From positions 1 through 55,532 of the forward strand of contig CAZCUQ010000002.1 in NCBI GenBank assembly GCA_964501705.1: DNA of 55,532 nucleotides. Reading direction: 5' to 3'. Shown here one piece after another: positions 1-55,532 of the stretch. The position numbers were made by a program, and so were the translations under genes. The notes below the pieces were generated by a model. It was not told the origin of the DNA. It ran no database searches and saw only the letters and a program-made list of their open reading frames with translations. This DNA is from an uncultured Ruminococcus sp. (GTDB lineage: Bacteria > Bacillota > Clostridia > Oscillospirales > Ruminococcaceae). The number at the start of each line of letters is the position of its first letter. The first letter of the stretch is position 1.

Positions 1-55
1 TGCAGTAACCGCGAAGCTCCGTCACGCCGATATCGTAAATTTCAGCCATAAAGGT

Positions 56-1195
56 TTACTTTTTTGCTGTTTTGGCCACATCGGCTTCAATGTTTTTAGC
101 CATTTCTTCAAGCTCGCTCAGATTGAAATTGATCTTCGGAACAGGTTTGGGAGCTGTGTTCTGAGACTGTCTTGCAACCGGCGGGATAGGCTTTGTGACG
201 GGTCTGGGCTGAGCGGGTGCGGGTGCCTGTGCCTGTACTTGTGCCTGTGCCTGCTGAGGCGCCTCTCTGTGAGCCTGAGCGGAAGCCATTGGGATAGGCT
301 GTCTCGGCTGAGCGGGAGCGGGAGCGGCAGTTCTTGCGCTCTGCTGTTCGGGAGCGGCGGGTCGCTGGCGTGTGAGAGCAGCGGGTATCTGACCGTTTTT
401 GAAGAATTCCATGGATTCTTCGATGGTTTTATGAGCGGAATCAAGCTTCTGTGCGGAATCTCCGTGGAGATTTTCGATAGCTTCTTTGATAGTCTTGACT
501 TTGTTATCCATTTCGGAGACTTCGGCGAGGATCATAGCCTTCATTTCGGCAGCCGCAGCCTTCATTTCGGCGGATTTATCCTCTGCATCGGCTATGATTG
601 CTGACGATTTTGCTTCCGCGTCGATAATAAGCTTGTTAGCCTTTTCATCGGCGCTCTTGACGATAGTGGAAGCCTTTGAGTTAGCGTCATCAACGACCTG
701 ATTGGCGAGACGCTTCGCGTCCTCGTCCATTTTCTTGGAATTGGCCTTAGCCTGAGTAACGATAGTGTTGGCTGTTTTCTGAGCCTCCATAAATACGTTT
801 GTGAGATCCATTGCGTTTGCATCGACCGATGAAGCGGCAGCCGCCTTGTTTTTGGCGTCGATGAGTTCGTTTTCAAGCTGAGCGTTTTTATTTTTCAGAT
901 CGGCGATTTCCTTATCTTTTTCATCGGATTCGTCCTGAAGAGTCTTCATCTGATTTTTAAGGGAGTCGTTATTTGTCTGAAGATCGGCAATTTTTTTCTT
1001 GTCTTCCGCAAGCAGCTTTTCGTATTTTTCATTTACTTCGGCGCCGCTGTCGCTTTGTTCAAGGAGATTGTTTTTCTGTTCAAGCTCCTCCTGAAGAGTA
1101 TAGATTTTAGTATTAAGTTCATCTACATAATTGAGTACATCTTTTTTATCAAATCCGCCGAAGCTGACGGTTTTGAGAAAGCCTGTGCCATCCAT
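56..1195 (-). CDS. divIVA: DivIVA-domain cell-division protein with Ala/Gln/Pro-rich C-terminal tail
   Basis: ATG at 1195 with GGAGG upstream. The N-terminus FGGFDKKDVLNYVDELN matches the DivIVA domain. A long Glu/Lys coiled-coil follows, then a low-complexity AQAQVQAQAPAPAQP tail. Confidence 0.75.
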   Translation of the reverse strand: MDGTGFLKTVSFGGFDKKDVLNYVDELNTKIYTLQEELEQKNNLLEQSDSGAEVNEKYEKLLAEDKKKIADLQTNNDSLKNQMKTLQDESDEKDKEIADLKNKNAQLENELIDAKNKAAAASSVDANAMDLTNVFMEAQKTANTIVTQAKANSKKMDEDAKRLANQVVDDANSKASTIVKSADEKANKLIIDAEAKSSAIIADAEDKSAEMKAAAAEMKAMILAEVSEMDNKVKTIKEAIENLHGDSAQKLDSAHKTIEESMEFFKNGQIPAALTRQRPAAPEQQSARTAAPAPAQPRQPIPMASAQAHREAPQQAQAQVQAQAPAPAQPRPVTKPIPPVARQSQNTAPKPVPKINFNLSELEEMAKNIEADVAKTAKK

Positions 1196-1476
1196 TGCGA
1201 ATACCTCCTAATTTTTCAAACTTTCACGGCTGCTGCCGAAGGAACAATATCACAGAGGGAAGTAACGAATCGGTTTGGAATTTCCCTAAAGATATAATAC
1301 CTATTATATGTTTCATTATAACATAAGACTTAAAAAAATTCAAGGAATTCTTCAAAAAATATATAAACAAAATAACCGTTCTTTTTTTGTAATATTTGAT
1401 AAATTGAACGTTTTATATTAATTTTTTTAATCCAAAGTGAAATTATTGCAGTTTTTTTTATAAAATTTTGATAAAG

Positions 1477-2094
1477 TCAATCATTTTCGCCAAAAAGTTT
1501 TTCCAGAAGCTCTGCTATATACAGCTTGACATGGATCTCCTCTTCCGAGGAATTGAGGATATCCTCGCCCTCATCGGAGATGTTGCTTTCGGAAATGGTT
1601 TCCTCGCTGTTTTCGTCATCCGAGAAGCAGGGCAGGCAGAGTGCGGGATACATTACGCACCACCAGTTTTGTCCCCTGCCGCTGCCGAGAGTTATTCTCA
1701 GTGCGGTGTAGTTTCCGTGCGGAACGAAAACGCTTTCGTAGGTTCTGTCATCGAAGTACATATCCGTGATTTCGGCATGAGAGCGGTAAGAGAAACCGTT
1801 TTCAATGAGTATTTCATCGGCCGCCTTTTCAATTTCGGGGAGATTTTCCTCTGCGGCGGAGAGAATATCCTCTCTTGTTTTGCAGTTTGAAAAGATCTCG
1901 TCCGACATGGAGAGAATCCTGTCTCTTACTTTCATTTTAACGTTCTGGTCGGCGGCGGAATCCGAGTTAGCGGGAATATGGAGCCTCAGAACGTTTTGCC
2001 GCAGGTTTTCGCTTCCGTCGGCCGTCGCGGCGGAGGCTGACAGGAAAAGAGATATCACAAGACCCAGAAGCGCGGGTAAAGTATGTATTTTCAT
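1477..2094 (-). CDS. spoIIR: Stage II sporulation protein R
   Basis: ATG at 2094 with GGAGG upstream and an N-terminal signal/TM segment. Motifs LRLHIPANSDSAADQNVKMKVRD and NWWCVMYPALC are typical of SpoIIR. Confidence 0.8.
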   Translation of the reverse strand: MKIHTLPALLGLVISLFLSASAATADGSENLRQNVLRLHIPANSDSAADQNVKMKVRDRILSMSDEIFSNCKTREDILSAAEENLPEIEKAADEILIENGFSYRSHAEITDMYFDDRTYESVFVPHGNYTALRITLGSGRGQNWWCVMYPALCLPCFSDDENSEETISESNISDEGEDILNSSEEEIHVKLYIAELLEKLFGEND

Positions 2095-2195
2095 AACTGA
2101 ATTCCTCCGTAATTTTTTCTTGTTTTAATTATTGGAAGAAAGAAGAAAAAATAATCAGATATTATTATATAATTTGTTTTTCATGGACTCGCAGC

Positions 2196-2290
2196 TATAG
2201 TAAACGACATAAAAATTTGTGCTTTCAGTCTGCGCAAAAATCATATATGCAAATTTTTGCCTGACTTCAAGTCAAATTTTTAATGCCGTA
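2196..2290 (+). repeat. Copy 1 of a ~100-bp dispersed structured repeat (right end truncated)
   Basis: TATAGTAAACGACATAAAAATTTGTGCTTTCAGTCTGCGCAAAAATCATATATGCAAATTTTTGCCTGACTTCAAGTCAAATTTTTAATGCCGTA is near-identical to the copies at 2728, 28834, 40434 and 55500. Confidence 0.9.
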
Positions 2291-2399
2291 TAAAAAAGAA
2301 GATTTTCAAAAATCATTTGAAAAATATGAAACCGTCTGTGAAAGTCGGAATGTCAGCTAAGCGGAAAAAATATCGGAAAAATTTTTTTTGAAAAATCAC

Positions 2400-2428
2400 T
2401 TGACAAATGATTTTTTTTGTGCTATAAT
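2400..2428 (+). promoter_or_regulatory. Sigma-70-type promoter for tRNA-Thr
   Basis: TTGACA (2400-2405), 17-nt spacer, TATAAT (2423-2428), about 32 nt upstream of the tRNA. Confidence 0.6.
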
Positions 2429-2460
2429 GTAATAGCACTGATTGAGAAACCTCTCAGTGT

Positions 2461-2536
<76 letters not shown>

Positions 2537-2537
2537 G

Positions 2538-2570
2538 AAAAGTCCTGCGGTATCCGCCGCAGGACTTTTG
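2538..2570 (+). terminator. Rho-independent terminator after tRNA-Thr
   Basis: Stem AAAGTCCTGCGG / CCGCAGGACTTT followed by TTTTGTTGATTTTT. Confidence 0.75.
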
Positions 2571-2632
2571 TTGATTTTTGGAAAAGGTTACCGAAATAAA
2601 ATGAAATAACAGTGAAAATTCCCTTTTTTCTA

Positions 2633-2662
2633 TTGACAAGAGGGAATTTTCCGAATTATAAT
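2633..2662 (+). promoter_or_regulatory. Sigma-70-type promoter, with an 11-bp inverted repeat straddling the -35 box
   Basis: TTGACA (2633-2638), 18-nt spacer, TATAAT (2657-2662). GAAAATTCCCT (2614-2624) and AGGGAATTTTC (2641-2651) form a perfect inverted repeat around the -35. Confidence 0.55.
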
Positions 2663-2727
2663 ATATTCAGTATAAAGAAGATGTATACTTTAAGTAAATT
2701 TTTATGCAAAATTACTTGAAGTGATTT

Positions 2728-2826
2728 TATAGTAAACGACATTGAAATTTGTGCTTTCAGTCTGCGCAAAAATCATATACGCAAATTTTTGCTTGGCTTC
2801 AAGTCAAATTTCCGATGCCGTTGACC
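2728..2826 (+). repeat. Copy 2 of the dispersed repeat, in the predicted 5' UTR of CDS 2845
   Basis: Same element as 40434..40535 with a few substitutions. It ends 18 nt before the ATG at 2845 and lies downstream of the 2633-2662 promoter. Confidence 0.9.
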
Positions 2827-2844
2827 GTTTTTTGAGGAGAATAC

Positions 2845-3726
2845 ATGAGTAAGGAAAAAAATAAATCCTTTATGGATACCGTCCGCGAGGTTCAGCGGAA
2901 AGAACGCGAGACAGAAGAAAAAAATGAACGCGAGGCAGCCGAGATACAAAGAAAACATGAGGAAGAAGCAAGAAAATCGTATGAAGATAAACTGCGTCGG
3001 GAAAAAATCGAACTGATAAAGCTTAAAGAGGGAGTTATTACAGAAGACGATATCCCAAAAGAGGAAAAAGCAGTGAAAAATTATACGGTATGGGAAAAAA
3101 TATCTAATTTCTTCTACCATGAAAAGCTTACTTTATTTTTCAGCGCGGCCGCACTGCTTATAGTGGTTTTTATAGTTTATTCCGTCGTCTCCGCAGAACA
3201 CCCCGATATGACAATAATGTATCTCGACAGCGACACGGGAATGCAGTACCTCTGCGATGAGGCTGCGGCGGTGTTCGCTCCGTACTGCGACGATGTAAAC
3301 GGAGACGGCGAAAGTCTTGTGAATATGTATTATATCCCCGCACAGCCCGATACGGACAACGCGGCTTCAATGCAGATGAGTATGTCCTACAGCACTCAGC
3401 TTGCCGCGGAATTTCAGGACGGAAACATTATAATGATAATCGGAACCGAAGATGATTTCAAGTTTCTCGGAATAGCTGACGACGGAACTCTTGCGGATAT
3501 GTCCGAAATTTACCCCGATGACGAAAACGCCGTCTCCTTTGGCTATAAGCTTTCGGGAACAAAATTTAAAGAACAGCTGGGATATGAGGGTCTCCGCAGC
3601 GATCTGTACGTAGCTTTGCGTAATCCCGTGGATCTGTTCGGATCAAGCAGGGAAAAAATGGAAGAAAACTACAACCTCGCAGCGGACGTCTTTGACAAAT
3701 ATCTTAAAGAAAACAAAGCTTCATGA
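2845..3726 (+). CDS. Hypothetical single-pass membrane protein (Lys/Glu-rich N-terminus)
   Basis: GAGGAG RBS 5 nt before the ATG. Charged KE-rich N-terminal 90 aa, TM segment LTLFFSAAALLIVVFIVYSVV, then an extracytoplasmic domain with no family I recognise. Confidence 0.6.
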   Translation: MSKEKNKSFMDTVREVQRKERETEEKNEREAAEIQRKHEEEARKSYEDKLRREKIELIKLKEGVITEDDIPKEEKAVKNYTVWEKISNFFYHEKLTLFFSAAALLIVVFIVYSVVSAEHPDMTIMYLDSDTGMQYLCDEAAAVFAPYCDDVNGDGESLVNMYYIPAQPDTDNAASMQMSMSYSTQLAAEFQDGNIIMIIGTEDDFKFLGIADDGTLADMSEIYPDDENAVSFGYKLSGTKFKEQLGYEGLRSDLYVALRNPVDLFGSSREKMEENYNLAADVFDKYLKENKAS

Positions 3727-3899
3727 GAAATTCCGGATCAGCTTTCCGCAGATTTGGAACTTTCTTTACACAACGCGTTATCGATTACAGAATAAAAACA
3801 ACAAAAAGTATCAACTACACAAAATAACCGTTATTTTGCTTTGAATTTATTAACGATTTGTTTAATGCTACGAAAATATATAAATTTTCAATCGTTCTA

Positions 3900-3928
3900 T
3901 TGACGTATTTTATAAAACATGATATAAT
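3900..3928 (+). promoter_or_regulatory. Sigma-70-type promoter upstream of CDS 4001
   Basis: TTGACG (3900-3905), 17-nt spacer, TATAAT (3923-3928). Confidence 0.5.
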
Positions 3929-4000
3929 TTCTACTGTAAGCTGAAAACAAAATCAGCGCCTTACTTAATACAAAAGAAAAAGAAAGGATGTTTCTGGACA

Positions 4001-5215
4001 ATGAAATCATTAAGAAAAATTACAGGCGTTGCTCTTGCGGCAGCAATTGCAATGTCATCGCTTGCGTCTGTACCTGTTTCGGCGGAAAGCATTCCCATGA
4101 CAGCGGAGGTGACCGCTTCGGAAGCGTCGGCAACGACATATTTAACGGATTCGGTGATCTCGTCTTCGGGCTATAAGACAAGCTATACTTCGAGATATGC
4201 TTATAAGACTCTTTCAAGCTCGGAAAAACAGCTTTACAAGAAAATTGTGGCTGCGGCGAAAAATCTGGAGCCTACGGTCGTTATTCCGAGCGGACTCAGC
4301 AAATCCGCGGTATCGAAGGTGTTTACGATAGTTTTTCAGAACGAACCGCAGCTTTTCTGGCTTGATTCAAACTATTACAATTCTTCAAACAAATATCTTC
4401 TTCTTCAGTACAAGACGATGGATATCGATGAGATAGAAAAAATGCAGACGTCAATAAACAAGACCGTCAAGTCGCTTCTCACAAAGGCAAAGAAGCAGAG
4501 TACGACTTATGGGAAATTAAAGGTTTTCTATGACTATATCGTTTTGAACAACAACTTCGTTCTTGAGAGCAAGGGCTACAATACTACGATTTACGGCGCG
4601 TTTACAGGTTCCGAGGATCTTCAGTGCGCGGGCTACGCAAAATCAATGCAGTATTTGTGCGACCTTGCGGGGATCACAAGCATGGTGGTGACCGGTACGA
4701 ACAAGGACGGCGCGTCTCATGCGTGGAACATTGTAAAATGCGGAGACGGATATTATAATCTTGACACCACATGGGGCGATCCCATAAACGATTACGATGA
4801 GAATTACATTCAGTATGAATTTTTCCTCGTACCTGACAGTTGGATACAGAACATTACTCATTATAACGTAGGAAAGTTTGATATCGACGGAAAGATGACT
4901 ACTCTTTACACTCCGCCCAAATGCACAAAGACAAAGTACAATTATTTTATCAAGAACGGCATTAATTATACCACCGCCGCAAAAGGCTATGCCGCTCTCC
5001 AATCGCAGATAAAGAAGGCTGTAAAGAGCAAAACAAACGTTGTAGAGATAAGAGTTACCACAAAGAAAGTATACGAGCAGCTTATAGGCAGTTCTTATCA
5101 GCAGAAAATACTGAAATATGCGAAATCATGCAGCAGCAACGTAAAGAATGTTGCGGTTCATACGGCATATACAAAAGGCTCATATGTTGTACACTACGAT
5201 ATAAACTACAAGTAA
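4001..5215 (+). CDS. Secreted transglutaminase-like (cysteine protease fold) domain protein
   Basis: Signal peptide MKSLRKITGVALAAAIAMSSLASVPVSAES. Cys-His-Asp core pattern CAGYAKSMQYLCDLAGI ... SHAWNIV ... NLDTTW. Confidence 0.65.
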   Translation: MKSLRKITGVALAAAIAMSSLASVPVSAESIPMTAEVTASEASATTYLTDSVISSSGYKTSYTSRYAYKTLSSSEKQLYKKIVAAAKNLEPTVVIPSGLSKSAVSKVFTIVFQNEPQLFWLDSNYYNSSNKYLLLQYKTMDIDEIEKMQTSINKTVKSLLTKAKKQSTTYGKLKVFYDYIVLNNNFVLESKGYNTTIYGAFTGSEDLQCAGYAKSMQYLCDLAGITSMVVTGTNKDGASHAWNIVKCGDGYYNLDTTWGDPINDYDENYIQYEFFLVPDSWIQNITHYNVGKFDIDGKMTTLYTPPKCTKTKYNYFIKNGINYTTAAKGYAALQSQIKKAVKSKTNVVEIRVTTKKVYEQLIGSSYQQKILKYAKSCSSNVKNVAVHTAYTKGSYVVHYDINYK

Positions 5216-5233
5216 TTGAATACTGAAACGGAA

Positions 5234-5270
5234 ACGGAGCGGAAAATCAATTTTTCCGCTCCGTTTTTTA
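5234..5270 (+). terminator. Rho-independent terminator
   Basis: ACGGAGCGGAAAA / TTTTTCCGCTCCGT stem followed by a T-run. Confidence 0.75.
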
Positions 5271-5490
5271 TCTCCTCTCCCGCTGTCGTTATGGTTTGGG
5301 AATGGCTCGCTTTGCTTCCTTTTTTGGGGGAGCAGCAGCTCTGATTCTCCGAAGACGTTTTTTCCGCAGCCAACGCTAAAAAACAAAATGAAAAGCAATG
5401 TAAACCTTCGGAAAAAATACGTAAACTTTGGTTTGCATATGAATATATCATTAATTTTTTTTTAACTTTTTAAATGACAACTTGAGGTTA

Positions 5491-5519
5491 TTGAAAATAA
5501 AACGTCATGGCGTTATAAT
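5491..5519 (+). promoter_or_regulatory. Sigma-70-type promoter of the XRE-regulator/PPTase pair
   Basis: TTGAAA (5491-5496), 17-nt spacer, TATAAT (5514-5519), 42 nt before the ATG at 5561. Confidence 0.5.
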
Positions 5520-5560
5520 GAAAATATGATAACGACCTGCTTTGAAAGGAGATAAATAAA

Positions 5561-6529
5561 ATGACATTAATGGAAAAGCTTGTAAGCCTGCGAAAGGAAC
5601 ACAAATTCTCTCAGGAGGAGCTTGCGGAAAAGCTCGGCGTGTCGAGACAGACAATTTCAAAATGGGAGAGAGGCGAAGCTTCCCCCGATATGGGAAACGC
5701 AATACAGCTTGCAAAGATATACGATATATCTCTCGACGAGATAGCGCGCTGTATTACGGGCGAGGAAGATCCCGTAAAGCCTCACGGAATAAGTCTTAAA
5801 AAGGAAACCTACAGAAACGCCGCCGAAAGTAGCGCCGCTTCAAACGAATATATAAGAATGGTTCTCCCCGAAAAGGAATCCGATGAGATATATCCTCAGC
5901 TGAACGCCTATAAATCGGCAGACGGCGGGAACGTCTCAGATAAAATGCCGGAAAGAAAGACCGTGCATGAAGAAAAAACTTTTGAAAACGATCAGGAATC
6001 CGTTCGTGTGCAGAAAATCAAGGGGTATTTTACGGATTATCAAAGAGAAGCTGTCGGAAAAAAGCTGATGAAATTTCCGTTCTGGGCGCTGGCGATTTTC
6101 ATATTCTTATTTTTCGGCGGAGTATTGCGTTTATGGGAATATTCATGGATAGTTTTTCTGCTCATTCCCGTTTACTATACAACGATAAAAGCGTGGGTCA
6201 GCAAAAACGCGTTCTATTTCCTTTATCCGCTTTTTGCGACGGCGGCGTTCTGCTTTTTGTGCATGGCTTTCAATGGCGAAAGTCTTATGGCAGCCTTTTT
6301 TGCAGTATGGACATTCGGCTCAATACCGCTTTATTACACGTCGATCATCGCGTACAGAAAGAAAAAATGTAAATTTTTCTGTTTTCCTGTGGCTGTTGCC
6401 ATATTGTTTGTTTCGGGAACATTGGTATTTGGCAGCGGAGAACTGTGGCTGTGGCTCTTTGCGCTGATACCGTTTTACTACATATATTCATCAAAGATAG
6501 ACGAAAAAATATTCGGGGGAAAGAAATGA
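5561..6529 (+). CDS. XRE-family HTH transcriptional regulator fused to a multi-pass membrane domain
   Basis: N-terminus LRKEHKFSQEELAEKLGVSRQTISKWERGEASP is a Cro/C1-type HTH. The C-terminal half has at least 5 hydrophobic segments with a thrice-repeated (L/S)IPxYYT motif. Confidence 0.75.
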   Translation: MTLMEKLVSLRKEHKFSQEELAEKLGVSRQTISKWERGEASPDMGNAIQLAKIYDISLDEIARCITGEEDPVKPHGISLKKETYRNAAESSAASNEYIRMVLPEKESDEIYPQLNAYKSADGGNVSDKMPERKTVHEEKTFENDQESVRVQKIKGYFTDYQREAVGKKLMKFPFWALAIFIFLFFGGVLRLWEYSWIVFLLIPVYYTTIKAWVSKNAFYFLYPLFATAAFCFLCMAFNGESLMAAFFAVWTFGSIPLYYTSIIAYRKKKCKFFCFPVAVAILFVSGTLVFGSGELWLWLFALIPFYYIYSSKIDEKIFGGKK

Positions 6530-7080
6530 TATATTTATTTGCTTCAAGGTTTATGGGACAAACCCGCGCCGAGCAGCATGAGGCGGCATACAAGCTTTTG
6601 TTTTCAAAGCTTCGGGAAGTATACAGCGTGAACGCTTCCTCGGAGATCATTCTGACGGGGATCAGCGGAAAGCCGTACTTTAAGGATATTCCGATAAGCT
6701 TTAACATTTCTCATTGCAGGGGATATGTATGCGCGGCTTTCTGCCGCAGTGACGAGGGAAACGTCGGAACCGACTGCGAAATGATACGTCCGTATAAGAA
6801 AAATATGGCGCTCAGATATTTTACCGATAAAGAGAATATCATCTGCGAAAATAACGATAAAATATTCACCGAGCTTTTTTCTCTGCACGAAAGCTATGTA
6901 AAATATACGGGCACGGGGATAGCGGGGCATTTTAAGGATATTTCCTTTGATATATGGGAGGGGAATATCCTCACCGACAGAAAAGATATTTCCTTCTATG
7001 CGTATGATATTGACGGAGGAATCGTCACTCTCTGCGCCGAAAAGAATTCGGGAGTCTATATGGGAAGTTTGAGTAAATAA
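6526..7080 (+). CDS. Sfp-type 4'-phosphopantetheinyl transferase
   Basis: The ATG at 6526 overlaps the upstream stop (ATGA). Motifs GKPYF, FNISHC, VGTDCE and LHESYVKYTG are typical of the PPTase superfamily. The ORF-track start at 6445 lies inside the upstream gene. Confidence 0.75.
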   Translation: MIYLFASRFMGQTRAEQHEAAYKLLFSKLREVYSVNASSEIILTGISGKPYFKDIPISFNISHCRGYVCAAFCRSDEGNVGTDCEMIRPYKKNMALRYFTDKENIICENNDKIFTELFSLHESYVKYTGTGIAGHFKDISFDIWEGNILTDRKDISFYAYDIDGGIVTLCAEKNSGVYMGSLSK

Positions 7081-7104
7081 AATGTGCTTGAAAGAGAAAA
7101 TACA

Positions 7105-7137
7105 GGCAGCACCGCACAAAGATTGCGCGGTGCCGCC
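7105..7137. terminator. Hairpin between convergent genes (possible bidirectional terminator)
   Basis: GGCAGCACCGC ... GCGGTGCCGCC stem with one mismatch, between the stops at 7080 (+) and 7162 (-). Flanking A/T runs are weak. Confidence 0.4.
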
Positions 7138-7161
7138 ATAATTTTATTGCTGCACAGACTT

Positions 7162-8034
7162 TTAGTCAGCAATAAGATTCACATAGGAATCGTCAAGCGT
7201 TTCATCTCCGTCAAACCCGCGGCACAAGCCATAATGCCCGTAATAAATGTCCTCAGCTTTATATTCCCCCGAATAATTCCAAACATCACTATGAGAATAT
7301 ACTTCCATAACTCCGCTGTAGGAATAAAAGCTGCTTATGCTTTTAATGAGAATATCCGCCTTATCCAAAGGAAAGCTTGTTTCACGGATAATGTATCTGT
7401 CGCCTTCATTTGTGCATACAGCGAAATGTGTTTTCCCCTCATAGGATGCTTCAAGAATATGTCCCTTTGTGAAAATATCGTCGTACATATATTTTTCCGT
7501 GTCACCCTCCCAATAAAACGCGTTTCCAATACTGTCAAGAAGGGCTGTGCGCAATACCGAAAACCTTTCAAAAGGACAAATCCTCCATTTAACATCACTG
7601 CTGTCGGAAGAGACATTTACCGAATAGGTGTGAAGCTTTGCAATTCTCTTATATCCCCACCTGTCATAAAGATAGACAAGCTCATCGGCTGCGGCAAATA
7701 CCATACCTGTTTTTCCGCTTTGCTTTGTAAAATTCATACAACCCTCTATCATATATTTCAGATTTCCGTGTCCCTGATAGTTTTTAAGAGTTGAAGCTGC
7801 AAAGGGAAATATGAAGCTCTGCTTTTGACCGTTTTTATCCTTGAAGTAAGCATCAAACCAATAAACCGCCGATTCAATTTCGGTTCCGTTAAAAACAACT
7901 AAAGTTCTTTCGGGAGAAAAGCTCCTTTCAAAGAAAAAGTCACAGTAGCCGTCCGCATCTTCGGGAAATCCCTCGCACCATATTTTTTTCAGAGTGTCAA
8001 TATCACTTTTCTTCGGATGTACCAGCTTTCGCAT
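7162..8034 (-). CDS. GNAT-fold N-acetyl/acyltransferase-like protein (last gene of the train)
   Basis: ATG at 8034 with GGAGG upstream, overlapping the upstream gene by 32 nt. The segment FPFAASTLKNYQGHGNLKYMIEGC resembles the GNAT acyl-CoA-binding core. Assignment is by eye only. Confidence 0.5.
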   Translation of the reverse strand: MRKLVHPKKSDIDTLKKIWCEGFPEDADGYCDFFFERSFSPERTLVVFNGTEIESAVYWFDAYFKDKNGQKQSFIFPFAASTLKNYQGHGNLKYMIEGCMNFTKQSGKTGMVFAAADELVYLYDRWGYKRIAKLHTYSVNVSSDSSDVKWRICPFERFSVLRTALLDSIGNAFYWEGDTEKYMYDDIFTKGHILEASYEGKTHFAVCTNEGDRYIIRETSFPLDKADILIKSISSFYSYSGVMEVYSHSDVWNYSGEYKAEDIYYGHYGLCRGFDGDETLDDSYVNLIAD

Positions 8035-11008
8035 TCAGTCCGCCTCCAATTACAAATAAGGTCAGCAAGCCGCAGAATATAACAGCAATTGTCAGTATTC
8101 CCTTTTGTTCTCCAAGCAGCAGCGCCGCACCGAATGCTACAGAACCGCAGGCAGACGTTATGCTTTCAATCGTGCTGTTGATTCCCAATGCGCGGCTTTG
8201 ACCGATGGTATTAACTTCCGGCATAGAAGAAAAATAAACCGACTGTGCTGATAATCCGAAGCTGTCAGCAGCCGCAAAAAGTACGATCACTATATAACAG
8301 CTTGCGATAGACGGATTGAAAACAAGATACAGCAGCGCCGCCGCATATATAAACGAAGCAAGTATCATAGACTTTCTTGTACCGAGCTTTGATATAACAG
8401 GCTCTCCCAGGGCATCTCCCGCATAAATGGATATTACCCCGCTTATAAGGAATGCCATAGATATTTCAGCGGCGGAAAGGGAATTTTCCTCCGCAACTAT
8501 CGGGAAATAATAGCTTAGGAATGATGCGCAAATCAAATAAGGAATAGCGAGACAAATGAAATAGCGTATCAGATTCGGAGTAATAAAGTCCCTGATCGAA
8601 GCATTGCTTCTTTTCCCTTCAATGACAGTCCGCTTGTTATCCAAAAGCATTATGCCAAGGATCAGAATGAGCACTGCACAAAAAGCGGCAGTGAAATAAG
8701 CAGCCGTTATTCCAAACTGCTCCCATAAAATTGAACCGACGACCGTTCCGCAGTTCATACCTGCAAGAAAAGCCGCATTGTAATGAACAAAACCCTTGTT
8801 GCGGTTTTCTTCTTCATCAAAGTCTGCTATCCGGGAATTTATCGCTATTGTGAGAAATCCTCCGCCTATGCCGCAGATACTGTTTGCGCATATAAGCATC
8901 CACAGATTTCCCGCAAAAGCTGACAGCATATTTCCTCCGATATAGAACACCGCTCCTATAAGGCACATAGGCTTTATTCCTGTCTTTTTTATGGCAAACC
9001 CACAGAACAAGGAAGAAATTGCCGATACGATCAGCTCCGCAGAAAGAGGCAGCGCCGCAGCAACTTCAGCCGGCATAGGAAAGTCTTCGTTCCAGAGCGA
9101 CATACCGTATATCGGCAGAAATGCGGTTGTTATATTCGCCGTAAAGAAAACCATAAACGCAACAGGACGAATGATCTCGGGGGAATATGAAGACTTGTCC
9201 GAAGCTGCTCTGTGCCTTGCGCGGAATGCCGTGCCGCCGTTCATGATCTCGGCAAACAGCAGCATTATTATTATAACTGCCATTGAAGAAAGTATCAGTA
9301 TATTCTTGTACAAAGCGTTGTTTTCCTGAACATAGATGTCATAATTCGCACCCACTTCGATAAATGCCAGTATTTCACCGTTTTCATCGTATGACGGAAT
9401 AAGCGCAAAGGTGTAGTTGCCCTCCGAAAGCTCATAATCCTGTGAGATATAGATTTCGCTGCTCTCCGCAAGAACTTGCTCGACAGAATTCGCGTAAGCC
9501 CCTGCCATAGGATACATTATGCTGTGTAATCCGTCATTTCTGTAAACCTCGCATATTACATTGCTGTGGATCCTGTATATTACAGCGTAAACATTGCGGG
9601 ATTCATTTGTATTGCTTTTCAAAACACTCAAAATGTCGTCGTTAAGTGCCTGATAGCTCTCGTCAAACCACATATCGGGAGAATTTAATTTTGCAACCGT
9701 TTCCTTGTCCATTGTGGCATCTATCAGATAGGCTATATTGGAAAGATTTTCGACGGATTCGGATACAAATCTTTCATTGCAGGTATTGAAGATAGTAAGA
9801 GAAACTCCTGCTGTTACCGCTATGGCAGTCAGCAAAACAAGTATCTGAGTATTATTTTTGGCAAAGCCCTCCGATCGGATCATACCAATGATTTTTATCA
9901 GTGAATAAACGGCAATTACCGCCATAAGCAGAATAGCGGCATATACACAAAGGACAATTACTTTATATCCCGGGCTTATGCCGATAATATCGCTGCTGAA
10001 TATTTCTTCGCCTGTACTGTTTACACAATTAACGAAATATGTATATTCAGATTCGTCCGTAACAGGGTCATAGCTGTATTCTGCCGATACCACAGAAATA
10101 TTTCCGCCGTCCGCGTTCAATCCCGAATAAAGAGGCGCTTCGGAAATACTTCCCGTGCTGCCGCCGCTGAAATGACCCTGTCCGATAACCTCTGTCAGCT
10201 GACCGTCAGTTCCTATGGAATACACCTTTCTGAGTCCGATGTCGCCTGCATAAAGCGTTCCGCTGCTGTAATCCACATCGGAAATAATGCTGCAATATTC
10301 ATCGGTGTCATTTTCAGACGCGTCATAAAGCAGCAGATCTTCTCCGTTTTGATATGTATGTATATCTCCGTTCATTAACGAAACATAAATATTAAGAGAA
10401 TCATCAAAGGTGCTGTCGGACACATCATCATATGCATTCTCCAAAGGCATAAAGGCACATTCCGCAGCTTCATTACCGGAGCATTTTTTAACATATATGC
10501 CGTCCTCACAAATCTCGGAAAAGTACAATTCACCCTTGATAATCCGAGGACTGTCAAGATAGATAACCTGAATATTATCTTCATCGCATGTATCCGCTTC
10601 GTAAAGCACTTCTCTTTTTCTGCCGCTGTTTGTGAATTTCAGTATTCTTTCACGATAAGCATAGGTTCCGTCATAATTATAGCTTTTATCGTGTACATAA
10701 AGCTCGCCGTTACAGGCAGCTGCGGCATCTGCATAATCAAATGTCCTGTCGGGATCGCCTCCGGGCAGTAAATATATAAGTTCATTGTTTTCATCGGTAA
10801 CGGCTATGGAATATGAAGAATCCGTAATGTAATAATTTCCGCTGTCGGTAAACACAGCCTGAACAGGATTTTCAAGATAATATTCACTTTCAAACGGATT
10901 ACTGCCTATGCAGTCTGCAAATGTGCTTACAAAAGCCGTAAGCAGCACCAAAGCGGTTATTATCAGAAATACAGAATTGCTTTTTATTTTCTCTTTAAAA
11001 TTTTTCAC
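8003..11008 (-). CDS. Large membrane protein: N-terminal TM + repeat (propeller-like) ectodomain + second Cache-like ectodomain + C-terminal MFS-type 12-TM domain
   Basis: I prefer the GTG at 11008 (AGGAG 7 nt upstream) over the ORF-track TTG at 11014. Recurrent GxLY...D repeats (GELYVHD, GELYFSE, GTLYAGD). The C-terminal ~400 aa is polytopic with MFS-like loops. Confidence 0.6.
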   Translation of the reverse strand: MKNFKEKIKSNSVFLIITALVLLTAFVSTFADCIGSNPFESEYYLENPVQAVFTDSGNYYITDSSYSIAVTDENNELIYLLPGGDPDRTFDYADAAAACNGELYVHDKSYNYDGTYAYRERILKFTNSGRKREVLYEADTCDEDNIQVIYLDSPRIIKGELYFSEICEDGIYVKKCSGNEAAECAFMPLENAYDDVSDSTFDDSLNIYVSLMNGDIHTYQNGEDLLLYDASENDTDEYCSIISDVDYSSGTLYAGDIGLRKVYSIGTDGQLTEVIGQGHFSGGSTGSISEAPLYSGLNADGGNISVVSAEYSYDPVTDESEYTYFVNCVNSTGEEIFSSDIIGISPGYKVIVLCVYAAILLMAVIAVYSLIKIIGMIRSEGFAKNNTQILVLLTAIAVTAGVSLTIFNTCNERFVSESVENLSNIAYLIDATMDKETVAKLNSPDMWFDESYQALNDDILSVLKSNTNESRNVYAVIYRIHSNVICEVYRNDGLHSIMYPMAGAYANSVEQVLAESSEIYISQDYELSEGNYTFALIPSYDENGEILAFIEVGANYDIYVQENNALYKNILILSSMAVIIIMLLFAEIMNGGTAFRARHRAASDKSSYSPEIIRPVAFMVFFTANITTAFLPIYGMSLWNEDFPMPAEVAAALPLSAELIVSAISSLFCGFAIKKTGIKPMCLIGAVFYIGGNMLSAFAGNLWMLICANSICGIGGGFLTIAINSRIADFDEEENRNKGFVHYNAAFLAGMNCGTVVGSILWEQFGITAAYFTAAFCAVLILILGIMLLDNKRTVIEGKRSNASIRDFITPNLIRYFICLAIPYLICASFLSYYFPIVAEENSLSAAEISMAFLISGVISIYAGDALGEPVISKLGTRKSMILASFIYAAALLYLVFNPSIASCYIVIVLFAAADSFGLSAQSVYFSSMPEVNTIGQSRALGINSTIESITSACGSVAFGAALLLGEQKGILTIAVIFCGLLTLFVIGGGLNAKAGTSEEK

Positions 11009-11018
11009 AGGCAAGCTC

Positions 11019-11939
11019 CTAAACTACTGTAACAGTATATTTATCGATCATTTTACAGGGACGAAGCAGAGTTTTGTCATTTTTAAGTCCCGCAACTCCT
11101 ATATCCTCACCAAGATTTATAAAGTCAACATTTTTATGTTCAATTGCCATCTGTCTGTTCAGCCAATATGTAAGTCCTCTTATCCTTTCGGCATTTTTCT
11201 GAAAATAATAACACATAGTGTTATCATTGATCTTTTCACATACCGCGAAGGATAAGGGCTTGTTTCCGTCGTATGAAACCGAGATCCTGTGTCTGTCGGG
11301 GACGTATATCTCCATAAATCTCCTAAACGCATTTTTTTCGCACCCATAAAAACAGTTTTCACATTTATGGACATCGCACCATTTATCAAAAATGCTCATA
11401 CAGTCGGAATATTTGTCGGGAGTATATTTTTCACATTTTAATTCGGGATAATGAGCTGTAATGTAATTATATCCCCCTCGTTTTGTTTTATTTGACGTAC
11501 CTGCCATAGATAAAAAAGCATCTGTGTCATAAAGATAATCGCTGAATTTTTCATCAAATGTTATTTTGGCAGAATAACCGTTTTCAATTATCAGATCCCG
11601 ATAAATTTCTGTTTCACTAAGATCAACATATTCAAAAAGCGGCTTAATATTATTTGAACGGCAATATCCGATAACAGCGTTGATTGCCTCGCACAATGCT
11701 TCATTGCTTTTGCTGAGGATACAAAAGCCCCTTCTGCTGTCAACACCGATTCCCGTGACAGCAATCGCATCTCTCAGCAAAGCATACCTGTAATTAAACC
11801 TTTCACCCCACGCATAGAACATAGAGAATGTAGTATCTCCGCAGAAATTATCATTCCTGTATTCTCTGAAATATTCATATGCCGTGCTGTCAAAAGCATT
11901 GAAATCGACAGCTGACGGGGAAAGCAAAGAAACAGCCAT
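11019..11939 (-). CDS. DUF2156-type protein (fold of the MprF aminoacyl-phosphatidylglycerol synthase C-terminal domain)
   Basis: ATG at 11939. Pattern CGDTTFSMFYAWGERF ... DYLYDTDAFLSMAGTSNKTKRGGYNY matches what I recall of DUF2156 proteins (D-x-S/T-F-x3-Y-x-W ... DYxY ... G-x4-KR-x2-N). Confidence 0.55.
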   Translation of the reverse strand: MAVSLLSPSAVDFNAFDSTAYEYFREYRNDNFCGDTTFSMFYAWGERFNYRYALLRDAIAVTGIGVDSRRGFCILSKSNEALCEAINAVIGYCRSNNIKPLFEYVDLSETEIYRDLIIENGYSAKITFDEKFSDYLYDTDAFLSMAGTSNKTKRGGYNYITAHYPELKCEKYTPDKYSDCMSIFDKWCDVHKCENCFYGCEKNAFRRFMEIYVPDRHRISVSYDGNKPLSFAVCEKINDNTMCYYFQKNAERIRGLTYWLNRQMAIEHKNVDFINLGEDIGVAGLKNDKTLLRPCKMIDKYTVTVV

Positions 11940-12006
11940 TTCACCTAATCCTTTTCATTTTTTATTGCGGCGGCGTTTAAGTATAATCAGAAATCCGGTG
12001 ACATGG

Positions 12007-13404
12007 TTATCCTTCATCCATAATCGACTTAATATTTTCCTCATAACTATCCTTAAAAAAGCTGCACGCCATCGGATCCTTTTCAAAATATCCGCCGCAG
12101 GCAAGCGCATTTGCACGGCAGCCCGAGCAGCGGTATCTGTTTTCACAGGCAGCACATTCGGAATTATTTTTAAAAAGCTCTTTATATGTGTAAGAACAAT
12201 AGGTGTCGATTGGCGACACGCTGAGAGCTTTTTCAAGGCTTTGCCCTTCATCGAAAATATTCGGCGCTATGTTTTCCATAGAAGAACCACTCATTGCAAT
12301 ACACGGCAGCAGCCGTCCATCAGGAAGAAGATATGGAAAAACACGAACCGTTTCACAAAGATAATCAGATTCCCTTTCGCAGCTCCCGCAGCCTGACACA
12401 AAAGGTATATACCACTTTTCCGAATTATTTTTGAAGCCCTGAAAAAATCCGCCTAATCCAAGACGCAAAGGCATACCCTCGTTCTTGTATATTTTGATAA
12501 GCTTAATATATTCATCGAAAACCGCGGAATAATTTATGCCTCTGTCCGATTGACCCCGCCAGTTTCCCGTATCGACAATCGGCACTGCCTTCCAGTGCAT
12601 TACTCCAAGCTCCTTCATAAGTTCATATGTATCAATAAGCGAACCGATATTTCCGTTATGAAGAGAGGTTGAAACCGTAACTTCATATCCGCGGCTTCGT
12701 ATAAGTTTTATTGCGGCGACAGCCTTCTTTTCAGCGCCCTTAACTCCTCTGAGCCAGTCGTGACAGTTTACGCCGTCAAAGCTGAGCATAAAACAATTAG
12801 GATGAAGATCACGGCTTTGAAATTCGTCCATAAACTTTTCATCGACAGCAATACCATTGGTAAACACCTGAAGCAGTGTGATATGGTTTTCCGAAAGCAT
12901 ATCAACTATCTTCCAGAAATCCTTCCGAACAAGCGGTTCGCCGCCTGTAAGCGCAACCATATCAACGTTAGCTTCCCTGCACTGTCTTATGACTTCTCTG
13001 CATTTTTCAAGAGAAACCTCACCGTATTTGTTTTCATCAGAAGAGATATAGCAATGTCTGCACCGAAGATTACAGTTTCCTGTAACAGACCAAAGCATCG
13101 TGTGGGTGTATTTTGCCTCGGTATATCGGTATTTCTGATAATCCTCAAGTTTTTTATCCCTGCCGCACTCAACGAGAAAGCCTTTTGCGGCGGCAAGCTC
13201 TGTCATTTTCCTCAGCTTTTTCGGAATCAAAGGCTCGTCTGCCGATACTCCGCCTGCTGTAAGAAGCTCCAATGCCTCAAACTGCAATTGAGTAAGAATG
13301 AGAACACGGTCACGGATATTTTTACATTCAAGATCCACCACCGCATACTTTATATCTTTCCAGCCTCTCAGCGCATATTGGGGTTTAAGAGTAAAATACC
13401 GCAT
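12007..13404 (-). CDS. Radical SAM / SPASM-domain peptide maturase with N-terminal RRE-like region
   Basis: AGGAGAG RBS. CNLRCRHC (Cx3Cx2C) and TGGEPL SAM motifs. C-terminal Cys clusters CGSCERESDYLC ... PC and CAACENRYRCSGCRANALACGG. About 95 aa precede the rSAM core. Confidence 0.85.
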   Translation of the reverse strand: MRYFTLKPQYALRGWKDIKYAVVDLECKNIRDRVLILTQLQFEALELLTAGGVSADEPLIPKKLRKMTELAAAKGFLVECGRDKKLEDYQKYRYTEAKYTHTMLWSVTGNCNLRCRHCYISSDENKYGEVSLEKCREVIRQCREANVDMVALTGGEPLVRKDFWKIVDMLSENHITLLQVFTNGIAVDEKFMDEFQSRDLHPNCFMLSFDGVNCHDWLRGVKGAEKKAVAAIKLIRSRGYEVTVSTSLHNGNIGSLIDTYELMKELGVMHWKAVPIVDTGNWRGQSDRGINYSAVFDEYIKLIKIYKNEGMPLRLGLGGFFQGFKNNSEKWYIPFVSGCGSCERESDYLCETVRVFPYLLPDGRLLPCIAMSGSSMENIAPNIFDEGQSLEKALSVSPIDTYCSYTYKELFKNNSECAACENRYRCSGCRANALACGGYFEKDPMACSFFKDSYEENIKSIMDEG

Positions 13405-13512
13405 TTGTTTCTCTCCTGTCTTATGTTATTAATACCGAACGCTCCCGAATCTTTTAAAGAGAACAGACGACTCCACAATAAGCTATGAAGCCGTCTGCCC
13501 GACCCGGATATT

Positions 13513-13571
13513 ATGCCGTTTTCCCGCGCAGGTCATTTACGTGTATAACGTTCTGCGCGGATTTGCGGCAT
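13513..13571 (-). promoter_or_regulatory. Compound stem-loop between the last precursor gene and the maturase gene (possible attenuator or processing site)
   Basis: On the minus strand: ATGCCG-caaat-CCGCGCAG-(21 nt)-CTGCGCGG-gaaaa-CGGCAT. There is no clear U-tract. Confidence 0.35.
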
Positions 13572-13577
13572 TGCTGA

Positions 13578-13877
13578 TTAAAGATTTACATTAAGATTGC
13601 CTACTCCGTTGCCGCATACAACATCTCCGGTATGACCCTTACCGCCTGCTACAGAATCAAGGTCATCCTCATCAAGCTCCGTGTTGTCACCGTTCAGATA
13701 TGCCTTTGCTTCCTCAATGGTAATGTCGAAGCCAAGCTTCTTTGCAAGCACGCCAATCTTTGCGAGCTGCTCATCGGAAGCCTCTTCAAACTTTTTATCA
13801 CCAAGAATAGTGATAAGCTCCTTCTTTGCCGCGTCATCCGCAACAGCCTTTGCGTAGAATTCAGTTACCTTACTCAT
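13578..13877 (-). CDS. RiPP precursor D, Nif11-type leader (99 aa); core KGHTGDVVCGNGVGNLNVNL
   Basis: AAGGAGG RBS. Leader MSKVTEFYAKAV ... SDEQLAKIGVLAKKLGFDITIEEAKAYL ... LDEDDLDSVAGG has the Nif11 leader pattern with a double-Gly cleavage motif. Confidence 0.85.
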   Translation of the reverse strand: MSKVTEFYAKAVADDAAKKELITILGDKKFEEASDEQLAKIGVLAKKLGFDITIEEAKAYLNGDNTELDEDDLDSVAGGKGHTGDVVCGNGVGNLNVNL

Positions 13878-13952
13878 TGTAAGTTCCTCCTTTTAATTTA
13901 CGGTTTCCCGCATAGTATATGTATAAGCCTTTGAAGGCTCAATACCTTGAAA

Positions 13953-14279
13953 TTATTCGGATATGAGGGGTCCGGACTCGCTTACTTCCGGTTTGCCGCC
14001 TACCTGGCAAACAATTATTTTTGTTTCGTAATGATCCCCCTTGCCGCCGGCAACAGCATCGAGGTCGTCATCATTGAGAGCAGCCTCTTCAGGGTCAAGA
14101 AATTCCCTTGCCTCACTGACTGTAATGCTATATCCAAGTTCCCCGGCAATCACGCTCAGTGCTTCAAGCTGTTCATCGGAAGCGTTTTCCATTGTTTTGC
14201 CGTTAAGTATATCGGCAGCTCTTTTCCGTGTGCTTTCATCTGAAATAAGTTTTTCATAAAAATCGCAGAATTTGCTCAC
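13953..14279 (-). CDS. RiPP precursor C, Nif11-type leader (108 aa, GTG start); core KGDHYETKIIVCQVGGKPEVSESGPLISE
   Basis: GTG at 14279 is preceded by GGAGAGGAG. From that codon the product (M)SKFCDFYEKLI... aligns with the other three leaders. The ORF-track extension to 14453 overlaps precursor B out of frame. Confidence 0.8.
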   Translation of the reverse strand: MSKFCDFYEKLISDESTRKRAADILNGKTMENASDEQLEALSVIAGELGYSITVSEAREFLDPEEAALNDDDLDAVAGGKGDHYETKIIVCQVGGKPEVSESGPLISE

Positions 14280-14301
14280 AATTCCATCTCCTCTCCGAAT
14301 T

Positions 14302-14640
14302 TCAATAGGCAGGGTGAACGGTAGGCTCGTTATTGTTATCATCATATCCTGCCTGTCCGCCGACTTCGCATACATGAATCTCGGTATAATGGGTCTGATT
14401 CTTTCCTCCGGCAGCGGCATCAAGGTCGTCATCATCAAGCTCCGCAAAGTCATTATTCAGATATTCTCTTGCCTCATCAGCGGTAATATCGAAGCCGAGC
14501 TTCTTTGCGAGTATGCCTATTTTTTCGATCTGCTCATCGGATACATTTTGTATCTCTGTTCCGTTCAGTATATCGGCAAGTTCTTTGTTTGCAGCCGAAT
14601 CCGAAATTGCCTTGCTGTAAAAATCCGTAATTTTGCTCAT
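14302..14640 (-). CDS. RiPP precursor B, Nif11-type leader (112 aa); core KNQTHYTEIHVCEVGGQAGYDDNNNEPTVHPAY
   Basis: CAGGAGG RBS. Leader MSKITDFYSKAI ... SDEQIEKIGILAKKLGFDITADEAREYL ... LDDDDLDAAAGG. Confidence 0.85.
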   Translation of the reverse strand: MSKITDFYSKAISDSAANKELADILNGTEIQNVSDEQIEKIGILAKKLGFDITADEAREYLNNDFAELDDDDLDAAAGGKNQTHYTEIHVCEVGGQAGYDDNNNEPTVHPAY

Positions 14641-14669
14641 ATAAAAACCTCCTGTAATTTTTTATTTTC

Positions 14670-14999
14670 TTAAGATTGGGTAACGCCGCCGCCGTTTGAA
14701 CCATTACATTCAAATTTCAATGTATCGCCTCTGTATAAAGATATACGCGATGAGTTTCCCTTTCCGCCTGCGACAGCATCAAGGTCATCATCATCAAGCT
14801 CTGTATCATCACCGCGCAGATACGCCTTTGCTTCTTCAACGGTAATGTCAAATCCCATCTGCTTTGCGATTTCTCCGATCCTTTCAAGCTGTTCATCGGC
14901 TGCCTGCGCAATATCAGAGCCATCGAGTATTTTGCCAAGCTCTGCATTCTTTTCACTGTCTGCAAGTACCGCAGAATAAAAATCATTGATCTTACTCAT
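14670..14999 (-). CDS. RiPP precursor A, Nif11-type leader (109 aa); core KGNSSRISLYRGDTLKFECNGSNGGGVTQS
   Basis: ATG at 14999 (AAAGGTG upstream) gives MSKINDFYSAVL..., collinear with the paralogues. The ORF-track start at 15050 overlaps the upstream gene. Confidence 0.85.
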   Translation of the reverse strand: MSKINDFYSAVLADSEKNAELGKILDGSDIAQAADEQLERIGEIAKQMGFDITVEEAKAYLRGDDTELDDDDLDAVAGGKGNSSRISLYRGDTLKFECNGSNGGGVTQS

Positions 15000-15015
15000 C
15001 TGAAATTCACCTTTC

Positions 15016-15756
15016 TTACTTTTTGTTAATGCTGCTCTGTCCCGAAGCATCTTCCTTGACGGAAGAAGGATTTCCCGAATAGTTAATGGTACTCATACCC
15101 GAGGCTTCTGCGTCAAGCTCATTTTTCGCATAGACCTCCGCTGAAGATGTTCCCGAAACAGATACCTTTACATTGCCCGCCTCAGCATCGGCGGCATTAA
15201 GCTTCGATACACCGGAAATATCATACGAAGCCAGGTCGCAGCTTCCCTTAACGCTTACAACGGAAGCTCCTTCAGCCGATACATTTATTTCCGTAACCTC
15301 CTCGGGAATTGTATAATCAGTCTGAACACTTCCGCTTACATTGACAGAGGAAACCTTTGCGCCAATAGTAAGCGTGTAATTCATATTTTCATACATTACT
15401 CCCGATCTGCCCGACAAAATGATTTTTTGGCCCGCTTCGTCAACAGATAATGTCAGATCATCACATACATTATCATCAGCCTCTATTTTTGATTCGGACG
15501 CGGAAGGATCGATAATCACCTTGATATTTGAGTTGCTGTTGCTTATAGTGCCTGTGGAGAAGCTGTAAATGCCATCGGGAACAGAAACGCTTTTTTCTGT
15601 CATTGAACCGCTGCCCTTGATAATTTCAGAAAACTCTTCATCATTCATATCAATCACAACAGAATCGGAATATGTATCCTCTTCTCCGCAAGCAGTAAAT
15701 GCTCCGAGAATTGCCGCCGCGGATAAAATCACCGCGGCCGCTTTCTTTTTTTTCAT
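15016..15756 (-). CDS. Lipoprotein with DUF2807/GIN-type beta-helical repeat domain
   Basis: I prefer the ATG at 15756 (AAAGGTGGGG 5 nt upstream). Signal plus lipobox-like AFTAC. Repeated S/T-G-x-S/V strands (VSGSVQT, SAEGASVV, ISGVSKL, VSGTSSAEV, YSGNPSSV, ASGQSSI). Confidence 0.6.
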   Translation of the reverse strand: MKKKKAAAVILSAAAILGAFTACGEEDTYSDSVVIDMNDEEFSEIIKGSGSMTEKSVSVPDGIYSFSTGTISNSNSNIKVIIDPSASESKIEADDNVCDDLTLSVDEAGQKIILSGRSGVMYENMNYTLTIGAKVSSVNVSGSVQTDYTIPEEVTEINVSAEGASVVSVKGSCDLASYDISGVSKLNAADAEAGNVKVSVSGTSSAEVYAKNELDAEASGMSTINYSGNPSSVKEDASGQSSINKK

Positions 15757-15779
15757 AATAACCCCACCTTTCATATTAT

Positions 15780-16517
15780 TTAAGCGGTAAGCCCGCCATC
15801 TATGATAAATGTCTGTCCCGTAATATAGACCGACTTATCGCTTGCAAGGAATACACAAAGCTCCGCAACCTCCGAGGGCTTTCCAAAACGTCCCAAAGGA
15901 ATTTCGGCAATGCACTTGTTTTTGTATTCATCATCAAATCCCGCTGTCATAGCCGTTTCGATATATCCCGGAGCAACAGCGTTTACCCTGATATTTTTTG
16001 AAGCCAATTCAAGAGCGGCAGCTTTTGTAATGCCTATAATACCCGCCTTGGAAGCACAGTAGCTGCTCTGACCCGCACCGCCCTTAACACCGAAAACAGA
16101 ACTGATGTTAATTACCGAACCGTGCTTTTGTGACATCATCGGAATCGCTGCGGCCTGCATTGCGGCAAAAACAGCGGACAGATTGCAGTTTATCACATTG
16201 TCCCAGTTTTCTTTTCCGGCTGAAAACAGCAGTTCGGGACAAGCTATTCCCGCCGCGTTGATAAGCGCGTCTATTCCGCCCATAGCTTTTATCTGCTTTT
16301 TTATTGACGGAGATATGCTGTCCCTGTCGGAAAGATCAAGACAGAATGGAAACAGCTTATCGGGAAATTCCTCCGAAAGCTCTTCAATAGCAGCCGAACC
16401 GTTTCTGTATGATCCCGATACGACCGCTCCCTCTCTGATACATTCGGCGGCACAGGCAAGACCTATCCCGCCCGAAGCACCTGTTATTATCACTTTTTTT
16501 CCTTCAAGAATACCCAT
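15780..16517 (-). CDS. SDR-family 3-oxoacyl-ACP reductase (FabG-like), cluster-specific
   Basis: TGASGGIGLA (TGxxxGxG) and YCASKAG (YxxxK). The ATG abuts the upstream stop. Confidence 0.8.
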   Translation of the reverse strand: MGILEGKKVIITGASGGIGLACAAECIREGAVVSGSYRNGSAAIEELSEEFPDKLFPFCLDLSDRDSISPSIKKQIKAMGGIDALINAAGIACPELLFSAGKENWDNVINCNLSAVFAAMQAAAIPMMSQKHGSVINISSVFGVKGGAGQSSYCASKAGIIGITKAAALELASKNIRVNAVAPGYIETAMTAGFDDEYKNKCIAEIPLGRFGKPSEVAELCVFLASDKSVYITGQTFIIDGGLTA

Positions 16518-17546
16518 CTAACACGCCTCCGACAGCATACAGCAGTAATTCCCCGCTGTGTCTGTACCCGTTACAAGAATGGTTTTAACGCTGTCAAGCG
16601 ACTTATCCGCAAAATTATCGGACACCTTGCCTGTTTTTAACACCGCAGCGGCAAGAGCGGCACTCAACATATATCCGCTGCCGAGAGTTTCGCCAAACAG
16701 CCGTTTGGGATAAGCATATACCGTTCTGTTCTCAAATACGCTGTCCATTGCTTCTTTTTCTATGCTGTCGAAGTATGTCCCGTTTGCCGCTGTGAACACC
16801 GCATCGGGAACTTTATCGCCGCAAATCTCTGATACAGCTTTAGCAATAAGCTTTGAGCATTGTTTATCGGCCGAAGCTGTCAAGGGATAAACGGGAAGCA
16901 GCGCCGATGAAAAATCCGATACCTTGCAGTATGTGTTCAAGCTCTTTTCGGCTCTGACCGTAAAAACTGCAGTACCCTCCGAAATGTCGCTGCCCGCGGC
17001 CGTTTTGAGGGTTTTGATTGAATCAAACAGCTCCCCTGAATACTCCTCCACAGAACCGCACAGGATAACGTCCGCCTTTTTGCCGCTCAGAAGAAGCGAG
17101 GTATACTCCAAAGGGTCGCCGCCCATAAGAACGGTACTGACACCCTTATAGCCGTTTACAATACATATCTGACCGACGCAGGAATTCGGAACGGTTCCCG
17201 AAAACACTGTAGGACTGCACAGCGCGGGATTTCCCCTTGCCACCGAATCGGAAAACCGAATGTTGCTTTCCGCAGCGCCGAAGCCTGTTGAAATTATCGT
17301 CCCGACTCTTGTTACGTCAATATCATCGGGGTATTTTCCGTCAATCCTTGCAAAATCGGCAGCGGCGACAGCGAGCTTACTGTATCTGCTGCATCTTCTC
17401 AGTTTTGAGGACGGTACGTTCGACGTAAATTCCGGTCTGCCGCCGTTTATTTCGGGGATTTTGCCCTCGGCGATCTTCATAAGCTCAGCAGCGGACATCG
17501 CACATCGGGAGATAATTCCGATCCCGTCAATATATACGGGCTTCAT
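16518..17546 (-). CDS. Beta-ketoacyl synthase-like protein (chain-length-factor type partner of the KS)
   Basis: Thiolase-fold KS N-terminal-like sequence (YIDGIGIISRCA ... VPNSCVGQICIVNGYKG ... VILCGSVEEYS), only 342 aa and without the C-H-H triad motifs. TAATG overlap with the KS gene. Confidence 0.6.
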   Translation of the reverse strand: MKPVYIDGIGIISRCAMSAAELMKIAEGKIPEINGGRPEFTSNVPSSKLRRCSRYSKLAVAAADFARIDGKYPDDIDVTRVGTIISTGFGAAESNIRFSDSVARGNPALCSPTVFSGTVPNSCVGQICIVNGYKGVSTVLMGGDPLEYTSLLLSGKKADVILCGSVEEYSGELFDSIKTLKTAAGSDISEGTAVFTVRAEKSLNTYCKVSDFSSALLPVYPLTASADKQCSKLIAKAVSEICGDKVPDAVFTAANGTYFDSIEKEAMDSVFENRTVYAYPKRLFGETLGSGYMLSAALAAAVLKTGKVSDNFADKSLDSVKTILVTGTDTAGNYCCMLSEAC

Positions 17547-18736
17547 TACGCTTCACCTCCGCTGTATTTTTTTACAAGAACACTTGCGCTGTTTCCCGCA
17601 AAAGCGAAGCTGTCGGAAATGGCACAGTTTATATCCATATCACGATTTTTAAGGATAATATACACATTATCCGCTCCCATGACAGGTTCTGTCAGATTTG
17701 GCATAATTATCGCCTTATTGTACTTCATAGACAGAATAACGCTGATAAGCTCTGCCGCACCCGAAGCACCCATACAATGTCCGATAAGCGCCTTGGTGGA
17801 TGATAACGCAGGCTTTTTTGCGCTGCCTTTATATATCCTGTTTATAGCCTTTATTTCCATACTGTCGTTTATTGCGGTGCCCGTACCGTGACCGTTTATG
17901 TAATCGACCTCGTCAATGTCGGTACTGCCATCGGAAAGTGCGGAAAGCATTGTGCGGTATGCTCCGCTTCCGTCAGGCTCGGGGCTTGTAATATGGTACG
18001 CATCGTTGCCGATACTGTAGCCCGCTATCTCACAATAGATATTTGCATTTCTTTTCAGGGCGTGTTCAATGGATTCAAACATAAGAAATGCGCCGCATTC
18101 GCCGATATTTATGCCGTCACGTTTTTCATCGTAAGGATTGCAGGTACCGCTGCTCAGTGATTTCAGCGCATTAAATCCATACGCCGCAACTATTGTCAAA
18201 GGATCTGCACCGCCCACAACAGCCATATCGCATATACCGTTTCTTATGTAATCGAGTGCCATCCCCGCCGCAGTAGTTCCCGAAGCGCAGGCGGCGGATG
18301 AAACACTTGCTCCGCCTTTTACACCCGTAAGCTCTTTGATGTATGAAATATAGTCATTCATTCCGGCAAGAGTTCCGTCTGATGGCTTGCCGTCTGCTTT
18401 GTTAATGCTGTGCTTATAATAGGAGCCTGTATTTGAAAGGAGCGTTCCGTAAAAAAGGCGGCAATTTTTGCCCTCGGACGAAAGCGTTTCCCTGTCAAGC
18501 CCGCAGTCGGAAAGCATTTCGGCGCAGGATTTTTTGATAAGTATGCGAAGCCTTGCGTCAGTGTCCCTTTCGTCAATATCCGCTTCACCGAAATATTCGG
18601 TAAGAAGCCCATCGGTACTGAAAGCAGTGCATTTTTTTATACCGCTTATTCCCTCCGAACAAGCTTTGATAAATTCCGACTTATTATTTGCATTTCCGCA
18701 GACGATTCCCATTCCCGTAACAACGACTTTTTTCAT
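17546..18736 (-). CDS. Beta-ketoacyl-ACP synthase II-type condensing enzyme (FabF-like)
   Basis: I prefer the ATG at 18736 (MKKVVVTGMGIV) over the TTG at 18742. Active-site motifs SAACASG, NGHGTGT and GHCMGASG. Confidence 0.85.
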   Translation of the reverse strand: MKKVVVTGMGIVCGNANNKSEFIKACSEGISGIKKCTAFSTDGLLTEYFGEADIDERDTDARLRILIKKSCAEMLSDCGLDRETLSSEGKNCRLFYGTLLSNTGSYYKHSINKADGKPSDGTLAGMNDYISYIKELTGVKGGASVSSAACASGTTAAGMALDYIRNGICDMAVVGGADPLTIVAAYGFNALKSLSSGTCNPYDEKRDGINIGECGAFLMFESIEHALKRNANIYCEIAGYSIGNDAYHITSPEPDGSGAYRTMLSALSDGSTDIDEVDYINGHGTGTAINDSMEIKAINRIYKGSAKKPALSSTKALIGHCMGASGAAELISVILSMKYNKAIIMPNLTEPVMGADNVYIILKNRDMDINCAISDSFAFAGNSASVLVKKYSGGEA

Positions 18737-18738
18737 AA

Positions 18739-19005
18739 TCAACCCTCATGTGTCCGGATATATTCCGCAATGTTATTTACGGAACTGAGCAGGCGCATAT
18801 CTTCGGAAGGCACATCAATCCCCCAGGTATCATAAATCATAACCGCCAGCTCAAGAGCGTCAACGGAATCCAGTCCCATAGTTACCTCATCACCGCTTCC
18901 CGATCCGAAAACAGGTGAATCATATGTAAATCCTTCAATTTCCGTGGTGTCAACGTCCATAGTTTCAATAATTTTTTCAAAAATCAAGTTTTCAATAGTT
19001 TCCAT
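18739..19005 (-). CDS. Acyl carrier protein (non-housekeeping type)
   Basis: 88 aa, GGAGG RBS. Phosphopantetheine site GLDSVDALEL in the helix II context. Confidence 0.8.
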   Translation of the reverse strand: METIENLIFEKIIETMDVDTTEIEGFTYDSPVFGSGSGDEVTMGLDSVDALELAVMIYDTWGIDVPSEDMRLLSSVNNIAEYIRTHEG

Positions 19006-19018
19006 AGAGAATCCTCCG

Positions 19019-19903
19019 TTAATGCAGTATATAGTTTATTGAGCATTTTACCGATGATGTAACTATTCCAAGCAGTTTTTTTTGAAATTTATTTGCCCTG
19101 TCATTGTTTTCATACATAGCATAAACTGCCCGCTTGCAGTCAAAGGTCTTGAACATTTCCATTGACCCCGCAAAGGCAAGAAGAATACAGCCGCTTCCCA
19201 GATACCTTTCAGACGCGGAAATATGCTCAAAAACAGCACTGCTTTTATCGGGAGTGCTTACCAGCGTATAAGCGGCAAGCTCATTTTCCCTGAAAACGGC
19301 ATAGCTCATTTTTCTGCTGAGATACCTGTTCGGATCGTCGAAAAAAGGCTTCACATCAAGCTCATTCCGAAAATTGTTTTCGCCTGACAGATAAATATCT
19401 GAAATACGCTTCTCCGGCAGATCCGCAAAGCTGACCTTTGAAAATCCCTGACGGTTAAGCATATTGCAAAGCTTTCCGCCCGTGTCTGCCATATATTCCT
19501 CCCAGCGGATAAAATCCTCCGATTTTCCGCTGAAAACATTGCAGACCGAGCCTTTTTCAAAACCGCATTTCAGGCAAGCTCTTGATACCGCCGCAAAATA
19601 TCGGTGTTTCTCGGTAATACCGACTCTTACGGGCTTCGGCATATTTTCTGCCGCAAAGCTAAGGAGAGCTGAAAATACTCCTTTTTCTCTCTCGGTTTCA
19701 ATTGTATATCCATAAAGCAGCCTCGTAAATCCGCTGTCAGCCGACAGGCATACATAGCCGACTGCCTGTCCGTTTTCCCACAGCATATATATCCTGCCGC
19801 CTGTTGATAAAGCGCTCTTTGCCGAAATATCCGAAAGCCGGCTTCTGCTTTCGCCGAAAAGGAAAATGTAATCTGTAAAAGTCGCTTCGGCTATTTTACG
19901 CAT
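19019..19903 (-). CDS. Tandem GNAT-like acyltransferase (candidate peptide N-acyltransferase)
   Basis: Two halves each resemble a GNAT core (ENGQAVGYVCL ... ETEREKGVFSALLSFA; ENELAAYTLV ... SERYLGSGCILLAF). By-eye assignment. 8-nt overlap with the upstream gene. Confidence 0.45.
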   Translation of the reverse strand: MRKIAEATFTDYIFLFGESRSRLSDISAKSALSTGGRIYMLWENGQAVGYVCLSADSGFTRLLYGYTIETEREKGVFSALLSFAAENMPKPVRVGITEKHRYFAAVSRACLKCGFEKGSVCNVFSGKSEDFIRWEEYMADTGGKLCNMLNRQGFSKVSFADLPEKRISDIYLSGENNFRNELDVKPFFDDPNRYLSRKMSYAVFRENELAAYTLVSTPDKSSAVFEHISASERYLGSGCILLAFAGSMEMFKTFDCKRAVYAMYENNDRANKFQKKLLGIVTSSVKCSINYILH

Positions 19904-20744
19904 ATTTACACATTCCTTCCAACCCGATTTCGCAAAGATATTTTACCCGTTCATCACGGGACATTTTTTTGAATTCATCGCTGACGGCAAACGCTTCGAG
20001 ATATTCGGAAGCGCTTACTGCCGTTTCGGAAACCGCTTTTCCCACCTTGTCGGAAAGACCCACGGTGTAAAATTTCAGCCTGCCGCCGCTTGTACCCGTA
20101 ATTCCCATAAATCTTAGAAAATGCTCGGCTTTATAATATCCGAACGCTTCATACAGTCCGAAAAAATCAGCCATTATCTCATCGTGCAGACGATTTTGCG
20201 AAAGACCGTATTTCTGTTTGGTGAAATAGTGGGTACACTCGTGCTCACGTCGAATTATCATTGACCTTTCGGACCATTCTTCTTCCGAAAGTCCCATCTC
20301 GGAAGCGGGGACATTGCTGTAAGGCTTTGCGGACAGAATAATAAATCTTGTGGATTTTCCGAACGCGAAGGATGCTCCCGTTTCGGAAAGACCGTCGGGA
20401 CGGATTCCCTTGTATATCGCATTTGTGACCAACGCTTCAAAGTCATTTTTATCGGACAGATAAATGATCGGTATCTCCCCCGCAAAGGAATTGTAAATTT
20501 CAAGTCTTATCCTTTCGGGTGATCTGAAATCAACAGGCCGCTTCGGGCATACATATCCGTTTATCGCCTCCGCTGCGCCGCGATCGGCAGCGACAGAAGC
20601 TATATTCCGCCATTTTTCAAGAAATGCCGTATCATACGCGATATTTTCAGTGCAGTCTGCAAACCCGTTTGATATGTATTCTCTGTACTCCTTCTCTTCA
20701 TCGGAAGAAAGAGCGTATTTGGCTATAATTTCGTTTATTGTCAA
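19896..20744 (-). CDS. Uncharacterised protein with HExxH motif (putative metallopeptidase)
   Basis: HECTH at ...IIRREHECTHYFTKQ..., followed by LHDEIMADFFG. I prefer the TTG at 20744 (GGAGGTG 5 nt upstream) over the ORF-track TTG at 20789, which overlaps the ABC gene. Confidence 0.5.
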   Translation of the reverse strand: MTINEIIAKYALSSDEEKEYREYISNGFADCTENIAYDTAFLEKWRNIASVAADRGAAEAINGYVCPKRPVDFRSPERIRLEIYNSFAGEIPIIYLSDKNDFEALVTNAIYKGIRPDGLSETGASFAFGKSTRFIILSAKPYSNVPASEMGLSEEEWSERSMIIRREHECTHYFTKQKYGLSQNRLHDEIMADFFGLYEAFGYYKAEHFLRFMGITGTSGGRLKFYTVGLSDKVGKAVSETAVSASEYLEAFAVSDEFKKMSRDERVKYLCEIGLEGMCKYA

Positions 20745-20766
20745 GCTAACACCTCCGATAGCGGCA

Positions 20767-22929
20767 TCAGACCATCTGTCTGCTTGCAAGCTCCGCGAAT
20801 TTTCCGTTTAATGCCATAAGCTCGTCAAATGTCCCCTGTTCAACAACCTGTCCCTTATCAAGGTAGATTATTCTGGAGCAGTTCTTTATGGTTGAAAGTC
20901 TGTGCGCGATAACTATTCTTGTACATTTCATTTCTTCGAGAGTGTTTACCACCATTGCCTGAGTAATGTTGTCAAGAGCAGATGTCGCTTCATCGAACAT
21001 TACAATATCGGGATCGGACGCAAGCGCACGGGCAATCAGAAGCCTTTGCTGCTGACCGCCTGAAAGTCCTCCGCCGCCTTCCGAGATCATCGTAAACATT
21101 CCCATAGGCATTTTTTTTATGTCCTCGGCAAAGCCGGAACGTCTTGCAGCCTCCCACGCTTCATCCACAGTCAGCCAGGGAGCGGTTATTACGATGTTTG
21201 AGTAAATATCTCCGGAAAAAAGCTTTCCGTTTTGCAGAACAACACCTATCCTTCTTCTTACGCTTCTGAGGTCAAGCCCCTCTGCGTCCTGAGAATCATA
21301 ATAAACGCCGCCCGATTCGGGCTTTTCAAAACCTAAAAGAACTCTGAACAGCGTGGATTTTCCGCAGCCCGATGAGCCTACGATTCCCACATACTCCCCT
21401 GCTTTGATGTGCAGTTCCAAATCGTTCAGAACATATGGCATATCCTCGTTATAGCGGAATTTCACACGGTTCACTTCAATATCACCGCTGAGCTTGTCAA
21501 CACGTTTTTTATAACCCGAATTTTCAGGCTCTGCCTCAATAATCGGACGTATAATATCGAGTGCGGGACGAAGCGAAGCTACCTGTGTCGTAATATTCGC
21601 CATTGACATGACCGCACCTGTGAACAGCGCATACGCCGAGTTGAATGCAATATAATCCGACGCACTGAGCCCGTTTACATAAGCGGTATAATAAAGTACA
21701 ACTGTACCGCCGAACACCGCGAAATTTGAAAGCGCACCCGAAACAGCAAGGAATGTATGAGGCATAATGTGCAGCTTACTGTAAAGCTCTGCCCACTTGG
21801 AATATGCCCTTGTTTCCGCTCCCGACACCTTTATTTTGGTGATTCCGTTCAGAAGCTGAAATACGATACTCGAAAGCTTTCCGTTAATTTCATTGTTCTC
21901 CTTAGTCTGCTTTATCTGAACAAGTGCTGTGATAACATATATCGCAACCATCAGCAGCACAATGATGAGCGAAGGAAGAAACATTTCGGGAGATATTGAG
22001 CTTATCTGAAACAGATAAACAAAGGAGAATACCGAAGCAAGCAGCGTAGGCACAAGCTGTCCGCCGAGAATCCCGCATATCTGATTTATCGAGGCTGCCC
22101 GCTGGGTAAGATCGCCCGAATCATATTTTTTGAAAAAGTCCACAGGAAGACTCATAAGCCTTGCCCATACCGCATTTTGCGCAAGAAGCTCCAGCTTGTT
22201 TCCGATACGCATTACCCATACAGTACGGGATAGTTCGAATAAAGCCGTCACCACAACCGTACCGACAATAAGTACGCTTATGCCGAATATCTCCTCTGAC
22301 GTACCCGAAGGAACTACTGTGTTAAACACAAATTTATTTATCGCAGGCATTATCATTCCGACGAGACCCGCAACAAGACTTATTGCAAGCAGGCAGACAA
22401 CATCAGCGGCCGAAAATGCGCCTGTAAGGAACTTGTAAAATTCCCCCATAGTGAGCTTTCTGTTTTCAAAGGGCTTGTAAAAGCAGTAGGCAACCGGAGA
22501 AAATTCCTTTGCGCGCTTCTCGTTAAGCTTAACTTTGTTTCCGTTGTCATCAAAAAAATAATATCCGCCCTGAATTGAAGGGATCAAAGCACATGAAGAG
22601 CCGTCTTTCAATGTACAGAGAAGGGGCATTGAGCCGTCCTTCCACCACTTTCCGACAGTGACGATCTTTCTGCGCATTACACCCGTTTCGGTCATAGCAA
22701 ACTGCATTACGCTTTCGGGATCTGATAATCCCGACGGAAATGAAAGGATATCCGTTTTGAGAAAGCTGCATATTCTTATCATTTCAAGAGCTGTGCGGCT
22801 CAGGGCATTTCCCGAGGACTTTGCCGCCGACGCACTGCCAAGGGAGGTGTATACGCTTTCAGCGGAGCTTTTCAGTGTCTGTGCATCAAGCTGTTTTTTA
22901 AGCTTTACTCTTTCGGAAAAAGTGTACAT
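20767..22929 (-). CDS. NHLP/Nif11-type bacteriocin export ABC transporter, second subunit (no catalytic peptidase Cys seen)
   Basis: I prefer the ATG at 22929 (GAGGTGA 6 nt upstream). Six-TM exporter domain, Walker A GSSGCGKST, signature LSGGQQQR, Walker B MFDEATS. Confidence 0.8.
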   Translation of the reverse strand: MYTFSERVKLKKQLDAQTLKSSAESVYTSLGSASAAKSSGNALSRTALEMIRICSFLKTDILSFPSGLSDPESVMQFAMTETGVMRRKIVTVGKWWKDGSMPLLCTLKDGSSCALIPSIQGGYYFFDDNGNKVKLNEKRAKEFSPVAYCFYKPFENRKLTMGEFYKFLTGAFSAADVVCLLAISLVAGLVGMIMPAINKFVFNTVVPSGTSEEIFGISVLIVGTVVVTALFELSRTVWVMRIGNKLELLAQNAVWARLMSLPVDFFKKYDSGDLTQRAASINQICGILGGQLVPTLLASVFSFVYLFQISSISPEMFLPSLIIVLLMVAIYVITALVQIKQTKENNEINGKLSSIVFQLLNGITKIKVSGAETRAYSKWAELYSKLHIMPHTFLAVSGALSNFAVFGGTVVLYYTAYVNGLSASDYIAFNSAYALFTGAVMSMANITTQVASLRPALDIIRPIIEAEPENSGYKKRVDKLSGDIEVNRVKFRYNEDMPYVLNDLELHIKAGEYVGIVGSSGCGKSTLFRVLLGFEKPESGGVYYDSQDAEGLDLRSVRRRIGVVLQNGKLFSGDIYSNIVITAPWLTVDEAWEAARRSGFAEDIKKMPMGMFTMISEGGGGLSGGQQQRLLIARALASDPDIVMFDEATSALDNITQAMVVNTLEEMKCTRIVIAHRLSTIKNCSRIIYLDKGQVVEQGTFDELMALNGKFAELASRQMV

Positions 22930-22943
22930 ATTTTTCACCTCGG

Positions 22944-25091
22944 TTATTCACTCTTGACAAGAGCCGCATATTTTCCGTTCTTTGCAATCAGTTCGGAATG
23001 TGTTCCCCGTTCTGTTTCCCTGCCGTATTCAAGCATTATTATTTCATCGGCGTCACGGATAGTTGAAAGTCTGTGCGCAATTACAAAGCAGGTCATACCT
23101 CTGCGTTTTACGGCATCCATTACAAGCTTTTCCGTTGTGGGGTCAAGAGCGGAGGTTGCCTCATCGAGAATAATTACAGACGGGTGCGCCGCAAACGCTC
23201 TCGCAATTTCCAGACGCTGCCTCTGACCGCCCGAGAAATTTCCGCCGCCTTCCGCTATCACAGAATCGTAGCCGTCCTTCAGCGCCATAATATCATTATG
23301 TATGCAGGCGTCCTTGCAGGCTTCGATAATTACCTCCTCGGGGATTGTGCTGTCCCACATAGTAATATTATCCCTGATAGTTCCGCTGAAAAGGGATATA
23401 CTCTGGTCAACCACAGCCACCGAGCTTGTGAAAACATAACGATCGATATCCCTGATAGGCTTGCCGTCAAAAAGCAGTTCGCCGCTTCTTTGAGGGAAAA
23501 GCCCGGAAATAACCTTTGCAAGTGTGGATTTACCGCTTCCGCTTCCGCCTACAAGAGCAATCATACTGCCCTTTTTTGCCTTCAGATTAAAATTTTCGAT
23601 AAGCGCGGGTGCAAGGGAGCTGTAGCCGAAGCTGATATTTTTCAGTTCGACCTCACCGCTGAGTTTTTCATATTCGCCTTCGGCAATGCTCGGGTCAAAA
23701 TCAACATCGGTTTTATAGTTCATAACGTCCTCGACCCGCTCCATACTTCCGCTCATATCCTGGAATACCTGAATAGAGTTGACAAGAGAACTGACAGGAG
23801 AAAGGAAGAGCGTCATAAAGCTCTGGAAAGCCATCAGCGAGCCGATGGTAAATTCTCCGTTAAAGATATTGTACACACCTATCATAAGAACCGTTCCCGT
23901 ACTGAGTCCCGAAAGGATCTGCGGGGCAATGCTTATCATAGTGTTTCTTCTGCGAAGCTCCAGCATTGCGTTATTATACTTGGTCTGGTAGCCTGAGATC
24001 TTCTCAAAAAAGCCTGTTTCCGAGCCGCTGGCTTTAATGGTTTCGATCATAGAAACGGCAGCTATCATAATACCCGAAAGCTTTCCGCTATCACGCTGGA
24101 TAGACTTTGCCGCGTTGGTATTCTGCTTGGAAACCATTCTCATAATGATAATGTTTATCACCGCGACCGCAATGCCGATAAGCGACATTGCGGCACTATA
24201 GTATATCATAACCGCAAGATAAACACCTATCATAATGACATTCAGGATAACAGGAGCAAGCTGTGTGCAGAGTGCGTAAGCGATCTCGTTATTGCTCTGC
24301 TGTCTTGAGGAAATATCACCCGCAAATCTCTGAGAGAAAAACTCCGCAGGCAGTCTGAGAACGTGCCACATAAACGCAGAGGACGAACCGATACTCATTT
24401 TTGACTGAAGCTTTGCAAGATAAATACCCCTTAGCATTTCGGCAACAAAACCGATAACTAAAGATATTCCCATAGCAAGCAGAAGCGGCTGCATTTTATC
24501 CGCCGCACCGCCTATCAGCACATCATCGGTAAACATTTTGTAAAACACGGGACGAACAAGACCTATCACAGACAGAATAAGTCCCATTGTCAGAATGAAG
24601 ACCAGCAGCGCACCGCTGCCGTCAAGCCGCTTTTTAACAAATGCCATAACGCTCTTAGGCTTTCCCGACGGCGCAAAGCTTTCGGAGGGTTTGAATTTTA
24701 ACGCAATACCCGTAAACGAACGGTCAAATTCCTCCATATCCACCAAAACACGACCGCCTGCGGGATCATTGATAACAGCCTTATTTCCTTTAAAACCGCA
24801 AAGCACGACAAAGTGATTGAAATTCCAATGAATTATCATCGGGAAATCGGTCTGTTCCTTTATTTTTTCAATGCTCATACGAAAGCCCTTTGCCTCAAGA
24901 CCGTGATGCCTTGCGGCAAGGCTTATATATTTGGCTGTACTGCCGTCCCTGGAAACGTTACAGTCGGAACGGAGCTGTTCCAGCGGGATATATTTTTTAT
25001 AGTACGCAAGTATCATTGCAAGTGAAGCGGCGCCGCATTCAAGCGCTTCCATCTGCAATATTACAGGCACTTTTTTTGCAGTATTCTTCAT
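22944..25091 (-). CDS. Bacteriocin-processing ABC transporter with N-terminal C39 peptidase domain
   Basis: AAGGAGG RBS. C39 motifs LQMEALECGAASLAMIL (Cys) and NHFVVLCG (His). Walker A GGSGSGKST, signature FSGGQRQR, Walker B ILDEATS. Confidence 0.9.
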   Translation of the reverse strand: MKNTAKKVPVILQMEALECGAASLAMILAYYKKYIPLEQLRSDCNVSRDGSTAKYISLAARHHGLEAKGFRMSIEKIKEQTDFPMIIHWNFNHFVVLCGFKGNKAVINDPAGGRVLVDMEEFDRSFTGIALKFKPSESFAPSGKPKSVMAFVKKRLDGSGALLVFILTMGLILSVIGLVRPVFYKMFTDDVLIGGAADKMQPLLLAMGISLVIGFVAEMLRGIYLAKLQSKMSIGSSSAFMWHVLRLPAEFFSQRFAGDISSRQQSNNEIAYALCTQLAPVILNVIMIGVYLAVMIYYSAAMSLIGIAVAVINIIIMRMVSKQNTNAAKSIQRDSGKLSGIMIAAVSMIETIKASGSETGFFEKISGYQTKYNNAMLELRRRNTMISIAPQILSGLSTGTVLMIGVYNIFNGEFTIGSLMAFQSFMTLFLSPVSSLVNSIQVFQDMSGSMERVEDVMNYKTDVDFDPSIAEGEYEKLSGEVELKNISFGYSSLAPALIENFNLKAKKGSMIALVGGSGSGKSTLAKVISGLFPQRSGELLFDGKPIRDIDRYVFTSSVAVVDQSISLFSGTIRDNITMWDSTIPEEVIIEACKDACIHNDIMALKDGYDSVIAEGGGNFSGGQRQRLEIARAFAAHPSVIILDEATSALDPTTEKLVMDAVKRRGMTCFVIAHRLSTIRDADEIIMLEYGRETERGTHSELIAKNGKYAALVKSE

Positions 25092-25102
25092 ATTGTGCCT
25101 CC

Positions 25103-26014
25103 TTATGATACAAGAAGCTCAACAGGAAGATACTCGCTTGTCACAACTATGATTGAACACTGCGTTCCAAGCTCAACAGGAAGGTTTTCTCCTTTACTGT
25201 TTGACCATTTATATGAATTGCCTGAATTTTCATCGAGATCCAATCTGATTCTTATTTCCACAAATGAACCTTCGGGAAGTATATTTTCCACATAAGAAAG
25301 AGTACCCATCTTTGAGATAATACTTTCCTCCGAAACCGGCGTTTCGGATATTGAAGTGATAATACCCGTCATATATCCGTATTCCTCTCTTGCGGCATAA
25401 GAAGGAGACACCTGTGCCGTCATACCGAGGCTGAGAGAATTCGCGGTCTGCATAGGTACATAAGCAACTACCTCATTATATCCGCTGTCAGACATTACAG
25501 ACGATATTGTGTCGCCTGCTTCTATCGCACTTCCGCAGGGCTTTACAGACTGAATATATCCCGAACTGCTGCTTTTTATGACTGTTGTGGCGACATAAGT
25601 GTCAACAAGCTCTTCTATTCTGTTTTCAAGATTTATATATTCATCGCTGCCGTTTTCAAGCGCTGCCAGCTCATAGCGATAAGCGTCAATTTTATCCAGC
25701 AGTTCATTATTTGATACGACCGCGATTATATCTCCAATGTTGACATAATCGCCGCTGCTTACGAGAACATCTGTGACTACGCAGCTTCTGTCTGCTGTGC
25801 TGCTTAAAATATTGTTATTTGTAAAAACAACGCCCTTAATATTCACTCCGTTTGTGATTTTATATGTAACGCTCCAAACAATAAATGTAATAAGTGCTGT
25901 CACAAGTGCCATATAAATTATCCAGACAGACGGGCGCATTATCTTTACCTGCTTATCAAGCTGCTCGGGAGTAGCCATTGTATCAAGAGCGGTTTTTCTG
26001 AATAGTTCTGCCAT
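25103..26014 (-). CDS. HlyD-family secretion adaptor of the bacteriocin export system
   Basis: N-terminal FRKTALDTMATPEQLD, then a single TM, then a barrel-sandwich/lipoyl-like region (GDYVNIGDIIAVV ... AGDTISSV). Confidence 0.7.
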   Translation of the reverse strand: MAELFRKTALDTMATPEQLDKQVKIMRPSVWIIYMALVTALITFIVWSVTYKITNGVNIKGVVFTNNNILSSTADRSCVVTDVLVSSGDYVNIGDIIAVVSNNELLDKIDAYRYELAALENGSDEYINLENRIEELVDTYVATTVIKSSSSGYIQSVKPCGSAIEAGDTISSVMSDSGYNEVVAYVPMQTANSLSLGMTAQVSPSYAAREEYGYMTGIITSISETPVSEESIISKMGTLSYVENILPEGSFVEIRIRLDLDENSGNSYKWSNSKGENLPVELGTQCSIIVVTSEYLPVELLVS

Positions 26015-26034
26015 TATTATTCACCCCTTACATA

Positions 26035-27156
26035 TCATTCCGTACGGAATGCGCCTTCTGAAAATACAAGAATATCATCACCTGACGGAATAAGCGAACC
26101 ATCCTCGGTGTATGTGACCTTGCCCCGCAGCCCGTCATAGCCATCTGCCGATTTCAGCATATCCATAAGTGCGGCAGAATCGGAAACGCCCGAGTTCAGA
26201 GCACTGCTCATCATATAAATAAGGTCATAGGACTGAACTGCCCTTTCGTGCATTTCCAATCCGTATTCAGCCTTAAACCTTTCGGAAACTTCATAATATG
26301 AATCACCTTCGCCTGTAAGATAAAGAGGAACAATAACAGTTCCGTCCATATATTCGCCGTTTTGCGCGATATCATTATCGGTATCCATTACATAATCGGA
26401 TACGACCTGAATATCAGAGCCTTTTTCCCGAAGCATTCTCACAAGGTCGCTGTTATAACTGTAATAGTTGCTCACGCAGACAACATCAATGCCAAGAGAA
26501 ACCCATCGGGCATAAGCAATGTCGAATTCCTCCTGCGTGTAGGGTCCGACAACGGTATCCGCAAGCGTAACGGAGGAATCCGATATTTTCGACTGAAAGC
26601 CTTTCAGCTCGTCCTCCTCATACTCCGTGTCGGAATGGCAGAAAGCAGCACGCCTGAAACCATTGTCTATAACATATTCACCCATTATGCTGCCTGCCGC
26701 CTTTGCATTGATAAAGTCAACGAGAAGATAGTCATAGCCTTTTTCTATGGTATGATTATAGCAGCCGTTTGTAATAATAAATGGCTTGCCGGCGGCTTCA
26801 TAAATGTCCGCAACGGTGTCAACGTAATCAATTTCCTGCTTGACTATAACAGCGGCAATATCGGTATCGGCGGCTATCTCATTGGCATAAGCAATTGCCT
26901 TATGATAATCCGCGTCGTCATCATAGAAATTCACATTAACGGTAATGCCTGTCTTTGCCGAAAAATCCTTTGAAGCCATCTCCATTGCCTCTACAGTTCC
27001 GCCCTCATTATAAAACAAATCATCTCCGACAACAGCAATGGTGATAGCGTTATCACTTCCAACGGGCTTCCAAGTCTCAACAGCTTCATTACACGCCGAA
27101 AACAGCGATACAGTTATTATTGCTGCTGTAAAAGACATTGATTTTTTCATTTTCAT
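26035..27156 (-). CDS. Orphan lipoprotein of the type-1 periplasmic-binding-protein (Leu/Ile/Val-binding-like) fold; first gene of the train
   Basis: Signal plus LFSAC lipobox-like site. ITIAVVGDD ... NVNFYDDDADYHKAIAYANEI ... AAVIV ... PFIITNG resembles PBP1 solute-binding proteins. No permease or ATPase partner is adjacent. Confidence 0.55.
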   Translation of the reverse strand: MKMKKSMSFTAAIITVSLFSACNEAVETWKPVGSDNAITIAVVGDDLFYNEGGTVEAMEMASKDFSAKTGITVNVNFYDDDADYHKAIAYANEIAADTDIAAVIVKQEIDYVDTVADIYEAAGKPFIITNGCYNHTIEKGYDYLLVDFINAKAAGSIMGEYVIDNGFRRAAFCHSDTEYEEDELKGFQSKISDSSVTLADTVVGPYTQEEFDIAYARWVSLGIDVVCVSNYYSYNSDLVRMLREKGSDIQVVSDYVMDTDNDIAQNGEYMDGTVIVPLYLTGEGDSYYEVSERFKAEYGLEMHERAVQSYDLIYMMSSALNSGVSDSAALMDMLKSADGYDGLRGKVTYTEDGSLIPSGDDILVFSEGAFRTE

Positions 27157-27373
27157 TTATCATTCACCACCAAAAATTTAAAATCCGTATTGCGGTACAA
27201 AAAATCAGAAAAGCTTACTCATAGCTGTAACCCCTGTATAAATGATATCTGTATATCATTCGCAGGGCTGCCGTAAACAGAAATATATCTGAATGTTTAA
27301 AGCAGCAAATATTACCGTTTTGGAATTTGTTTATTGTAAGTTAAATATGTTATAATATATGTAATTACGCAAA

Positions 27374-27409
27374 CTGTTTATCGCAAAATGTCATATTTTG
27401 CGATAACAG
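27374..27409. repeat. Palindromic site 1 (12-bp arms TTATCGCAAAAT / ATTTTGCGATAA, spacer GTCAT)
   Basis: Arms at 27378-27389 and 27395-27406. The same arms recur at 28763-28791 with the reverse-complement spacer ATGAC. Confidence 0.85.
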
Positions 27410-27473
27410 ATGAACAACAGACGAGGATACCGAAATTGAAGATCCACCGTGACGGGAAAACTGACGGACTAAA

Positions 27474-28571
27474 TTATGCAGCAAAGCTATCCGAAAAAAT
27501 TTTCATACAAGACTTTTTCCTCTCCATGGACGAGTGAACGTACAGGTTAAGTGTCACACGAACGGAACTGTGTCCGAGTATCTCCGAAAGAGTTTTTACG
27601 TCAACACCAAGTGCAACACAGCTTGTAGCAAAGGAATGACGGAGGGAATGGAAATTTACATAGGGAAGCTTTGCTGCTTTCAGCAGATTTTTAAAGCGGA
27701 ACTGCATTGCCCGCGGCTCAATAATTTTTTCATTGCCCGACAGCAAATAGGCGTTTTTATCCCCTTGAATTTTCTTTAAAAACGGCAGGATAAAATCGGG
27801 CAAGGGTATTTCGCGGACAGAGCTTTCACTTTTCGGCGCAGTAATGACAAGCTTTGTGCCGCCGCCGCTTTTCATAATGCGCTGAACAGTCTGCCTGACG
27901 GTCAAAATGCTTTTTTCGAGATCAATGTCAGTCCATTTCAAAGCACATAATTCGCCTATTCTGATACCGGTAGAAGCCGCCAAAAGTACGCCTATATTTG
28001 AATTTGTCGGATTTTCCGTTATAATGGATTTAAGCTTGTTTATTTCTGCCGAATTGAGTGTTTTGCGTTCGGATTTATTGGAAAGTCTGGGCATAGTAAC
28101 GCTTTCAAAACGGTTAGGATAATTATAACGCCTCTGAGCGAATCTGGCGACTGTTTTCACAACCATAACAATGTCCGAAACATATTTCGGAGATAGTTGT
28201 TCGCCGATTTTTTTATTGATAAATTCACTCAAACAATCGGCTGTCAGCTTGTCAAATTTAATACCCGCAAAGCAAGGTAAAATGTGCCTTTTAAGCTTCA
28301 TTTCATAGTTTGCAAGGGTAGATTCCTTGACCTTGTTTTTTTTGTCCGCAAGCCAGTTCTGTATGACCTCACCGGCAGTAAGCGTACAGTGTGTATCGGC
28401 ACAGCGCAAGGCTTCCGAACGCTTTTGGTTAAGCTTCTCCTTGACGGCATAATAACTTTTATCGTAGACAGATGAATACTTTGTTTTCCCGTCAGCAGTA
28501 AAGCCGTTTTTATAGCGGCCCTCCCACCGACCATCCTTGCGCTTGTAGATATTTAATCCATTTCTTGCCAT
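27474..28571 (-). CDS. Tyrosine-type site-specific recombinase/integrase with N-terminal Arm (AP2-like) DNA-binding domain
   Basis: I prefer the ATG at 28571 (GAGGT upstream; MARNGLNIYKRKDGRWEGRY). Catalytic signature: R in TGIRIGEL, HSLRHSFAT, LGHSSVRVTLNLYVH. Confidence 0.85.
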   Translation of the reverse strand: MARNGLNIYKRKDGRWEGRYKNGFTADGKTKYSSVYDKSYYAVKEKLNQKRSEALRCADTHCTLTAGEVIQNWLADKKNKVKESTLANYEMKLKRHILPCFAGIKFDKLTADCLSEFINKKIGEQLSPKYVSDIVMVVKTVARFAQRRYNYPNRFESVTMPRLSNKSERKTLNSAEINKLKSIITENPTNSNIGVLLAASTGIRIGELCALKWTDIDLEKSILTVRQTVQRIMKSGGGTKLVITAPKSESSVREIPLPDFILPFLKKIQGDKNAYLLSGNEKIIEPRAMQFRFKNLLKAAKLPYVNFHSLRHSFATSCVALGVDVKTLSEILGHSSVRVTLNLYVHSSMERKKSCMKIFSDSFAA

Positions 28572-28662
28572 ATAACAGTACCTCTTTCCTGACAATATTA
28601 TTGACGGCTTTCACGCCATTTTTAAGGGTTTAATGCGTATAACAGAGATTTTTCTGTCCCAA

Positions 28663-28692
28663 ATCATACTGTTTTTCAAATAAAATTATCAA
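28663..28692 (-). promoter_or_regulatory. Candidate promoter of the recombinase gene
   Basis: On the minus strand: TTGATA, 18-nt spacer, TATGAT. Confidence 0.4.
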
Positions 28693-28698
28693 AAACTA

Positions 28699-28727
28699 TT
28701 GACAATTTTGTCGAAATATGATATAAT
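28699..28727 (+). promoter_or_regulatory. Consensus sigma-70 promoter facing rightwards, with no obvious gene downstream
   Basis: TTGACA (28699-28704), 17-nt spacer, TATAAT (28722-28727). It lies divergent to the recombinase promoter and inside the segment bracketed by the two palindromic sites. Confidence 0.55.
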
Positions 28728-28755
28728 CACAAATGTTATAAGATAATTTATGTTT

Positions 28756-28798
28756 AAAACGTTTATCGCAAAATATGACATTTTGCGATAAACGTTTT
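28756..28798. repeat. Palindromic site 2 (same 12-bp arms, spacer ATGAC; stem extendable to 19 bp)
   Basis: AAAACGTTTATCGCAAAAT-ATGAC-ATTTTGCGATAAACGTTTT followed by TATTT. Also terminator-like. Confidence 0.85.
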
Positions 28799-28833
28799 TA
28801 TTTATAACATTGTTTTTTATACTCATTTCCTGT

Positions 28834-28935
28834 TATAGTAAACGACATTAAAATTTGTGCTTTCAGTCTGCGCAAAAATCATATATGCTAATTTTTGCTT
28901 GACTTCAAGTCAAATTTTTAATGTCGTTGACTATA
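28834..28935 (+). repeat. Copy 3 of the dispersed repeat (full length)
   Basis: TATAGTAAACGACATTAAAATTTG ... CAAATTTTTAATGTCGTTGACTATA. Differs from copy 4 at 2 positions. Confidence 0.9.
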
Positions 28936-29065
28936 AGACATAAATTAAAGGTACTTTTTCGCATAAATACAGTCGGAAAATCAACTTAACCGAACCGATT
29001 CTCTCTTTCTTCAAGCCGTCAGTCTTATAAGGAAACCCTGCGGTCTTTGTGCGGTGCTGCCTTAA

Positions 29066-29105
29066 ATAAAAAAACTGTTACGACACACCACCGTAACAGC
29101 TTTTT
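29066..29105. terminator. Bidirectional terminator-like hairpin
   Basis: An A-run, CTGTTACG-(9 nt)-CGTAACAG, then CTTTTT. It serves the minus-strand micro-ORF and any plus-strand read-through. Confidence 0.5.
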
Positions 29106-29154
29106 ACCGATCGTCCTTATTTCAGCAAAACCGCAGCAATTTCCGCTCCGATCC

Positions 29155-29208
29155 TCATTTGCCGATCTCATCTCTGAAATTATCCCGCAAGTCTTTTATA
29201 TTGTCCAT
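29155..29208 (-). CDS. 17-aa micro-ORF MDNIKDLRDNFRDEIGK (speculative)
   Basis: AGGAG 8 nt upstream of the ATG at 29208. Candidate TTTACT-17-TATAAT promoter upstream and the 29066-29105 terminator downstream. Too short for composition tests. Confidence 0.25.
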   Translation of the reverse strand: MDNIKDLRDNFRDEIGK

Positions 29209-29286
29209 ATACATTACTCCTATAAAGATTTTATATGATAATCGGTTTCATAAATCATTATACACATTGTTTTGAGTAAAGTAAAA

Positions 29287-29320
29287 TACCGCATAAAGCC
29301 GGCGCAGACTTTATGCGGTA
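29287..29320 (-). terminator. Rho-independent terminator of the tautomerase/HD/mannosidase transcription unit
   Basis: TACCGCATAAAG-(10 nt)-CTTTATGCGGTA, followed on the minus strand by TTTTAC. Confidence 0.65.
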
Positions 29321-29331
29321 CTGTTTCTGTT

Positions 29332-29673
29332 TTAGAAATTCGACCCGTTCCAGCCCCAGTTTTCCGTGAGCATATAGCTTACATAAACTCTGTCCGACGG
29401 AATAGCGAGATTGTCTTTCAGGATTCCGCTGATATGGCTTGTAAGAGTATTCATGGCGCTCTCGGAGGCATTTCCGTAAACGCTTACCTGAACCATAGCG
29501 GCGGGAGAATCCGTACCCTTGAAATAAAGCGGCTGCTCGGGTTCAAAGCCCACCATGAGCCAGCCCTCGCTTTTTCCCGGTATATCTGTGATAGCCTGCC
29601 CGAGAGCGGATTTGACCGCAGTCTCCTTGTCCTTCGGAACGCTTACGTTGGTTTTGACATTGATAAACGGCAT
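29332..29673 (-). CDS. Tautomerase-superfamily protein (MIF / phenylpyruvate tautomerase-like)
   Basis: 113 aa with N-terminal Met-Pro (MPFINVKTN) giving catalytic Pro1. Length and pattern are typical of MIF-type tautomerases. Confidence 0.65.
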   Translation of the reverse strand: MPFINVKTNVSVPKDKETAVKSALGQAITDIPGKSEGWLMVGFEPEQPLYFKGTDSPAAMVQVSVYGNASESAMNTLTSHISGILKDNLAIPSDRVYVSYMLTENWGWNGSNF

Positions 29674-29697
29674 AAAAATTCTCCTTTTCGTAATAAT

Positions 29698-30297
29698 TTA
29701 TTCTGATTTTTCAAGGAAATACGAGGCTTCCATATCGGCGGTCGAGAGAGCAAATGCAAGAGGCCATTTCTCAAACGATTTGCCGATATTTCCTTTGTCC
29801 TCAATTCCCGAAAATCCCATATGATAGCGGATAGCGACCGCTTCTTCCCTTGAAAGGCGCATAAATCCGCTGATGATATATACGGATTTTTCCCCGTGAC
29901 CGTAGGGAAGCTCATCGTTTATTGCGTAGTACGGAACCTTTTCCCATTGTCCCGTGACATCGTTTTTCTTGTTGCGAAGTTCCACAGTGTAGAAATTCAC
30001 CTTGCAGATATCGTGAAGAAGAGCGACAACGGCGATAGTTTCGTCGGACGCGGTAAGACCGTATACATTTTTCACTCTGTCTCTTTCCATATAGTCGCAG
30101 AGGCATTTGTAAACGTTTATGCTGTGTTCGCACAGTCCCCCCTCGTAAGCGCTGTGATATTTCGTGCTTGCGGGAGCAGTGAAGAAATCGCTTTTCGGAG
30201 AGAGAAGATAATCGAGAAGCTTGTCGCTGCCGTCTCTTGTAATATTTTTTTTGTAAATATCAAGAAATTCCGTTTTTATTTCTTCCGTACCTCTCAT
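29698..30297 (-). CDS. HD-domain phosphohydrolase
   Basis: H...HD metal-binding pattern (KYHSAYEGGLCEHS ... ALLHDICK). Confidence 0.6.
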   Translation of the reverse strand: MRGTEEIKTEFLDIYKKNITRDGSDKLLDYLLSPKSDFFTAPASTKYHSAYEGGLCEHSINVYKCLCDYMERDRVKNVYGLTASDETIAVVALLHDICKVNFYTVELRNKKNDVTGQWEKVPYYAINDELPYGHGEKSVYIISGFMRLSREEAVAIRYHMGFSGIEDKGNIGKSFEKWPLAFALSTADMEASYFLEKSE

Positions 30298-30298
30298 T

Positions 30299-32818
30299 TT
30301 ATTCCTCCGTTTTTTCGTATCTGTAAAGTTCTTCCGCTTCGTAGTAGGATGTTATCGTAAGTTCGTTCTTCAGAATCCCGGCGGTGATATTATTCGGCAG
30401 TTCCGATGCGTTCAGAAAAACAAGCTTTTCATCCGGGCAGAGGTCGAACCAGTTATCGCTGAAAACGGCGTCGTAATTTTTAAGTCCGAGACGCACTCCC
30501 TTTGCAAACGCCTCGGAAGAAACGGTAATCTTAAATTTATTTCCTGCGGGAACGACCTCAAAGCGGAGTTTAGGGTCAACGAACCTAAATTCGGCAGGGC
30601 GGACAAAAAGCATGACCGACGACGAAATAACCGCACCCTTATGGCGGAACGAATAGTCGAAAAAGTGTTCTTTTTTAAAGTTTCTGTCGTTAAGCAGCTC
30701 AGAGGGGATCAATTCTTTGAGATCAATGTCAGCGACATTTTTTGCCGAAAGAGACTCGATTATAACGTCCTCTTCACCGCGTGCTATGACCTCTCCCGTA
30801 TTTTTTCTGATTTTCCATATAATTTTTCCGTCGGTATGCTTCATCTTTTCCGAGGAGAGATAAACGGATATTTTATTTTCTTCAGAAAACTCAGCCGAAA
30901 GAAGGATCGGAGCGTAAAACCGTTTTGCATAGTAATGAAGAGCTTTCCATCTTCCGAAATAATCTATGGATGACCATGAAATAACGGGATTCGAGTCGTT
31001 CAGCTGCCAGTAGAGCGAACCCATACAGATACCTCTGTGGCGTCTCATATGCTCCGCGCATATCTTCACGGCTTCCGCCTGAATAAGCTGGGATGCGTAG
31101 ATAAGCCCCTCGAAGGTATACGGATAATGAACGCAGCTTCCGATATAGTAGAGGAGCTTTTCATTTCCCGCGTCGCATTTCTGGTGAGCTGACATAACGG
31201 GGGAATTAAGGTTAAGATCCTCCTCGTCCGCAAAGGAAAGGACAGTTTTCATATCGGGGATAGATTCAAAGCCGTACTCGGAGCAGAAACGGAAAAGATA
31301 TTTGCTGTAATCGTCAATGGGTTTAAGACTGTGCCATACCTCCCAGAAGTGGGTATCGCCCTTGTTTTTCGCTCCCGAATCGTTGAAATTTCCGCCCGAC
31401 GACGGAGATGAGGGATGATAACAGGTCACGGGGTCGTAGTAATCGAGTATCTTCGGAATAAGCGCCTCAAACATACGAAGATAGCCTTTTTTCAGTTCGG
31501 GGTTATCGGGAAGTCCCCAATACTGCCACGCGGATTCTATTTCGTTATTTCCGCACCATATCGCAAGCGACGGGTGATTTCTTATACGCTTGACATTTTT
31601 TATTATTTCCTGCTTGATATTTTCGCAGAAAGCCCTGTCGGCGCTGTACACCGAGCAGGCGAACATCAGATCCTGCCACACAAGGATACCGTGTTTGTCG
31701 CAGAAATCGTAAAAATAATCATCCGGGTAATATCCTCCGCCCCATACTCTTATCATGTTGAAGTTGGCGCTGAGACAGTCGGAGAGCAGTTTTTCGGTTT
31801 TTTTTCTGCTCCGTCTGCAGATAAGCTGATCTTCGGGGACATAATTCGCGCCCATAGCAAAGATCTTCACGCCGTTTACGACGAAAGCGAATTCCTCTCC
31901 GTCCGTTCCGTCATTGTCGGGAAGTCTGCTGACGCTTATAAGCCTGAGTCCGATATTTTCCTCCCTGCTGTCGATCTCCTTTCCGTCCTTTTTGAGAGAA
32001 AGTGTGATCTTATAAAGAGGCTGAGAGCCGTAGCCTCTCGGATACCAGAGTTCGGGTTCCTCGATAAGAACCTCCGATAATATCTTGTCACCGGAAATAT
32101 CACATTCCGCGGTATATTCTTCGCCTTCAGGGGAGGAAACGGTTACAAATGCCGTGTGATTGTCGCCCGAAAGGTCGGATATCTTTGCGGAAATATTAAG
32201 ATAAACTCCCTCGTCCGTATGAATCTGCTTCGGATAAAAGTTGTCTATTCTCCCTCCGGACACGCCGATAAGGTAAACATCCTTCCATATTCCCATATCG
32301 GGGAGAGAAGGACCCCAGTCCCAGCCGAACATATAATGAGCCTTTCTGATATGAGGATAGCCTTCTGTGGTGGACGATACTCCCCACAGCGGCAGAACGC
32401 TGTTTTTTTCTCTTATGTATTTTAAAGGGGAAGTAATATTCACGGTGACACTCTGACTGCTTTCGCGGCTTATGAGGTCGGTTATATCGAATTCATATCC
32501 GCGGTGCATATTGTTTGTTTTTCCAATGGAAATTCCGTTGAAGAAAACCTCGGACACGGTATCTATGCCGTCGAAATGAAGATAGATTTTTTCCGAGGAC
32601 AGGATATCGGGGTTGATGTCGAAGTTCAGAGAATAGATATAATCGTCCTCCGATATCTTGAAAGCGTCATACTGATTTTCATACTTATACGGGTCGGGAA
32701 TTATTTTGCTGCCGATAAGCGTCATGTAAACCGATCCGGGAACGCTCGCCTTGATACTGAAAGGCTGATCCGAAAGGCGGTTAAGAGTCCATCTGCCGTT
32801 AAGATTTTGAGTAAGCAT
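30299..32818 (-). CDS. Glycoside hydrolase family 2 beta-mannosidase
   Basis: I prefer the ATG at 32818 (ORF-track GTG at 32827). N-terminus LNGRWTL ... ASVPGSVY, then NMIRVWGGGYYPDD, acid/base WCGNNE, nucleophile FCSEYGFES. Confidence 0.8.
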   Translation of the reverse strand: MLTQNLNGRWTLNRLSDQPFSIKASVPGSVYMTLIGSKIIPDPYKYENQYDAFKISEDDYIYSLNFDINPDILSSEKIYLHFDGIDTVSEVFFNGISIGKTNNMHRGYEFDITDLISRESSQSVTVNITSPLKYIREKNSVLPLWGVSSTTEGYPHIRKAHYMFGWDWGPSLPDMGIWKDVYLIGVSGGRIDNFYPKQIHTDEGVYLNISAKISDLSGDNHTAFVTVSSPEGEEYTAECDISGDKILSEVLIEEPELWYPRGYGSQPLYKITLSLKKDGKEIDSREENIGLRLISVSRLPDNDGTDGEEFAFVVNGVKIFAMGANYVPEDQLICRRSRKKTEKLLSDCLSANFNMIRVWGGGYYPDDYFYDFCDKHGILVWQDLMFACSVYSADRAFCENIKQEIIKNVKRIRNHPSLAIWCGNNEIESAWQYWGLPDNPELKKGYLRMFEALIPKILDYYDPVTCYHPSSPSSGGNFNDSGAKNKGDTHFWEVWHSLKPIDDYSKYLFRFCSEYGFESIPDMKTVLSFADEEDLNLNSPVMSAHQKCDAGNEKLLYYIGSCVHYPYTFEGLIYASQLIQAEAVKICAEHMRRHRGICMGSLYWQLNDSNPVISWSSIDYFGRWKALHYYAKRFYAPILLSAEFSEENKISVYLSSEKMKHTDGKIIWKIRKNTGEVIARGEEDVIIESLSAKNVADIDLKELIPSELLNDRNFKKEHFFDYSFRHKGAVISSSVMLFVRPAEFRFVDPKLRFEVVPAGNKFKITVSSEAFAKGVRLGLKNYDAVFSDNWFDLCPDEKLVFLNASELPNNITAGILKNELTITSYYEAEELYRYEKTEE

Positions 32819-32840
32819 TTTTAACACTTCCTATTTAAAT

Positions 32841-33650
32841 TTACGAAAATTCGTCAAGAAACGAATGAACGCCGTTACTGTCCCTGTAAGACATAAGGTT
32901 ATGAAGATTTACGTTCTGTACGCTGTTAAAAATATTTGCGGCTGTCTGAGGATTTTCAAGTTCGAGTTTTTTAATCAGAGCTTTTATTTCGGCGCGTTTT
33001 GAGTACTTTTGGGGATCTTCCGATATTTTGCAGCCGCATGAAATAAACTTCAGTTCATTTTTTTCCGCCCATTTCAGGATATTTTCTTCTCTGATAAGAT
33101 ACATCGGACGGATAAGCTCCACGCCCTCAAAGTGGACGCTTTTCCTTTTCGGGAGCATAGTCTGCGTCTGACCGCCGTATATCATGCCCATGAGGATAGT
33201 TTCGATAACATCGTCATAGTGATGACCGAGAGAAATCTTATTATATCCGTTTTCCTTTGCGTATTTGAAAAGCTCGGCTCTTCTCATTCTGGAGCAGAGA
33301 AAGCACGGATTTTTGTCTGTTCTGTCCAAAGCGCGGAAGATATTCGTTCTTTTTATTTCAAGCGGGATATTAAGCTTTTCGGCATTTTCGCATAGATCCC
33401 TAAGAGTTTTTTCATCGGCTCCCGGATCTGCGAAAAGATATCCGAGAGAGAAATTTATCCCGCCGTGCCGCCTGTATTCTTCAAGGAGCATAGAGCAGAG
33501 AACGGAATCCTTTCCGCCCGAAACGCACATGAGAATCTTGTCTCCGTCGGAAATAAGCTTATAGTCTTTCACTGCTTTTTTGAACCTTGAAAGGATCGTT
33601 TTATGAAACTCGTCCGTGATACTTCTCACGGTTCTTTCGGAAATACTCAT
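32841..33650 (-). CDS. PP-loop ATPase, TtcA-like tRNA 2-thiolation family
   Basis: SGGKDS PP-loop (MCVSGGKDSVL), CFLCSRMRR Cys motif, LGHHYDDVIET. Confidence 0.7.
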   Translation of the reverse strand: MSISERTVRSITDEFHKTILSRFKKAVKDYKLISDGDKILMCVSGGKDSVLCSMLLEEYRRHGGINFSLGYLFADPGADEKTLRDLCENAEKLNIPLEIKRTNIFRALDRTDKNPCFLCSRMRRAELFKYAKENGYNKISLGHHYDDVIETILMGMIYGGQTQTMLPKRKSVHFEGVELIRPMYLIREENILKWAEKNELKFISCGCKISEDPQKYSKRAEIKALIKKLELENPQTAANIFNSVQNVNLHNLMSYRDSNGVHSFLDEFS

Positions 33651-34444
33651 ATCAGAAGCCTCTTTCCGAGAACGTAAAGCGCGGCTGCTCTGCCCGCAAT
33701 TTCCTCGCTGTCGGAGCAGTCCGCCTGTTTTTTGTTGACTGACATGATTTTCTCATCATCGAGGTTTTTCATAAGGATATACTCCGCGTCGGGTATATTG
33801 TCAACATCTTCGGAAAGCGCCGTTTCGATAAGCTCGGTGATTATGTAAGGATCTGTAAATTCATAGGGAATATCGTTTGTATACGGCGAATCCGCGTAGA
33901 AATCCCGAAGCTCCGCGTCGAGGAGCTTTGCTTCTTTGGTTTTGCGCGATATTCTGAATGTATTCGGAATAATTATAAATGAAGGAACTATACCCGCAAA
34001 TATGCAAATAAGCATAAGCAGCATTGCGAGACTTCCCGCAGCATCCGCAAAACGCACAAGCACGAAATAAAACATCAGTGCCGAAACTAATCCCATTATA
34101 AAGATAGGGACAGCGCATAGTCTCGAAAGCTGCTCGGCGTCCATAAGAACGCTGTCGCGATGTGCGTAAACGGAAGATTTCTCCGAGAAATATCTTTTTA
34201 TTTCCGAAAGCTTTTCTTTTGCGTAAAGATCATCCGCACAAGACAGCGAAAAATCTATTCCGTTTGTGAGCGTTTCGGAAGTATTATCGTTATCAAGCGA
34301 AAAATCAATATCGCTTGTCATATCTCCGGTATTATCGTCAAGACTGAAATCGATATCGGAAATAACATCGGTAAGTCTCTCTTCGGAGTTTTCTTCTTCC
34401 CTGAAGCGCGTACCGACGCTTCCTTCTCTGAATCGTTCTGCCAT
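33647..34444 (-). CDS. Hypothetical membrane protein with repeated acidic IDFSLD motifs
   Basis: I prefer the ATG at 34444 (AGGAAAGGA upstream). Three DIDFSLD/GIDFSL repeats, then two TM segments. ATGA overlap with the downstream gene. Confidence 0.5.
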   Translation of the reverse strand: MAERFREGSVGTRFREEENSEERLTDVISDIDFSLDDNTGDMTSDIDFSLDNDNTSETLTNGIDFSLSCADDLYAKEKLSEIKRYFSEKSSVYAHRDSVLMDAEQLSRLCAVPIFIMGLVSALMFYFVLVRFADAAGSLAMLLMLICIFAGIVPSFIIIPNTFRISRKTKEAKLLDAELRDFYADSPYTNDIPYEFTDPYIITELIETALSEDVDNIPDAEYILMKNLDDEKIMSVNKKQADCSDSEEIAGRAAALYVLGKRLLI

Positions 34445-34696
34445 AGTTTGTCCTTTCCTAAAGGGTATTGGTTTTCGGGAAAGTCTGATATTCATCCCGT
34501 CAATTCAATAAAGTATTTCCGTCTGTTTTTTCGGCAGGAGGAATACATATATTCATATTATAATACATTCCTAAGAAAATTTCAAGTCAAAAGTATTGTC
34601 TTTTGCGGAAAAATATGTTATAATTAAAACGAACGGGAAAAAGAATCCGTGATTTCCCGCGCCGATGACAAAATACCGGAAACAAGAGGTATCATT

Positions 34697-36358
34697 ATGG
34701 AAAATTTACAGAAAAACGAAAAAAATCCGAATGCGGATAAATTCAGAAAATCGCTTCTTTTGTTCGCGGTGCTGAATTTCACGCTTTTCATATATCTTCC
34801 GAGCGACAGCTATATCGGCAATACCGAGAGCTTCAAATTCGGATATCATATGTTTATCTTCATGTTTGTGGGCTTTGCGGCGGTTTTAAGCGTTATCGCG
34901 GCGATGATTTCTTCCGTAATTCCCGAAAAAATATACCGCGCCGTTTCGGGGATAACGGCAGGGCTTACTTTCTGTTTTTATATTCAGTATATGTTTTTTA
35001 ACGGTTACCTTCCCGAACTTGACGGTTCTGAGATAGAATGGGACAGAAATATCGGATACGGAATAATTACGCTTGTTATTCTTGCGGGAGTGCTGATTTT
35101 ATCCGCGGCGGCGGCTCTTAAACGGCAGGAATTTTTCGATAAGGTGATACTGAAAATAAGCGCCGCTGTAGGAGCGGTTCAAGCTGTTTCTCTTGCGTTT
35201 TTGCTTATCACCTCGGGAGAACTTCTCGAATCGGATACGGCATATTTCAGCGGGAGCGAGCAGTATACCGTTTCATCAAAAGAGAATATTATCGTGTTCG
35301 TTCTTGACGCGGTTGACAACGGTTACATAAAAACTGTTCTTGAGGAATCACCGCAGGAGTTTGACATCTACGGGGATTTCACGCTGTATACCAATACCTG
35401 CACGGTTTTCAGCTTTACTGACACTTCGTTTACACAGCTTTTCACGGGAGCGGGATATGAAAGCGGCATAAGCGTGAGCGAATGGCAGAAAAAAGCATGG
35501 AACAGCGAATCTGCGGCGGATTTCTACGACAGGCTTCACAGCGCGGGATATACTGTCAACGTATATTCTCTTGAAACGGAAAAGGCGTCATACTGTCTCG
35601 GAAAAATCGATAACTGCATAAGCTACGATTCAAAGGACAGCGGCGACTTCACGATTAATTACGGCGAGATTTTCAAAAACTTTAACGATCTCACATTTTT
35701 CAGAGTCTTTCCGTATCTTCTGAAAAGATTCACCCCGTACAGGGAAATAGGTTTTTCCGACTGCATAACCTACGATTCAAAAGTGTATTACGAAAATGAT
35801 GAGTTCAGAGATAATCTGGAGCTTAAACTTTCGGAAAGCGATAATAAGTATTTTACAGCCATTCATCTTGACGGAGCGCACCAGCCCTGTCCCGATTATA
35901 TCGAAAGAACGAAAGATCTTCTTCGGATGGTCGGAGAATATATGGATGAACTCAGGCGTCTCGGAGTGTACGACAGCTCCGACATAATCATCACTGCCGA
36001 CCACGGTTCGCACAGCTACGATGTTTTTGCGTCCACTCCCATGCTTATGATAAAAAGGAAAAACGAAACCGGGACGGAAATGAGACTTGATTCTTCTCCC
36101 GTTTATCATGCGGATTTCCGTGCAACTATCCTTTCCATGGCAGGACTCTATGACGATTTCTCCGATTCGGAGGAATACGGCCGTCCTTATTATTACTATA
36201 AAGAGGACGATACCCGCGAAAGAATATGGTACGAAAAGAGAATAGACAGGGACGACCTTAAATTCAACTCCATGGACGCTTATTACGGCTTTAAGTATAC
36301 GGGAGATACAGACGAACTTGAAAGGGTCGTTAAGGAAGAATACGGCATTGTCAATTAA
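34697..36358 (+). CDS. Polytopic membrane protein with C-terminal sulfatase / LTA-synthase-like (alkaline phosphatase superfamily) domain
   Basis: I prefer the ATG at 34697 (AAGAGGT upstream). About 5 TM segments, then IIVFVLDAVD ... TAIHLDGAHQP ... IIITADHGSH. Confidence 0.55.
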   Translation: MENLQKNEKNPNADKFRKSLLLFAVLNFTLFIYLPSDSYIGNTESFKFGYHMFIFMFVGFAAVLSVIAAMISSVIPEKIYRAVSGITAGLTFCFYIQYMFFNGYLPELDGSEIEWDRNIGYGIITLVILAGVLILSAAAALKRQEFFDKVILKISAAVGAVQAVSLAFLLITSGELLESDTAYFSGSEQYTVSSKENIIVFVLDAVDNGYIKTVLEESPQEFDIYGDFTLYTNTCTVFSFTDTSFTQLFTGAGYESGISVSEWQKKAWNSESAADFYDRLHSAGYTVNVYSLETEKASYCLGKIDNCISYDSKDSGDFTINYGEIFKNFNDLTFFRVFPYLLKRFTPYREIGFSDCITYDSKVYYENDEFRDNLELKLSESDNKYFTAIHLDGAHQPCPDYIERTKDLLRMVGEYMDELRRLGVYDSSDIIITADHGSHSYDVFASTPMLMIKRKNETGTEMRLDSSPVYHADFRATILSMAGLYDDFSDSEEYGRPYYYYKEDDTRERIWYEKRIDRDDLKFNSMDAYYGFKYTGDTDELERVVKEEYGIVN

Positions 36359-36381
36359 CCGCGTTTTATGAACACAAGTTC

Positions 36382-37434
36382 TCAAATATCCGCCTTAACA
36401 AATTCCTCATAGAATTTCTCCATGCATTTTATGCTGCCGGTTGAGACTCTCACCCAGCCTTCCAGTATTCCGCGAGAATAATCTCTGACCCAGACACCGC
36501 GTTTTTTCAGTTCGGCAACGATCTCCCCGGAAGGGCGGTTCGGTTTGAAAAGCACATAATTGCCCTCAGCGGAGAACACTTTATATCCCGAGTCGATGAG
36601 CTTGTTTGTAAGCCATTTTCTGCCCTTCGCTTCAGTTCTGATAAGCTGCTCATTAAGCTCGGGGCGCTTCATAAGCTCCTCAGCAAAAAGGATAGCAACA
36701 TTATTAACATTGAATGTGGATTCAGCGTTTTCGATGTAATTGATAAGCCGCTCATTTCCGGAAACATATCCTATTCTCAGACCCGCGCAGGAATAAAGCT
36801 TTGAAAAAGTCCTCAGAACCAAAAGATTATCATATTTTTTAATCAAGGGCATGAATGTGCTTTCACAGAAATAGTGATATGCTTCATCAACAACAACCAA
36901 TGCATTATTTTCGGCAGCCTTTTCAATGATGATCTTTGCGTCATTTTCGCTCCAGCAAACGCCGATAGGGCTGTTTGGATTGAGAAGGATAACGATTCCT
37001 GTGTTTTCGTTTATCTTTGAAAGGATATTATCAATCGATAATGTGAAATCATCATTATACTCAACTGTTTCATGTCCCATTCCAAACATTTTGGAATAGA
37101 CATCGTACATTTCAAATGTTGGCGTAACAGTAAGCAAAGCCTTGTTCTCTTCGCCGAAACACTGGAAGATAAGTCTCATTGCCTCATCAGAACCGCAGGT
37201 GATGGAAATGTTGTCGGCACTTATGCTGTTATGTTCTGCAAGAAGTGCGGCTAGTCTGTCTTTTTCGGGATATGCCGCAATAAAAGACGGCGTTATCTTC
37301 TTCTTAACTTCTTCAACGAACTCAACAGGCAAACCTTCGGGATTCTCGTTCATATCAAGACGGAGTACGCTCCCGCGCTCATCATGAAATTTTACACGAT
37401 AAAGGTCTTTTATGTTCTTGTTGACATAATTCAT
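36382..37434 (-). CDS. Class I/II (HisC-family) PLP-dependent aminotransferase/decarboxylase
   Basis: LRLDMNENPEGLP and FSKLYSCAGLRIGY (PLP Lys). ATG at 37434 with GAGGTG 7 nt upstream. Confidence 0.7.
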   Translation of the reverse strand: MNYVNKNIKDLYRVKFHDERGSVLRLDMNENPEGLPVEFVEEVKKKITPSFIAAYPEKDRLAALLAEHNSISADNISITCGSDEAMRLIFQCFGEENKALLTVTPTFEMYDVYSKMFGMGHETVEYNDDFTLSIDNILSKINENTGIVILLNPNSPIGVCWSENDAKIIIEKAAENNALVVVDEAYHYFCESTFMPLIKKYDNLLVLRTFSKLYSCAGLRIGYVSGNERLINYIENAESTFNVNNVAILFAEELMKRPELNEQLIRTEAKGRKWLTNKLIDSGYKVFSAEGNYVLFKPNRPSGEIVAELKKRGVWVRDYSRGILEGWVRVSTGSIKCMEKFYEEFVKADI

Positions 37435-37512
37435 CAAAAATCACCTCTCAAAAATTGTTTACCAGCGGTCTGTTTCGCTGAATTCGGTTTACTCTGTTCA
37501 ATCTGTGACTGC

Positions 37513-38226
37513 TCATATGGGTGTCCTCTTCTTTTCGATATATTTGAGAATTCTTTCATAATCATCAAAATAATCTATCTCAGACCAAAACTTTCCGTCA
37601 ACATCAACCGTGTAGATATTTCTTTCTTCCGCTAAAGAATACAGAACATTCTCCCACCAGAGATCATGATGACTTTCCATAATAAGCTCTTCCATCTTAT
37701 TAATAAAAACAGGCAGGAAAGCTTTTGTTATCTTGCATACGCCTACATATTCACAGGTGCGTTTTTCAAGGGGAAGATCCTTGCCATACGCGGTGATACA
37801 GCCATTATCGGTAGTAGTGAAGAAATAGTCTCCTGCCTCAACTCTGGTTTTATCGATTGCCATTACAACTTCATTGGGGTCATCAAGAACAAGCTTCAGA
37901 ATATCAGATGAAAAAAACACGTCAGCATTCATGATTATCAAATCTTCATTCAAATAATCCTTGGCAAACCAAAGACTTGCGATACTGTTGGTAACATCAA
38001 AAAAAGGATTGACGCAATACGTAATATCAAGACCGTTAAGAGAGGCGTAAATTTTTTCTTTCTGATAACCAACGCATACAACACATTTAATGTCTGCGGA
38101 TGACAAAAGCGTAACCGTGCGGCGAATAAGCGGAACGCCGTCTATAGGCAAAGTTGACTTGGGAACAGCCTCAACCATTCTTGATATTCTTGTTCCGCAG
38201 CCCGCCGCAAGAAGTATTGCTTTCAT
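37513..38226 (-). CDS. Nucleotidyltransferase (LicC / sugar- or phospho-alcohol cytidylyltransferase-like)
   Basis: MKAILLAAGCGTRISRM ... PKSTLPIDG is the NTP_transferase signature. Confidence 0.7.
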   Translation of the reverse strand: MKAILLAAGCGTRISRMVEAVPKSTLPIDGVPLIRRTVTLLSSADIKCVVCVGYQKEKIYASLNGLDITYCVNPFFDVTNSIASLWFAKDYLNEDLIIMNADVFFSSDILKLVLDDPNEVVMAIDKTRVEAGDYFFTTTDNGCITAYGKDLPLEKRTCEYVGVCKITKAFLPVFINKMEELIMESHHDLWWENVLYSLAEERNIYTVDVDGKFWSEIDYFDDYERILKYIEKKRTPI

Positions 38227-38256
38227 AATATCACTTCCTCGTATAATTAATCCTTA

Positions 38257-40323
38257 TTATTTTACCGTATTCCGCGCCGTTTGCGGGTCGTGCGGCGCTG
38301 CTTTAAGCCTTTTCAGTACATATTTCCCGTATATTTTTCTGCTGTTACCCACATTGAAGATATGCTCGTGCAGAGTTTTTTCGATCTGTTCTCTGTAAAA
38401 TTCCCTTTTTCCGATAAGCTCGTCCGCCGTTTTAAGTATATCGGCGGCATTTTCGGGGGAAACGCTTTTTCCTATCACACTACGCAAAGTAATATTTATC
38501 GGCTTTGTTTTTATTCTGTCATATTCGGGATTCATTATCTTCATCGGAGTATCGACAAAAAGAACGGGACGCTTTGTCGTGAATGCGTACTCGAAGGATA
38601 TATCCGACCAGTCGGTGATAAGCAGATCCGCTTCGAGAACAGGATTATTCGATGAAAAATCCGTCTGTATAACTGCTTTCGTTCCCTTGTATTTTTCTTT
38701 AAGGATATCGAATTTTTCGGGATTATGTCTTACCATCTGCGGATGCGGGCGGAGAATTATCTCATAATTACCGCCAAGAAGACTGTCGATTATTTCCGTA
38801 ACGCAGCTTTCGGCGATATTTCCCTCATGCCACGACGGAGCTATCAGGATTATCGGAGGATCGTTCTTTTTATGTTCCTTTTTTTCATAATCGGCTAACA
38901 TATCGTCAAGGAGCATATAGCCCGCCTCGATAAGGGTTTTCTTTTTTGTGCCGTATAATTCCTCAGCGTCTCTCACCTCGTTTTCGGAATCTATGCCCAC
39001 GCAGAACATGGTATCGTAATGGTCAAGCGCACCCTTTCTGAGCGTAAGCGCGTTGCTTCCCATTCCATGGCATATGTATACATATTCGATATCTTTTCTC
39101 ACCCTTGAGCGTTTGATGTGGAATTTCTCAAGATCGGGCACAGTCATTATGCACATATCGCAGTCAAGCTTCATGAAAAGCGGGATAAGGTACTTGTCGC
39201 GGGCGCAGTAGTACGCGTGTATCTGCGCTCTTTTGTCATCGAATATCTTATCATCGGGGTCGCTTGTGACGTAGTGGATATCTATATCGGAATTTTCGCA
39301 TATGTAGTCTATAAGTCCCGCGTAGTATTTGTAGAATCCGTTCGATTCGGAATAGAACATCAGCCGCATATCCGCAACGGACATAAAGCGTTTATAATCA
39401 GCCTTTTCTTTTCCCGCGTGTTTTCTTAGGAAAGCCTCCTTATTCTCTCTGCTTTTCCTTGCCCTTTTGATCTCATCGATATTTACGTATTTTCCGGGAG
39501 GAATGACCGCGTTCAGCAAAAGCATACTCGGAATGGAAAAAAGATTTCCGCATATCCAGTAAACTCCCACTCCCGCAGGAACAAGAAACGCAAAATACGA
39601 GGAAAACGCGATCATAAACACCGTAACGCCGTATCGGTTCAGTTTTCCCGCGCTGAGCTGCAAAACATTTATCCTGTTCTGCACGGCGCACATTGCAAGA
39701 GCGCTGAGTCCCGCGAGAAACGGTATAACAAGCAGAAGAGAAGCGTCTTTAAGCGACGGTCTTTGTCCGAGATTTATTCCGCAGAATTCTATGTCAAAAT
39801 CCTTTATGCGGGAGACGGTTTCGGAGCTTACCGTATCGGGCGCGGGACTGCCGTTTTGTATATAGCGTATCACCTCAAGCTCCGCAGTGCTTCCCGCGTC
39901 TGTCACTCCCATGTCGGAGACGAGCCATTTCTTTAATATTTCCGTATCGTTTTCACTCACATCCAGAAGATATGTCATTGGATTGTAGACAGCTCCGAGA
40001 AGTCCGAAAATCAGAAGAAGCTGTATCACGACAGGAATTATATTAAGCGAGGTGTGATAGTGATTCCTTTTGTAAAGCGCGAGCTGTTCATCGGCAAGCT
40101 TATCCTTATCATCGAAGAATTTATTTTTGAGCGCTTCAAGCTGAGGCTGCATCTGTGCCATTTTTATGGAATTTTTCTGAATAAGTATATTTACGGGAAA
40201 AAGTATCACTTTAGTAAGCAGCGTAAACAGAATAAGACTTATCCCGTAGTTTCCCGCAAGAAAGTAGCATACCTTCATAATCCCGCCGGTAATATCGCTT
40301 ATTATGTCAATTATCGCGTTCAA
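38257..40323 (-). CDS. Fusion protein: N-terminal YidC/Oxa1-type membrane insertase + C-terminal CDP-glycerol glycerophosphotransferase (TagB/TagF family)
   Basis: TTG start at 40323 with GGAGGG 8 nt upstream. N-terminal GNYGISLILFTLLTKVILFPV ... MQPQLEALKNKF ... LYKRNHYH ... GVGVYWICGNLFS is YidC-like. C-terminal ILIAPSWHEG ... LRPHPQM ... ADLLITDWSDISFEYAF ... PVLFVD is TagF-like. Confidence 0.65.
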   Translation of the reverse strand: MNAIIDIISDITGGIMKVCYFLAGNYGISLILFTLLTKVILFPVNILIQKNSIKMAQMQPQLEALKNKFFDDKDKLADEQLALYKRNHYHTSLNIIPVVIQLLLIFGLLGAVYNPMTYLLDVSENDTEILKKWLVSDMGVTDAGSTAELEVIRYIQNGSPAPDTVSSETVSRIKDFDIEFCGINLGQRPSLKDASLLLVIPFLAGLSALAMCAVQNRINVLQLSAGKLNRYGVTVFMIAFSSYFAFLVPAGVGVYWICGNLFSIPSMLLLNAVIPPGKYVNIDEIKRARKSRENKEAFLRKHAGKEKADYKRFMSVADMRLMFYSESNGFYKYYAGLIDYICENSDIDIHYVTSDPDDKIFDDKRAQIHAYYCARDKYLIPLFMKLDCDMCIMTVPDLEKFHIKRSRVRKDIEYVYICHGMGSNALTLRKGALDHYDTMFCVGIDSENEVRDAEELYGTKKKTLIEAGYMLLDDMLADYEKKEHKKNDPPIILIAPSWHEGNIAESCVTEIIDSLLGGNYEIILRPHPQMVRHNPEKFDILKEKYKGTKAVIQTDFSSNNPVLEADLLITDWSDISFEYAFTTKRPVLFVDTPMKIMNPEYDRIKTKPINITLRSVIGKSVSPENAADILKTADELIGKREFYREQIEKTLHEHIFNVGNSRKIYGKYVLKRLKAAPHDPQTARNTVK

Positions 40324-40433
40324 TTCCTATACCCTCCGATACACATTGTTTGCATAATACACATTATACTCCAAAACGGCGTAAATGTCAAGCTTTTTTA
40401 TTTCCCGGAGCGCGCGGGAAGTCCCGGTTACAT

Positions 40434-40535
40434 TATAGTAAACGACATTAAAATTTGTGCTTTCAGTCTGCGCAAAAATCATATATGCAAATTTTTGCTT
40501 GACTTCAAGTCAAATTTTTAATGCCGTTGACTATA
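40434..40535 (+). repeat. Copy 4 of the dispersed repeat (full length, reference copy)
   Basis: TATAGTAAACGACATTAAAATTTGTGCTTTCAGTCTGCGCAAAAATCATATATGCAAATTTTTGCTTGACTTCAAGTCAAATTTTTAATGCCGTTGACTATA. Lies 88 nt upstream of CDS 40624. Confidence 0.9.
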
Positions 40536-40623
40536 AATCGAAAGAAACGCATAAATCAAAAACGGCAGGAATACATTTATATAAACGTCAGAAGGCGTTA
40601 CTAAAGATCAGGAGGGAAAACCT

Positions 40624-41619
40624 ATGAATAACAATGAAAGTCTCGACAGCATGGCAAGGCGCTATAAGGACGAAATGATGCGCCTTTATCATTCGGGCGG
40701 GAGCGGCGGAACGGGTAATGCCGCTCCCATGCAAAATAACGTTCCTCAAGGAAACTTCACGGCAAGACAGGTCGAAACGGGTCAGTGCAGATTCATGTCA
40801 GCAGAAGAAATAATCGGAAATCAGGGAGGCGATATCTCGCAGATACCGATGCCGATCGCCGCTCCTTACAGCGGGGAACAAAATATGAATAACACAGGGA
40901 ATAATCTCGCCGCAAGCGGATCTGTCAATATGGACGGCAATTCCCGAAATTCCTCCGGCGAGAATATCTTCGTACCCATGAACCCGGCTGCAGGCGGAAA
41001 TTCCGCAGCCGGCACTCTTGCGTATGCCGCGTCGGAAAGCAATGAGGGTACTCCGATCCGCGCCGTAATGATAAACACAGCTCAGACGGCAAACGCAAAC
41101 GCTGCCTCTGCGAACGATTCGGAAGTTTATTCCGAGCTTCTTCCCGCATTTGAATTCCCCGCCGATCTTGACGAGAACGCGGCTGTTCCGGAAAGAATAT
41201 CTCCGGGCTTCATCATTTTGGGTTCATGGACAAATCTCACGGGAGACAACGGCTGGGGACTTTTGCAGTTTGAGGTCACGACAGGCTCGCTGGGAAATCC
41301 CGTTCAGGCGGCAACGGTTGTGGTTTCGAGATTTTCGGGAAACACAAGGATACTTACGCGAATCCTTACAACGGATTATTCTGGTCTTACAAAATCAATT
41401 TATCTGCCCGCTCCCCGCTATACCTGCGGAATAGGCTGGTCCTGCACCTCAAGACCGTTCGCTGAGTATAAGGCTTCCGTTTTTGCGAACGGCTATTATC
41501 CCGTAACAGATATTTCCGTTATGATTGAAGCGGGAGTAAAAAGCATACAGCCCGTGGATATGGTGCCTCTTCCGAGTATGGGCACCCGTCCCGGAATCCA
41601 GCCGAGAAGTGGGGACTAA
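40624..41619 (+). CDS. Hypothetical protein (low-complexity Asn/Gly/Ala-rich N-terminus, beta-rich C-terminal domain)
   Basis: AGGAGGGAAAA RBS. No family motif recognised. Translationally close to the downstream SleC-like gene (3-nt gap). Confidence 0.5.
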   Translation: MNNNESLDSMARRYKDEMMRLYHSGGSGGTGNAAPMQNNVPQGNFTARQVETGQCRFMSAEEIIGNQGGDISQIPMPIAAPYSGEQNMNNTGNNLAASGSVNMDGNSRNSSGENIFVPMNPAAGGNSAAGTLAYAASESNEGTPIRAVMINTAQTANANAASANDSEVYSELLPAFEFPADLDENAAVPERISPGFIILGSWTNLTGDNGWGLLQFEVTTGSLGNPVQAATVVVSRFSGNTRILTRILTTDYSGLTKSIYLPAPRYTCGIGWSCTSRPFAEYKASVFANGYYPVTDISVMIEAGVKSIQPVDMVPLPSMGTRPGIQPRSGD

Positions 41620-41622
41620 GCT

Positions 41623-42972
41623 ATGACGGGGATTCCGACTATACCCGACATGATAACTGTTCATGTCGGAAATCCCTCAGATTCTTCGGCGCCGAACATC
41701 ACCATTCCCTTTCCCGAATACATAGCAAACGTCGCTTCGGGAGAATTGTACGCCTCATGGCCCGAAAATGCCCTGAGAGCGAATATCTACGCAATAGTGA
41801 CATTTGCCCTCAACAGAGTGTATACGGAATGGTACCGCTCCAAGGGATATGATTTCGACATTACGTCAACGACTCAGTTCGACCAGACCTTCGACCCGGA
41901 CAGGACCATCTATCAGAATATACGCGAGCTTGCCGATGAGCTTTTCAACGACTACGTGGTTAAAGACGGACAGATCAATCCCTATTTCACGGCATACTGC
42001 GACGGCAGACAGACAAAATGCAGAGGACTTACCCAGTGGGGTACAGTCGAGCTTGCGGAACGCGGATATCTTCCGTATCAGATCCTGCAGTATTTCTACG
42101 GGAATGATATAAATATCGTAAAAAACGCTCCCGTTTCAAGGAATATCCCGTCGTTTGCGGGAACGCCCCTGAGCCTCGGAATCGAGGGGGACGATGTCGC
42201 TCTTATGCAGATACGCTTAAACCGCATAGCGGACAATTATCCCGCAATACCGAAAATAAGCCGCGTCACGGGAGGCTTTTACGAGCAGACCGAACAGACG
42301 GTAAAAGCATTTCAAAGTATATTCGGGCTTAATCCGACGGGTGTTATAGACAAGGCAACATGGTATAAGATATCCTACATTTACACAAGCGTAAAGCGAC
42401 TGTCCGAGCTTGATTCGGAGGGAGTCATTCTTGAAGAAACTCCGTATGAGTTTGCCGACAGCCTGAAAAAAGGAGACAGCGGACTCGGAGCGTCGGTGCT
42501 TCAGTACTATCTTTCGGTGATAGGGGCATACTATGCCTCGGTCGAACCGGTATCCGTAACGGGATATTTCGGAGACGAAACGGAAAACTCCGTGAGATCG
42601 TTCCAGCAGGTCTACGGGCTTCCCGTAACGGGAAAAGTCGATAACGTTACATGGTACGATATCACCCGCGCATATGCGGGGATAGTGGAAAACGCTCCCG
42701 TTTCGACGGAGGGAGGTAATTTTCCGCTTTATCCCGGAGAAATTCTCCGCGAGGGCATGACGAGCGACTATGTAAAAATTATTCAGAGGTATTTATCAAA
42801 GATCCACGAAACATATCCCGATATCCCCGAAGTATCGCAGACGGGGTATTTCGGTCCCGTGACAAAAAGTGCGGTGACAGCTTTTCAGAACAGATACGGA
42901 CTTGACCCGAACGGCAGAGTCAACGCCGTAACATGGGACAGGATAACAAGGGTCTACAAAGAGCTGAGTTAA
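41623..42972 (+). CDS. SleC-like spore cortex-lytic enzyme with three C-terminal PG_binding_1 repeats
   Basis: ITVHVGNP ... YIANVASGELYASWPENALRANIYAIVTFALNRVYTEWYRSKGYDFDITS ... C.GLTQWGTVELA resembles the clostridial SleC catalytic region. Three repeats of the G.FG..T..AV..FQ...GL...G.V...TW type. Confidence 0.65.
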   Translation: MTGIPTIPDMITVHVGNPSDSSAPNITIPFPEYIANVASGELYASWPENALRANIYAIVTFALNRVYTEWYRSKGYDFDITSTTQFDQTFDPDRTIYQNIRELADELFNDYVVKDGQINPYFTAYCDGRQTKCRGLTQWGTVELAERGYLPYQILQYFYGNDINIVKNAPVSRNIPSFAGTPLSLGIEGDDVALMQIRLNRIADNYPAIPKISRVTGGFYEQTEQTVKAFQSIFGLNPTGVIDKATWYKISYIYTSVKRLSELDSEGVILEETPYEFADSLKKGDSGLGASVLQYYLSVIGAYYASVEPVSVTGYFGDETENSVRSFQQVYGLPVTGKVDNVTWYDITRAYAGIVENAPVSTEGGNFPLYPGEILREGMTSDYVKIIQRYLSKIHETYPDIPEVSQTGYFGPVTKSAVTAFQNRYGLDPNGRVNAVTWDRITRVYKELS

Positions 42973-43022
42973 TATCGGCAATTTTTATCCGTGCCGCTTT
43001 TGTGCGTTTTAAAATGCGCGAG

Positions 43023-43080
43023 GGAGAAACTAAAGGGGGAGCGGGATTTTCTTTCGCTCCTCTTTGGTTTCTCCTTTTTT
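43023..43080 (+). terminator. Rho-independent terminator
   Basis: Nested stems GGAGAAAC ... GTTTCTCC and GGAGCG ... CGCTCC, followed by TTTTTT. Confidence 0.7.
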
Positions 43081-43209
43081 GAAGCCTGACCGGGAAAAAC
43101 GAAAATAAATCGGAAATCAACTCGTTAAGACAATTTTTGACGGATGATCGAAATGAAAAGCGGATCCGTCAGCGGAATACTTCTTTTTTCCCGTATTACG
43201 AAAAAAATA

Positions 43210-43238
43210 TTGACAATACGGATTTTTTGATTTATAAT
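43210..43238 (+). promoter_or_regulatory. Sigma-70-type promoter of the cdd-phoH-ybeY-dgkA-era operon
   Basis: TTGACA (43210-43215), 17-nt spacer, TATAAT (43233-43238). Confidence 0.6.
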
Positions 43239-43269
43239 TAAGAAAATACGGAAACAACGGGTGATAATA

Positions 43270-43647
43270 ATGAACGAGGATCTCATCGGAATGGCGGAAA
43301 AAGCAAGGGAAAACGCTTATGCTCCATATTCTGAATTTAAGGTCGGAGCGGCGCTCGAAACACAGGACGGCGAAATATTTACCGGCGCGAATATGGAAAA
43401 TTCTTCTTACGGCTGTTCGATATGCGCCGAAAGAGCGGCGGTTGTCAAGGCGGTAAACAACGGCAGGAAAAACTTTAAAAGGATCGCGGTGGTAAGCTCT
43501 TCCGATGACGAAACATTTCCCTGCGGAATATGCAGACAGGTGCTTTCGGAATTCTCCCGCGATATGAAAATAATACTGAAAAACAAGGAAGGAAAAATTA
43601 CGGAATATGTTCTGTCGGAGCTTATTCCTCACAGCTTCGGTCTGTGA
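43270..43647 (+). CDS. cdd: Cytidine deaminase
   Basis: YAPYSEFKVGAA, CAERAA and PCGICRQ zinc-binding motifs. I prefer the ATG at 43270 over the GTG at 43261. Confidence 0.85.
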   Translation: MNEDLIGMAEKARENAYAPYSEFKVGAALETQDGEIFTGANMENSSYGCSICAERAAVVKAVNNGRKNFKRIAVVSSSDDETFPCGICRQVLSEFSRDMKIILKNKEGKITEYVLSELIPHSFGL

Positions 43648-43660
43648 ATCACAGTAAATT

Positions 43661-44632
43661 ATGGAAAACGAAAAATTTGAAATTACGGTAAACGCTCAGA
43701 AAATGGAGGATATTATTGCCCTCTTCGGAAATTACGACACAAATGTTAATCTCATTCAGAGACAGTATAACGTGACCGTTATCAGCAGAGGAAACAATAT
43801 AAAAATAAGCGGCGGCGAAAATGACGTTATGAACGCTGTGAAAGCCGTGAATACCCTGCTCGGAATGATAAGCGGCGGAGAGGCTGTCACCGACCAGAAT
43901 ATAAGATATGTTTTCTCCCTCGTAAGCGATGGATTGGAAAACGAAGCTCAGAATCTTTCCGACGGGAACGTCTGCGTCACAAATTCCGGGAAACCCGTCA
44001 AGGCTAAGACCTTGGGACAGAAAAAATACGTTGAGGCTATAAAAAACAATACGATAGTTCTGGGCGTGGGGCCTGCGGGTACGGGAAAAACTTATCTTGC
44101 CGTCGCGATGGCTGTAAAAGCTTTCAGAAATCACGAGATAACTAAAATAATTCTCACGCGGCCCGCCGTTGAAGCGGGAGAAAAACTCGGATTTCTTCCC
44201 GGCGATCTGCAAAACAAGGTCGATCCTTATCTTCGTCCTCTGTATGACGCCCTGTACGATATGTTCGGCGCGGACAGCTACGCAAGGCTTATGGAACGCG
44301 GAACAATTGAGGTGGCTCCCCTTGCGTATATGAGAGGAAGAACTCTCGATGACGCTTTTATTATTCTCGATGAGGCTCAGAATACCACAAGAGAACAGAT
44401 AAAAATGTTTCTCACACGTCTCGGCTTCAACAGCAAAATGGTGATTACGGGAGATATCACTCAGATAGATCTCCCCGAAACAAAAAAATCGGGGCTTGTC
44501 GACGCTATGCACGTACTCAGAAATATAGATGATATCTCCGTGATACGTTTTACGGAAAAGGACGTTGTAAGGCATAAGCTGGTTCAGGATATAATAAAAG
44601 CGTATGAAAAGGCTTATGAAAATAAAAAGTAA
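43661..44632 (+). CDS. phoH: PhoH-family ATPase
   Basis: Walker A GPAGTGKTYLAVA, LTRPAVEAGEKLGFLPGD, ILDEAQN. Conserved position upstream of ybeY. Confidence 0.85.
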   Translation: MENEKFEITVNAQKMEDIIALFGNYDTNVNLIQRQYNVTVISRGNNIKISGGENDVMNAVKAVNTLLGMISGGEAVTDQNIRYVFSLVSDGLENEAQNLSDGNVCVTNSGKPVKAKTLGQKKYVEAIKNNTIVLGVGPAGTGKTYLAVAMAVKAFRNHEITKIILTRPAVEAGEKLGFLPGDLQNKVDPYLRPLYDALYDMFGADSYARLMERGTIEVAPLAYMRGRTLDDAFIILDEAQNTTREQIKMFLTRLGFNSKMVITGDITQIDLPETKKSGLVDAMHVLRNIDDISVIRFTEKDVVRHKLVQDIIKAYEKAYENKK

Positions 44633-44642
44633 GGAAAAAAAT

Positions 44643-45140
44643 ATGAAGCTTAAGGTTTATATAAGAAACAATCAGAGAAAGGTAAAGCTTTTCCGCGGAA
44701 TAAGACTCCTTGTGAGAAAATGCTGCCACGCGGTGCTTGAATACGAAAAATGGAACTTTGACGCCGAGGTCAGCGTTTCCTTTGTGGATAACGATGAAAT
44801 AAGAAAATTAAACCGCGAATACAGAAATTCAGACAGATCGACAGATGTTCTCTCTTTCCCGCTCGGCGAAAACGGAGTGTATGATACAAACGAGGAAACG
44901 GGCGCGAAGCTTCTCGGAGATGTTGTGATATCTATGGAGACTGCGGTAAAGCAGGCGCATGTTTACGGTCATTCTATTGAAAGGGAAGTGGGATTTTTGA
45001 CCGTTCATTCCATGCTCCATCTGCTTGGATACGATCATGAGACGTCTCCGCTTGACGCCGCCGTCATGCGCGAAAAGGAAGAAGAGATACTCTCGGAGCT
45101 TGGAATTTCGAGAGAAAGCACATTTACGGAATATAAGTAA
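44643..45140 (+). CDS. ybeY: rRNA maturation endoribonuclease YbeY
   Basis: HSMLHLLGYDH zinc motif. ATG at 44643 follows the phoH stop, with AAGGA upstream. Confidence 0.85.
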   Translation: MKLKVYIRNNQRKVKLFRGIRLLVRKCCHAVLEYEKWNFDAEVSVSFVDNDEIRKLNREYRNSDRSTDVLSFPLGENGVYDTNEETGAKLLGDVVISMETAVKQAHVYGHSIEREVGFLTVHSMLHLLGYDHETSPLDAAVMREKEEEILSELGISRESTFTEYK

Positions 45141-45141
45141 A

Positions 45142-45606
45142 ATGAGGGATTTTCTGAAAAGCTTCCTATACGCGGGAAGAGGAATCCTTTTTGCCGTTAA
45201 AACGGAGCGCAACATGAGATTTCATTTATGCTTTATGCTTCCCGTGATTTTTTTCTCGCGGTTTTACGGTTTGTCGCGCGGAGAATATGCGCTGTTGTTT
45301 GTTATCTTTTCTCTTGTGATATCCGCCGAGACGATCAATACCGCTGTTGAAAACACTGTGGATCTCATTTCAAGGGAAAAATCGGAGACGGCTAAAAACG
45401 CAAAGGACACGGCTGCGGGAGCGGTTCTTATTACTGCTGCGGGAGCCGCAGCTGCGGGAATCGCTCTTTTTTGGGATACAGGGGTCTTCGGCGAGATAAT
45501 ATGCTTTTTCGCTGAAAATCCTTTATATATAATTTTACTTATTCTGTACATTGCCGCTTCTGCGGTATTCGTATTTTTGCCGGAAAAAGAAAGGAAAATA
45601 AAATGA
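45142..45606 (+). CDS. dgkA: Diacylglycerol/undecaprenol kinase
   Basis: ATG at 45142, 1 nt after the ybeY stop. Three TM segments. ETINTAVENTVD and AKDTAAGAVL motifs. Confidence 0.8.
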   Translation: MRDFLKSFLYAGRGILFAVKTERNMRFHLCFMLPVIFFSRFYGLSRGEYALLFVIFSLVISAETINTAVENTVDLISREKSETAKNAKDTAAGAVLITAAGAAAAGIALFWDTGVFGEIICFFAENPLYIILLILYIAASAVFVFLPEKERKIK

Positions 45607-46517
45607 CAAAAACAGTTTTTGCCGCAATAGCAGGCAGACCGAACGCGGGGAAATCATCGCTTTTAAATTCTCTTATCGGAGAAAAAATAGCGGTAGTGAG
45701 CGATAAGCCTCAGACCACAAGAACCAAAATTACGGGAGTTCTCACAAAGGGAGAGCTTCAGTATGTTTTCATTGATACTCCCGGAATACAAAAGCCGCGT
45801 AATAAACTCGGAGTTCATATGAACAGATCAATAAGGGAATCATCTTCGGGAGCGGATGTTATTATCTTCGTATCCGACATTACAAGAAAATCAAACGAGG
45901 AGGAAATCAAACTTCTCGAAAGCTTTATTTCTTCAAAAACGCCCGTTATCTTAGCGTTAAATAAGATCGATCTTATTGAGAAACGGGAAAATATCGCCGT
46001 TTCCATAGCCGCGTTTTCCGGAAAATATGATTTTGCGTCTGTAATTCCGATGAGCGTCAAAGAAAACGACGGCGTGGATATCGTCCTTGAAGAAGCGGCA
46101 AAATTTGCCGCTGAAGGACCTCACTACTATCCCGACGATAAATTCACCGACCAGCCCGAACAGATCCTCGCCTCGGAAATGATACGCGGGAGGATACTCG
46201 AAACAATGTATGACGAAATTCCTCACGGAATAGCCGTCACAATTGAAAAAATGTCCGAAAGAGTATCTCGCGGCGGGGAGGATATTCTCGATATCAACGC
46301 CGTGATCTACTGCGAAAAGGATTCCCACAAGGGAATGATAATAGGAAAAAAGGGCGCTGTACTTAAAGAAATAGGCGAAAAAGCACGGATGGATCTTGAA
46401 GATTTTTTCCGCATAAAGGTTAATTTGAAAATGTGGCTCAAGGTAAAAGAGGACTGGCGCAACCGTGAATTTCTCATCAAGGATTTCGGGCTCGCAAATA
46501 ATTCCAACAATAAATGA
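45603..46517 (+). CDS. era: GTPase Era
   Basis: G1 GRPNAGKSS, G3 DTPG, G4 NKID, and a C-terminal KH domain (GMIIGKKGAVLKEIG). ATGA overlap with dgkA. Confidence 0.9.
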   Translation: MTKTVFAAIAGRPNAGKSSLLNSLIGEKIAVVSDKPQTTRTKITGVLTKGELQYVFIDTPGIQKPRNKLGVHMNRSIRESSSGADVIIFVSDITRKSNEEEIKLLESFISSKTPVILALNKIDLIEKRENIAVSIAAFSGKYDFASVIPMSVKENDGVDIVLEEAAKFAAEGPHYYPDDKFTDQPEQILASEMIRGRILETMYDEIPHGIAVTIEKMSERVSRGGEDILDINAVIYCEKDSHKGMIIGKKGAVLKEIGEKARMDLEDFFRIKVNLKMWLKVKEDWRNREFLIKDFGLANNSNNK

Positions 46518-46568
46518 AGTTCTCCGTGATATAATAATGGAGTACTCTTAATGACAGGAGAACGTTAT

Positions 46569-46712
46569 ATGTCGGAAACCGATTTGCTTTGGGAAAAGTT
46601 TGAAAAAAGCGGAAACGTTACGGATTATATCATCTATAAACAATCGGCTGAGGGTGATAAAAAGGATGCTGATTATAAAGGGAATAGTGATATCCTCGGC
46701 AGATGTGAATGA
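46569..46712 (+). CDS. yqzL: YqzL-family small protein (47 aa)
   Basis: AGGAG 8 nt upstream. MSETDLLWEKFEKSGNVTDYIIYKQ resembles YqzL and sits in the conserved era-yqzL-recO position. Below the ORF-track length cutoff. Confidence 0.55.
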   Translation: MSETDLLWEKFEKSGNVTDYIIYKQSAEGDKKDADYKGNSDILGRCE

Positions 46713-47445
46713 AAACGACCGCAGGATAAGTATCGTTACAAAGGAAAAAGGCGTTATTCAGATTTTCGCGAGAGGCGTCAGAAAAAATACAAGCACCTCT
46801 GCGGCGGCGTCACAGCTTTTCGCGTATTCGGATTTTTCCCTTAATGAAAGAAACGGAAGCTTTTTTCTTGAATCATGCAAGCCCATAAATATATTTTACG
46901 GGATAAGAAGCAGTCTTGAAAAGGTATCTCTCGCGGCGTATTTTGCGGAGCTTGTAAAGTACGCCGTTATGTCTATGCAGCCCTCCGATGAGATACTTCG
47001 GCTGCTTCTCAATTCCCTTTATTTTCTCTCCGAGGATAAGTTTGACCTCATGCAGCTCAAGAGCGTTTTTGAGCTTCGTTTTGCGTGTATTCTCGGTTTT
47101 ACGCCGAAGCTTGTCGGCTGTGACGAATGTTATCTTTACTCTGATGACTATATGTACTTTTTTTACGAAAACGGGAAAATACTCTGCGAAAAGCATTACA
47201 GGAAAAAATTTCTCGGAAGCGGCGAGGAAATTCCTCCGCTGACCGTGAAGATTTCCTCCGCCGTTCTGCACATTATGCGAAAGGTTTGCCTTACCGATCT
47301 GAAGGATGTTTTTTCATTCAGAGTAAAGGGAAAAACTCTCGGAAAAATATCCGAAATATCGGAGACCTATCTTCTTATGCAGATAGGACACCATTTTGAT
47401 ACGCTTGAATTTTATAACAGTATAAAGGAAAATCATCATGAATAA
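46666..47445 (+). CDS. recO: DNA repair protein RecO
   Basis: I prefer the ATG at 46666 (MLIIKGIVISSADVNENDRRISIVTKEKG, an OB-fold N-terminus typical of RecO). A Cys-rich zinc region CDEC ... C. The ORF-track TTG at 46600 is unlikely. Confidence 0.75.
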   Translation: MLIIKGIVISSADVNENDRRISIVTKEKGVIQIFARGVRKNTSTSAAASQLFAYSDFSLNERNGSFFLESCKPINIFYGIRSSLEKVSLAAYFAELVKYAVMSMQPSDEILRLLLNSLYFLSEDKFDLMQLKSVFELRFACILGFTPKLVGCDECYLYSDDYMYFFYENGKILCEKHYRKKFLGSGEEIPPLTVKISSAVLHIMRKVCLTDLKDVFSFRVKGKTLGKISEISETYLLMQIGHHFDTLEFYNSIKENHHE

Positions 47446-49825
47446 ATATTATAAAATACTTGAATTACATAAGATCATCGAAGCTTTGGAACATGAAGCT
47501 TCAAATGAAAAAACCAGGGAAATGATACGTAATATCGAACCCGTATCAGACCTTGAGGAAGTAAAAAAGGAAATGCGGAAAACTGTTGACGCGTTTGATC
47601 TGTCCGTAAAAAACGGAACTCCGTCGTTTTATGATTTCAAGGACGTTGAGGGAGCTTTGAAAAGAGCGGAATCGGGAGCTTCGATAAGCCTTGGGGAGCT
47701 TCTGGAAATAGCGTCAATGCTTCGCCAGACCGAGCTTTTGCGCGAATGGTATTCGTCTCTCGGAGATGTTGATACTTCTCTTAATTACTTATTTGAGAGT
47801 CTCTCTCCGAATACCGCTCTCGAAAAAAAAATCTCCGATTCTGTTCTTTCCGAGGACGAGATTGCCGATACAGCAAGCGCGGAACTGGGAGATATCAGAA
47901 GAAAAATATCCCGTGCGGGACTGAAAATAAGAGACAGCCTCGATAAGATGCTTAAAAGCTCCGAATTTCAAAAATCCTTGCAGGAGAATATCGTAACTAT
48001 GCGTGACGGAAGATATGTTCTTCCCGTAAAATCGGAATTCAAGGGGAATGTACCGGGAATAGTACACGCGTCCTCCGCGAGCGGCTCTACGCTTTTTATC
48101 GAGCCTGCTTCGGTAGTTGAGGCAAATAACGATATTCAGATACTGAAAGACAGGGAAAAGGAAGAAATAGAGCGCATAATCGCCGAACTCTCGATGCGGT
48201 GCGGAGAATCCGCCGACAGTATTATTGCGGGAATGGAAATATGCGCACAGATCAATTTCTATTTTGCGAAAGCAAATCTTGCCGCGAAAATGAAAGCTTC
48301 CTGTCCTGAAATCTCCGATGATAAAATAATCCGTCTTAAAAAAGCGAGACATCCTCTTATAGATGAGAAAAAAGCAGTTCCCGTCGATATTTCTCTCGGA
48401 GAAAGCTTTGACACGATGATAATCACGGGACCGAATACGGGCGGAAAAACCGTGCTTTTAAAAACTGCGGGGCTTTTAACGGCAATGGTGATGTGCGGTC
48501 TGATGATACCTGCCTCCGATTCGAGCCATGTCTCGGTATTCGATGATATCTTAGCGGATATCGGAGATATGCAGAGTATCGAAAACGAGCTTTCCACCTT
48601 TTCCGCTCATATTGAAAACGTTGTGGAGATATGCGGTAAAGCCGACAACAGATCGCTTATCCTCCTTGACGAGCTGGGGTCGGGAACAGATCCCGTTGAG
48701 GGAGCGGCTCTTGCGGAGGCTATAATTGAAAATCTTCGTACATGGAACTGCCGAATGATGGTTACGACTCACTATCAGGAACTGAAAATTTACGCGATAG
48801 ATACCGACGGAGTTGAAAACGGCTCCTGCGAGTTTGATCAGACTACCCTCATGCCGACGTACAGGCTTATTTTGGGTTCTCCCGGAAAATCGAACGCGTT
48901 TTATATTTCGCGCCGTCTCGGTCTTTCGGAGGATATCATCAAAAAGGCAAAGGAAAACGTCTCTGATGAAAACGTAAGGATAGAAGACGTTATCGGAAAG
49001 CTTGAAAAATCCCGTATGGAATACGACAGGCTGAATGAAGAAATACGTGAGGTAAAAGCGGAAAACGAACGCGTTAAAGCAGAGCTTGAAACGGAAAAAA
49101 ACCGCTTTGAAAAAGAAAAGAACAGTGAATTTGAAAAGGCAAGAATCGAGGCTATGAGAATAGTCGAAAGCTGCCGCATGAAATCCGACGCGCTTCTTGA
49201 GGAACTCGGCAAGATAAGAAAAGAACAAAATGCCTCCGCATTGCAGTCGGCAAAATCTTTAAGCAGAAACGCTCTCGATAAAATGTACATGGAGGCAAAT
49301 CCCGTAAGATCCGCGGACAATTCTGGTTACAAGCTCCCTCGTCCTCTTAAAAAGGGAGACAGCGTATTTATCGTCAGCATGAATAAAAACGGAGTCCTTT
49401 TGTCAGACCCCGACGGGAGCGGAAATGTTTTTGTTTCTTCGGGAAATCTGCGTACTAAAACGAACATCACAAATCTTCGTATTGCGGACAAGTCAAAAGA
49501 GGATAATAAGCGGTCCCCCGTAAAATCGGCAAGACCGCAGATCACACGCGCAAAGGGCAAGGTACAAAGCGCGGCGAGACGTCCCCTTTTGGAGCTTGAT
49601 ATAAGAGGAATGAATGTAGATGAGGGAATTATCGAAACGGATTCGTTTATCGACAGCGCAGTAATGTCTCACGCCGGGATAGTCACGATAATTCACGGCA
49701 AGGGCACGGGAATCCTCCGCGAGGGAATCCAGCGGCATTTAAAACGTCACCCTTCGGTAAAATCTTTCCGAAACGGCGTTTTCGGCGAGGGCGAAGAGGG
49801 AGTCACTATTGTTGAACTGAAATGA
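47438..49825 (+). CDS. mutS2: Endonuclease MutS2 (MutS domain V + C-terminal Smr)
   Basis: Walker A ITGPNTGGKT, DELGSGTDP, long coiled-coil, and a Smr domain LDIRGMNVDEG ... IIHGKGTGILR. Confidence 0.9.
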   Translation: MNKYYKILELHKIIEALEHEASNEKTREMIRNIEPVSDLEEVKKEMRKTVDAFDLSVKNGTPSFYDFKDVEGALKRAESGASISLGELLEIASMLRQTELLREWYSSLGDVDTSLNYLFESLSPNTALEKKISDSVLSEDEIADTASAELGDIRRKISRAGLKIRDSLDKMLKSSEFQKSLQENIVTMRDGRYVLPVKSEFKGNVPGIVHASSASGSTLFIEPASVVEANNDIQILKDREKEEIERIIAELSMRCGESADSIIAGMEICAQINFYFAKANLAAKMKASCPEISDDKIIRLKKARHPLIDEKKAVPVDISLGESFDTMIITGPNTGGKTVLLKTAGLLTAMVMCGLMIPASDSSHVSVFDDILADIGDMQSIENELSTFSAHIENVVEICGKADNRSLILLDELGSGTDPVEGAALAEAIIENLRTWNCRMMVTTHYQELKIYAIDTDGVENGSCEFDQTTLMPTYRLILGSPGKSNAFYISRRLGLSEDIIKKAKENVSDENVRIEDVIGKLEKSRMEYDRLNEEIREVKAENERVKAELETEKNRFEKEKNSEFEKARIEAMRIVESCRMKSDALLEELGKIRKEQNASALQSAKSLSRNALDKMYMEANPVRSADNSGYKLPRPLKKGDSVFIVSMNKNGVLLSDPDGSGNVFVSSGNLRTKTNITNLRIADKSKEDNKRSPVKSARPQITRAKGKVQSAARRPLLELDIRGMNVDEGIIETDSFIDSAVMSHAGIVTIIHGKGTGILREGIQRHLKRHPSVKSFRNGVFGEGEEGVTIVELK

Positions 49826-49850
49826 TAACGCTGATATTTCCGGGGATCGC

Positions 49851-50540
49851 TTATTGTCCGTAATACGCGTTTTTTCCGTGCTTGCGGAGATAGTGTTTGT
49901 CAAGAAGAGCCTGCGGCATTTTCCCCGCTTCGGGATTTAACATCATCGCGTGATAATTCATGAACGCGATCTCTTCAAGCACCACGGCGTTGTGAACGGC
50001 TTCAAGAGCGTCCTTTCCCCACGTGAAAGGGCCGTGGTTCCTGACAAGCGCCGCGGGGACGGTCATGGGATCTTTTCCCGCGAATGTTTCGATTATAACT
50101 TTTCCCGTTTCCTTTTCGTATTCACCGCCGATCTCCTTTTCCGTCATATTTCTTGTGCAGGGTATTTCTCCGCAGAAATAATCTCCCTGCGTTGTTCCCA
50201 TGGGGATTATCCCTAAGCCCGCCTGCGCGAACGAGGTTGCCCAGCGGCTGTGAGTGTGAACGATGCCTCCCGCTTCCGGGAAAGCGCGGTATAATTCAAG
50301 ATGAGTGGGAGTGTCGCTTGAGGGCTTGTATTTTCCCTCGGCTTTTTCGCCTGTTTCGAGACTTATTACCGCCATATCGTCCGCTGTCATTTCCTCGTAG
50401 GAAACTCCCGACGGTTTTATTACGAAAAAACCGCTTTCTCTGTCAATTGCCGAAACATTTCCCCATGTAAAGGCAACAAGAGAATATTTCGGCAGAAGAA
50501 GATTTGCTTCAAGCACTTTTTGTTTTAATTCATCAAGCAT
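49851..50540 (-). CDS. araD: L-ribulose-5-phosphate 4-epimerase
   Basis: Class II aldolase/adducin fold. [16 protein letters not shown] and IVHTHS motifs. Arabinose operon context. Confidence 0.85.
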
Positions 50541-50551
50541 AATTTTACCTC

Positions 50552-52123
50552 TTAATTTAAAAGTCTTTCGGCGGGAAGATTCGCTTTATATCTTTCCATG
50601 AATTTCTCAAAGCCGCGAATTCCCTCTTCATCAGGGTATGACGTGTGTTTTTCAAGAGACGGGAAAACCTTTTCATTCAGCCAGTCGGGAAGCGGCTTTC
50701 CGTTTCCGTCAAGCATAAACGCCGCCAAAAGCGCCATTCCCCATGCTCCGCCCTCACCCGCTGTCTTCATTACCGAAACGGGAGTATCGAGAGCGTTCGC
50801 CATTAAAACGGAAGCGGTATCGGGAGTTTTGAAAAGTCCGCCGTGACCCGTAAATTCTCCGGCTTTTGCGTTTTCCTTTTCAAAGAGGATATCCATTCCG
50901 ATTTTAAGAGCCGCCACAGAGCCGTAAATCTGTGCGCGCATGAAATTTGCAAGGTTCATATTGCCGTCGGGAGCGCGAAAATACATAGGTCTGCCGATAT
51001 CCGCCTTAGCCGCGGGTTCCGCCGAGAGAAAATTATAGACGGTAACGCCTCCCGCGTCAGGGTCTCCCTCCATTGCCTTTTTAAACAGCATTTTGTAAAG
51101 AGAGGGTTTGTCGATATTATTTCCCGCGCAATTAAGGAGTTCGTCAAAAACGTTTACCCACGCGTTTATCTCGCTTGTGCAGTTATTGCAGTGAACCATC
51201 GCGCAGGGTATGCCGTCGGGAGTCGCAACTATGTCTATTTCGGGATATACGCCTTTCAGCTGCTTATCGAGAGTCAGCATACCGAAAATGGAAGTTCCCG
51301 CAGAAATATTTCCTTTTCCCGGAAGCACCGCGTTAGTGGCGGTCATTCCCGTTCCCGCGTCGCCTTCGGGTGGACATACGGGTATTCCCGCCCGAAGATC
51401 CCCGTCTGGGTCGAGAAGCTTTGCGCCGCTTTCGGTAAGAAACGCCCCCTTTTCGCCCGCAAGCCTTACTTCAGGAAGAATTTCGGTGATGTCCTTTTTG
51501 AAGCCTTTTTCTTTAAGCTTATCGTTCATCAGGGAAACAAATTCCTTGTTGTAGTCTCCGTCATTTACGGGGAACATTCCCGAAGCTTCGCCTATTCCCG
51601 CTTCAAATCTATCCGTAAGCAGGAAGTGAATGTAAGCAGCCAGAGTGGATATTCGGGAAATATCTCCGACAAAAGGTTCATTATCAAGAATCATTTCGTA
51701 CAGATGAGAGATCGTCCATCGGTTCGGAATGTTAAAGCGGAAAAGCTCTGTAAGCTCTCTTGCCGCTTTTTCCGCCGTGGTATTTCTCCATGTTCTGAAA
51801 GGGGACAGGAGGTTATTATTCTTGTCAAACGGCATTATTCCGTGCATCATTGCGGATATTCCGAGAGAGCCGAACCTTGTCGGAATTACTCCGTATTTTT
51901 CCCTGATGTTTTCTTTAAGAACTCTATAGCAGCTTTGAAGTCCGCTGTGAATATCGTCAAGGGAATACGTCCAGAAGCCGTTTTCGAGTTTGTTTTCCCA
52001 TGTGTGCGAGCCGTCCGCTATCGGTGAAAACGTATCGTCTGTGAGAACGGCTTTTATTCTTGTGGAGCCAAGCTCTATTCCGAGAGAGGTTTTTCCGTTT
52101 TTTATTTTTTCTTTTACAGTCAT
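50552..52123 (-). CDS. araB: FGGY-family carbohydrate kinase, probable ribulokinase
   Basis: I prefer the ATG at 52123 (AAGGAG upstream). [15 protein letters not shown]-terminal actin-like ATPase motif. Lies between araA and araD. Confidence 0.7.
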
Positions 52124-52133
52124 ATTTTCTCCT

Positions 52134-53597
52134 TTATTTAAGCCTTGCTTTAAGATCAAGAAGCTCCAGCTTTTCCTGAAGCGCGTTCAGATCGGTTTTT
52201 TCATCTATGACCACAAGCTCAGTATCGGTAAGCTTTGCGAAAAGCCTGATATCATCGGAATTCAGAGCCGTGGAAACTACAGCGTGATGCGCTCCGCCCG
52301 AATATATCCATGCCGCCGCGCCTGTTTCAAAGTCGGGTTTTATTTTCCACATAACCCTTGCGACGGGGAGCTTCGGCATAGGCTTCGGCTGTTTGATAAG
52401 CTCTATCTCGGCGCATACAAGACGGAAACGGTTTCCCATATCGATAAGAGATACGGCGATCCCGTCTCCCGAAATTCCGTCGAATACAAGTCTTGCGGGG
52501 TCGGATTTTCCGCCGATTCCGAGAGGGTGAACCTGTATTTCGGGCTTTGAAGCCGCAAATACGGGAGATACCTCAAGCATATGAGAAGCAAGCTCGACCT
52601 CTTCGTTTTCGGTGAGGTCGTAGGTATAATCCTCCAGAAATGCCGTAGCGCCCGATCTGTTTTCGGCGAATTTGCAGAGAACAGCCATAAGAGAAGCGGT
52701 TTTGCTGTCACCCTCCGGACCGAAGCCTATGCCCTTTGCCATAAGATTCTGCACCGCAAGGCCGGGAAGCTGATTTAAACCGTGAAGATCCTCGAATGTA
52801 TCGGTGAACGCGGAAACCTTTTCTTTTTCGATGAATTTTTCGAGAGCAGCTTCATATTTTGCCTGTTCTCTTACAGCGTTTCGATCATTTGACGGCATAA
52901 TGTATTTATCGCCGTATTCTTTCATTTTCGCGTCGATCTCGGCGTTGGAAACATTACTTATGATATCGGCGAGATCTCCTATTCCGTAGCAGTTGATATT
53001 CCATCCGAAGCGTATTTCACTTTCGACTCTGTCGTTATCGGTAACGGCGACGTCGCGCATATTGTTTCCGAAGCACGCGACCTTCATGGTTTTTCCGAAA
53101 TCCGCCGCAAGAGCCGCTTCGGCGAATTTTCTTACTTTTCCGATGACCTTTTCGTTTTCGTAATAGCCTGCCGCGATCTCGCGCTTTATGCCGAGCCTTG
53201 TGCAGATGAAGCCGAATTCCCTGTCGCCGTGAGCGGACTGATTGAGATTCATGAAATCCATGTCGATCTTATCGTATGGGAGCTTTTCGTTTATCTGCGT
53301 GTGAAGATGAAGCATAGGCTTTGTAAGAGCTTTAAGAGCGCGTATCCACATTTTGGCGGGGGAAAAGGTGTGCATCCATGTGATAACGGCAACACAGTCC
53401 TTGTCGGAGCTTGCCTTTATGCAGATATCCTCCGCTTCGTCGGAGCTTCTGACAATAGGCATTGCCTCTACGCTTACAAGTCCGTCAAGCTTGTCGTTAA
53501 GGGCTTTTGCGATGGTTTTTCCGTCCTTTTCCGCCTGTGCGAGAGTTTTCTCGCCGTAGAGATTTTGCGAACCCGTAATAAAATAAATTTTTTTCAT
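52134..53597 (-). CDS. araA: L-arabinose isomerase
   Basis: N-terminus IYFITGSQNLYGE, then WMHTFSPAKMWI and EGDSKTA motifs. About 487 aa. Confidence 0.85.
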   Translation of the reverse strand: MKKIYFITGSQNLYGEKTLAQAEKDGKTIAKALNDKLDGLVSVEAMPIVRSSDEAEDICIKASSDKDCVAVITWMHTFSPAKMWIRALKALTKPMLHLHTQINEKLPYDKIDMDFMNLNQSAHGDREFGFICTRLGIKREIAAGYYENEKVIGKVRKFAEAALAADFGKTMKVACFGNNMRDVAVTDNDRVESEIRFGWNINCYGIGDLADIISNVSNAEIDAKMKEYGDKYIMPSNDRNAVREQAKYEAALEKFIEKEKVSAFTDTFEDLHGLNQLPGLAVQNLMAKGIGFGPEGDSKTASLMAVLCKFAENRSGATAFLEDYTYDLTENEEVELASHMLEVSPVFAASKPEIQVHPLGIGGKSDPARLVFDGISGDGIAVSLIDMGNRFRLVCAEIELIKQPKPMPKLPVARVMWKIKPDFETGAAAWIYSGGAHHAVVSTALNSDDIRLFAKLTDTELVVIDEKTDLNALQEKLELLDLKARLK

Positions 53598-53709
53598 TTG
53601 ACGACCTCCATTTATTGATATTTTGCAAGATGATCCTATTGCTTATAAATAAGTATATATTGAACGGGGAAATTTTTCAAGAATTCTGTTCATTAAAAGC
53701 AGACATTTA

Positions 53710-54600
53710 TTAACTTGTCCGATAGACGGAGGAGCGGTATTTCGTTCTTCCTGCGCGGAACTGCTTCGGAGTTACGCCCCTGTGTTTTTTAAAGCATTTG
53801 ATAAGATGACTGCAATCTGAAAAGCCTGTTTCCTGACTGATATATGACAGATCGTAATCGGTGAAGAGCAGAAATTCCTCCGCCTTGTATATTCTCATTT
53901 TTTCGATATACTGTTTACAGCTTATTCCGTAAAAACTGCGGAATTTTTTCGCGAAGCAGGAATAGCTCATATTGCAGTGCTTTGCGATTTCGCTTACCTG
54001 AATATTATCGCACAGGTAAAGATCGATATATTCCGTGATGTTTTCAATGGAGCAGACTTCCTCCTTCGGGACATCGTCTATTACAAAGCCCTCGTTTATC
54101 CACAGGCGGATAACATTCATTAACAGTCTGTATATTTCCGATTGTATGACGAGATCCCTGCCGTATTTGCATTCGTTTATCTCTCGGATACACTCGGAGA
54201 AAAATCTGTCGCAGTCAAGCTTTTGAGCTTCTTCCTTCTTAAAGCATATTTTCATTCCCGAATTTCGGGCGAGTCGTAAGATATCGCGTATTTTGGGTGC
54301 ATACGCGGGAGTAAGGGTAAGCTTGCCCACATCAAATTTTATCACCGAATATTTAGGAAGAATATTGCCCGACGGCAGGATGGAATGAACCTCGGACGGA
54401 TGGAAAATTATGAAATCGCCCTCATTAAGAATGTATGTGTCGTCTCCCGCGAGCATTTTCGCGTTTCCCTCTCTTATAAGGATAAGCTCGGCAAAATAAT
54501 GCCAGTGGGGCTTTATCGGGAAATTGTCGCTCTCGGCGCTGTAGTCGAAACATTCTGCGGGGATATTGAGAGAACAGCTTTCTTCAAACAGGTTATTCAT
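53710..54600 (-). CDS. AraC-family transcriptional regulator (cupin sensor + dual HTH)
   Basis: C-terminal VSEIAKHCNMSYSCFAKKFRSFYG ... ISQETGFSDCSHLIKCFKKHRGVTPKQFR. N-terminal cupin-like HWHYFAEL. Confidence 0.85.
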   Translation of the reverse strand: MNNLFEESCSLNIPAECFDYSAESDNFPIKPHWHYFAELILIREGNAKMLAGDDTYILNEGDFIIFHPSEVHSILPSGNILPKYSVIKFDVGKLTLTPAYAPKIRDILRLARNSGMKICFKKEEAQKLDCDRFFSECIREINECKYGRDLVIQSEIYRLLMNVIRLWINEGFVIDDVPKEEVCSIENITEYIDLYLCDNIQVSEIAKHCNMSYSCFAKKFRSFYGISCKQYIEKMRIYKAEEFLLFTDYDLSYISQETGFSDCSHLIKCFKKHRGVTPKQFRAGRTKYRSSVYRTS

Positions 54601-54753
54601 TTTCGGTGTCCTTTCAAAATAGATTTGTACAATTATTTATGTATTTCTATTATATCATATATTTTTTTAAAATGCTATACTTTTAATATAATTTTTGGAG
54701 GAAACTCTTCTTTCGGTTCAATTAACGCACAGTTCTACGGAGGATTCTTTAAT

Positions 54754-55422
54754 ATGTTTCAAGTAAAATGGATCTGGGAAAATATGAAGGGATACCGCGG
54801 GAAATATATTCTTGCGATACTTACAACGGTGATAATTCAGATAATGCGTCTGATAAATCCCATATTTTCACAAAAAATAGTTGATGACTTTATTTACGGA
54901 GAAAACGCGGCGGAGAATCTTGAGAGCAACAGGCGATTTCTTATCCTGTTATGCGCGGGAATGATCATTTTTACTGTTGCAAGATCAGTCATTCAGTTTA
55001 TTTCCAATACGCTTTTCGAGGTATGCTCGCAGGGAATGCTGGCGCGGATCAGAAATCAGCTTTTCGCGAGAGTTCAGCGGCAGAAGCAGCTTATTGCCTT
55101 TGCGAGAACACTTATAAGCGATCCGAAAATACTTATGCTTGACGAGGCAACGTCATCAATTGACGCAAAAACGGAAAAGCTTTTGCAGGAGGGACTTAAC
55201 AGACTCTTGAAAGGGCGCACATCGTTTATTATAGCGCACCGTCTTTCCACCATAAGAAACTGTGACAAGATCATGTACATATCGGACGGAGGAATAACCG
55301 AGAGCGGTACTCACGCCGAGCTTATGGCAAAAAAAGGAGCTTATTACAAGCTCTGCATGACGGGAGAGGACAGTGTCTCCTCGGACGATGATATCTTTCT
55401 GAAAAAGCAAAAGGCTGTGTAA
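54754..55422 (+). pseudogene. ABC exporter remnant with an in-frame internal deletion (first ~2 TM helices joined to the Walker B/H-loop end of the NBD)
   Basis: ATG at 54754 (GGAGG upstream). Residues 1-109 look like the start of a type-1 exporter TMD (...IRNQLFARVQRQ). Residue 110 onward resumes at KQLIAFARTLISDPKILMLDEATSSID ... AHRLSTI. TM3-6, Walker A and the Q-loop are absent. Confidence 0.7.
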
Positions 55423-55499
55423 ATTAAGACAACCGAATATCTCGCCTGTACTCACGGGAAACCCCTTCTGTTTGGCATCGAAAATAAAATGCTATACTT

Positions 55500-55532
55500 T
55501 ATAGTAAACGACATTAAAATTTGTGCTTTCAG
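55500..55532 (+). repeat. Copy 5 of the dispersed repeat (cut by the window end)
   Basis: TATAGTAAACGACATTAAAATTTGTGCTTTCAG is identical to the first 33 nt of copy 4. Confidence 0.85.

Follow-up and report, generated by a model that had tools for sequence, protein, structure and literature searches.

What could be made by a single long operon that places Nif11-type precursor peptides and a radical SAM enzyme next to a set of lipid genes? The window, the whole stretch of DNA analysed here (55,532 nt; GCA_964501705.1, contig CAZCUQ010000002.1), comes from a Ruminococcus-like anaerobe of the gut or rumen, and its operon looks like a hybrid of a ribosomal peptide with a fatty-acid or polyketide chain. 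The original prediction proposed a fatty-acylated, radical SAM-modified peptide, a proposal supported by the synteny and by the non-housekeeping lipid genes, and almost all of its gene calls were upheld by profile searches, motifs and structures. Judging from gene content, there is roughly a 60% chance that the product would be a radical SAM-crosslinked peptide, acylated on Lys1 from an acyl-ACP by a GNAT while still attached to its leader, then cut and exported. The cluster is best read as an uncharacterised variant of the GNAT-lipidated RiPPs; a literature search found no paper on this combination.

The genes form a minus-strand train (coordinates refer to this strand unless indicated) that runs from 27156 to 7162 (around 20 kb), with all the expected genes present. 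Their spacing is tight, as proposed, although the range of mostly 0-25 nt becomes -32 to +29 nt after start-codon correction, with three exceptions, namely gaps of 75 and 173 nt flanking the last precursor and of 67 nt after the radical SAM gene. The overlaps described earlier are real: the genes for the ketosynthase (KS) and its chain-length-factor-type partner (CLF) share one base (17546), those for GNAT294 and the DUF7005 protein overlap at 19896-19903, and those for the MFS protein and GNAT290 at 8003-8034. The precursors, the SPASM radical SAM enzyme, the ACP, the KS and its inactive partner, the ketoreductase (KR), the tandem GNAT and the NHLP exporter are predicted to be co-transcribed. 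The first gene codes for a periplasmic-binding-protein-type lipoprotein (26035-27156; Peripla_BP_6, E 2.2e-18) with a signal peptide and a Cys lipobox, and it adjoins the export genes also in the related loci L085 and L100. Directly upstream of the train lies a tyrosine recombinase (27474-28595; Phage_integrase, E 4.9e-26), and one 65% identical occupies the matching position in L100. At the other end, a strong hairpin terminator (7105-7137, no strand assigned; 15-bp stem with 10 GC pairs, followed by a T-tail) sits just beyond the 3' end of the convergent PPTase gene and ends both units.

Four precursors are encoded: precursor 1 (14670-14999; core KGNSSRISLYRGDTLKFECNGSNGGGVTQS), precursor 2 (14302-14640; core KNQTHYTEIHVCEVGGQAGYDDNNNEPTVHPAY), precursor 3 (13953-14279; GTG start; core KGDHYETKIIVCQVGGKPEVSESGPLISE) and precursor 4 (13578-13877; core KGHTGDVVCGNGVGNLNVNL). 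Their number and their AGG cleavage motif are as predicted; their Nif11-type leaders score 20.5-31.9 bits against TIGR03798 (31.9 for precursor 1), just under the cut-off of 32.3. Each of these cores contains exactly one Cys, and among the first 25 cores a Cys followed by a Gly 2-6 residues on (Cys-x(1-5)-Gly) is found in 22; the other three have no Cys, which counts against the main reading. The CE[VI]GG type of precursor 2 recurs in L085 (CEVGG) and L092 (CEIGG). The three-gene NHLP/Nif11-type export set is fully borne out, since all three proteins exceed curated equivalog cut-offs: an HlyD-like adaptor (25103-26014; TIGR03794, NHLM_micro_HlyD, 166.8 bits, cut-off 156.2), an ABC exporter with an N-terminal C39 peptidase, ABC1 (22944-25091; TIGR03796, NHLM_micro_ABC1, 945 bits, cut-off 853.3), and a second ABC permease/ATPase, ABC2 (20767-22938; TIGR03797, NHLM_micro_ABC2, 739.5 bits, cut-off 709.4). 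The Peptidase_C39 domain of ABC1 (E 3.4e-36) is assigned the cleavage of the leader after GG.

The peptide maturase (12007-13404) is a radical SAM protein by its domain (Radical_SAM, E 1.5e-23) and its CxxxCxxC motif (C111/C115/C118). The SPASM part of the earlier call found no Pfam SPASM match in the window enzyme, although it is sustained by seven C-terminal cysteines (C350, C368, C417, C420, C426, C429 and C447) that are invariant and by the PF13186 annotation of some 35-40% identical relatives. Its closest solved relatives are the peptide crosslinkers SkfB (E 1.7e-22), SuiB (E 1.4e-13) and CteB, with PqqE also among the PDB profile matches; none of the NCBIfam equivalogs was reached, and the reaction could be other than thioether formation. 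Relatives of this enzyme (37-41% identical) also occur without lipid genes in L006 and L088, beside Cys/Gly-rich cores of the C-x(2-5)-GG type.

Domain matches and motif inspection agree on the four lipid proteins that had been proposed. The ACP (18739-19005; PP-binding, E 1.5e-6) carries the motif GLDS47V and scores 27.2 bits against the AcpP housekeeping model (cut-off 70.45). The KS (17546-18736), a FabF-like protein with both ketoacyl-synt N and C domains, is predicted to be active, with an intact triad of Cys152 (ACASG), His285 (HGTGT) and His322 (GHCMG); it reaches 263.7 bits against the FabF equivalog (cut-off 493.75), 182 bits with AmcF, and matches the PDB entry 9s5h_B (E 6e-55). Its partner, the CLF (16518-17546), matches KS structures, best 9s5h_C, when compared through a profile of nine orthologues, and has no Cys-His-His triad, GGDP replacing the Cys motif and N/G and Glu the two His residues. 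The KR (15780-16517; adh_short_C2, E 2e-63), an accessory FabG-like 3-oxoacyl-ACP reductase, gives 261.4 bits against the FabG model TIGR01830 (cut-off 297.75). With the KS, ACP and KR all below the FabF, AcpP and FabG cut-offs, the possibility that these are the genome's sole housekeeping fab genes is not supported, and neither FabD, FabH, FabZ, FabI nor ACC genes were found among the cluster genes and the near-flank ORFs (scanned to around 36.4 kb). Inactive KS partners are typically found in dedicated KS/CLF systems and not in bulk lipid synthesis. These scores, together with the inactive CLF, indicate a lipid module that is predicted to be dedicated and not of the housekeeping type. The KR is missing from L001, L085 and L092, so that there the KS, CLF and ACP would rely on host enzymes or yield a 3-oxoacyl product, a point against the main reading.

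The link between both halves would be provided by GNAT294 (19019-19903), a 294-aa tandem-repeat GNAT that we propose as an acyl-ACP:peptide N-acyltransferase. Its AF2 model (pLDDT 91.5) is most similar in Foldseek to tandem GNATs (7q3a, 2wpw, VipF and MshD; E 1e-14 to 1e-10), and its family is small (274 representatives among 1.84e9). The expectation that lipid genes and precursors travel together holds in related genomes, because GNAT294, ACP, KS and CLF are contiguous and in the same order in the ten related loci that are long enough (L001, L003, L085, L086, L090, L092, L093, L098, L100 and L101; an eleventh, L091, ends within the KS), the GNAT, 34-48% identical to that of the window (tblastn), being always immediately upstream of ACP-KS-CLF. 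Nif11-type precursors and the radical SAM orthologue come next in all seven loci reaching that far. In L095 and L096, distant GNAT homologues (33% identical) directly adjoin a 33-35% identical radical SAM enzyme in the absence of ACP and KS, suggesting that what the GNAT constantly partners is the peptide and not a lipid; a Nif11-like precursor just upstream in L095 has a core that starts GG|KG and contains CPVGG.

The cores suggest where the acyl group might go. Lys is at +1, directly behind the GG cleavage site, in 14 of the first 25 and within +1 to +5 in 22 (binomial P around 5e-12 and 4e-11, respectively, for a background frequency of 5.5% and ignoring relatedness between loci that come from few clades). 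With L100 and L101 added, it is at +1 in 20 of 32 otherwise hypervariable cores and within five residues in 29, counts that are not independent because the loci derive from few clades; against a Lys1 acceptor, 12 of the 32 have no +1 Lys and three no Lys near the N-terminus. The closest precedent is the Lys1 side-chain acylation of selidamides and not N-terminal acylation: NpuN, a tandem GNAT of around 295 aa, acylates Lys1 of a Nif11/GG precursor (PMC13060382; PMC13647313), thus providing a characterised precedent for a Lys acceptor. Against the main reading, hhalign detects no specific relationship between the sequences of GNAT294 and NpuN (probability 3%, E 0.014). Selidamides are acylated with the leader attached, and the same is proposed here.

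The ACP would be converted to its holo form by the convergently encoded PPTase, a plausible activator, or by another PPTase elsewhere in the genome, and loaded with malonate by the host FabD. The KS/CLF heterodimer would then build or extend an acyl chain on it, probably giving a 3-hydroxyacyl chain in the window since the KR reduces the 3-oxo group; unsaturated chains would be expected in variants with a FabA-like dehydratase, such as L101, where the module gains a dehydratase of the FabA/ApeI type together with a KR and an ACC carboxyltransferase. The leader-bound radical SAM enzyme would form an intramolecular crosslink, most likely a thioether, at the single Cys of Cys-x(1-5)-Gly, and the GNAT would use the ACP-bound chain to acylate Lys1 on its epsilon-amine, with the leader still on. 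GdvG, from goadvionin biosynthesis, accepts acyl donors only when they are ACP-bound (bioRxiv 10.1101/2023.10.25.564083). Finally, the C39 domain of ABC1 would cleave after GG, and ABC1, ABC2 and the HlyD-like adaptor would export the lipopeptide. Chain length, acyl acceptor and radical SAM reaction are those that we infer.

Acylation could instead take place on the alpha-amine of residue 1, as in goadvionins and lipoavitides, if the leader were removed intracellularly, perhaps with the HExxH protein of the original prediction serving as the peptidase. This protein is a DUF7005 member (19896-20744; PF22541, E 3.5e-52), predicted to be metal-dependent, with an invariant H168-E-x-x-H172-Y motif and further invariant residues (H187-D-E and D193); its most likely start is the TTG at 20744, which gives 282 aa, like P0159, and leaves no overlap with ABC2. 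Fusions place it C-terminal to the radical SAM enzyme (L085, L092, P0020, P0021) or N-terminal to the GNAT (P0292). Besides the selidamides, PMC13647313 names the lipolanthines, goadvionins, lipoavitides and aphotorhaptins as GNAT-lipidated families, all of which are acylated at the N-terminus once the leader has been removed. However, DUF7005 is an accessory part, missing from L001 and L003, which retain GNAT, ACP, KS and CLF; its model (pLDDT 94, pTM 0.90) matches no PDB fold (best E 0.42) and resembles no known peptidase; the C39 domain gives the exporter a leader peptidase of its own, implying a leader that persists until export; and this chemistry does not need the +1 Lys, the one conserved core residue. 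N-terminal acylation is therefore unlikely, and DUF7005 is tentatively regarded as a metal-dependent accessory maturase in a complex with the radical SAM enzyme and the GNAT.

A second product, a separate small lipid or polyketide (e.g., an N-acyl amine) assembled by ACP, KS, CLF and KR, perhaps along with the GNAT, and having only operon and exporter in common with an unlipidated radical SAM-modified bacteriocin, seems slightly less probable still. The KS does resemble those of small-molecule systems (AmcF of cispentacin, 182 bits; the ishigamide-type KS 6kxd), an accessory MFS transporter could carry a small molecule out, and we infer the action of the GNAT on the peptide. Against this, the lipid genes always lie between peptide exporter and precursors with gaps of 0-25 nt, the distant GNAT homologues retain precursor and radical SAM enzyme without lipid genes, the DUF7005 fusions tie the GNAT to the radical SAM enzyme, and the conserved Lys1 would be left without explanation.

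Lys1 acylation by GNAT294 is the preferred reading, and only this one of the two GNATs belongs to the conserved core. Both GNAT-like proteins and the DUF2156 protein were found as announced, with weak Pfam matches for the GNATs (Acetyltransf_1, 27.3 bits; Acetyltransf_9, 25.8 bits). GNAT290 (7162-8034; 290 aa) is a weakly supported, accessory GNAT-like protein (Acetyltransf_9 cut-off 25), with no meaningful match among PDB sequences and with 57-59% identical orthologues in L003 and L086. The DUF2156 protein (11019-11939; LPG_synthase_C, E 2e-20; PDB 2hqy, E 1.3e-12), a stand-alone version of the MprF C-terminal type, is a candidate aminoacyl-tRNA-dependent transferase. A 1003-aa membrane protein (8003-11014) has a C-terminal MFS transporter (MFS_1, E 3.8e-27, residues 619-928) and around 600 N-terminal residues, predicted to form large loops, that have no Pfam match. 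These three form an accessory block in the window, L003, L086 and L100 (which ends inside the MFS gene). That the GNAT performs plain acetyl-CoA acetylation of the peptide or self-immunity, with KS/CLF/ACP/KR, DUF2156 and MFS proteins remodelling membrane lipids for immunity, is very improbable, since the GNAT-ACP order, fixed and tight in all related loci, favours a donor bound to the ACP, L001, L085, L092 and L101 keep KS, CLF and ACP without DUF2156 and MFS proteins, and dead KS partners typify dedicated systems, even though GNATs of RiPP clusters are often plain N-acetyltransferases, the MprF synthase domain (DUF2156) serves resistance to cationic peptides, and two lipoproteins (of the DUF2807 and binding-protein types) point to functions in the envelope. 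The DUF2807 lipoprotein (15016-15774; PF10988, E 3.9e-17; with a lipobox), also accessory and present in L003, L086, L100 and L101, possibly has an envelope or immunity function, and tailoring, immunity or sensing roles are tentatively assigned to both lipoproteins, the DUF2156 and MFS proteins and GNAT290.

The XRE/PPTase pair is not conserved: none was found beside any of the related loci examined, and the fact that the PPTase is not kept beside related clusters goes against the main reading. The predicted Sfp-type PPTase (6526-7080, plus strand) is of the Sfp/AcpT type by its ACPS domain (E 6.7e-10), and its profile matches to AusB, AcpT and HetI are each under the cut-off. The XRE-type regulator (5561-6529, plus strand; HTH_3, E 5e-20) probably spans the membrane with its hydrophobic C-terminal half. 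A sigma-70-like promoter (5491-5519) precedes its gene, whose stop codon overlaps the corrected PPTase start (6526) in an ATGA, so that the two genes are translationally coupled.

The cluster is organized as an uninterrupted minus-strand gene train running from 27156 down to 7162, convergent with a plus-strand pair (5561-7080) composed of an XRE-type regulator and a PPTase, an arrangement that had been proposed in the original prediction and that ORF listing and translation confirm. After correction of start codons against ribosome-binding sites, intergenic gaps in the train range from -32 to +29 nt, with wider ones on either side of the last precursor gene (75 and 173 nt) and after the radical SAM (rSAM) gene (67 nt). 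A terminator-like hairpin (7105-7137; 15-bp GC-rich stem and T-tail) lies between the convergent units, and a sigma-70-like promoter (5491-5519) precedes the XRE gene; Rfam identified no regulatory RNA in the window, only one tRNA. Nearly all of the proposed gene identities were borne out by profile searches: the PPTase is Sfp/AcpT-like, LPG_synthase_C (DUF2156) is matched in the train, and a 1003-aa membrane protein has an MFS domain inside, its N-terminal 600 residues giving no Pfam match. The three members of the predicted export set each exceed the curated equivalog cut-off: the C39-peptidase ABC transporter ABC1 (TIGR03796, 945 against 853.3), the second transporter ABC2 (TIGR03797, 739.5 against 709.4) and the HlyD-like protein (TIGR03794, 166.8 against 156.2). 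The interpretation of the locus as a lipidated RiPP system is supported as far as sequence analysis reaches. In its full form, assigned a probability of roughly 0.4, the cluster would establish a new family of RiPP lipopeptides from strictly anaerobic gut and rumen Clostridia, in which the rSAM enzyme introduces a crosslink at a single Cys, the first core residue (Lys1) receives a polyketide-like chain made by the in-operon KS/CLF, DUF7005 is a metalloenzyme of hitherto unseen fold that serves as the third maturase and docks to the rSAM and the GNAT, and, in some members, the DUF2156 protein performs an aminoacyl-tRNA-dependent tailoring.

Neighbourhoods of rSAM, GNAT and DUF7005 homologues, along with those retrieved when metagenomes were scanned with the GNAT profile, were compared to the window proteins by tblastn. 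The gene for GNAT294 (a 294-aa tandem GNAT, 19019-19903, minus strand) is directly followed by those for ACP, KS and a KS-like partner in all ten related loci that extend far enough (L001, L003, L085, L086, L090, L092, L093, L098, L100 and L101; L091 ends within the KS and is outside this count). One to seven Nif11-type precursors and an rSAM orthologue are encoded in the seven of these loci reaching that far, so that the suggestion that FAS-like genes and precursors co-travel in relatives is borne out; the ABC1/ABC2 exporter is also present wherever the sequence reaches it. The minimal form, found in L001, is ABC1-ABC2-GNAT-ACP-KS-CLF-precursor-rSAM, followed by uvrB. The remaining genes are accessory: KR is present in the window, L003, L086, L093, L098, L100 and L101; DUF2807 in the window, L003, L086, L100 and L101; DUF7005 in the window, L086, L100 and L101, and as a fusion to the rSAM in L085 and L092; and the DUF2156-MFS-GNAT290 block, which ends with a second GNAT-like protein (7162-8034, minus strand), in the window, L003 and L086, the L100 sequence ending within the MFS gene. 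A second rSAM is found in L003 and L101 and an ECF sigma factor in L100 and L101, while the PPTase/XRE pair of the window is beside none of the other loci examined. The proposal that KR always occurs with the DUF2156/MFS/GNAT290 block, hinting at aminoacylation of a 3-hydroxyl, was demoted to a loose idea, because L101 contains KR and lacks the block in the 20.9 kb examined. Three related clusters (L001, 1-1664; L101, 1560-3947; L088, 3472-7259) are adjoined by partner-switching regulators, a SpoIIE-type phosphatase and a HATPase_c_2 kinase, with a STAS protein additionally in L088, which hints at stress-linked control.

The rSAM enzyme (12007-13404, minus strand) contains a CxxxCxxC motif and seven C-terminal cysteines in a SPASM pattern (C-x12-G-x4-C ... 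C-x2-C-x5-C-x2-C ... C), these seven being invariant across 27 homologues. The protein matches the Radical_SAM profile, and the SPASM part of the original assignment stands on the cysteines, the Pfam SPASM model giving no match. Against the NCBIfam equivalogs the best score is 98.9 bits, far below every cut-off (StsB 73 against 625 and WgkB 92 against 650), and among solved structures its profile comes closest to SkfB, SuiB, PqqE and CteB. Homologues with 54-71% identity are nearly all metagenomic proteins, with one from a Ruminococcus sp. MAG; when genome contigs were searched with a profile of the rSAM alignment, L005 and L006 were the true relatives among the matches listed, the rest being generic radical-SAM motifs. 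From the sequence, the most likely reaction would be thioether formation at the conserved Cys. A further locus, L088 (10001-21197), combines a 41%-identical rSAM with Nif11 precursors and four B12-binding radical SAM genes (one of them of double length), without lipid genes; this proteusin-like cluster indicates that the rSAM clade extends beyond its lipid-linked members.

The four precursors of the window score between 20.5 and 31.9 bits with the Nif11 leader model TIGR03798, just below its cut-off of 32.3, and their Pfam Nif11 matches are weak; all four leaders end in AGG, and each core (the part after the GG cleavage site) has exactly one Cys. Across the in-cluster precursors the leaders are well conserved and the cores hypervariable, and two features recur in the latter. 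Lys occupies the first position (+1) in 14 of the first 25 in-cluster cores and appears within the first five residues in 22, compared with a frequency of 5.5% elsewhere in the cores (binomial P of about 5e-12 and 4e-11, respectively, uncorrected for relatedness of the 25 cores); with L100 and L101 added, the counts are 20/32 and 29/32. The second feature is a Cys with a Gly two to six positions after it (Cys-x(1-5)-Gly, as in CEVGG, CQVGG, CTTGG and CDTGG), present in 22/25 cores. Both persist outside the lipid clade: in L095, where a GNAT (33%) lies beside an rSAM (35%) without ACP or KS, the precursor reads ...SGG|KGITVDF... and includes CPVGG, and in L006 and L088, whose rSAM relatives (37-41%) are found without GNAT or lipid genes, the cores are Cys/Gly-rich with C-x(2-5)-GG. 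This persistence suggests that the Cys-Gly motif belongs with the rSAM and the N-proximal Lys with the GNAT. Lys1 is the predicted acyl acceptor. Since the C39 peptidase belongs to the exporter, the alpha-amine of residue 1 would not be free in the cytoplasm, which favours side-chain acylation with the leader still attached. L094 (416-1108) encodes a Nif11-like leader ending in AGG on a core that, at ~150 residues, is unusually long (GDKPKRSRLRACFVEN...), adjoining a 32%-identical homologue of GNAT294.

The GNAT294 family is small, with 38 word-indexed matches among 5.8 billion clusters and, in a full HMM search, 274 representatives among 1.84 billion (86 at E <= 1e-30); both GNAT domain matches in the train are weak in profile searches. 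The AlphaFold model (pLDDT 91.5) has a tandem-repeat GNAT fold, the best structural matches being MAB_4324, the clavulanate tandem GNAT, VipF and MshD. NpuN, the GNAT of a selidamide pathway, is likewise a ~295-aa tandem GNAT that has been compared with VipF, and it acylates only Lys1 of a GG-cleaved precursor with a Nif11 leader (PMC13060382). Homology of GNAT294 to the selidamide enzymes (the KspN/PhaN/NpuN clade) was nevertheless set aside, because hhalign of its profile against NpuN (rebuilt from the supplementary alignment of PMC13060382) was not significant (probability 3%, E 0.014, with only the N-terminal domain aligned). The likeness to NpuN is one of architecture and logic and not of demonstrable clade membership, the two proteins having only size and tandem-GNAT fold in common.

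The lipid module is composed of an ACP (18739-19005), a KS (17546-18736), its partner or CLF (16518-17546) and a KR (15780-16517), all on the minus strand, and these identities, including the KS-like nature of the CLF, were borne out by profile searches. The ACP is a PP-binding protein with a DS47V motif, the KS is FabF-like and retains Cys152, His285 and His322, and the KR is a FabG-like SDR. That these could be housekeeping fab genes, the alternative raised together with the original prediction, is not borne out, their scores being well below the AcpP (27.2 against 70.45), FabF (263.7 against 493.75) and FabG (261.4 against 297.75) equivalog cut-offs. The KS partner is very diverged, but a profile of nine orthologues aligns to KS structures, with an invariant G143-D144-P145 (GGDP) replacing the Cys/Gln motif and Asn/Gly and Glu replacing the two His; a triad-bearing KS is thereby accompanied by a triad-less partner, as expected of a type II KS/CLF. 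The best PDB matches of the KS and its partner are chains B and C of a single entry, 9s5h (for which no paper was traced in the literature), which fits a heterodimer of both proteins. A scan of the cluster genes and of near-flank ORFs up to ~36.4 kb revealed no gene for FabD, FabH, FabZ, FabI or ACC. Beside the variant cluster of L101, a FabA/ApeI-like dehydratase, a KR and an acetyl-CoA carboxylase carboxyltransferase are encoded (18900-20852); these genes, which support real chain building by the module, could represent a fuller version of it or a neighbouring housekeeping fab operon.

The HExxH protein of the original prediction is present and corresponds to DUF7005 (19896-20744, minus strand; E 3.5e-52). 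The family counts over 390 proteins in the word-indexed search, and its invariant residues are His-Glu-x-x-His-Tyr, His-Asp-Glu and Asp. The very confident predicted structure of the window protein (pLDDT 94, pTM 0.90) found no match in the PDB by Foldseek (best E 0.42), a PDB sequence search was also empty, and no NCBIfam model, HExxH models included, matched the protein. In L085, L092, P0020 and P0021, DUF7005 is attached C-terminally to the rSAM, and in P0292 N-terminally to the GNAT; these fusions argue that it may work in one complex with both maturases. DUF7005 is also encoded in L089 (8726-10864; GCA_000703065.1, a Ruminococcus-type genome of 3.86 Mb), away from RiPP genes and beside an unannotated 414-aa protein, indicating that the family is not confined to this pathway.

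The logic of a RiPP core joined by a GNAT to a cluster-made acyl chain is known, and what is new is the parts list and the host. The selidamides (kamptornamide, phaeornamide and nostolysamides; KspN, PhaN and NpuN) share with the window locus the Nif11/NHLP-type leader ending in GG, the C39-peptidase exporter and a ~295-aa tandem GNAT, for which the first core Lys would by analogy be the acceptor also here. They differ in having a class II lanthionine synthetase in place of the radical SAM/SPASM crosslinker, an arginase (absent here) and an acyl-CoA or acyl-ACP donor from primary metabolism, whereas the present cluster has an apparently dedicated ACP/KS/CLF/KR set and is hosted by strict anaerobes of the Ruminococcus type. 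Goadvionins and lipolanthines (microvionin) also join a RiPP core to a chain from cluster-encoded PKS/FAS enzymes, with a GNAT and genes for a carrier-protein-bound donor in the cluster (features known here from gene content), and the GNAT-family GdvG takes only ACP-bound acyl groups (bioRxiv 10.1101/2023.10.25.564083). They are, however, avionin peptides of actinobacteria whose biosynthesis requires a decarboxylase together with lanthionine-type enzymes and whose N-terminal acylation follows removal of the leader, and the PKS of goadvionin is of type I; no Lan-type synthetase or Cys decarboxylase domain was found in any gene of the window locus. Lipoavitides (LpvE) resemble it in their discrete, non-modular FAS-type genes and in the GNAT that joins both parts, but a FabH-type condensation provides there a short CoA-bound 4-hydroxy-2,4-dimethylpentanoyl group for N-terminal acylation of a peptide with AviMeCys (bioRxiv 10.1101/2023.10.25.564083), instead of the FabF-like KS, CLF partner and ACP found here, and HopA1, phosphotransferase and decarboxylase genes are absent from the window locus.

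Sactipeptide- and ranthipeptide-type maturases (SkfB, CteB and RumMC, and also SuiB) have the same radical SAM core and auxiliary-cluster cysteines, act on leader-bearing peptides with an essential Cys and include the best solved-structure matches of the window rSAM; the differences are the single Cys per core and the scores, which reach no characterized equivalog. No known maturase of this type has a coupled lipid module or DUF7005 domain. FxsB-type fusions contain an rSAM/SPASM maturase with a C-terminal HExxH domain, a layout similar to that of the rSAM-DUF7005 fusions of L085 and L092, although homology between DUF7005 and the HExxH domain of FxsB is unproven. The KS/CLF resembles those of ishigamide (Iga11/12), cispentacin (AmcF/G) and aryl polyenes, all of them highly reducing systems of type II PKS-like organization, in the active FabF-like KS with a triad-less partner and in the discrete ACP and KR, with an ApeI-like dehydratase added in the L101 variant; those systems make free small molecules, whereas the present module is embedded in a RiPP operon. 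Aromatic-PKS CLFs have Gln at the active-site position where the window partner has GGDP.

Lipidated ribosomal peptides are scarce, and those described come from actinobacteria, cyanobacteria and proteobacteria and have lanthionine-type chemistry (lipolanthines, goadvionins, lipoavitides and selidamides) or are acylated lasso peptides or daropeptides. Among the GNAT-lipidated RiPPs in the literature (lipolanthines, goadvionins, lipoavitides, selidamides, aphotorhaptins and acylated lasso peptides), no member is of clostridial origin or has a KS/CLF/ACP module alongside a radical SAM crosslinker, and searches targeted at rSAM with KS and GNAT, at Ruminococcus Nif11 systems and at DUF7005 retrieved no description of this cluster type. 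To the original prediction are now added a predicted Lys1 acceptor, a predicted Cys-x(1-5)-Gly motif for the rSAM, a division into conserved core and accessory genes, and DUF7005 as a physically coupled partner. If the lipopeptide reading is true, rSAM crosslinking with a self-contained KS/CLF lipid supply would be a RiPP/polyketide combination new to the literature searched, its acyltransferases, probably using acyl-ACP donors, could be useful for genetically encoded lipopeptide engineering, and it would point to bioactive lipopeptides from abundant rumen and gut anaerobes. The gene fusions also give a direct handle on DUF7005, a widespread family with conserved metal-binding residues and without a solved structural relative.

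The binding-protein gene with which the cluster begins is immediately preceded by a tyrosine recombinase gene (27474-28595), and a 65%-identical recombinase occupies the same position in L100 (728-1828), within surroundings of diverged sequence. Copies of a 36-nt repeat, 86% identical and with a long palindrome inside, are found on both sides of the window gene (27371-27406 and 28756-28791), and a perfect TTGACA-17-TATAAT promoter lies at 28699-28727. An intergenic element of ~100 nt is present in four plus-strand copies in the window (2195-2293, 2727-2825, 28833-28931 and 40433-40531), with sharp borders (TATAGTAAACGACAT...ATGCCGTTGAC) and a 35-nt core identical in all of them. It folds as a long hairpin (z -2.6 and -5.2) in which the differences between copies are paired, has no Rfam match, and may represent either a regulatory leader or a dispersed repeat of the REP/MITE kind. 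Two copies, 26,106 nt apart, lie on either side of the cluster, and this 99-nt direct repeat (2727-2825 and 28833-28931) was considered as the att sites of an integrative island, a possibility rejected because the four copies, the sharp borders and the hairpin shape indicate a dispersed repeat. To the left of the cluster, SpoIIR (1477-2094, E 6e-45) and tRNA-Thr(GGT) (2461-2536) are encoded, which fits a host among the spore-forming Clostridia.

Follow-up and report, generated by a model that had tools for sequence, protein, structure and literature searches.

A three-gene cassette was found in an uncultured Ruminococcus sp., in which a 1001-aa protein joins an extracellular beta-propeller and Cache domain to an MFS transporter domain. 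The cassette is a trio that consists of a DUF2156 gene, the large gene, and a downstream GNAT gene. As it recurs across many relatives with diverse secretion and signaling neighbors, it resembles a sensing and transport module that has not been described before more than a device for antibiotic immunity. The window, i.e., the whole stretch of DNA that was analyzed, comprises 55,532 nt of contig CAZCUQ010000002.1 (assembly GCA_964501705.1).

Organization of the locus

Table 1. Features of the cassette, its protein domains, and the genes upstream of it.
Feature	Coordinates	Strand	Description
DUF2156 gene, 306 aa	11019..11939	(-)	Stand-alone double-GNAT, BT_3689/2HQY type, four-cysteine clade
W-C-x4-C-x2-C-x3-C motif	11340..11378	(-)	C188, C193, C196, C200; from alignment
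Receptor-transporter fusion gene, 1001 aa	8003..11008	(-)	TM, propeller, 2 TM, single Cache, TM, 12-TM MFS
Extracellular NHL-type beta-propeller, residues about 45-342	9983..10876	(-)	Predicted; six four-stranded blades counted from the strand list of the model
Extracellular single Cache (PDC) sensor domain, residues about 412-562	9323..9775	(-)	Predicted by fold comparison
NorA/DHA1-like MFS domain, residues about 612-990	8039..9175	(-)	MFS_1 and fold matches
GNAT acyltransferase gene, 290 aa	7162..8034	(-)	Acetyltransf_9, E 1e-5; third cassette member
Terminator-like hairpin, operon end	7105..7137	(-)	15 pairs, 10 of them G-C, T-rich tail; consensus match
Peptide cluster between exporter block and cassette	12007..20789	(-)	DUF7005, GNAT, ACP, two ketosynthase-like genes, FabG, lipoprotein, four Nif11-like precursors, radical SAM
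Exporter block	20767..27156	(-)	Peripla_BP_6 binding protein, HlyD-like adaptor, C39-peptidase ABC transporter, second ABC transporter

The 306-aa ORF ends with TAG at 11019 and, after a 10-nt gap, the GTG of the 1001-aa ORF occurs at 11008, which agrees with the positions and spacing given in the original prediction. A TAGGAG that overlaps the DUF2156 stop codon would, judging by its sequence, serve as the ribosome-binding site of the large gene. The two genes had been proposed as a unit; their coupling holds up across related loci (see below), but a third gene belongs to the unit as well, namely the GNAT gene, which shares 32 nt with the large gene.

The peptide cluster is genomic context and does not regularly accompany the cassette. 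Its Nif11-like precursors have Lys at core position 1, and the four predicted cores contain basic and acidic residues in ratios of 1/1, 3/5, 1/5, and 4/2, leaving three of the four without net positive charge. In the exporter block, TIGR03794, TIGR03796, and TIGR03797 all scored above cut-off. These precursors, the core Lys 1, the GNAT, and the NHLP exporter trio are as described for selidamide-type Nif11/NHLP lipopeptide clusters (PMC8784127, PMC2887384). The likeness covers the upstream cluster only, and the cassette occurs mostly without precursors.

The 1001-aa protein

Hydropathy analysis identified four hydrophobic segments ahead of the MFS domain (residues 8-35, 341-379, 386-410, and 564-595), with a TM hairpin separating the propeller from the Cache domain, and an AF2 model was obtained with a mean pLDDT of 79.6. 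Hydropathy, MFS_1, and fold matches bore out the N-terminal TM, the second ectodomain flanked by TMs, and the 12-TM MFS module that had been read from the sequence, and the fusion of sensor-like ectodomains to an MFS is indeed the unusual feature. The complete TM-propeller-Cache-MFS architecture was present in 126 of the top 150 relatives, i.e., in at least 126 sequence clusters; relatives at E up to 1e-30 amount to 344 clusters.

The propeller matched the profiles of Pizza6/7 (E 3e-10), Thin NHL (E 3e-8), and the PknD sensor (E 0.003); its assignment rests on these matches and on the strands of the model, as whole-model fold searches returned mostly MFS proteins. Three GELY/GTLY repeats (residues 101, 159, and 250), noted earlier together with a suggested beta-propeller, proved to be blade strands. 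The domain contains 58 D/E versus 15 K/R residues.

The second ectodomain has a PAS-like fold with a long N-terminal helix and sits between TM helices. Its fold matches included the CitA sensor (2j80; Z 12.1, rmsd 3.0, 125 aligned), 8py0 (Z 11.1, rmsd 3.3, 135 aligned), and 2hj9, and Foldseek matched it to chemoreceptor domains at E 1e-5. A dCache-like domain had been expected: the Cache fold was recovered but the double Cache was not, as the region is one subdomain of about 150 residues whose best matches are single-domain. No Pfam Cache model matched the 1001-aa protein at E 0.01, and the protein atlas returned for the ectodomain unnamed clusters only, all below 0.9, with one sCache_3_2 lead at 0.80.

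The ectodomain aligned over 502 columns with that of a protein containing HAMP and a class III cyclase (probability 99.2, E 3e-19). Such HAMP-cyclases are encoded in the same locus as the cassette in 9 of 32 loci, and also in one genome of the same genus. Because the same ectodomain heads these receptors, the propeller-Cache ectodomain is, on sequence comparison, a receptor module with the transporter as its output. Cache domains are the commonest bacterial outside sensors. An outside single Cache between two TM helices is common to CitA, WalK, chemoreceptors, HAMP-cyclases, and SpoIIE/RsbU phosphatases, and HAMP-cyclases have the whole ectodomain in common with the 1001-aa protein; here, however, the output is a 12-TM MFS and HAMP is absent. 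A 2016 survey names chemoreceptors, kinases, cyclases, phosphatases, transcription factors, and channel subunits as Cache partners, while "transporter" and "MFS" occur zero times in its main text (PMC4822843). A literature search, with subscription papers largely outside its reach, returned nothing relevant on a sensor-MFS architecture or its gene context.

In the MFS domain, MFS_1 matched residues 619-928 (Pfam, E 4e-27), Foldseek returned NorA (E 4e-10), and SotB was aligned over 359 residues (Z 35.3, rmsd 2.9). The fold neighbors were mostly efflux antiporters; the MFS lipid flippase LtaA (6s7v, Z 27.1) ranked 37 of 50 fold matches, and the MprF flippase family was not matched by Pfam, NCBIfam, or fold search of the protein. 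The 12 helices are conserved along with the cavity acids E658, D915, and E948. D915 aligns with NorA D307; of 148 relatives, 99 have D or E there, and 123 have D or E at the E948 position. Mean identity was 51% for the MFS domain, the best conserved part, 44% for the Cache domain, and 35% for the propeller. The motif A Asp and the TM4 Arg, which we take to be canonical MFS positions, are K674 and N709 here, and were found in 25 and 21 of the 148 relatives, respectively; their scarcity is also compatible with a sensor that does not transport. The protein thus shares its fold with NorA/DHA1 drug-proton antiporters and YajR but differs from them by the loss of these two residues in most of the family, by roughly 600 extra residues, by two outside domains, and by four more TM helices. 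UhpC and yeast Snf3/Rgt2 are also MFS-fold proteins tied to signaling, as is proposed here, but they sense through the MFS cavity and are not known to carry an outside propeller or Cache domain.

The DUF2156 enzyme

The 306-aa protein matched PF09924 with E 2e-20 (73.5 bits; Pfam cut-off 27.5), in agreement with its earlier assignment to DUF2156, and is without a hydrophobic segment by hydropathy. Its sole PDB match by sequence was 2HQY (E 1e-12), which was recovered by profile search at E 2e-49 over profile positions 22-310; no aminoacyl-PG synthase structure was among the three PDB profile matches at E ≤10. With hhalign, E was 1e-60 to the housekeeping 2HQY-type profile versus 6e-10 to MprF-type domains, as represented by a profile built from four long MprF-type proteins. 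In length, double-GNAT profile, and motifs the protein is like BT_3689 (2HQY) and H. pylori HPB8_1270, whereas its four cysteines and the replacement of HxEKA by FQKN set it apart.

The 39 members of the four-cysteine clade form a separate, long branch (SH-aLRT 96.3). Their motif was invariant in 21 of 21 alignment rows, missing from 27 of 27 housekeeping copies, and aligned with the FSLG stretch of MprF-type domains; the four cysteines are a candidate metal site. Stand-alone DUF2156 proteins were present in 34 of 41 related genomes, and no longer, fused forms of the clade were found among 5231 candidates, which is weak evidence.

In MprF-type synthases, a D-L-M-R-type motif has a catalytic role in the second GNAT fold. 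Alignment by way of the housekeeping copies places this motif at their HxEK, which is YFQK in the 306-aa protein. The protein does retain the basic helix (K151, K153, and an invariant R154) and the late conserved Lys. In aminoacyl-PG synthases this helix lies between the GNAT folds, and a tRNA-binding role is given for it (PMC8913301; see also PMC6103681). Because the helix is retained, the enzyme may still use aminoacyl-tRNA. A study in H. pylori (PMC10700544) states that 2HQY holds acetyl-CoA, ascribes acyl-CoA binding and acetyltransferase activity to 2HQY and the H. pylori relative, and reports that deletion mutants of the latter point to protein lysine acetylation, with RNase J affected. 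As the sole functional data on a stand-alone relative, this acetylation counts against a small-molecule substrate.

Distribution of the cassette

The DUF2156 and large genes are inherited together: 36 of the 39 clade members adjoin a gene of the 1001-aa type, and, of the 29 related loci in which this could be tested, 28 have the DUF2156 gene upstream of the large gene, in counts that include many near-identical kin and therefore overstate independence. Given this frequency among the testable loci, the pairing is not due to chance. A GNAT gene directly follows the large gene in 25 of 32 loci; a Leu/Phe-tRNA protein transferase occupies this slot in three, and four of the 32 have neither a GNAT nor a substitute. 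In locus L147 a formyltransferase takes the slot. In one natural fusion (P0023, locus L079), transporter and GNAT are joined by a repeat linker.

The 306-aa protein is a second DUF2156 copy, as a housekeeping copy is encoded in the same genome. Among 27 loci with housekeeping copies, GNAT was directly downstream in 15 and the large gene was never within the 1.5-kb flanks. A single four-cysteine DUF2156 had no large gene nearby or elsewhere in its 90%-complete genome. In the unbiased samples, DUF2156 was found in 4 of 10 testable carriers and others have a 457-aa family, so that DUF2156 is not obligatory at the family level. The 457-aa family had no usable protein-atlas match and, in the PDB, unrelated weak matches only; a TrpRS/TyrRS-like identity was not supported, as the hhalign probabilities, 0.10 and 0.13, did not exceed those of 20 shuffled controls. 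In L147 the large gene is preceded by a 416-aa gene with what we take to be glutamate-cysteine ligase-like motifs, which had no match in Pfam, NCBIfam, or the PDB.

Cassette neighbors vary and include peptide exporters, contractile injection operons, SpoIIE phosphatases, and cyclases, in neighborhoods drawn mostly from closer relatives and from a minority of the distant clusters; a Treponema member is among the distant ones. In 14 of 32 loci an NHLP-type exporter block lies upstream, and a SpoIIE phosphatase gene was within two genes of the cassette in 7 of 11 MFS-type carriers (order, class, and phylum samples). A cultured carrier, Roseburia zhanii BX1005, is on record.

Precursors were beside the cassette in one of 32 related loci, or one of 24 when at least 4 kb of upstream sequence was available, and in one of 14 other carrier genomes searched whole, most of which are incomplete assemblies. 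Searches with TIGR03798 and TIGR03793 found nothing above cut-off in exporter-only carriers (weak matches at E 0.009 and 0.05), the sole clear match being the L001 control. Co-conservation of the pair with precursors, the lack of which the original prediction had named beforehand as a refutation, was thus not found, and neither of its functional readings is upheld (see below).

Proposed function and alternatives

We propose that the two enzymes of the trio make a small acylated signal and that the large protein exports it under the control of its sensor domains, a reading to which we give nearly even weight. The outside propeller and Cache domain would bind a ligand, and the helix after the Cache domain, which drives HAMP in ordinary receptors, would enter the first MFS helix and so control transport. 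Both enzymes would act at the inner face of the transporter, acylating or aminoacylating a small molecule that would derive from an amino acid and taking the acyl group from a presumed donor. The MFS domain would export the product against protons while the ectodomain reads its outside level. When the DUF2156 protein was modeled in complex with residues 382-994 of the large protein, the scores were 0.23 and 0.20 (mark, 0.32), which we count neither for nor against binding. The DUF2156 and GNAT genes may be a duplicated, specialized version of a common clostridial gene pair; the cassette GNATs split into two separate clades in the tree, so that the two genes may have been duplicated separately. 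The trio would then be a mobile signaling cassette attached to costly secretion programs, i.e., an acylated ribosomal peptide here and contractile injection systems or surface proteins elsewhere.

It is unlikely, though conceivable, that the flow is inward, in which case a peptide or signal from outside would be captured by the ectodomain together with the binding lipoprotein, taken up through the MFS, and acylated by the enzymes, which would inactivate it in self-protection or end the signal. The Peripla_BP_6 protein occurs in many exporter blocks, and its divergence tracks that of the large protein (Spearman 0.75; 11 loci, whose kin are not independent), and the P0023 fusion puts a GNAT at the transporter's inner face. 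LuxP-LuxQ is an established pair of binding protein and Cache receptor, a precedent for such pairing, and 2hj9 was among the Cache fold matches. However, the binding protein is missing from cyclase-type and SpoIIE-type loci, the MFS fold neighbors are mostly efflux antiporters, and most carriers are without a precursor.

Somewhat less probable still is a sensor that does not transport, in which the MFS is a conformational relay and DUF2156 and GNAT are outputs that acetylate protein targets upon occupancy of the ectodomain. The poorly kept gating residues and the cyclases driven by the same ectodomain are consistent with this, as are the H. pylori effect on RNase J lysine acetylation (PMC10700544) and the protein-modifying transferase that replaces GNAT in three loci; against it stand the conserved helices and cavity acids and the fact that the MFS is the best conserved domain.

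The original prediction had offered tailoring, in which the DUF2156 protein adds an amino acid to the peptide or lipid. Widened to an amino acid or an acyl group, with the Nif11-type peptide or its lipid as the acceptor, this reading is one that we regard as improbable. The DUF2156 gene does lie in the same operon as the peptide cluster, directly after the radical SAM gene, both here and in loci L001 and L002, and some PF09924 proteins, VlmA among them, use aminoacyl-tRNA to tailor natural products (PMC9379638); local co-option may have occurred. Precursors, however, are nearly always missing beside the cassette, and the upstream, ACP-adjacent GNAT, which is confined to precursor loci, is a better candidate for acylating the peptide. 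Slightly less probable again is its other proposal, a split MprF in which aminoacyl-phosphatidylglycerol from the DUF2156 protein would be flipped by the MFS and so protect the producer from a cationic peptide: membership in the same Pfam family, the basic helix and late Lys, and the existence of MFS lipid flippases such as LtaA favor it, but the enzyme is far nearer to the 2HQY type with changed active-site stretches, synthase structures and a flippase domain were not matched in the searches above, most cores are without net positive charge, and the large ectodomains would be left unexplained.

Significance

Under our preferred reading of a sensor-gated exporter, the receptor-MFS family would make transport one more output of one-component signaling, and the fusion would show outside gating of a secondary transporter. 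With its fixed partners and distinctive motif, the cassette is a handle on the almost unstudied stand-alone DUF2156 proteins. In gut Clostridia, the cassette is also a common element that connects peptide exporters with contractile injection operons and with signaling by phosphatases or cyclases. We tentatively suggest that the family may represent a hitherto unrecognized class of signal transducers, namely MFS secondary transporters gated directly by a propeller-plus-Cache receptor, and that, together with the cysteine-cluster acyltransferase, the GNAT, and the sister cyclase receptors, it may constitute a new cell-density signaling system by which gut Clostridia time when lipopeptides and contractile injection systems are released.

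Results

The window, from a 2.0-Mb, 98%-complete assembly, carries the DUF2156 gene and the gene for a propeller-Cache-MFS protein (the large gene) as first described. The pair forms the end of a long minus-strand run. Its first genes encode a binding protein, then an HlyD-like adaptor and two ABC transporters of NHLP type; fatty-acid-type genes come next, and after them the four Nif11-like precursors and a radical SAM gene. A 290-aa GNAT gene lies 3′ of the large gene with a 32-nt overlap, is followed by a terminator-like hairpin, and completes the trio referred to here as the cassette. Related loci came from Clostridia. The convergent phosphopantetheinyl transferase could prime the peptide cluster's ACP. 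A tyrosine integrase gene adjoins the binding protein gene both here and in the L001 genome, which suggests that the whole cluster resides on an integrative element. Nucleotidyltransferase, aminotransferase and sulfatase-like genes neighbor the 688-aa YidC-like protein.

Features of the window and of related loci (L-numbers)
Feature	Position	Strand	Description
DUF2156 gene	window 11939-11019	minus	306 aa
Large gene	window, GTG 11008 to 8003	minus	1001 aa; 10-nt gap after DUF2156 gene
Nif11-type peptide cluster	window 12007-20789	minus	ACP, two ketosynthase-like genes, FabG, GNAT, DUF7005, radical SAM enzyme
Phosphopantetheinyl transferase gene	window 6445-7080	plus	convergent on cassette terminator
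Tyrosine integrase gene	window 27474-28595	minus	immediately 5′ of binding protein gene
Tyrosine integrase gene	L053 3329-4447 (L001 genome)		immediately 5′ of binding protein gene
YidC-like protein	window 38257-40323	minus	688 aa; YidC-like and glycerophosphotransferase domains in one chain
Family in DUF2156 slot	L046 3886-5259; L043 14947-16320		377-461 aa; before large gene, injection-system loci
Family in DUF2156 slot, further members	L047 12764-13897; L149 5445-6830		377-461 aa
GAF fusion	L018 9371-12949 (same locus as L052)		1192-aa open frame
Decayed cassette copy	L010 9500-11000		fragments
Decayed cassette copy	L020 2271-4790		apparent deletion, ABC1 into large gene
Lgt-like fusion	L005, L006, about 1950-3800		612-619 aa
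416-aa gene	L147 1267-2517		before large gene
Formyltransferase gene	L147 5508-6332		after large gene

Hydropathy analysis placed four TM segments ahead of the MFS, and the two domains between them were strongly acidic, which would fit domains lying outside the cell and an MFS that starts, as is normal, on the inside. The AlphaFold prediction (21 rows; mean pLDDT 79.6) arranged residues 50-339 as six groups of four strands; two paired helices and a mixed domain (410-560) follow, after which a long helix runs into the 12 MFS helices. The ectodomain profile matched Pizza6/7, Thin NHL, TRIM NHL domains and the PknD sensor, in agreement with the predicted propeller. The second domain, modeled separately (pLDDT 84.3), had been considered as a possible dCache; its fold matches (CitA, Z 12.1; formate chemoreceptor, Z 11.1; WalK, Z 11.0) identify a single Cache/PDC sensor instead. 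The MFS-like module was recovered as expected, with fold matches to NorA and SotB; D915 aligned with NorA D307, and the motif A Asp and TM4 Arg were mostly absent among 148 relatives. Every part of the cassette has a known fold.

A HAMP and class III cyclase protein (908-942 aa) is a neighbor in nine of 32 related loci, and its N-terminal part aligned with the ectodomain over 502 columns. The ectodomain is thus a receptor module, and the MFS-type and cyclase-type proteins are old sisters (about 20% identity between types, 33-37% within type; three loci). Searching 1.84 billion representatives with an ectodomain profile gave 344 matches at E up to 1e-30; the best 150 comprised 126 propeller-Cache-MFS, three Cache-MFS and 11 propeller-Cache-cyclase proteins, plus 10 fragments. 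Organism names for two of ten matches looked up were Treponema and Oscillospiraceae. Even samples, leaving out the window's own genome, contained the ectodomain in 6/400 (order), 4/399 (class) and 5/400 (phylum) genomes, and 11 of these 15 carriers were MFS-type. In a single locus (L018), which also has SpoIIE, CHASE2 and DUF4157 genes, the open frame of the large protein starts with a GAF domain. Two decayed cassette copies were seen.

The sole PDB relative of the 306-aa protein was 2HQY, and the profile of the cassette clade matched housekeeping copies (stand-alone genes of the BT_3689/2HQY type) at E 1e-60. Such a copy occurs elsewhere in the same genome, and 34 of 41 relatives have one as well. 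A tree was built from 70 sequences after 17 duplicate or near-identical loci had been set aside; in it, the copies from cassettes grouped as one long-branch clade (n = 39; FastTree support 1.0, SH-aLRT 96.3), with a W-C-x4-C-x2-C-x3-C motif in 38. The large gene followed 36 of the 39 and none of 30 other copies; the remaining three clade members were a contig ending in a similar N-terminus (by eye), a contig end and a true exception. One housekeeping-type copy stands in tandem with, and ahead of, a cassette copy. Many clade members had originally been found via the large gene; as a reverse test, metagenome loci were therefore fetched by DUF2156 patterns. The motif was present in 18 of these 24 loci (several from the same lineages as genome loci), and the large gene was detected downstream in 16 of the 18 and in none of three housekeeping-type loci.

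The cassette clade retains the basic helix that aminoacyl-tRNA transferases require (PMC8913301), but not the DLMR-type motif, and the clade cysteines align to the FSLG stretch of MprF-type domains. PMC10700544 reports that 2HQY holds acetyl-CoA and, from deletion mutants, that lysine acetylation depends in part on the relative in H. pylori. Aminoacyl-tRNA and acetyl-CoA are thus both candidate donors.

Of 32 genome loci, 29 were testable, and 28 of these had DUF2156 upstream of the large gene, including one decayed remnant and eight with an intervening opposite-strand TIM-barrel gene; the single exception is an apparent deletion. The predicted coupling is therefore upheld. Downstream of the large gene were GNAT (25 loci), a Leu/Phe-tRNA protein transferase (3) or neither (4), and in P0023 of locus L079 the large protein and GNAT are fused (1402 aa). 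GNAT also lies directly 3′ of housekeeping DUF2156 in 15 of 27 loci, which suggests that the cassette is a specialized copy of that pair around the transporter gene, although the cassette GNATs split into two clades, which qualifies an origin from one pair.

The supposed co-conservation with precursors failed: of the 24 loci with 4 kb or more of upstream sequence, one had them, and whole-genome profile searches matched one of 14 other carriers (mostly incomplete assemblies, four 91-100% complete), the known positive. In a genome of the same genus, an 18-kb contig carries DUF2156, the large gene, a cyclase and GNAT but no exporter or precursor. The trio is independent of the peptide, and is a real, co-inherited cassette built round a receptor-transporter fusion. 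The peptide cluster's own GNAT was confined to precursor loci. All four window cores and the L001 core have Lys first after Gly-Gly and one Cys each; the predicted product, likely an acylated, cross-linked ribosomal lipopeptide, would resemble selidamides but differ in its dedicated acyl chain.

The binding protein/HlyD/ABC block lay upstream of the cassette in 14 of 32 loci, in some behind Ig-repeat surface proteins. Contractile injection system tube genes were found in the genomes of all five degenerate-ABC loci (on the cassette's contig in the four with a placeable contig) and in 0/5 other carriers. Two complete genomes have the large gene in one run with Pvc16, DUF4280, AAA, DUF4157, exporter block, sheath, tube and baseplate genes, and DUF2156 is missing from both runs. 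DUF2156 was present in 4 of 10 testable MFS-type carriers from unbiased samples, and SpoIIE was nearby in 7 of 11. Therefore, the large protein is the constant element of the family, with DUF2156 as the enzyme that most often accompanies it in one part of that family. In the injection-system loci L046, L043, L047 and L149, the DUF2156 slot before the large gene holds a 377-461-aa family without a Pfam, NCBIfam, PDB or atlas match.

In the complete injection operons of the Oscillospirales genomes G278 (L046, L066) and G089 (L043, L067), the cargo and sheath genes are separated by genes for a binding protein, HlyD and two ABC proteins, the latter both degenerate; the C39 domain is retained and no ATPase domain was detected in ABC1. 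In L005 and L006, the binding protein shares one frame with an Lgt-like membrane domain at its N-terminus. Genome G559 (L059, L068) alternates very large proteins of no assigned family (1274-2286 aa) with small GNAT-like genes and AAA ATPases, similar to cargo-immunity arrays, and ends in DUF2156, the large gene, SpoIIE and an anti-sigma kinase. The L147 416-aa gene had no database match; from its motifs, it is presumably similar to glutamate-cysteine ligase.

Discussion

The receptor-transporter fusion is apparently undescribed so far. Our literature search, with most subscription papers outside its scope, found no description of the propeller-Cache-MFS architecture or cassette, and public names are limited to 'MFS transporter' or 'arabinose efflux permease'. 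The main text of a Cache survey names no transporter among partner domains, but the survey could have missed one because proteins of established signaling output served to build its models (PMC4822843). An injection-system survey reports MFS_1 as depleted, and Peptidase_C39 and HlyD_3 as zero, in its operons, figures that rest on 12 of 15 supplementary files, the other three possibly bearing on them (PMC8213781).

The simplest account, which we hold tentatively, is a make-export-sense loop, because the MFS is conserved, transferases flank it, the ectodomain is receptor-like, and cyclases and phosphatases are co-encoded. The flanking acyl or aminoacyl transferases would make a small acylated signal, the MFS would export it, and the ectodomain would sense it and gate transport; the L079 fusion shows that a transferase can be joined at the MFS inner face. 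Import with inactivation is a less probable reading, and about as probable as import is a sensor that does not transport and has acetylating outputs. Tailoring of the peptide by DUF2156, as originally considered, is unlikely given the rarity of precursors among loci and carriers. A split MprF for self-protection, also proposed, is likewise unlikely, since beside the retained basic helix stand the lost DLMR-type motif and a far weaker profile match to four long MprF-type proteins (E 6e-10) than to housekeeping copies. The cassette may possibly prove to be a ligand-gated secondary transporter and signaling system of a new class.

Follow-up and report, generated by a model that had tools for sequence, protein, structure and literature searches.

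Few lipopeptides are made ribosomally (selidamides, lipolanthines, goadvionins, and lipoavitides), and these are wanted as programmable substitutes for nonribosomal lipopeptide drugs. The closest precedent for the locus described here is the nostolysamides, selidamides encoded by the npu cluster of Nostoc punctiforme (NpuA, NpuN, NpuM, and NpuT). The precursor NpuA has a 78-aa Nif11 leader and a ...VAGG/KGKSC junction (cleavage at the slash), and a PCAT is part of the system (PMC13060382). The tandem GNAT NpuN acylates the side chain of nostolysamide Lys1, a K1A substitution abolishes acylation, and the enzyme uses acyl-CoA in vitro (PMC13060382, PMC8784127). The goadvionin GNAT takes its acyl group from an ACP-bound donor (PMC8784127), and the known hybrids of RiPP and fatty-acid/polyketide pathways with cluster-encoded acyl synthesis are acylated at the N terminus (PMC8784127, PMC13647313, and the lipoavitide preprint). 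For Cys-containing precursors, SPASM-type radical SAM (rSAM) enzymes encoded beside them most often form thioethers, and four-residue sactionine rings occur in streptosactin (PMC9389541).

The window analyzed here is a 55,532-nt stretch of contig CAZCUQ010000002.1 from an uncultured Ruminococcus sp., in which four precursor genes, designated A to D, form an array on the minus strand at positions 13578 to 14999. The four ORFs of the original prediction (109, 112, 108, and 99 aa) were recovered with coordinates, lengths, and core sequences reproduced exactly. On balance, the four genes probably encode the substrates of a single hybrid RiPP and fatty-acid/polyketide cluster that occupies ∼6.4 to 26 kb of the window on the minus strand (Table 1). 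Shine-Dalgarno sequences precede each gene (AAGGTGA for A, AGGAGG for B, GGAGAGGAG for C, and AAGGAGG for D), and the intergenic gaps at the array are 16, 29, 22, and 75 nt. The proposed GTG start of gene C at position 14279 was upheld by its own ribosome-binding site and by its homologues, all of which start with MSK; an ATG-started alternative ORF reaches 14453 and overlaps gene B, and a public call of gene C (P0002) does extend it too far, to 130 aa. Since the GTG-started gene C was miscalled by an automatic annotator, the ORFs could conceivably be silent or decaying paralogues of which one or none is a true substrate. This is highly improbable, however, given that leaders are intact, Shine-Dalgarno sequences present, and spacing tight in all four genes, that several independent homologues of every core type occur in metagenomes other than this one, and that related loci carry one to seven precursors, with arrays of two to seven being the norm.

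Table 1 Features of the precursor array and its surrounding cluster in the window
Feature	Position	Strand	Evidence or remark
4'-Phosphopantetheinyl transferase, predicted to activate ACP	6445..7080	+	ACPS, 6.7e-10
Optional accessory trio	7162..11939	-	Pfam matches
Trio: 290-aa GNAT-like protein	7162..8034	-	
Trio: 1003-aa membrane protein, C-terminal MFS domain	8003..11014	-	
Trio: DUF2156/LPG_synthase_C protein	11019..11939	-	
rSAM/SPASM peptide maturase, 465 aa	12007..13404	-	Pfam Radical_SAM, 1.5e-23
Structured spacer, precursor D to rSAM gene	13461..13571	-	Two strong RNA hairpins
Precursor D, 99 aa	13578..13877	-	Core KGHTGDVVCGNGVGNLNVNL
Precursor C, 108 aa, GTG start	13953..14279	-	Core KGDHYETKIIVCQVGGKPEVSESGPLISE
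Precursor B, 112 aa	14302..14640	-	Core KNQTHYTEIHVCEVGGQAGYDDNNNEPTVHPAY
Precursor A, 109 aa	14670..14999	-	79-aa Nif11-type leader and core KGNSSRISLYRGDTLKFECNGSNGGGVTQS
DUF2807 protein, lipoprotein-like signal (...GAFTAC)	15016..15774	-	PF10988, 3.9e-17
FabG-type ketoreductase	15780..16517	-	adh_short_C2, 2e-63; TIGR01830, 261 bits (below cutoff of 297.75)
KS-like partner, chain-length-factor-like	16518..17546	-	Weak FabF matches; KS alignment
FabF-type ketosynthase (KS)	17546..18742	-	Pfam ketoacyl-synt N and C domains
Acyl carrier protein (ACP), 88 aa (LDSVDALEL)	18739..19005	-	PP-binding, 1.5e-6; kept beside GNAT
Tandem GNAT acyltransferase, 294 aa, candidate Lys acyltransferase	19019..19903	-	Acetyltransf_1, 4.9e-6
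DUF7005 protein, HExxH	19896..20789	-	PF22541, 3.5e-52
Partner ABC protein (ABC2)	20767..22938	-	TIGR03797, 739.5 bits (cutoff, 709)
PCAT with C39 peptidase domain	22944..25091	-	TIGR03796, 945 bits (cutoff, 853)
HlyD-type membrane fusion protein of exporter	25103..26014	-	HlyD_3, 1.7e-5

The leader comprises 79 aa in all four precursors (M1 to G79), ends in AGG, and has 27 invariant columns among them, with pairwise identities of 44 to 62% at the amino acid level and 57 to 70% at the nucleotide level. The leader consensus proposed for the array needs one correction: gene A has ADEQL in place of SDEQL. A family-specific leader HMM recovered the four precursors with E values of 4e-29 to 5e-40 (2.6e-36 for A). 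The general Nif11 model TIGR03798, against which an alignment had been suggested, also matched all four, but none reached its cutoff of 32.3 bits (A, 31.7 bits and E value of 1.3e-7; B, 20.5; C, 25.4; D, 23.7), and A and D scored 20.4 and 17.6 with PF07862 (cutoff, 23.8). As the E values with these models are significant while all scores fall below threshold, the leaders are best placed as a divergent Nif11 branch. The predicted Nif11-type leader with a Gly-Gly cut site is further supported by alignment of the window leader with a homologue from the NpuA family (32% identity; E value, 2e-9) and by the PCAT and its partner ABC protein, both of which score above curated cutoffs. A long leader ending in Gly-Gly is thus found in one cluster with an NHLP/Nif11-type PCAT export system, and the C39 catalytic Cys context of the PCAT, ECGAASL, is present.

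The similarity to the nostolysamides extends across the Nif11-type leader (78 to 79 aa), the ...AVAGG/KG... junction, whose Lys is core residue 1, a cluster-encoded tandem-GNAT maturase, and a PCAT serving Gly-Gly cleavage and export. The pairing of a GNAT-superfamily maturase with a Nif11 precursor, one mark of selidamides, is likewise present. An AF2 model of the window GNAT (pLDDT, 91.7) gave tandem GNATs as its best fold matches, with E values of 1e-14 to 1e-10, among them MAB_4324, the clavulanate tandem GNAT, VipF, and MshD. A match to the VipF fold has also been reported for NpuN (PMC13060382). Sequence searches, including those against solved structures, detected no GNAT relative of known function, and a profile search returned 272 relatives, the three named distant ones sampled all being from Clostridia. 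Unlike the npu cluster, the window cluster has an rSAM/SPASM enzyme in place of a lanthionine synthetase, its host belongs to the anaerobic Clostridia rather than the cyanobacteria, and it encodes its own ACP, KS, KS-like partner, ketoreductase, and phosphopantetheinyl transferase, so the donor is probably acyl-ACP, for which the goadvionins provide a precedent. The KS retains an intact Cys-His-His triad (motifs AACASG, HITSP, and NGHGTG), whereas alignment of the KS-like protein to KS shows that the active-site Cys and both His are absent. In every related locus the KS-like gene adjoins the KS gene, and the tandem GNAT gene abuts the ACP gene and the KS/KS-like pair.

The goadvionins, lipolanthines, and lipoavitides of Actinobacteria resemble the window cluster in combining a peptide with dedicated acyl synthesis in one cluster and in having a GNAT-type acyltransferase to join the two. 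They differ in that the α-amine is acylated after a protease has removed the leader, in their avionin or AviMeCys rings from lanthipeptide-type enzymes, in their type I PKS or FabH-based systems, and in having no Nif11 leader, PCAT-coupled cleavage, or rSAM. The window cluster genes that were scanned gave no match to domains of the lanthipeptide, LanD, or HopA1 type.

Approximately 100 precursor homologues were collected, mostly from Ruminococcus, Oscillospiraceae, and Selenomonadaceae metagenomes, and core statistics were taken from 94 unique cores, apart from the counts of Cys and of cores without Lys1, for which a slightly wider set of 96 was used. Core position 1 is Lys in 81 of the 94 unique cores against a Lys background of 7% (binomial P value of 1e-78, shared ancestry ignored); that every core starts with Lys is therefore true of the four window cores and not universal in the family. 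In cores B and D, Lys1 is the sole Lys. Thirteen of the 15 cores without Lys1 carry Lys at positions 2 to 6, where ∼30% would be expected from composition, which points to a requirement for Lys and against a mere preference at the cleavage site. Altogether, 97% of cores have Lys at positions 1 to 6, as do 20 of 22 core clusters, those without Cys included. The Lys-poor exceptions are three precursors in locus L012 with no Lys at positions 1 to 6, one of them Lys-free throughout, and the cores of L011, which have no Lys. A marine Nif11 family shares the GG/KG junction (GG/KGHHHH...), and no homologue of the window GNAT, ACP, or KS was found within 10 kb of those loci; K1-G2 may thus be in part a convention of the leader lineage.

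Lys had been called the obvious acylation site, through either its side chain or the new N terminus. Comparison across the family and, by analogy, the nostolysamide precedent of a GG-Lys junction served by a tandem GNAT leave Lys1 a well-supported candidate acceptor. Its side-chain amine is the likelier nucleophile, because the PCAT couples leader removal to export and the α-amine would be blocked in the cytoplasm. Lipidation could alternatively fall on the new α-amine after leader removal, as in the goadvionins, lipolanthines, and lipoavitides, with charge, membrane targeting, cleavage context, or the like accounting for the conservation of Lys1. Known hybrids with cluster-encoded acyl synthesis are acylated at that end, and L012 retains its GNAT despite some cores without an early Lys. 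Such a route appears improbable, though, since α-amine acylation needs no Lys and yet nearly all cores keep one near the start, the GNAT has no export signal, and the sole recognized leader peptidase is the C39 domain of the exporter, which cuts during export. The gene for the HExxH protein DUF7005 overlaps that of the GNAT by 8 nt, and in another relative (P0262) this protein is fused to a GNAT; were it a protease, the N terminus could become available for α-amine acylation. However, DUF7005 is missing from L001, L003, and L009, all of which bear the GNAT. The DUF2156 protein was also considered as an enzyme acting on Lys1 and was rejected, as it is missing from L001, L006, L033, L034, and L035, all of which retain Lys1.

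The true start of DUF7005 is probably at 20744, and its invariant residues are H183, E184, H187, H202, D203, and E204. An AF2 model (pLDDT, 91.3) had no PDB match better than an E value of 0.85 in a fold search, and the sequence had no match among solved structures. In L012, DUF7005 is fused to the rSAM, an arrangement reminiscent of the triceptide-type rSAM-fused HExxH enzymes, which are α-ketoglutarate/Fe hydroxylases. Those enzymes differ from DUF7005, which matches no solved fold, is also found fused to a GNAT, and occurs outside RiPP clusters as well. The likely hosts of the clusters are anaerobes, so an O2-dependent hydroxylase role is unlikely.

Each window core contains a single Cys, and exactly one per core had been put forward as a rule. 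Across the 96 cores this is a tendency only: 69 (72%) have one Cys, 15 (16%) have none, and 10 and 2 cores (together 12%) have two and three, respectively. The predicted hydrophobic-Cys-x-x-G context is indeed the common module of the family, [I/V]-C-x-x-G-[G/V]-G, with Gly at Cys+3 in 68 of 90 instances against a Gly background of 16% (P value of 8e-36, shared ancestry ignored), and it fails for core A, where F-E-C-N-G-S places C-x-G after Glu. Most multi-Cys cores have a separate C-x-x-[G/A]-G module at each Cys. Through the Cys-centered module, all Cys-containing cores of the family chain into a single similarity cluster, and the statement that the cores diverge completely was too strong. 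The HY...VC pattern noted for cores B and C is shared by them, with a spacer of four residues in B and five in C. Close homologues of core B are P0005, P0007, P0008, and P0013, and core D falls in the most populous of the core subfamilies, C-x-N-G-V-G-N-[IL]-x-V-x-L. The condition named as refuting the prediction, homologous clusters without the post-GG Lys or the Cys, holds in part: precursors of this kind occur in L012, L005, and L033, but they are a minority.

The gene adjoining these Cys precursors encodes an rSAM with CNLRCRHC (CxxxCxxC) at residues 111 to 118 and nine C-terminal Cys, including CxxCx5CxxCx6C. A Fer4_12 Pfam match was also obtained, and among solved structures the sactisynthase SkfB is nearest in sequence (1.4e-13). 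Pfam searches at E values up to 10 returned no match in the N-terminal 100 aa (PqqD/RRE) or the C-terminal 197 aa (SPASM); the SPASM assignment is based on the Cys pattern and on a full-length alignment to TIGR04340. The best NCBIfam matches were generic (TIGR04053, NirJ, AhbD, WgkB, and StsB) at 73 to 99 bits against cutoffs of 395 to 650, far under those required for membership of a curated sactisynthase or ranthisynthase family. More widely, none of the rSAM, GNAT, DUF7005, DUF2156, and DUF2807 proteins reached the cutoff of an NCBIfam model.

With Cys in all four window cores and in 84% of the family, a module conserved and present once per Cys, and an rSAM always present, it is plausible from sequence that the Cys is the rSAM substrate and most likely forms a small thioether ring, a weaker proposal than acylation of Lys1. 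The locus resembles those of sactipeptides and ranthipeptides in that a SPASM-type rSAM adjoins Cys-bearing precursors, and the C-x-x-G spacing would fit four-residue sactionine rings, one per Cys, as in the type 2 sactipeptide streptosactin. It differs in that the window rSAM reaches the cutoff of no curated sactisynthase or ranthisynthase model and in that the peptides usually have one Cys and would in addition be lipidated; the cross-link is putative. Several loci invite the alternative that the rSAM has another role, such as epimerization, C-C cross-linking, or alteration of the acyl-Lys, and that the Cys is left as a free thiol, joined in a disulfide, or consumed without radical chemistry, e.g., by addition to an unsaturated acyl chain. 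L033 retains its rSAM with a single precursor that has no Cys, Cys-less precursors co-occur in L005, L006, L012, and L035, and an rSAM is missing from the distant GNAT-only cluster L039, whose core contains Cys. In addition, some loci also encode FabA/ApeI-like dehydratases that could make an unsaturated chain, and the rSAM stands outside all curated thioether-forming families. We nevertheless regard this alternative as unlikely, if less so than acylation at the N terminus, because the Cys-centered module is the sole conserved feature of otherwise variable cores and recurs at each Cys in most multi-Cys cores, and because both the usual chemistry of SPASM-type enzymes near Cys precursors (PMC9389541) and the nearest solved relative point to thioether formation. 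The idea that Cys-less cores are handled by a second rSAM was rejected, as L003 has two rSAMs and a single, Cys-containing precursor.

With Lys1 as acceptor and Cys as rSAM substrate, the 79-aa leader would dock each precursor to the cytoplasmic maturases. The adjacent phosphopantetheinyl transferase would activate the cluster ACP, onto which the KS, its inactive KS-like partner, and FabG would load an acyl chain for transfer to Lys. The rSAM/SPASM enzyme would modify the Cys of the [I/V]-C-x-x-G-[G/V]-G module, most likely by a thioether to a nearby residue, and the PCAT, partner ABC protein, and HlyD protein would cleave after Gly-Gly and export four different lipopeptides. Gene content, synteny, motif conservation, and protein folds were observed directly; which residue accepts the acyl chain, that ACP donates it, that a thioether forms, and in what order the steps proceed are inferred.

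In each of the 10 related loci that are long enough, which come from Ruminococcus-like, Oscillospiraceae-like, and Selenomonadaceae metagenomes, the PCAT, ABC2, tandem GNAT, ACP, KS, KS-like, and rSAM genes are all present; L001 is a minimal cluster with this core gene set and one precursor only. Scanning genome contigs with the GNAT profile gave only five loci, mostly from Selenomonadaceae MAGs, and the precursor profile found at least four close loci in metagenome contigs, the other matches listed being generic Nif11 families. A literature search for this cluster type, DUF7005, or lipidated sactipeptides found no publication describing the family. It looks like an undescribed family of ribosomal, lipidated, cross-linked peptides that combines known machinery in a new way. 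We tentatively propose, as a possibility short of a probable one, that these ribosomal lipopeptides form a new class, produced by anaerobic Clostridia and Selenomonadaceae of the gut and rumen, in which four features would coincide. A dedicated acyl chain would come from a type II KS/KS-like/ACP system encoded in the cluster, and a tandem GNAT of a new family would attach it to Lys1. An rSAM/SPASM enzyme, likewise of a new family, would form a small thioether ring at a modular C-x-x-G-G unit, and the fold-novel HExxH protein DUF7005 would be a physical partner of both maturases. If true, this would be the first case in which lipidation logic of the side-chain type is combined with cross-linking by a radical SAM enzyme and with an acyl-chain synthase of the cluster's own, and chemistry from an anaerobic gut or rumen source could shape microbial competition. 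The ∼100 distinct cores would amount to a natural library, one to seven to a locus, and the leader, fixed Lys acceptor, and modular Cys unit that they share would make the enzymes attractive for engineering.

A genomic island, with a tRNA at 2461 to 2533 and an integrase at 27474 to 28595, was considered and dropped, as a search for a repeated copy of the tRNA region gave none. Orthologues of the HlyD protein in L003 and L033 are 72 to 78% identical. The accessory trio, which possibly serves MprF-like self-protection, is kept in L003, L005, and L036, whereas L006, L034, and L035 have DH-KR-ACC(-MCAT) genes in its place. The DUF2807 protein, called in six of the eight distinct-contig related loci retrieved via precursors, may be an accessory protein with an immunity or binding role. 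Finally, the spacer that separates the rSAM gene from precursor D has a predicted folding energy of −61 kcal/mol (z = −5.6 versus 200 shuffles), and its second hairpin has a 17-bp stem (13461 to 13500) followed by UCUUU. It may act as an attenuator or a partial terminator and in this way fix how much precursor is made relative to enzyme.

The four precursor ORFs of the original prediction, A to D, were confirmed on the minus strand, where they are embedded in one long cluster. Their alignment showed 27 invariant leader columns, one aligned Cys, and an invariant Lys at residue 80, so that every core begins with Lys directly after the Gly-Gly cut site, as had been claimed. Each precursor has its own Shine-Dalgarno sequence, with 16 nt between the upstream gene and A, and 29, 22, and 75 nt between successive precursors. 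All four significantly matched the Nif11-leader model TIGR03798 (A, 31.7; B, 20.5; C, 25.4; D, 23.7 bits), in each case below its cutoff of 32.3. In front of the GTG start proposed for C lies GGAGAGGAG, and translation from this start gives the MSK N terminus of the family; the alternative ATG ORF reaches 14453, across gene B, and a public gene call (protein P0002, 130 aa) is likewise too long. Three motif details required correction: A carries ADEQL rather than SDEQL in its leader, the Cys of core A lies in E-C-N-G (C-x-G) rather than hydrophobic-C-x-x-G, and the HY-to-VC spacer described as common to B and C has four residues in B and five in C.

Genes of the precursor cluster in the window, in minus-strand order
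Feature	Position	Strand	Remark
HlyD	25103-26014	minus	
PCAT with C39 domain	22944-25091	minus	TIGR03796, 945 bits, above cutoff
Partner ABC protein (ABC2)	20767-22938	minus	TIGR03797, above cutoff
DUF7005	19896-20789	minus	
GNAT	19019-19903	minus	294 aa
ACP	18739-19005	minus	
FabF-type ketosynthase (KS)	17546-18742	minus	
KS-like protein	16518-17546	minus	lacks catalytic Cys-His-His
FabG	15780-16517	minus	
DUF2807 protein	15016-15774	minus	lipoprotein-like
Precursor A	14670-14999	minus	109 aa
Precursor B	14302-14640	minus	112 aa
Precursor C	13953-14279	minus	108 aa, GTG start
Precursor D	13578-13877	minus	99 aa
Radical SAM/SPASM enzyme (rSAM)	12007-13404	minus	follows the four precursors
DUF2156/LPG_synthase_C protein	11019-11939	minus	
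Membrane protein	8003-11014	minus	1003 aa, MFS domain at its end
GNAT-like protein	7162-8034	minus	
PPTase	6445-7080	opposite to cluster	
HTH regulator	5561-6529	opposite to cluster	

Precursor D and the rSAM gene are separated by 173 nt (13405-13577, minus strand) that fold into a pair of very stable hairpins (z = -5.6); in the second of these, a 17-bp stem is followed by UCUUU. The spacer may act as an attenuator or partial terminator that holds precursor transcripts in excess. Judging by the flanking genes (SpoIIR, MutS2, arabinose isomerase, and GH2), the locus is chromosomal and belongs to a spore-forming Firmicute that degrades carbohydrates. A tRNA gene (2461-2533, plus strand) lies ∼4 kb past one cluster end and a phage-type integrase gene (27474-28595, minus strand) directly past the other; no repeat of the tRNA region turned up in the rest of the window, and thus there is no evidence of a mobile island.

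A profile of A to D identified ∼100 precursor homologues, nearly all metagenomic, the named ones being from Ruminococcus sp. MAGs, in arrays of one to seven. Ten loci were compared, eight on distinct contigs reached via precursors (L001, L003, L005, L006, and L033 to L036) and two from collection scans (L009 and L012). PCAT, ABC2, tandem GNAT, ACP, KS, KS-like, and rSAM genes were common to all, and L001 consisted of this set and one precursor only. DUF7005, FabG, and DUF2807 were optional, as was the DUF2156/MFS/GNAT-like trio (7162-11939, minus strand, in the window), which lies downstream of rSAM in the window, L003, L005, and L036. In L006, L034, and L035 its place is taken by genes for a FabA/ApeI-like dehydratase, a ketoreductase, and an acetyl-CoA carboxyltransferase, with a malonyl transferase added in L034 and L035. 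The DUF2156 protein is MprF C-terminal-like, and the MFS fusion protein next to it is ∼1000 aa; the trio resembles MprF-style membrane modification and possibly provides self-resistance. The cluster type occurs widely in Clostridia metagenomes of the gut and rumen, and no description of it was found in the literature searched.

Judged from gene content, the pathway is a selidamide-like, Nif11-led lipopeptide route that also includes radical SAM chemistry and a dedicated acyl-chain synthase. In selidamides, a class of RiPPs with NHLP or Nif11 leaders, a GNAT attaches fatty acyl groups to Lys or Orn side chains (PMC8784127; PMC13647313). The closest known case is nostolysamide from Nostoc punctiforme, in which the precursor NpuA has a 78-aa Nif11 leader and the junction ...VAGG/KGKSC..., Lys1 is the acylation site (abolished by K1A), NpuN is a VipF-like tandem GNAT, and leader removal is predicted to fall to the PCAT NpuT (PMC13060382; PMC8784127). 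The window likewise has a Nif11-type leader, a GG/K junction, a tandem GNAT, and a PCAT, and precursor A shares 32% identity with an NpuA homologue (E value, 2e-9). However, the host differs, an rSAM takes the place of the lanthionine synthetase, and the window cluster has a private ACP/KS/KS-like/KR/PPTase set. Acyl synthesis encoded in the cluster and joined by a GNAT is described for goadvionins, lipolanthines, and lipoavitides (PMC8784127; PMC13647313; a lipoavitide preprint), but these come from Actinobacteria, receive their acyl group at the N terminus once proteolysis has taken place, and are built on avionin or AviMeCys.

Across homologues, 81 of 94 unique cores start with Lys, and 62 of 96 have Gly as their second residue. 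Where Lys1 was missing, Lys was found at positions 2 to 6 in 13 of 15 cores (GG-GK, GG-TGGSK, GG-TVKG, GG-FNGK, and similar), against ∼30% estimated from a 7% Lys background. A Lys among the first six residues was also kept in 20 of 22 core clusters, built from cores minus their first two residues and including Cys-less singletons. Together, the shifted Lys and the cluster count point to early Lys as the trait shared most broadly within the family. Counting against Lys acylation, three L012 precursors lack Lys at positions 1 to 6 (one lacks any Lys), the L011 cores are without Lys, and a marine Nif11 family also has a GG/KG junction (GG/KGHHHH...); no homologue of the window GNAT, ACP, or KS was found within 10 kb of these marine loci. 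This separate family (L016 to L027, marine metagenome contigs) forms arrays of up to six precursors, whose long cores are rich in Ala, Val, Thr, and Glu and terminate with VVLT or VVAT; in L025 a 660-aa rSAM and an amidase lie nearby.

The products are likely lipidated, with the Lys1 side chain as the probable site. Acylation of the N-terminal amine instead is less favored, because the sole recognized leader peptidase works during export, Lys persists even where its position shifts, and the nearest characterized system acylates a side chain. With side-chain acylation, the most likely route is that the tandem GNAT would acylate Lys1 of leader-bound precursors from the cluster's acyl-ACP, the rSAM would cross-link them at the Cys module, and the PCAT system would then cut after Gly-Gly and export them.

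The observation of the original prediction was confirmed and its interpretation supported in part; Lys as the acylation site was strongly supported by sequence and analogy, with the L012 and L011 exceptions. The rule of exactly one Cys per core is only a tendency (none in 15, one in 69, two in 10, and three in 2), and the cores do not diverge completely, since all Cys-bearing ones chain into a single similarity cluster through the Cys module. Gly occurred at Cys+3 in 68 of 90 cases, followed by G/V and G, and positions -2 and -1 are typically β-branched or aromatic; most two-Cys cores have a C-x-x-[G/A]-G unit for each Cys. This conserved context makes Cys a plausible rSAM target, slightly favored overall, although the rSAM persists in L033, whose only precursor lacks Cys, and L039 has a Cys-containing core but no rSAM. 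The rSAM carries CNLRCRHC and a C-terminal CxxCx5CxxCx6C-type region, matched no curated family, and is nearest in sequence, among solved structures, to the sactisynthase SkfB (1.4e-13). A thioether product is possible, more tentatively; the four-residue sactionine rings of streptosactin (PMC9389541) would fit C-x-x-G. A second, different rSAM/SPASM gene directly follows the first in L003 (11808-13184) and L006 (12906-14300); presence of a second rSAM was uncorrelated with Cys-less precursors. A different, very large precursor family was seen in L032 (60-10345), with ∼20 tandem Nif11-like precursors of four to seven Cys each and the common core motif TQNR[YW][DN]Px.C...Y.CVGF...WCDHY.

DUF7005 has an invariant HExxH and an HDE motif, and its confident AF2 model (pLDDT 91.3) matched no solved fold. 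In the window, the DUF7005 and GNAT genes share 8 nt; in relatives, DUF7005 forms a single protein with the rSAM (L012, 6857-9190, 777 aa) or with the tandem GNAT (P0262, 600 aa). Other RiPP rSAM enzymes carry fused HExxH domains, known as α-ketoglutarate-dependent hydroxylases (PMC12636437). The taxa carrying the present clusters are presumably anaerobic, which makes O2-dependent chemistry unlikely. Members of the DUF7005 family (at least 393 hits) also stand alone in unrelated, non-RiPP neighborhoods.

Structure modeling (pLDDT 91.7) showed the GNAT to be of the tandem type, with MAB_4324, the clavulanate tandem GNAT, VipF, and MshD as its best structural matches; no sequence relative was found among solved structures. 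Relatives numbered 38 by word-based search and 272 representatives by exhaustive profile search. Ten distant ones were sampled, and the three named entries, in two clusters, were all Clostridia. A distant relative of the window GNAT is encoded in L039, a possible starting point for experiments (5217-11313 of JAETXK010000008.1, from the named species Clostridium thailandense). This locus has a pared-down gene set in the order PCAT, ABC, precursor, GNAT, and precursor and lacks rSAM, ACP, and KS. Its peptides are an 86-aa Cys-rich one and an 85-aa Nif11-like precursor with the core SDKGPSCWDMDVIV.

Follow-up and report, generated by a model that had tools for sequence, protein, structure and literature searches.

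The window analysed here, a 55.5-kb stretch of DNA from a spore-forming bacterium of the gut or rumen, carries genes for a tandem GNAT, an acyl carrier protein (ACP), a ketosynthase (KS), a KS-like protein and a ketoreductase (KR), a set that we regard, with moderate confidence, as the module that builds the lipid and attaches it to the peptide in a ribosomal lipopeptide (RiPP) cluster. These five genes, like all features described below, are located on the minus strand, and they are surrounded by genes for four precursors with Nif11 leaders, for a radical SAM enzyme and for NHLP-type exporters that include a double-glycine peptidase. The cluster is thus probably a maker of gene-encoded peptides bearing a lipid built by its own small ketosynthase set; a gene-encoded peptide combined with ketosynthase lipid machinery belonging to the same cluster was not found in the searchable literature. 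Moreover, the exporter genes come before the set and the precursor genes after it in a tightly packed co-directional gene string, where the junctions around the cassette are overlapping or near-abutting. In transcription order, the stop of the preceding DUF7005 gene overlaps the GNAT start by 8 nt, the ACP gene follows the GNAT gene after 13 nt that include GGAGG, the KS gene begins 2 nt beyond the ACP gene (or overlaps it by 4 nt), the KS-like start overlaps the KS stop by 1 nt, and the KR gene follows with 0 nt between. This is consistent with the translational coupling claimed by the original prediction. That prediction had placed the GNAT gene before the other genes in its text and after them in its title; the former order holds, the GNAT gene being the first in the direction of transcription.

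The arrangement GNAT-ACP-KS-KS-like with precursors and a radical SAM gene was found in about twelve diverged loci (listed as L001-L010, L012-L015, L020 and L024) from rumen or gut Clostridia, Selenomonadaceae and Synergistaceae, with GNAT identities of 27-48%, and the cassette keeps its place among the exporter and precursor genes over this wide divergence. In most related loci, the ACP gene is directly downstream of the GNAT gene. The cluster is described as mobile; it is part of an island with a patchy taxonomic distribution and a tyrosine integrase at its upstream edge (27474..28595); an integrase 65% identical to it occupies the same position in L002.

Precursor peptides and the predicted acyl acceptor

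The four precursors have Nif11-like leaders ending in GG, and the core begins with Lys in all of them. Precursor 1 (14670..14999) has a leader ending in DDDLDAVAGG, 79 aa long with the ATG at 14999, as in the paralogues, followed by the core KGNSSRISLYRGDTLKFECNGSNGGGVTQS. Precursor 2 (14302..14640) has a leader ending in AAGG and the core KNQTHYTEIHVCEVGGQAGYDDNNNEPTVHPAY, precursor 3 (13953..14279) has a GTG start at 14279 with GGAGAGGAG upstream and the core KGDHYETKIIVCQVGGKPEVSESGPLISE, and precursor 4 (13578..13877) has the core KGHTGDVVCGNGVGNLNVNL. Considering a total of 24 distinct precursors, Lys appeared within the first five core residues in all 24, at position 1 in 14 of them and at position 2, 3 or 5 in the other ten, the background frequency of Lys elsewhere in the cores being 0.061. 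The cores were otherwise hypervariable and could not be aligned. Early Lys was missing from the precursors of L011, a locus that gives no cassette information. By sequence conservation and by analogy with known acceptors, the acyl acceptor is likely the side chain of the lysine at or near core position 1.

The leader would be removed by the NHLP-family export ABC transporter, which carries a C39 double-glycine peptidase domain (22944..25091; Peptidase_C39; TIGR03796, 945 bits, over the cutoff of 853.3). It is accompanied by a second subunit, an NHLP bacteriocin export ABC permease/ATPase (20767..22938; TIGR03797, 739.5 bits, cutoff of 709.4 passed), and by an NHLP bacteriocin system HlyD-type secretion protein (25103..26014; TIGR03794, 166.8 bits, cutoff of 156.2 passed). 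The peptide maturase is a SPASM-type radical SAM enzyme (12007..13404), 48-69% identical in related loci.

These features bear on an alternative that we consider unlikely, namely that the peptide is lipidated at its N-terminus as in goadvionins and lipoavitides, the leader being cut first in the cell and the GNAT then acylating the alpha-amine of core residue 1. The known N-terminal GNAT lipidation of RiPPs does come after leader removal (PMC13647313), and the leader-removing enzyme could possibly be the DUF7005 protein (19896..20789), which has a conserved motif of the HExxH type (HEC[TCA]H), overlaps the GNAT start and is fused with the GNAT in one gene in P0132. However, an alpha-amine acceptor leaves unexplained both the conservation of Lys and the ten precursors with Lys at position 2, 3 or 5, and the leader peptidase of the cluster is the C39 domain of the exporter, cleaving during export. 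Furthermore, DUF7005, a candidate protease for which no PDB sequence relative was found, is absent from L001.

The tandem GNAT

The 294-aa protein (19019..19903) is a predicted peptide N-acyltransferase with two lobes. It matched Pfam Acetyltransf_1 with 27.3 bits (cutoff of 20.7), and its AlphaFold2 model (pLDDT 91.7) adopted a tandem GNAT fold, the best PDB matches being the tandem GNATs 7q3a, 2wpw, VipF and MshD (tandem-GNAT E 1e-14), in agreement with the GNAT-like assignment made earlier. The C-lobe has the P-loop K/R-x-x-G-S-G (G236, S237, G238), and R72 and G75 are kept in the N-lobe. The family comprises 272 clusters at 50% identity.

Comparison with known RiPP acyltransferases, as envisaged in the original prediction, pointed to NpuN. 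This enzyme is likewise a tandem GNAT, 295 aa in length, and its substrate is a Nif11 precursor in which a 78-aa leader precedes the acylated Lys1 (PMC13060382, PMC8784127). An extended family profile of 149 sequences aligned with NpuN/NosN over both lobes and colinearly (hhalign E 1.5e-13, probability 98%), whereas the control tandem GNAT VipF aligned over only 73 columns (E 4e-6). The direct similarity of the close family alone to NpuN was marginal (E 0.013-0.014) and confined to the N-lobe, and in a plain HMM search the score of VipF was about equal to that of NpuN; therefore, the link rests on profile-profile colinearity through distant members. On these alignments, the protein appears to be a distant two-lobe homologue of the selidamide Lys1-acyltransferase. 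The in vitro donor of NpuN was acyl-CoA (PMC13647313, PMC13060382), so that ACP dependence is here suggested by gene adjacency only. Carrier-protein-dependent GNATs are established in GdvG/AprG, FeeM and SbzI (PMC11685415).

The position of the GNAT gene directly upstream of the ACP gene, in a cluster without any acyltransferase (AT) or FabH, would also fit a role in chain initiation. As in the GNAT-like loading domains of CurA and GphF, the protein would decarboxylate an acyl unit or place it on the ACP, in place of the missing AT or FabH; lipid and peptide would then be joined by another enzyme or not at all. GNAT-like decarboxylases are known to work on carrier proteins (PMC11685415), and peptide transfer could fall to the other GNAT-fold genes (11019-11939 and 7162-8034). 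Nevertheless, this role is decidedly improbable. Distant family members (32-34% identity) have a GG|K precursor and a radical SAM gene as neighbours, and their ~3-kb contigs carry neither ACP nor KS, which argues for a peptide-directed GNAT. Moreover, the GNAT is separated from ACP-KS-KS-like in L009, the extended family is colinear with a peptide acyltransferase, and the other GNAT-fold genes show no conservation between loci.

The acyl-chain genes

The four acyl-chain proteins named in the original prediction were all recovered. The dedicated ACP (18739..19005, 88 aa) has a PP-binding domain (28.8 bits) with the motif GLDSVDALEL, Ser47 lying in DSV. The KS (17546..18742), for which the ATG at 18736 is the probable true start, has both ketoacyl-synthase domains and an intact triad (Cys152, His285, His322). 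The KR (15780..16517) is a FabG-like 3-ketoacyl reductase of the SDR family (adh_short_C2, 214.6 bits). The 342-aa KS-like protein (16518..17546) showed weak FabF similarity (40 bits), and the three catalytic residues are replaced by Asp/Asn144 (or deleted), Asn255 and Glu286, a condition conserved across 59 homologues. Its model (pLDDT 96.3) has a thiolase fold with TM-scores of 0.75-0.85 to FabF, the actinorhodin KS/CLF and the AntD/E KS-CLF complex 6smo, the shorter ~350-residue chains of 6smo being the best size-normalised match (TM 0.75-0.78 normalised to target length); 1tqy and 6kxd were also matched. As judged from sequence and model, it is a catalytically dead, chain-length-factor (CLF)-like partner. 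In P0107, it is fused with the KR.

As had been claimed, Pfam scans of the ~49 ORFs of the whole window detected no FabD, FabH, FabZ/A, FabI/K or acc genes, and no fatty-acid genes beyond this set. L001, L009 and L014 have no KR gene, and L003, L005 and L024 encode a dehydratase; thus, chain chemistry varies within the family, and a 3-hydroxy end point is not a family constant. More distant KS-like homologues are encoded in cassettes of the order ACP-KS-DH-KSL-KR, as is usual for highly reducing type II systems.

Some distant KS-like homologues belong to non-RiPP type II PKS-like clusters (L022, L023), which would suit a very improbable reading in which the product of the cassette and the GNAT is a small lipid unconnected with the radical SAM bacteriocin, the two having only the island in common. 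Such a lipid could be an N-acyl amino acid, of the sort made by FeeM, or a membrane lipid modified for immunity. N-acyl amino acid synthases of the FeeM type, dependent on a carrier protein, are known (PMC11685415), and MprF-like genes are found on the island. However, this explains neither the retention of the cassette between exporter and precursors in a packed string nor the conserved lysine beside the cleavage site. That the genes are the organism's own FabF, AcpP and FabG, adjoining a bacteriocin locus by chance, is hardly credible: FabF is the best KS match and the KR scores above the cutoff of one FabG subfamily (NF009466, 226.8 vs. 222), but the KS, ACP and KR are all under the equivalog cutoffs (FabF, 263.7 vs. 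493.75; NCBIfam AcpP, 27.2 vs. 70.45; TIGR01830, 261.4 vs. 297.75), the partner KS is dead, housekeeping genes (fabD, fabH, fabZ, fabI/K, acc) are missing nearby, and the island has a conserved integrase and a patchy distribution, so that the set is unlikely to be the sole fatty acid synthase (FAS).

Proposed pathway and comparison with known systems

Most likely, the cassette builds an acyl-ACP, probably 3-hydroxyacyl-ACP here, and the GNAT transfers the acyl group to the lysine side chain. Host enzymes would phosphopantetheinylate the dedicated ACP and load malonate onto it; the KS and its inactive partner, as in KS/CLF heterodimers, would condense a primer with malonyl-ACP, and the reductase would yield the 3-hydroxyacyl-ACP. 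As neither a dehydratase nor an enoyl reductase is encoded in the cluster, the chain probably ceases to grow at an early stage, unless these steps are carried out by host FabZ and FabI. The GNAT would then move the acyl group to lysine, in parallel with NpuN on Lys1 of NpuA, the radical SAM enzyme would cross-link the conserved Cys-x(1-5)-Gly region, and the C39 exporter would cut off the leader and secrete the lipopeptide. Chain identity and acceptor atom, as well as the use of acyl-ACP rather than acyl-CoA, the stop at 3-hydroxy or 3-keto and the borrowing of steps from primary FAS, are what we infer. Overall, the interpretation in the original prediction is supported, none of the computational refutation tests run having gone against it, and the RiPP link is firmer than it was there, owing to the four precursors, radical SAM enzyme, NHLM exporters, synteny, conserved lysine and NpuN homology.

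The observation is real in all its details, every element lying at the coordinates given, and the cluster is a variant of known RiPP lipopeptide systems. Selidamides (kamptornamide, phaeornamide and nostolysamides, with the GNATs KspN, PhaN and NpuN) share with the window a Nif11/NHLP-type leader ending in Gly-Gly, a tandem GNAT gene of ~295 aa beside the precursor, the two-lobe alignment of the extended family and a Lys that is only predicted to be the acceptor in the window, the selidamide acceptor being the side chain of the most N-terminal Lys or Orn, Lys1 in NpuA (PMC8784127, PMC13647313, PMC13060382). In contrast, their clusters lack ACP, KS and KR, the acyl group coming from host metabolism, and their rings are lanthionines made by LanM, whereas the window encodes a radical SAM enzyme instead of a lanthionine synthetase. 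Moreover, the canonical P-loop is in the C-lobe of the window GNAT and in the N-lobe of NpuN (PMC13060382), and selidamide hosts are cyanobacteria or proteobacteria instead of anaerobic Firmicutes.

Goadvionins, lipolanthines and lipoavitides, which are PKS/FAS-RiPP hybrids, also combine a RiPP cluster with its own acyl-chain machinery and a GNAT joining chain and peptide, as proposed here; the goadvionin donor is carrier-protein bound (PMC8784127, PMC11685415, bioRxiv 10.1101/2023.10.25.564083). However, these lanthipeptides or AviCys peptides come from actinobacteria and receive their lipid at the N-terminal alpha-amine, once the leader is gone. Their machinery is of the polyketide type in goadvionins and lipolanthines and a FabH-type KAS III on CoA substrates in lipoavitides, while the window has a discrete KS and dead-KS pair with ACP and KR, Nif11-type leaders, a radical SAM enzyme and, likely, a lysine side-chain acceptor. 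Type II KS/CLF systems (actinorhodin, AntD/E, ishigamide, aryl-polyene type) similarly present an active KS followed by a coupled, Cys-less thiolase-fold partner, with discrete ACP and KR. Unlike them, the window has Asp/Asn instead of Gln at the position that would correspond to the active-site Cys, lacks dehydratase, cyclase, aromatase and thioesterase, and would deliver its product to a ribosomal peptide.

Finally, a DUF2807 protein (15016..15774), a probable lipoprotein with a signal peptide plus Cys, is a candidate immunity or accessory protein, and its gene is also kept in L002 and L003. Three distal genes, encoding a DUF2156/LPG_synthase_C-like protein (11019..11939), a membrane protein of 1003 aa whose C-terminal part is an MFS domain (8003..11014) and a second GNAT (7162..8034), are candidates for immunity or extra tailoring functions, the first two being syntenic in L002.

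Gene organization of the cassette and the peptide cluster

The cassette was found to be a real feature of the contig, and the original prediction, according to which an acyl chain would be assembled by its enzymes and handed to a peptide by the adjoining GNAT, was supported, cassette and GNAT being best classed among the RiPP lipopeptide systems. The whole set is encoded on the minus strand and is therefore transcribed towards lower coordinates. The first of the five genes in this order encodes the GNAT (294 aa, 19019-19903; Pfam Acetyltransf_1, 27.3 bits), followed by an 88-aa ACP (18739-19005) carrying the motif GLDSVDALEL with Ser47, a KS (17546-18742) with the triad Cys152, His285 and His322, a 342-aa KS-like protein (16518-17546) in which these catalytic residues are replaced, and a FabG-like SDR ketoreductase (KR; 15780-16517), the last of the five. 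All these components had been predicted and were recovered at their expected positions. The adjacency of the GNAT also stood, but it precedes the cassette in transcription order, and only the title of the original observation had it following. Moreover, the predicted close coupling was evident at the junctions: the upstream DUF7005 gene overlaps the GNAT gene by 8 nt, the ACP gene is preceded by a 13-nt spacer with GGAGG, 2 nt separate the ACP stop codon from the probable ATG start of the KS, the KS and KS-like genes overlap by 1 nt (TAATG), and the gap between the KS-like and KR genes is 0 nt. As anticipated too, Pfam scans of the ~49 ORFs in the whole 55.5-kb window returned no FabD, FabH, FabZ/A, FabI/K or acc genes.

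The cassette is placed within a ribosomal peptide cluster. Downstream of it there are a gene for a DUF2807 putative lipoprotein, four paralogous precursors and a radical SAM gene; upstream, the DUF7005 gene is followed by those of an NHLP-type exporter, namely ABC1 (with a C39 peptidase), ABC2 and HlyD. The scores of the exporter proteins exceeded the cutoffs of the NHLM/NHLP export equivalogs (945 vs. 853.3, 739.5 vs. 709.4 and 166.8 vs. 156.2, respectively). The four precursors have Nif11-like leaders of ~79 aa ending in (A/V)(A/V)GG (e.g. ...DDDLDAVAGG), which scored 31.6 bits against TIGR03798, narrowly below the cutoff of 32.3. Two of the precursor ORFs (13953-14453 and 14670-15050, minus strand) were overcalled, and their starts were set at GTG 14279 and ATG 14999 from leader homology and upstream ribosome-binding sites. 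The DUF7005 protein (19896-20789, minus strand) contains a HEC[TCA]H motif (HECTH at residue 183) that is kept in homologues down to 28% identity, which suggests a zinc metallohydrolase; no PDB sequence relative or NCBIfam model was found for it, nor any mention in the searched literature. Furthermore, three genes make up the distal end of the island (7162-11939, minus strand): one for a DUF2156/LPG_synthase_C-like protein with an aminoacyl-tRNA-dependent transferase fold, one for a membrane protein of 1003 aa, with an MFS transporter as its C-terminal 400 aa and no matches for its N-terminal 600 aa, and one for a second GNAT (Acetyltransf_9). Of these, the DUF2156 and membrane-protein genes are syntenic in the related locus L002, and the three genes may confer MprF-like immunity to a cationic lipopeptide or provide additional tailoring.

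The KS-like partner and the tandem GNAT

The structural model of the KS-like protein, obtained from an alignment of 59 homologues, showed a thiolase fold (pLDDT 96.3), with TM scores of 0.75-0.85 to FabF, the KS/CLF (chain-length factor) pairs of actinorhodin and ishigamide, and the AntD/E complex (6smo), the last being the nearest in size with its shorter chains of ~350 residues. In place of the catalytic Cys there is Asp/Asn144 or, according to how the sequences are aligned, a deleted loop, and the two His are replaced by Asn255 and Glu286. The comparison with CLFs proposed for this protein was thus upheld in fold as well as in the replaced triad. Moreover, the replacement residues are kept in 54-59 of the 59 homologues, which argues that the KS-like protein is a non-catalytic partner under selection and not a decaying gene. 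A KS with its triad, an adjacent partner of KS fold lacking the Cys and a discrete ACP correspond to a type II KS/CLF pair; however, CLFs of aromatic type II PKSs have Gln at the position of the active-site Cys, while Asp (47/59) and Asn (12/59) or, depending on the alignment, a loop deletion were found here. Together with the 1-nt overlap of their genes, the strict co-occurrence of KS and KS-like protein across loci is consistent with a putative heterodimer. Three other cysteines of the KS-like protein (C110, C123 and C128, in the segment LCSPTVFSGTVPNSCVGQICI) are invariant or nearly so among the 59 homologues, despite the absence of the active-site Cys. In addition, the KS-like protein is fused to an SDR/KR domain in one homologue (P0107, 537 aa), a Rosetta-stone arrangement that hints at a joint role of the two.

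The GNAT was modelled with AF2 on an alignment of 36 homologues (pLDDT 91.7, pTM 0.83), and it is predicted to consist of two successive GNAT lobes in one chain of ~300 aa, connected by a long helix. Foldseek searches of the model against the PDB ranked tandem GNATs first (E-values of 1e-14 to 1e-10), including MAB_4324 (7q3a), a clavulanate-pathway tandem GNAT (2wpw/2wpx), VipF, a Clostridium glucosamine N-acetyltransferase and MshD; for 7q3a and 2wpw, the E-value was 2e-14 and the TM scores were 0.64-0.67. The GNAT fold originally expected of this protein is therefore reproduced in the model. The C-lobe presents the canonical K/R-x-x-G-S-G pyrophosphate-binding loop, where G238 is invariant and G236 and S237 are nearly so, and the N-lobe retains R72 and G75. 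Close relatives are rare (only 38 among 5.8 billion proteins), and the profile search yielded 272 clusters at 50% identity. One relative, P0132 (600 aa), is a fusion of DUF7005 to a tandem GNAT. A dedicated ACP gene adjoins the GNAT gene in most loci, which makes acyl-ACP, in place of acyl-CoA, a candidate donor. Carrier-protein-dependent GNATs are established in GdvG/AprG (goadvionins), FeeM and SbzI, as are the GNAT-like decarboxylases of CurA/GphF (PMC11685415).

The closest functional model was provided by the selidamides, in which NHLP/Nif11 precursors receive an acyl group from a GNAT on the side chain of their most N-terminal Lys or Orn; for NpuN of the npu system, the target is Lys1 of NpuA, the residue right after the Gly-Gly of a 78-aa leader (PMC8784127, PMC13647313). 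According to an AlphaFold3 model, NpuN is a 295-aa tandem GNAT (PMC13060382), i.e. of the same size and architecture as the GNAT considered here, and the four precursors share the Nif11/NHLP-type leader and the Gly-Gly site. The sequences of NpuN and NosN were rebuilt from the supplementary alignment of PMC13060382. A comparison with known RiPP acyltransferases had been proposed, and its results were mixed. On the one hand, a profile of 149 family sequences aligned colinearly with both lobes of NpuN/NosN in hhalign (230 columns, E-value of 1.5e-13, 98% probability), while the control tandem GNAT VipF was matched over 73 columns of one lobe (E-value of 4e-6), and the homologue P0210 aligned pairwise with NpuN through the inter-lobe linker (E-value of 2e-8). 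On the other hand, the close GNAT family (A1) reached NpuN with E-values of only 0.013-0.014 and in the N-lobe alone, and a plain HMM search (53.5 bits for NosN, 46.9 for NpuN and 51.2 for VipF) did not tell NpuN and VipF apart. Overall, the GNAT is a candidate member of the KspN/PhaN/NpuN clade, and the selidamide GNATs offer a strong working analogy. However, characterised selidamide clusters typically include a lanthionine synthetase, in place of which a radical SAM enzyme is encoded here, and no LanM, LanB or LanC domains were found in any scanned ORF of the window.

Candidate acceptor lysine, related loci and the proposed route

A total of 24 distinct precursors, all from cassette-linked loci, were compared. 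Although their cores are essentially unalignable, a Lys occurs within five residues after the Gly-Gly in all 24 of them, and at position 1 in 14. From the Lys frequency at other core positions (0.061), 0.27 per peptide would naively be expected over the first five positions, bearing in mind that the sequences are related and the trials non-independent. The contrast between the fixed Lys and the hypervariable cores is clear, making the Lys side chain a candidate acylation site. Moreover, 21 of the 24 cores contain a Cys with a Gly one to five residues later, and this region is likely the target of the radical SAM enzyme. In the best-supported route, the acyl chain would grow on the cassette's own ACP, from which the tandem GNAT would move it to the Lys side chain with the leader still attached; radical SAM cross-linking would come after acylation, and leader removal followed by export would be the last steps. 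Since a KR is present and DH and ER are absent, the simplest product in the window would be the 3-hydroxyacyl-ACP of a single condensation, although the chain may instead be a polyol, or be made longer with the help of host FabZ and FabI. It is less likely that the GNAT acylates the alpha-amine after intracellular removal of the leader, an order of events favoured by the conserved HExxH motif of DUF7005 and its fusion to a GNAT in P0132, as this leaves the Lys at positions 2-5 unexplained.

Locus contexts were drawn from assemblies, GTDB genomes and metagenome contigs. The combination of GNAT, ACP, KS and KS-like genes with Nif11 precursors, a radical SAM gene and two ABC genes recurred in the loci L001-L010, L012-L015, L020 and L024, from Selenomonadaceae, Clostridia, Blautia, Lachnospiraceae and Synergistaceae, with GNAT identities down to 27%. 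L001, L009 and L014 have no KR; L003, L005 and L024 encode a FabA/ApeI-like dehydratase, to which L003 and L005 add a fused acetyl-CoA carboxylase carboxyltransferase. In L003 (16078-20852), a second radical SAM gene, the dehydratase, the KR and the fused carboxyltransferase were located downstream of five precursors, one of them lacking Cys. In L016-L018, a GNAT of 32-34% identity is immediately flanked by a Nif11-like precursor on one side and a radical SAM gene on the other, and neither ACP nor KS was found on those contigs of ~3 kb. Thus, the GNAT seems to act on the peptide and, as far as these short contigs show, the cassette looks like a clade-specific addition. The same cassette-free relatives speak against the GNAT being a loading or decarboxylating enzyme, a less likely function to which the lack of an AT or FabH in the cluster would lend itself.

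Distant homologues of the KS-like protein (KSL; 34-38% identity) were also found in the non-RiPP type II PKS-like clusters L022 and L023, with the gene order ACP-KS-(4HBT)-DH-KSL-KR. They look like uncharacterised anaerobe pathways of the type II highly reducing PKS-like kind. The RiPP-linked cassette thus derives from a highly reducing type II module, and the dehydratase is missing from the cassette of the window. Both clusters also hold AMP-ligases, asparagine synthase, BtrH_N proteins, an aminotransferase and an amine oxidase. Such non-RiPP relatives, along with the MprF-like genes on the island, would agree with cassette and GNAT making a separate lipid product, but this is less likely because their fixed operon position and the conserved Lys would be left unexplained. 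Finally, a housekeeping type II FAS was rejected from the genomic context and the NCBIfam equivalog scores, which fell below the curated cutoffs for the KS (FabF TIGR03150, 263.7 vs. 493.75), the ACP (AcpP TIGR00517, 27.2 vs. 70.45) and the KR (FabG TIGR01830, 261.4 vs. 297.75), the KR passing only one FabG subfamily (NF009466, 226.8 vs. 222).

Known RiPP lipidation takes two forms, the selidamides with host fatty acids and the actinobacterial N-terminal routes, which are of the polyketide-synthase or FabH type. The potency and pharmacology of peptide drugs are strongly shaped by lipidation, and gene-encoded lipopeptides are wanted as engineerable substitutes for non-ribosomal ones. In the lipoavitides, a FabH-type enzyme is employed and the acyltransferase works at the N-terminus (bioRxiv 10.1101/2023.10.25.564083). 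In the searched literature, no description was found of a RiPP cluster uniting a KS/CLF-type pair, an ACP, a tandem GNAT and a radical SAM enzyme, and nothing specific on PDB 9S5H or on lipidated sacti- or ranthipeptides. The chances seem evenly balanced that these loci represent an undescribed lipopeptide class of gut and rumen anaerobes, in which a minimal type II KS set (KS, dead-KS partner and ACP, with or without KR, DH or carboxyltransferase) within a radical SAM RiPP cluster builds a defined acyl chain on its ACP and supplies it to a tandem GNAT for transfer to a Lys beside the leader cleavage site. They would then be hybrids of type II PKS/FAS and RiPP pathways that lipidate a side chain, the lipid being tuned by whether KR and DH are present or absent. 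If so, and unlike the two known forms, the cassette would make its own acyl-ACP and attach the chain to a Lys side chain of hypervariable cores. These four or five genes would then give portable, host-independent control of lipid identity, the GNAT would be a candidate new carrier-protein-dependent tandem enzyme, and the naturally occurring versions that have or lack KR or DH would form a ready structure series. An unexplored lipopeptide chemistry of rumen and gut anaerobes would also be indicated.

Island edges and a dispersed repeat

The entire cluster looks like a mobile island. A tyrosine integrase gene (27474-28595, minus strand) marks its upstream edge, and its counterpart in L002 (728-1828, 65% identity) is found at the same cluster edge; a periplasmic-binding-protein gene (26035-27156) is also conserved there. 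The remainder of the window is an ordinary spore-former chromosome, including SpoIIR, SpoIID and the PhoH-YbeY-DgkA-Era-RecO string. Furthermore, four near-identical copies of a ~105-bp repeat were detected on the plus strand (2196-2300, 2728-2832, 28834-28938 and 40434-40538), with inverted repeats at their ends (TATAGTAAACGACAT ... ATGCCGTTGACTATA), a palindrome inside (TTGACTTCAAGTCAA) and no match in Rfam. Three of them lie directly upstream of a plus-strand gene or tRNA-Thr, and the copy at 28834 is intergenic, beside the integrase gene. The copies at 2728 and 28834 bracket the RiPP island, but their role as att sites is disfavoured by the four same-strand copies, their positions and the palindrome. 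Given the copy number, the gene-upstream positions, the inverted repeats and the palindrome, a promoter/operator or a MITE-like element is more likely.
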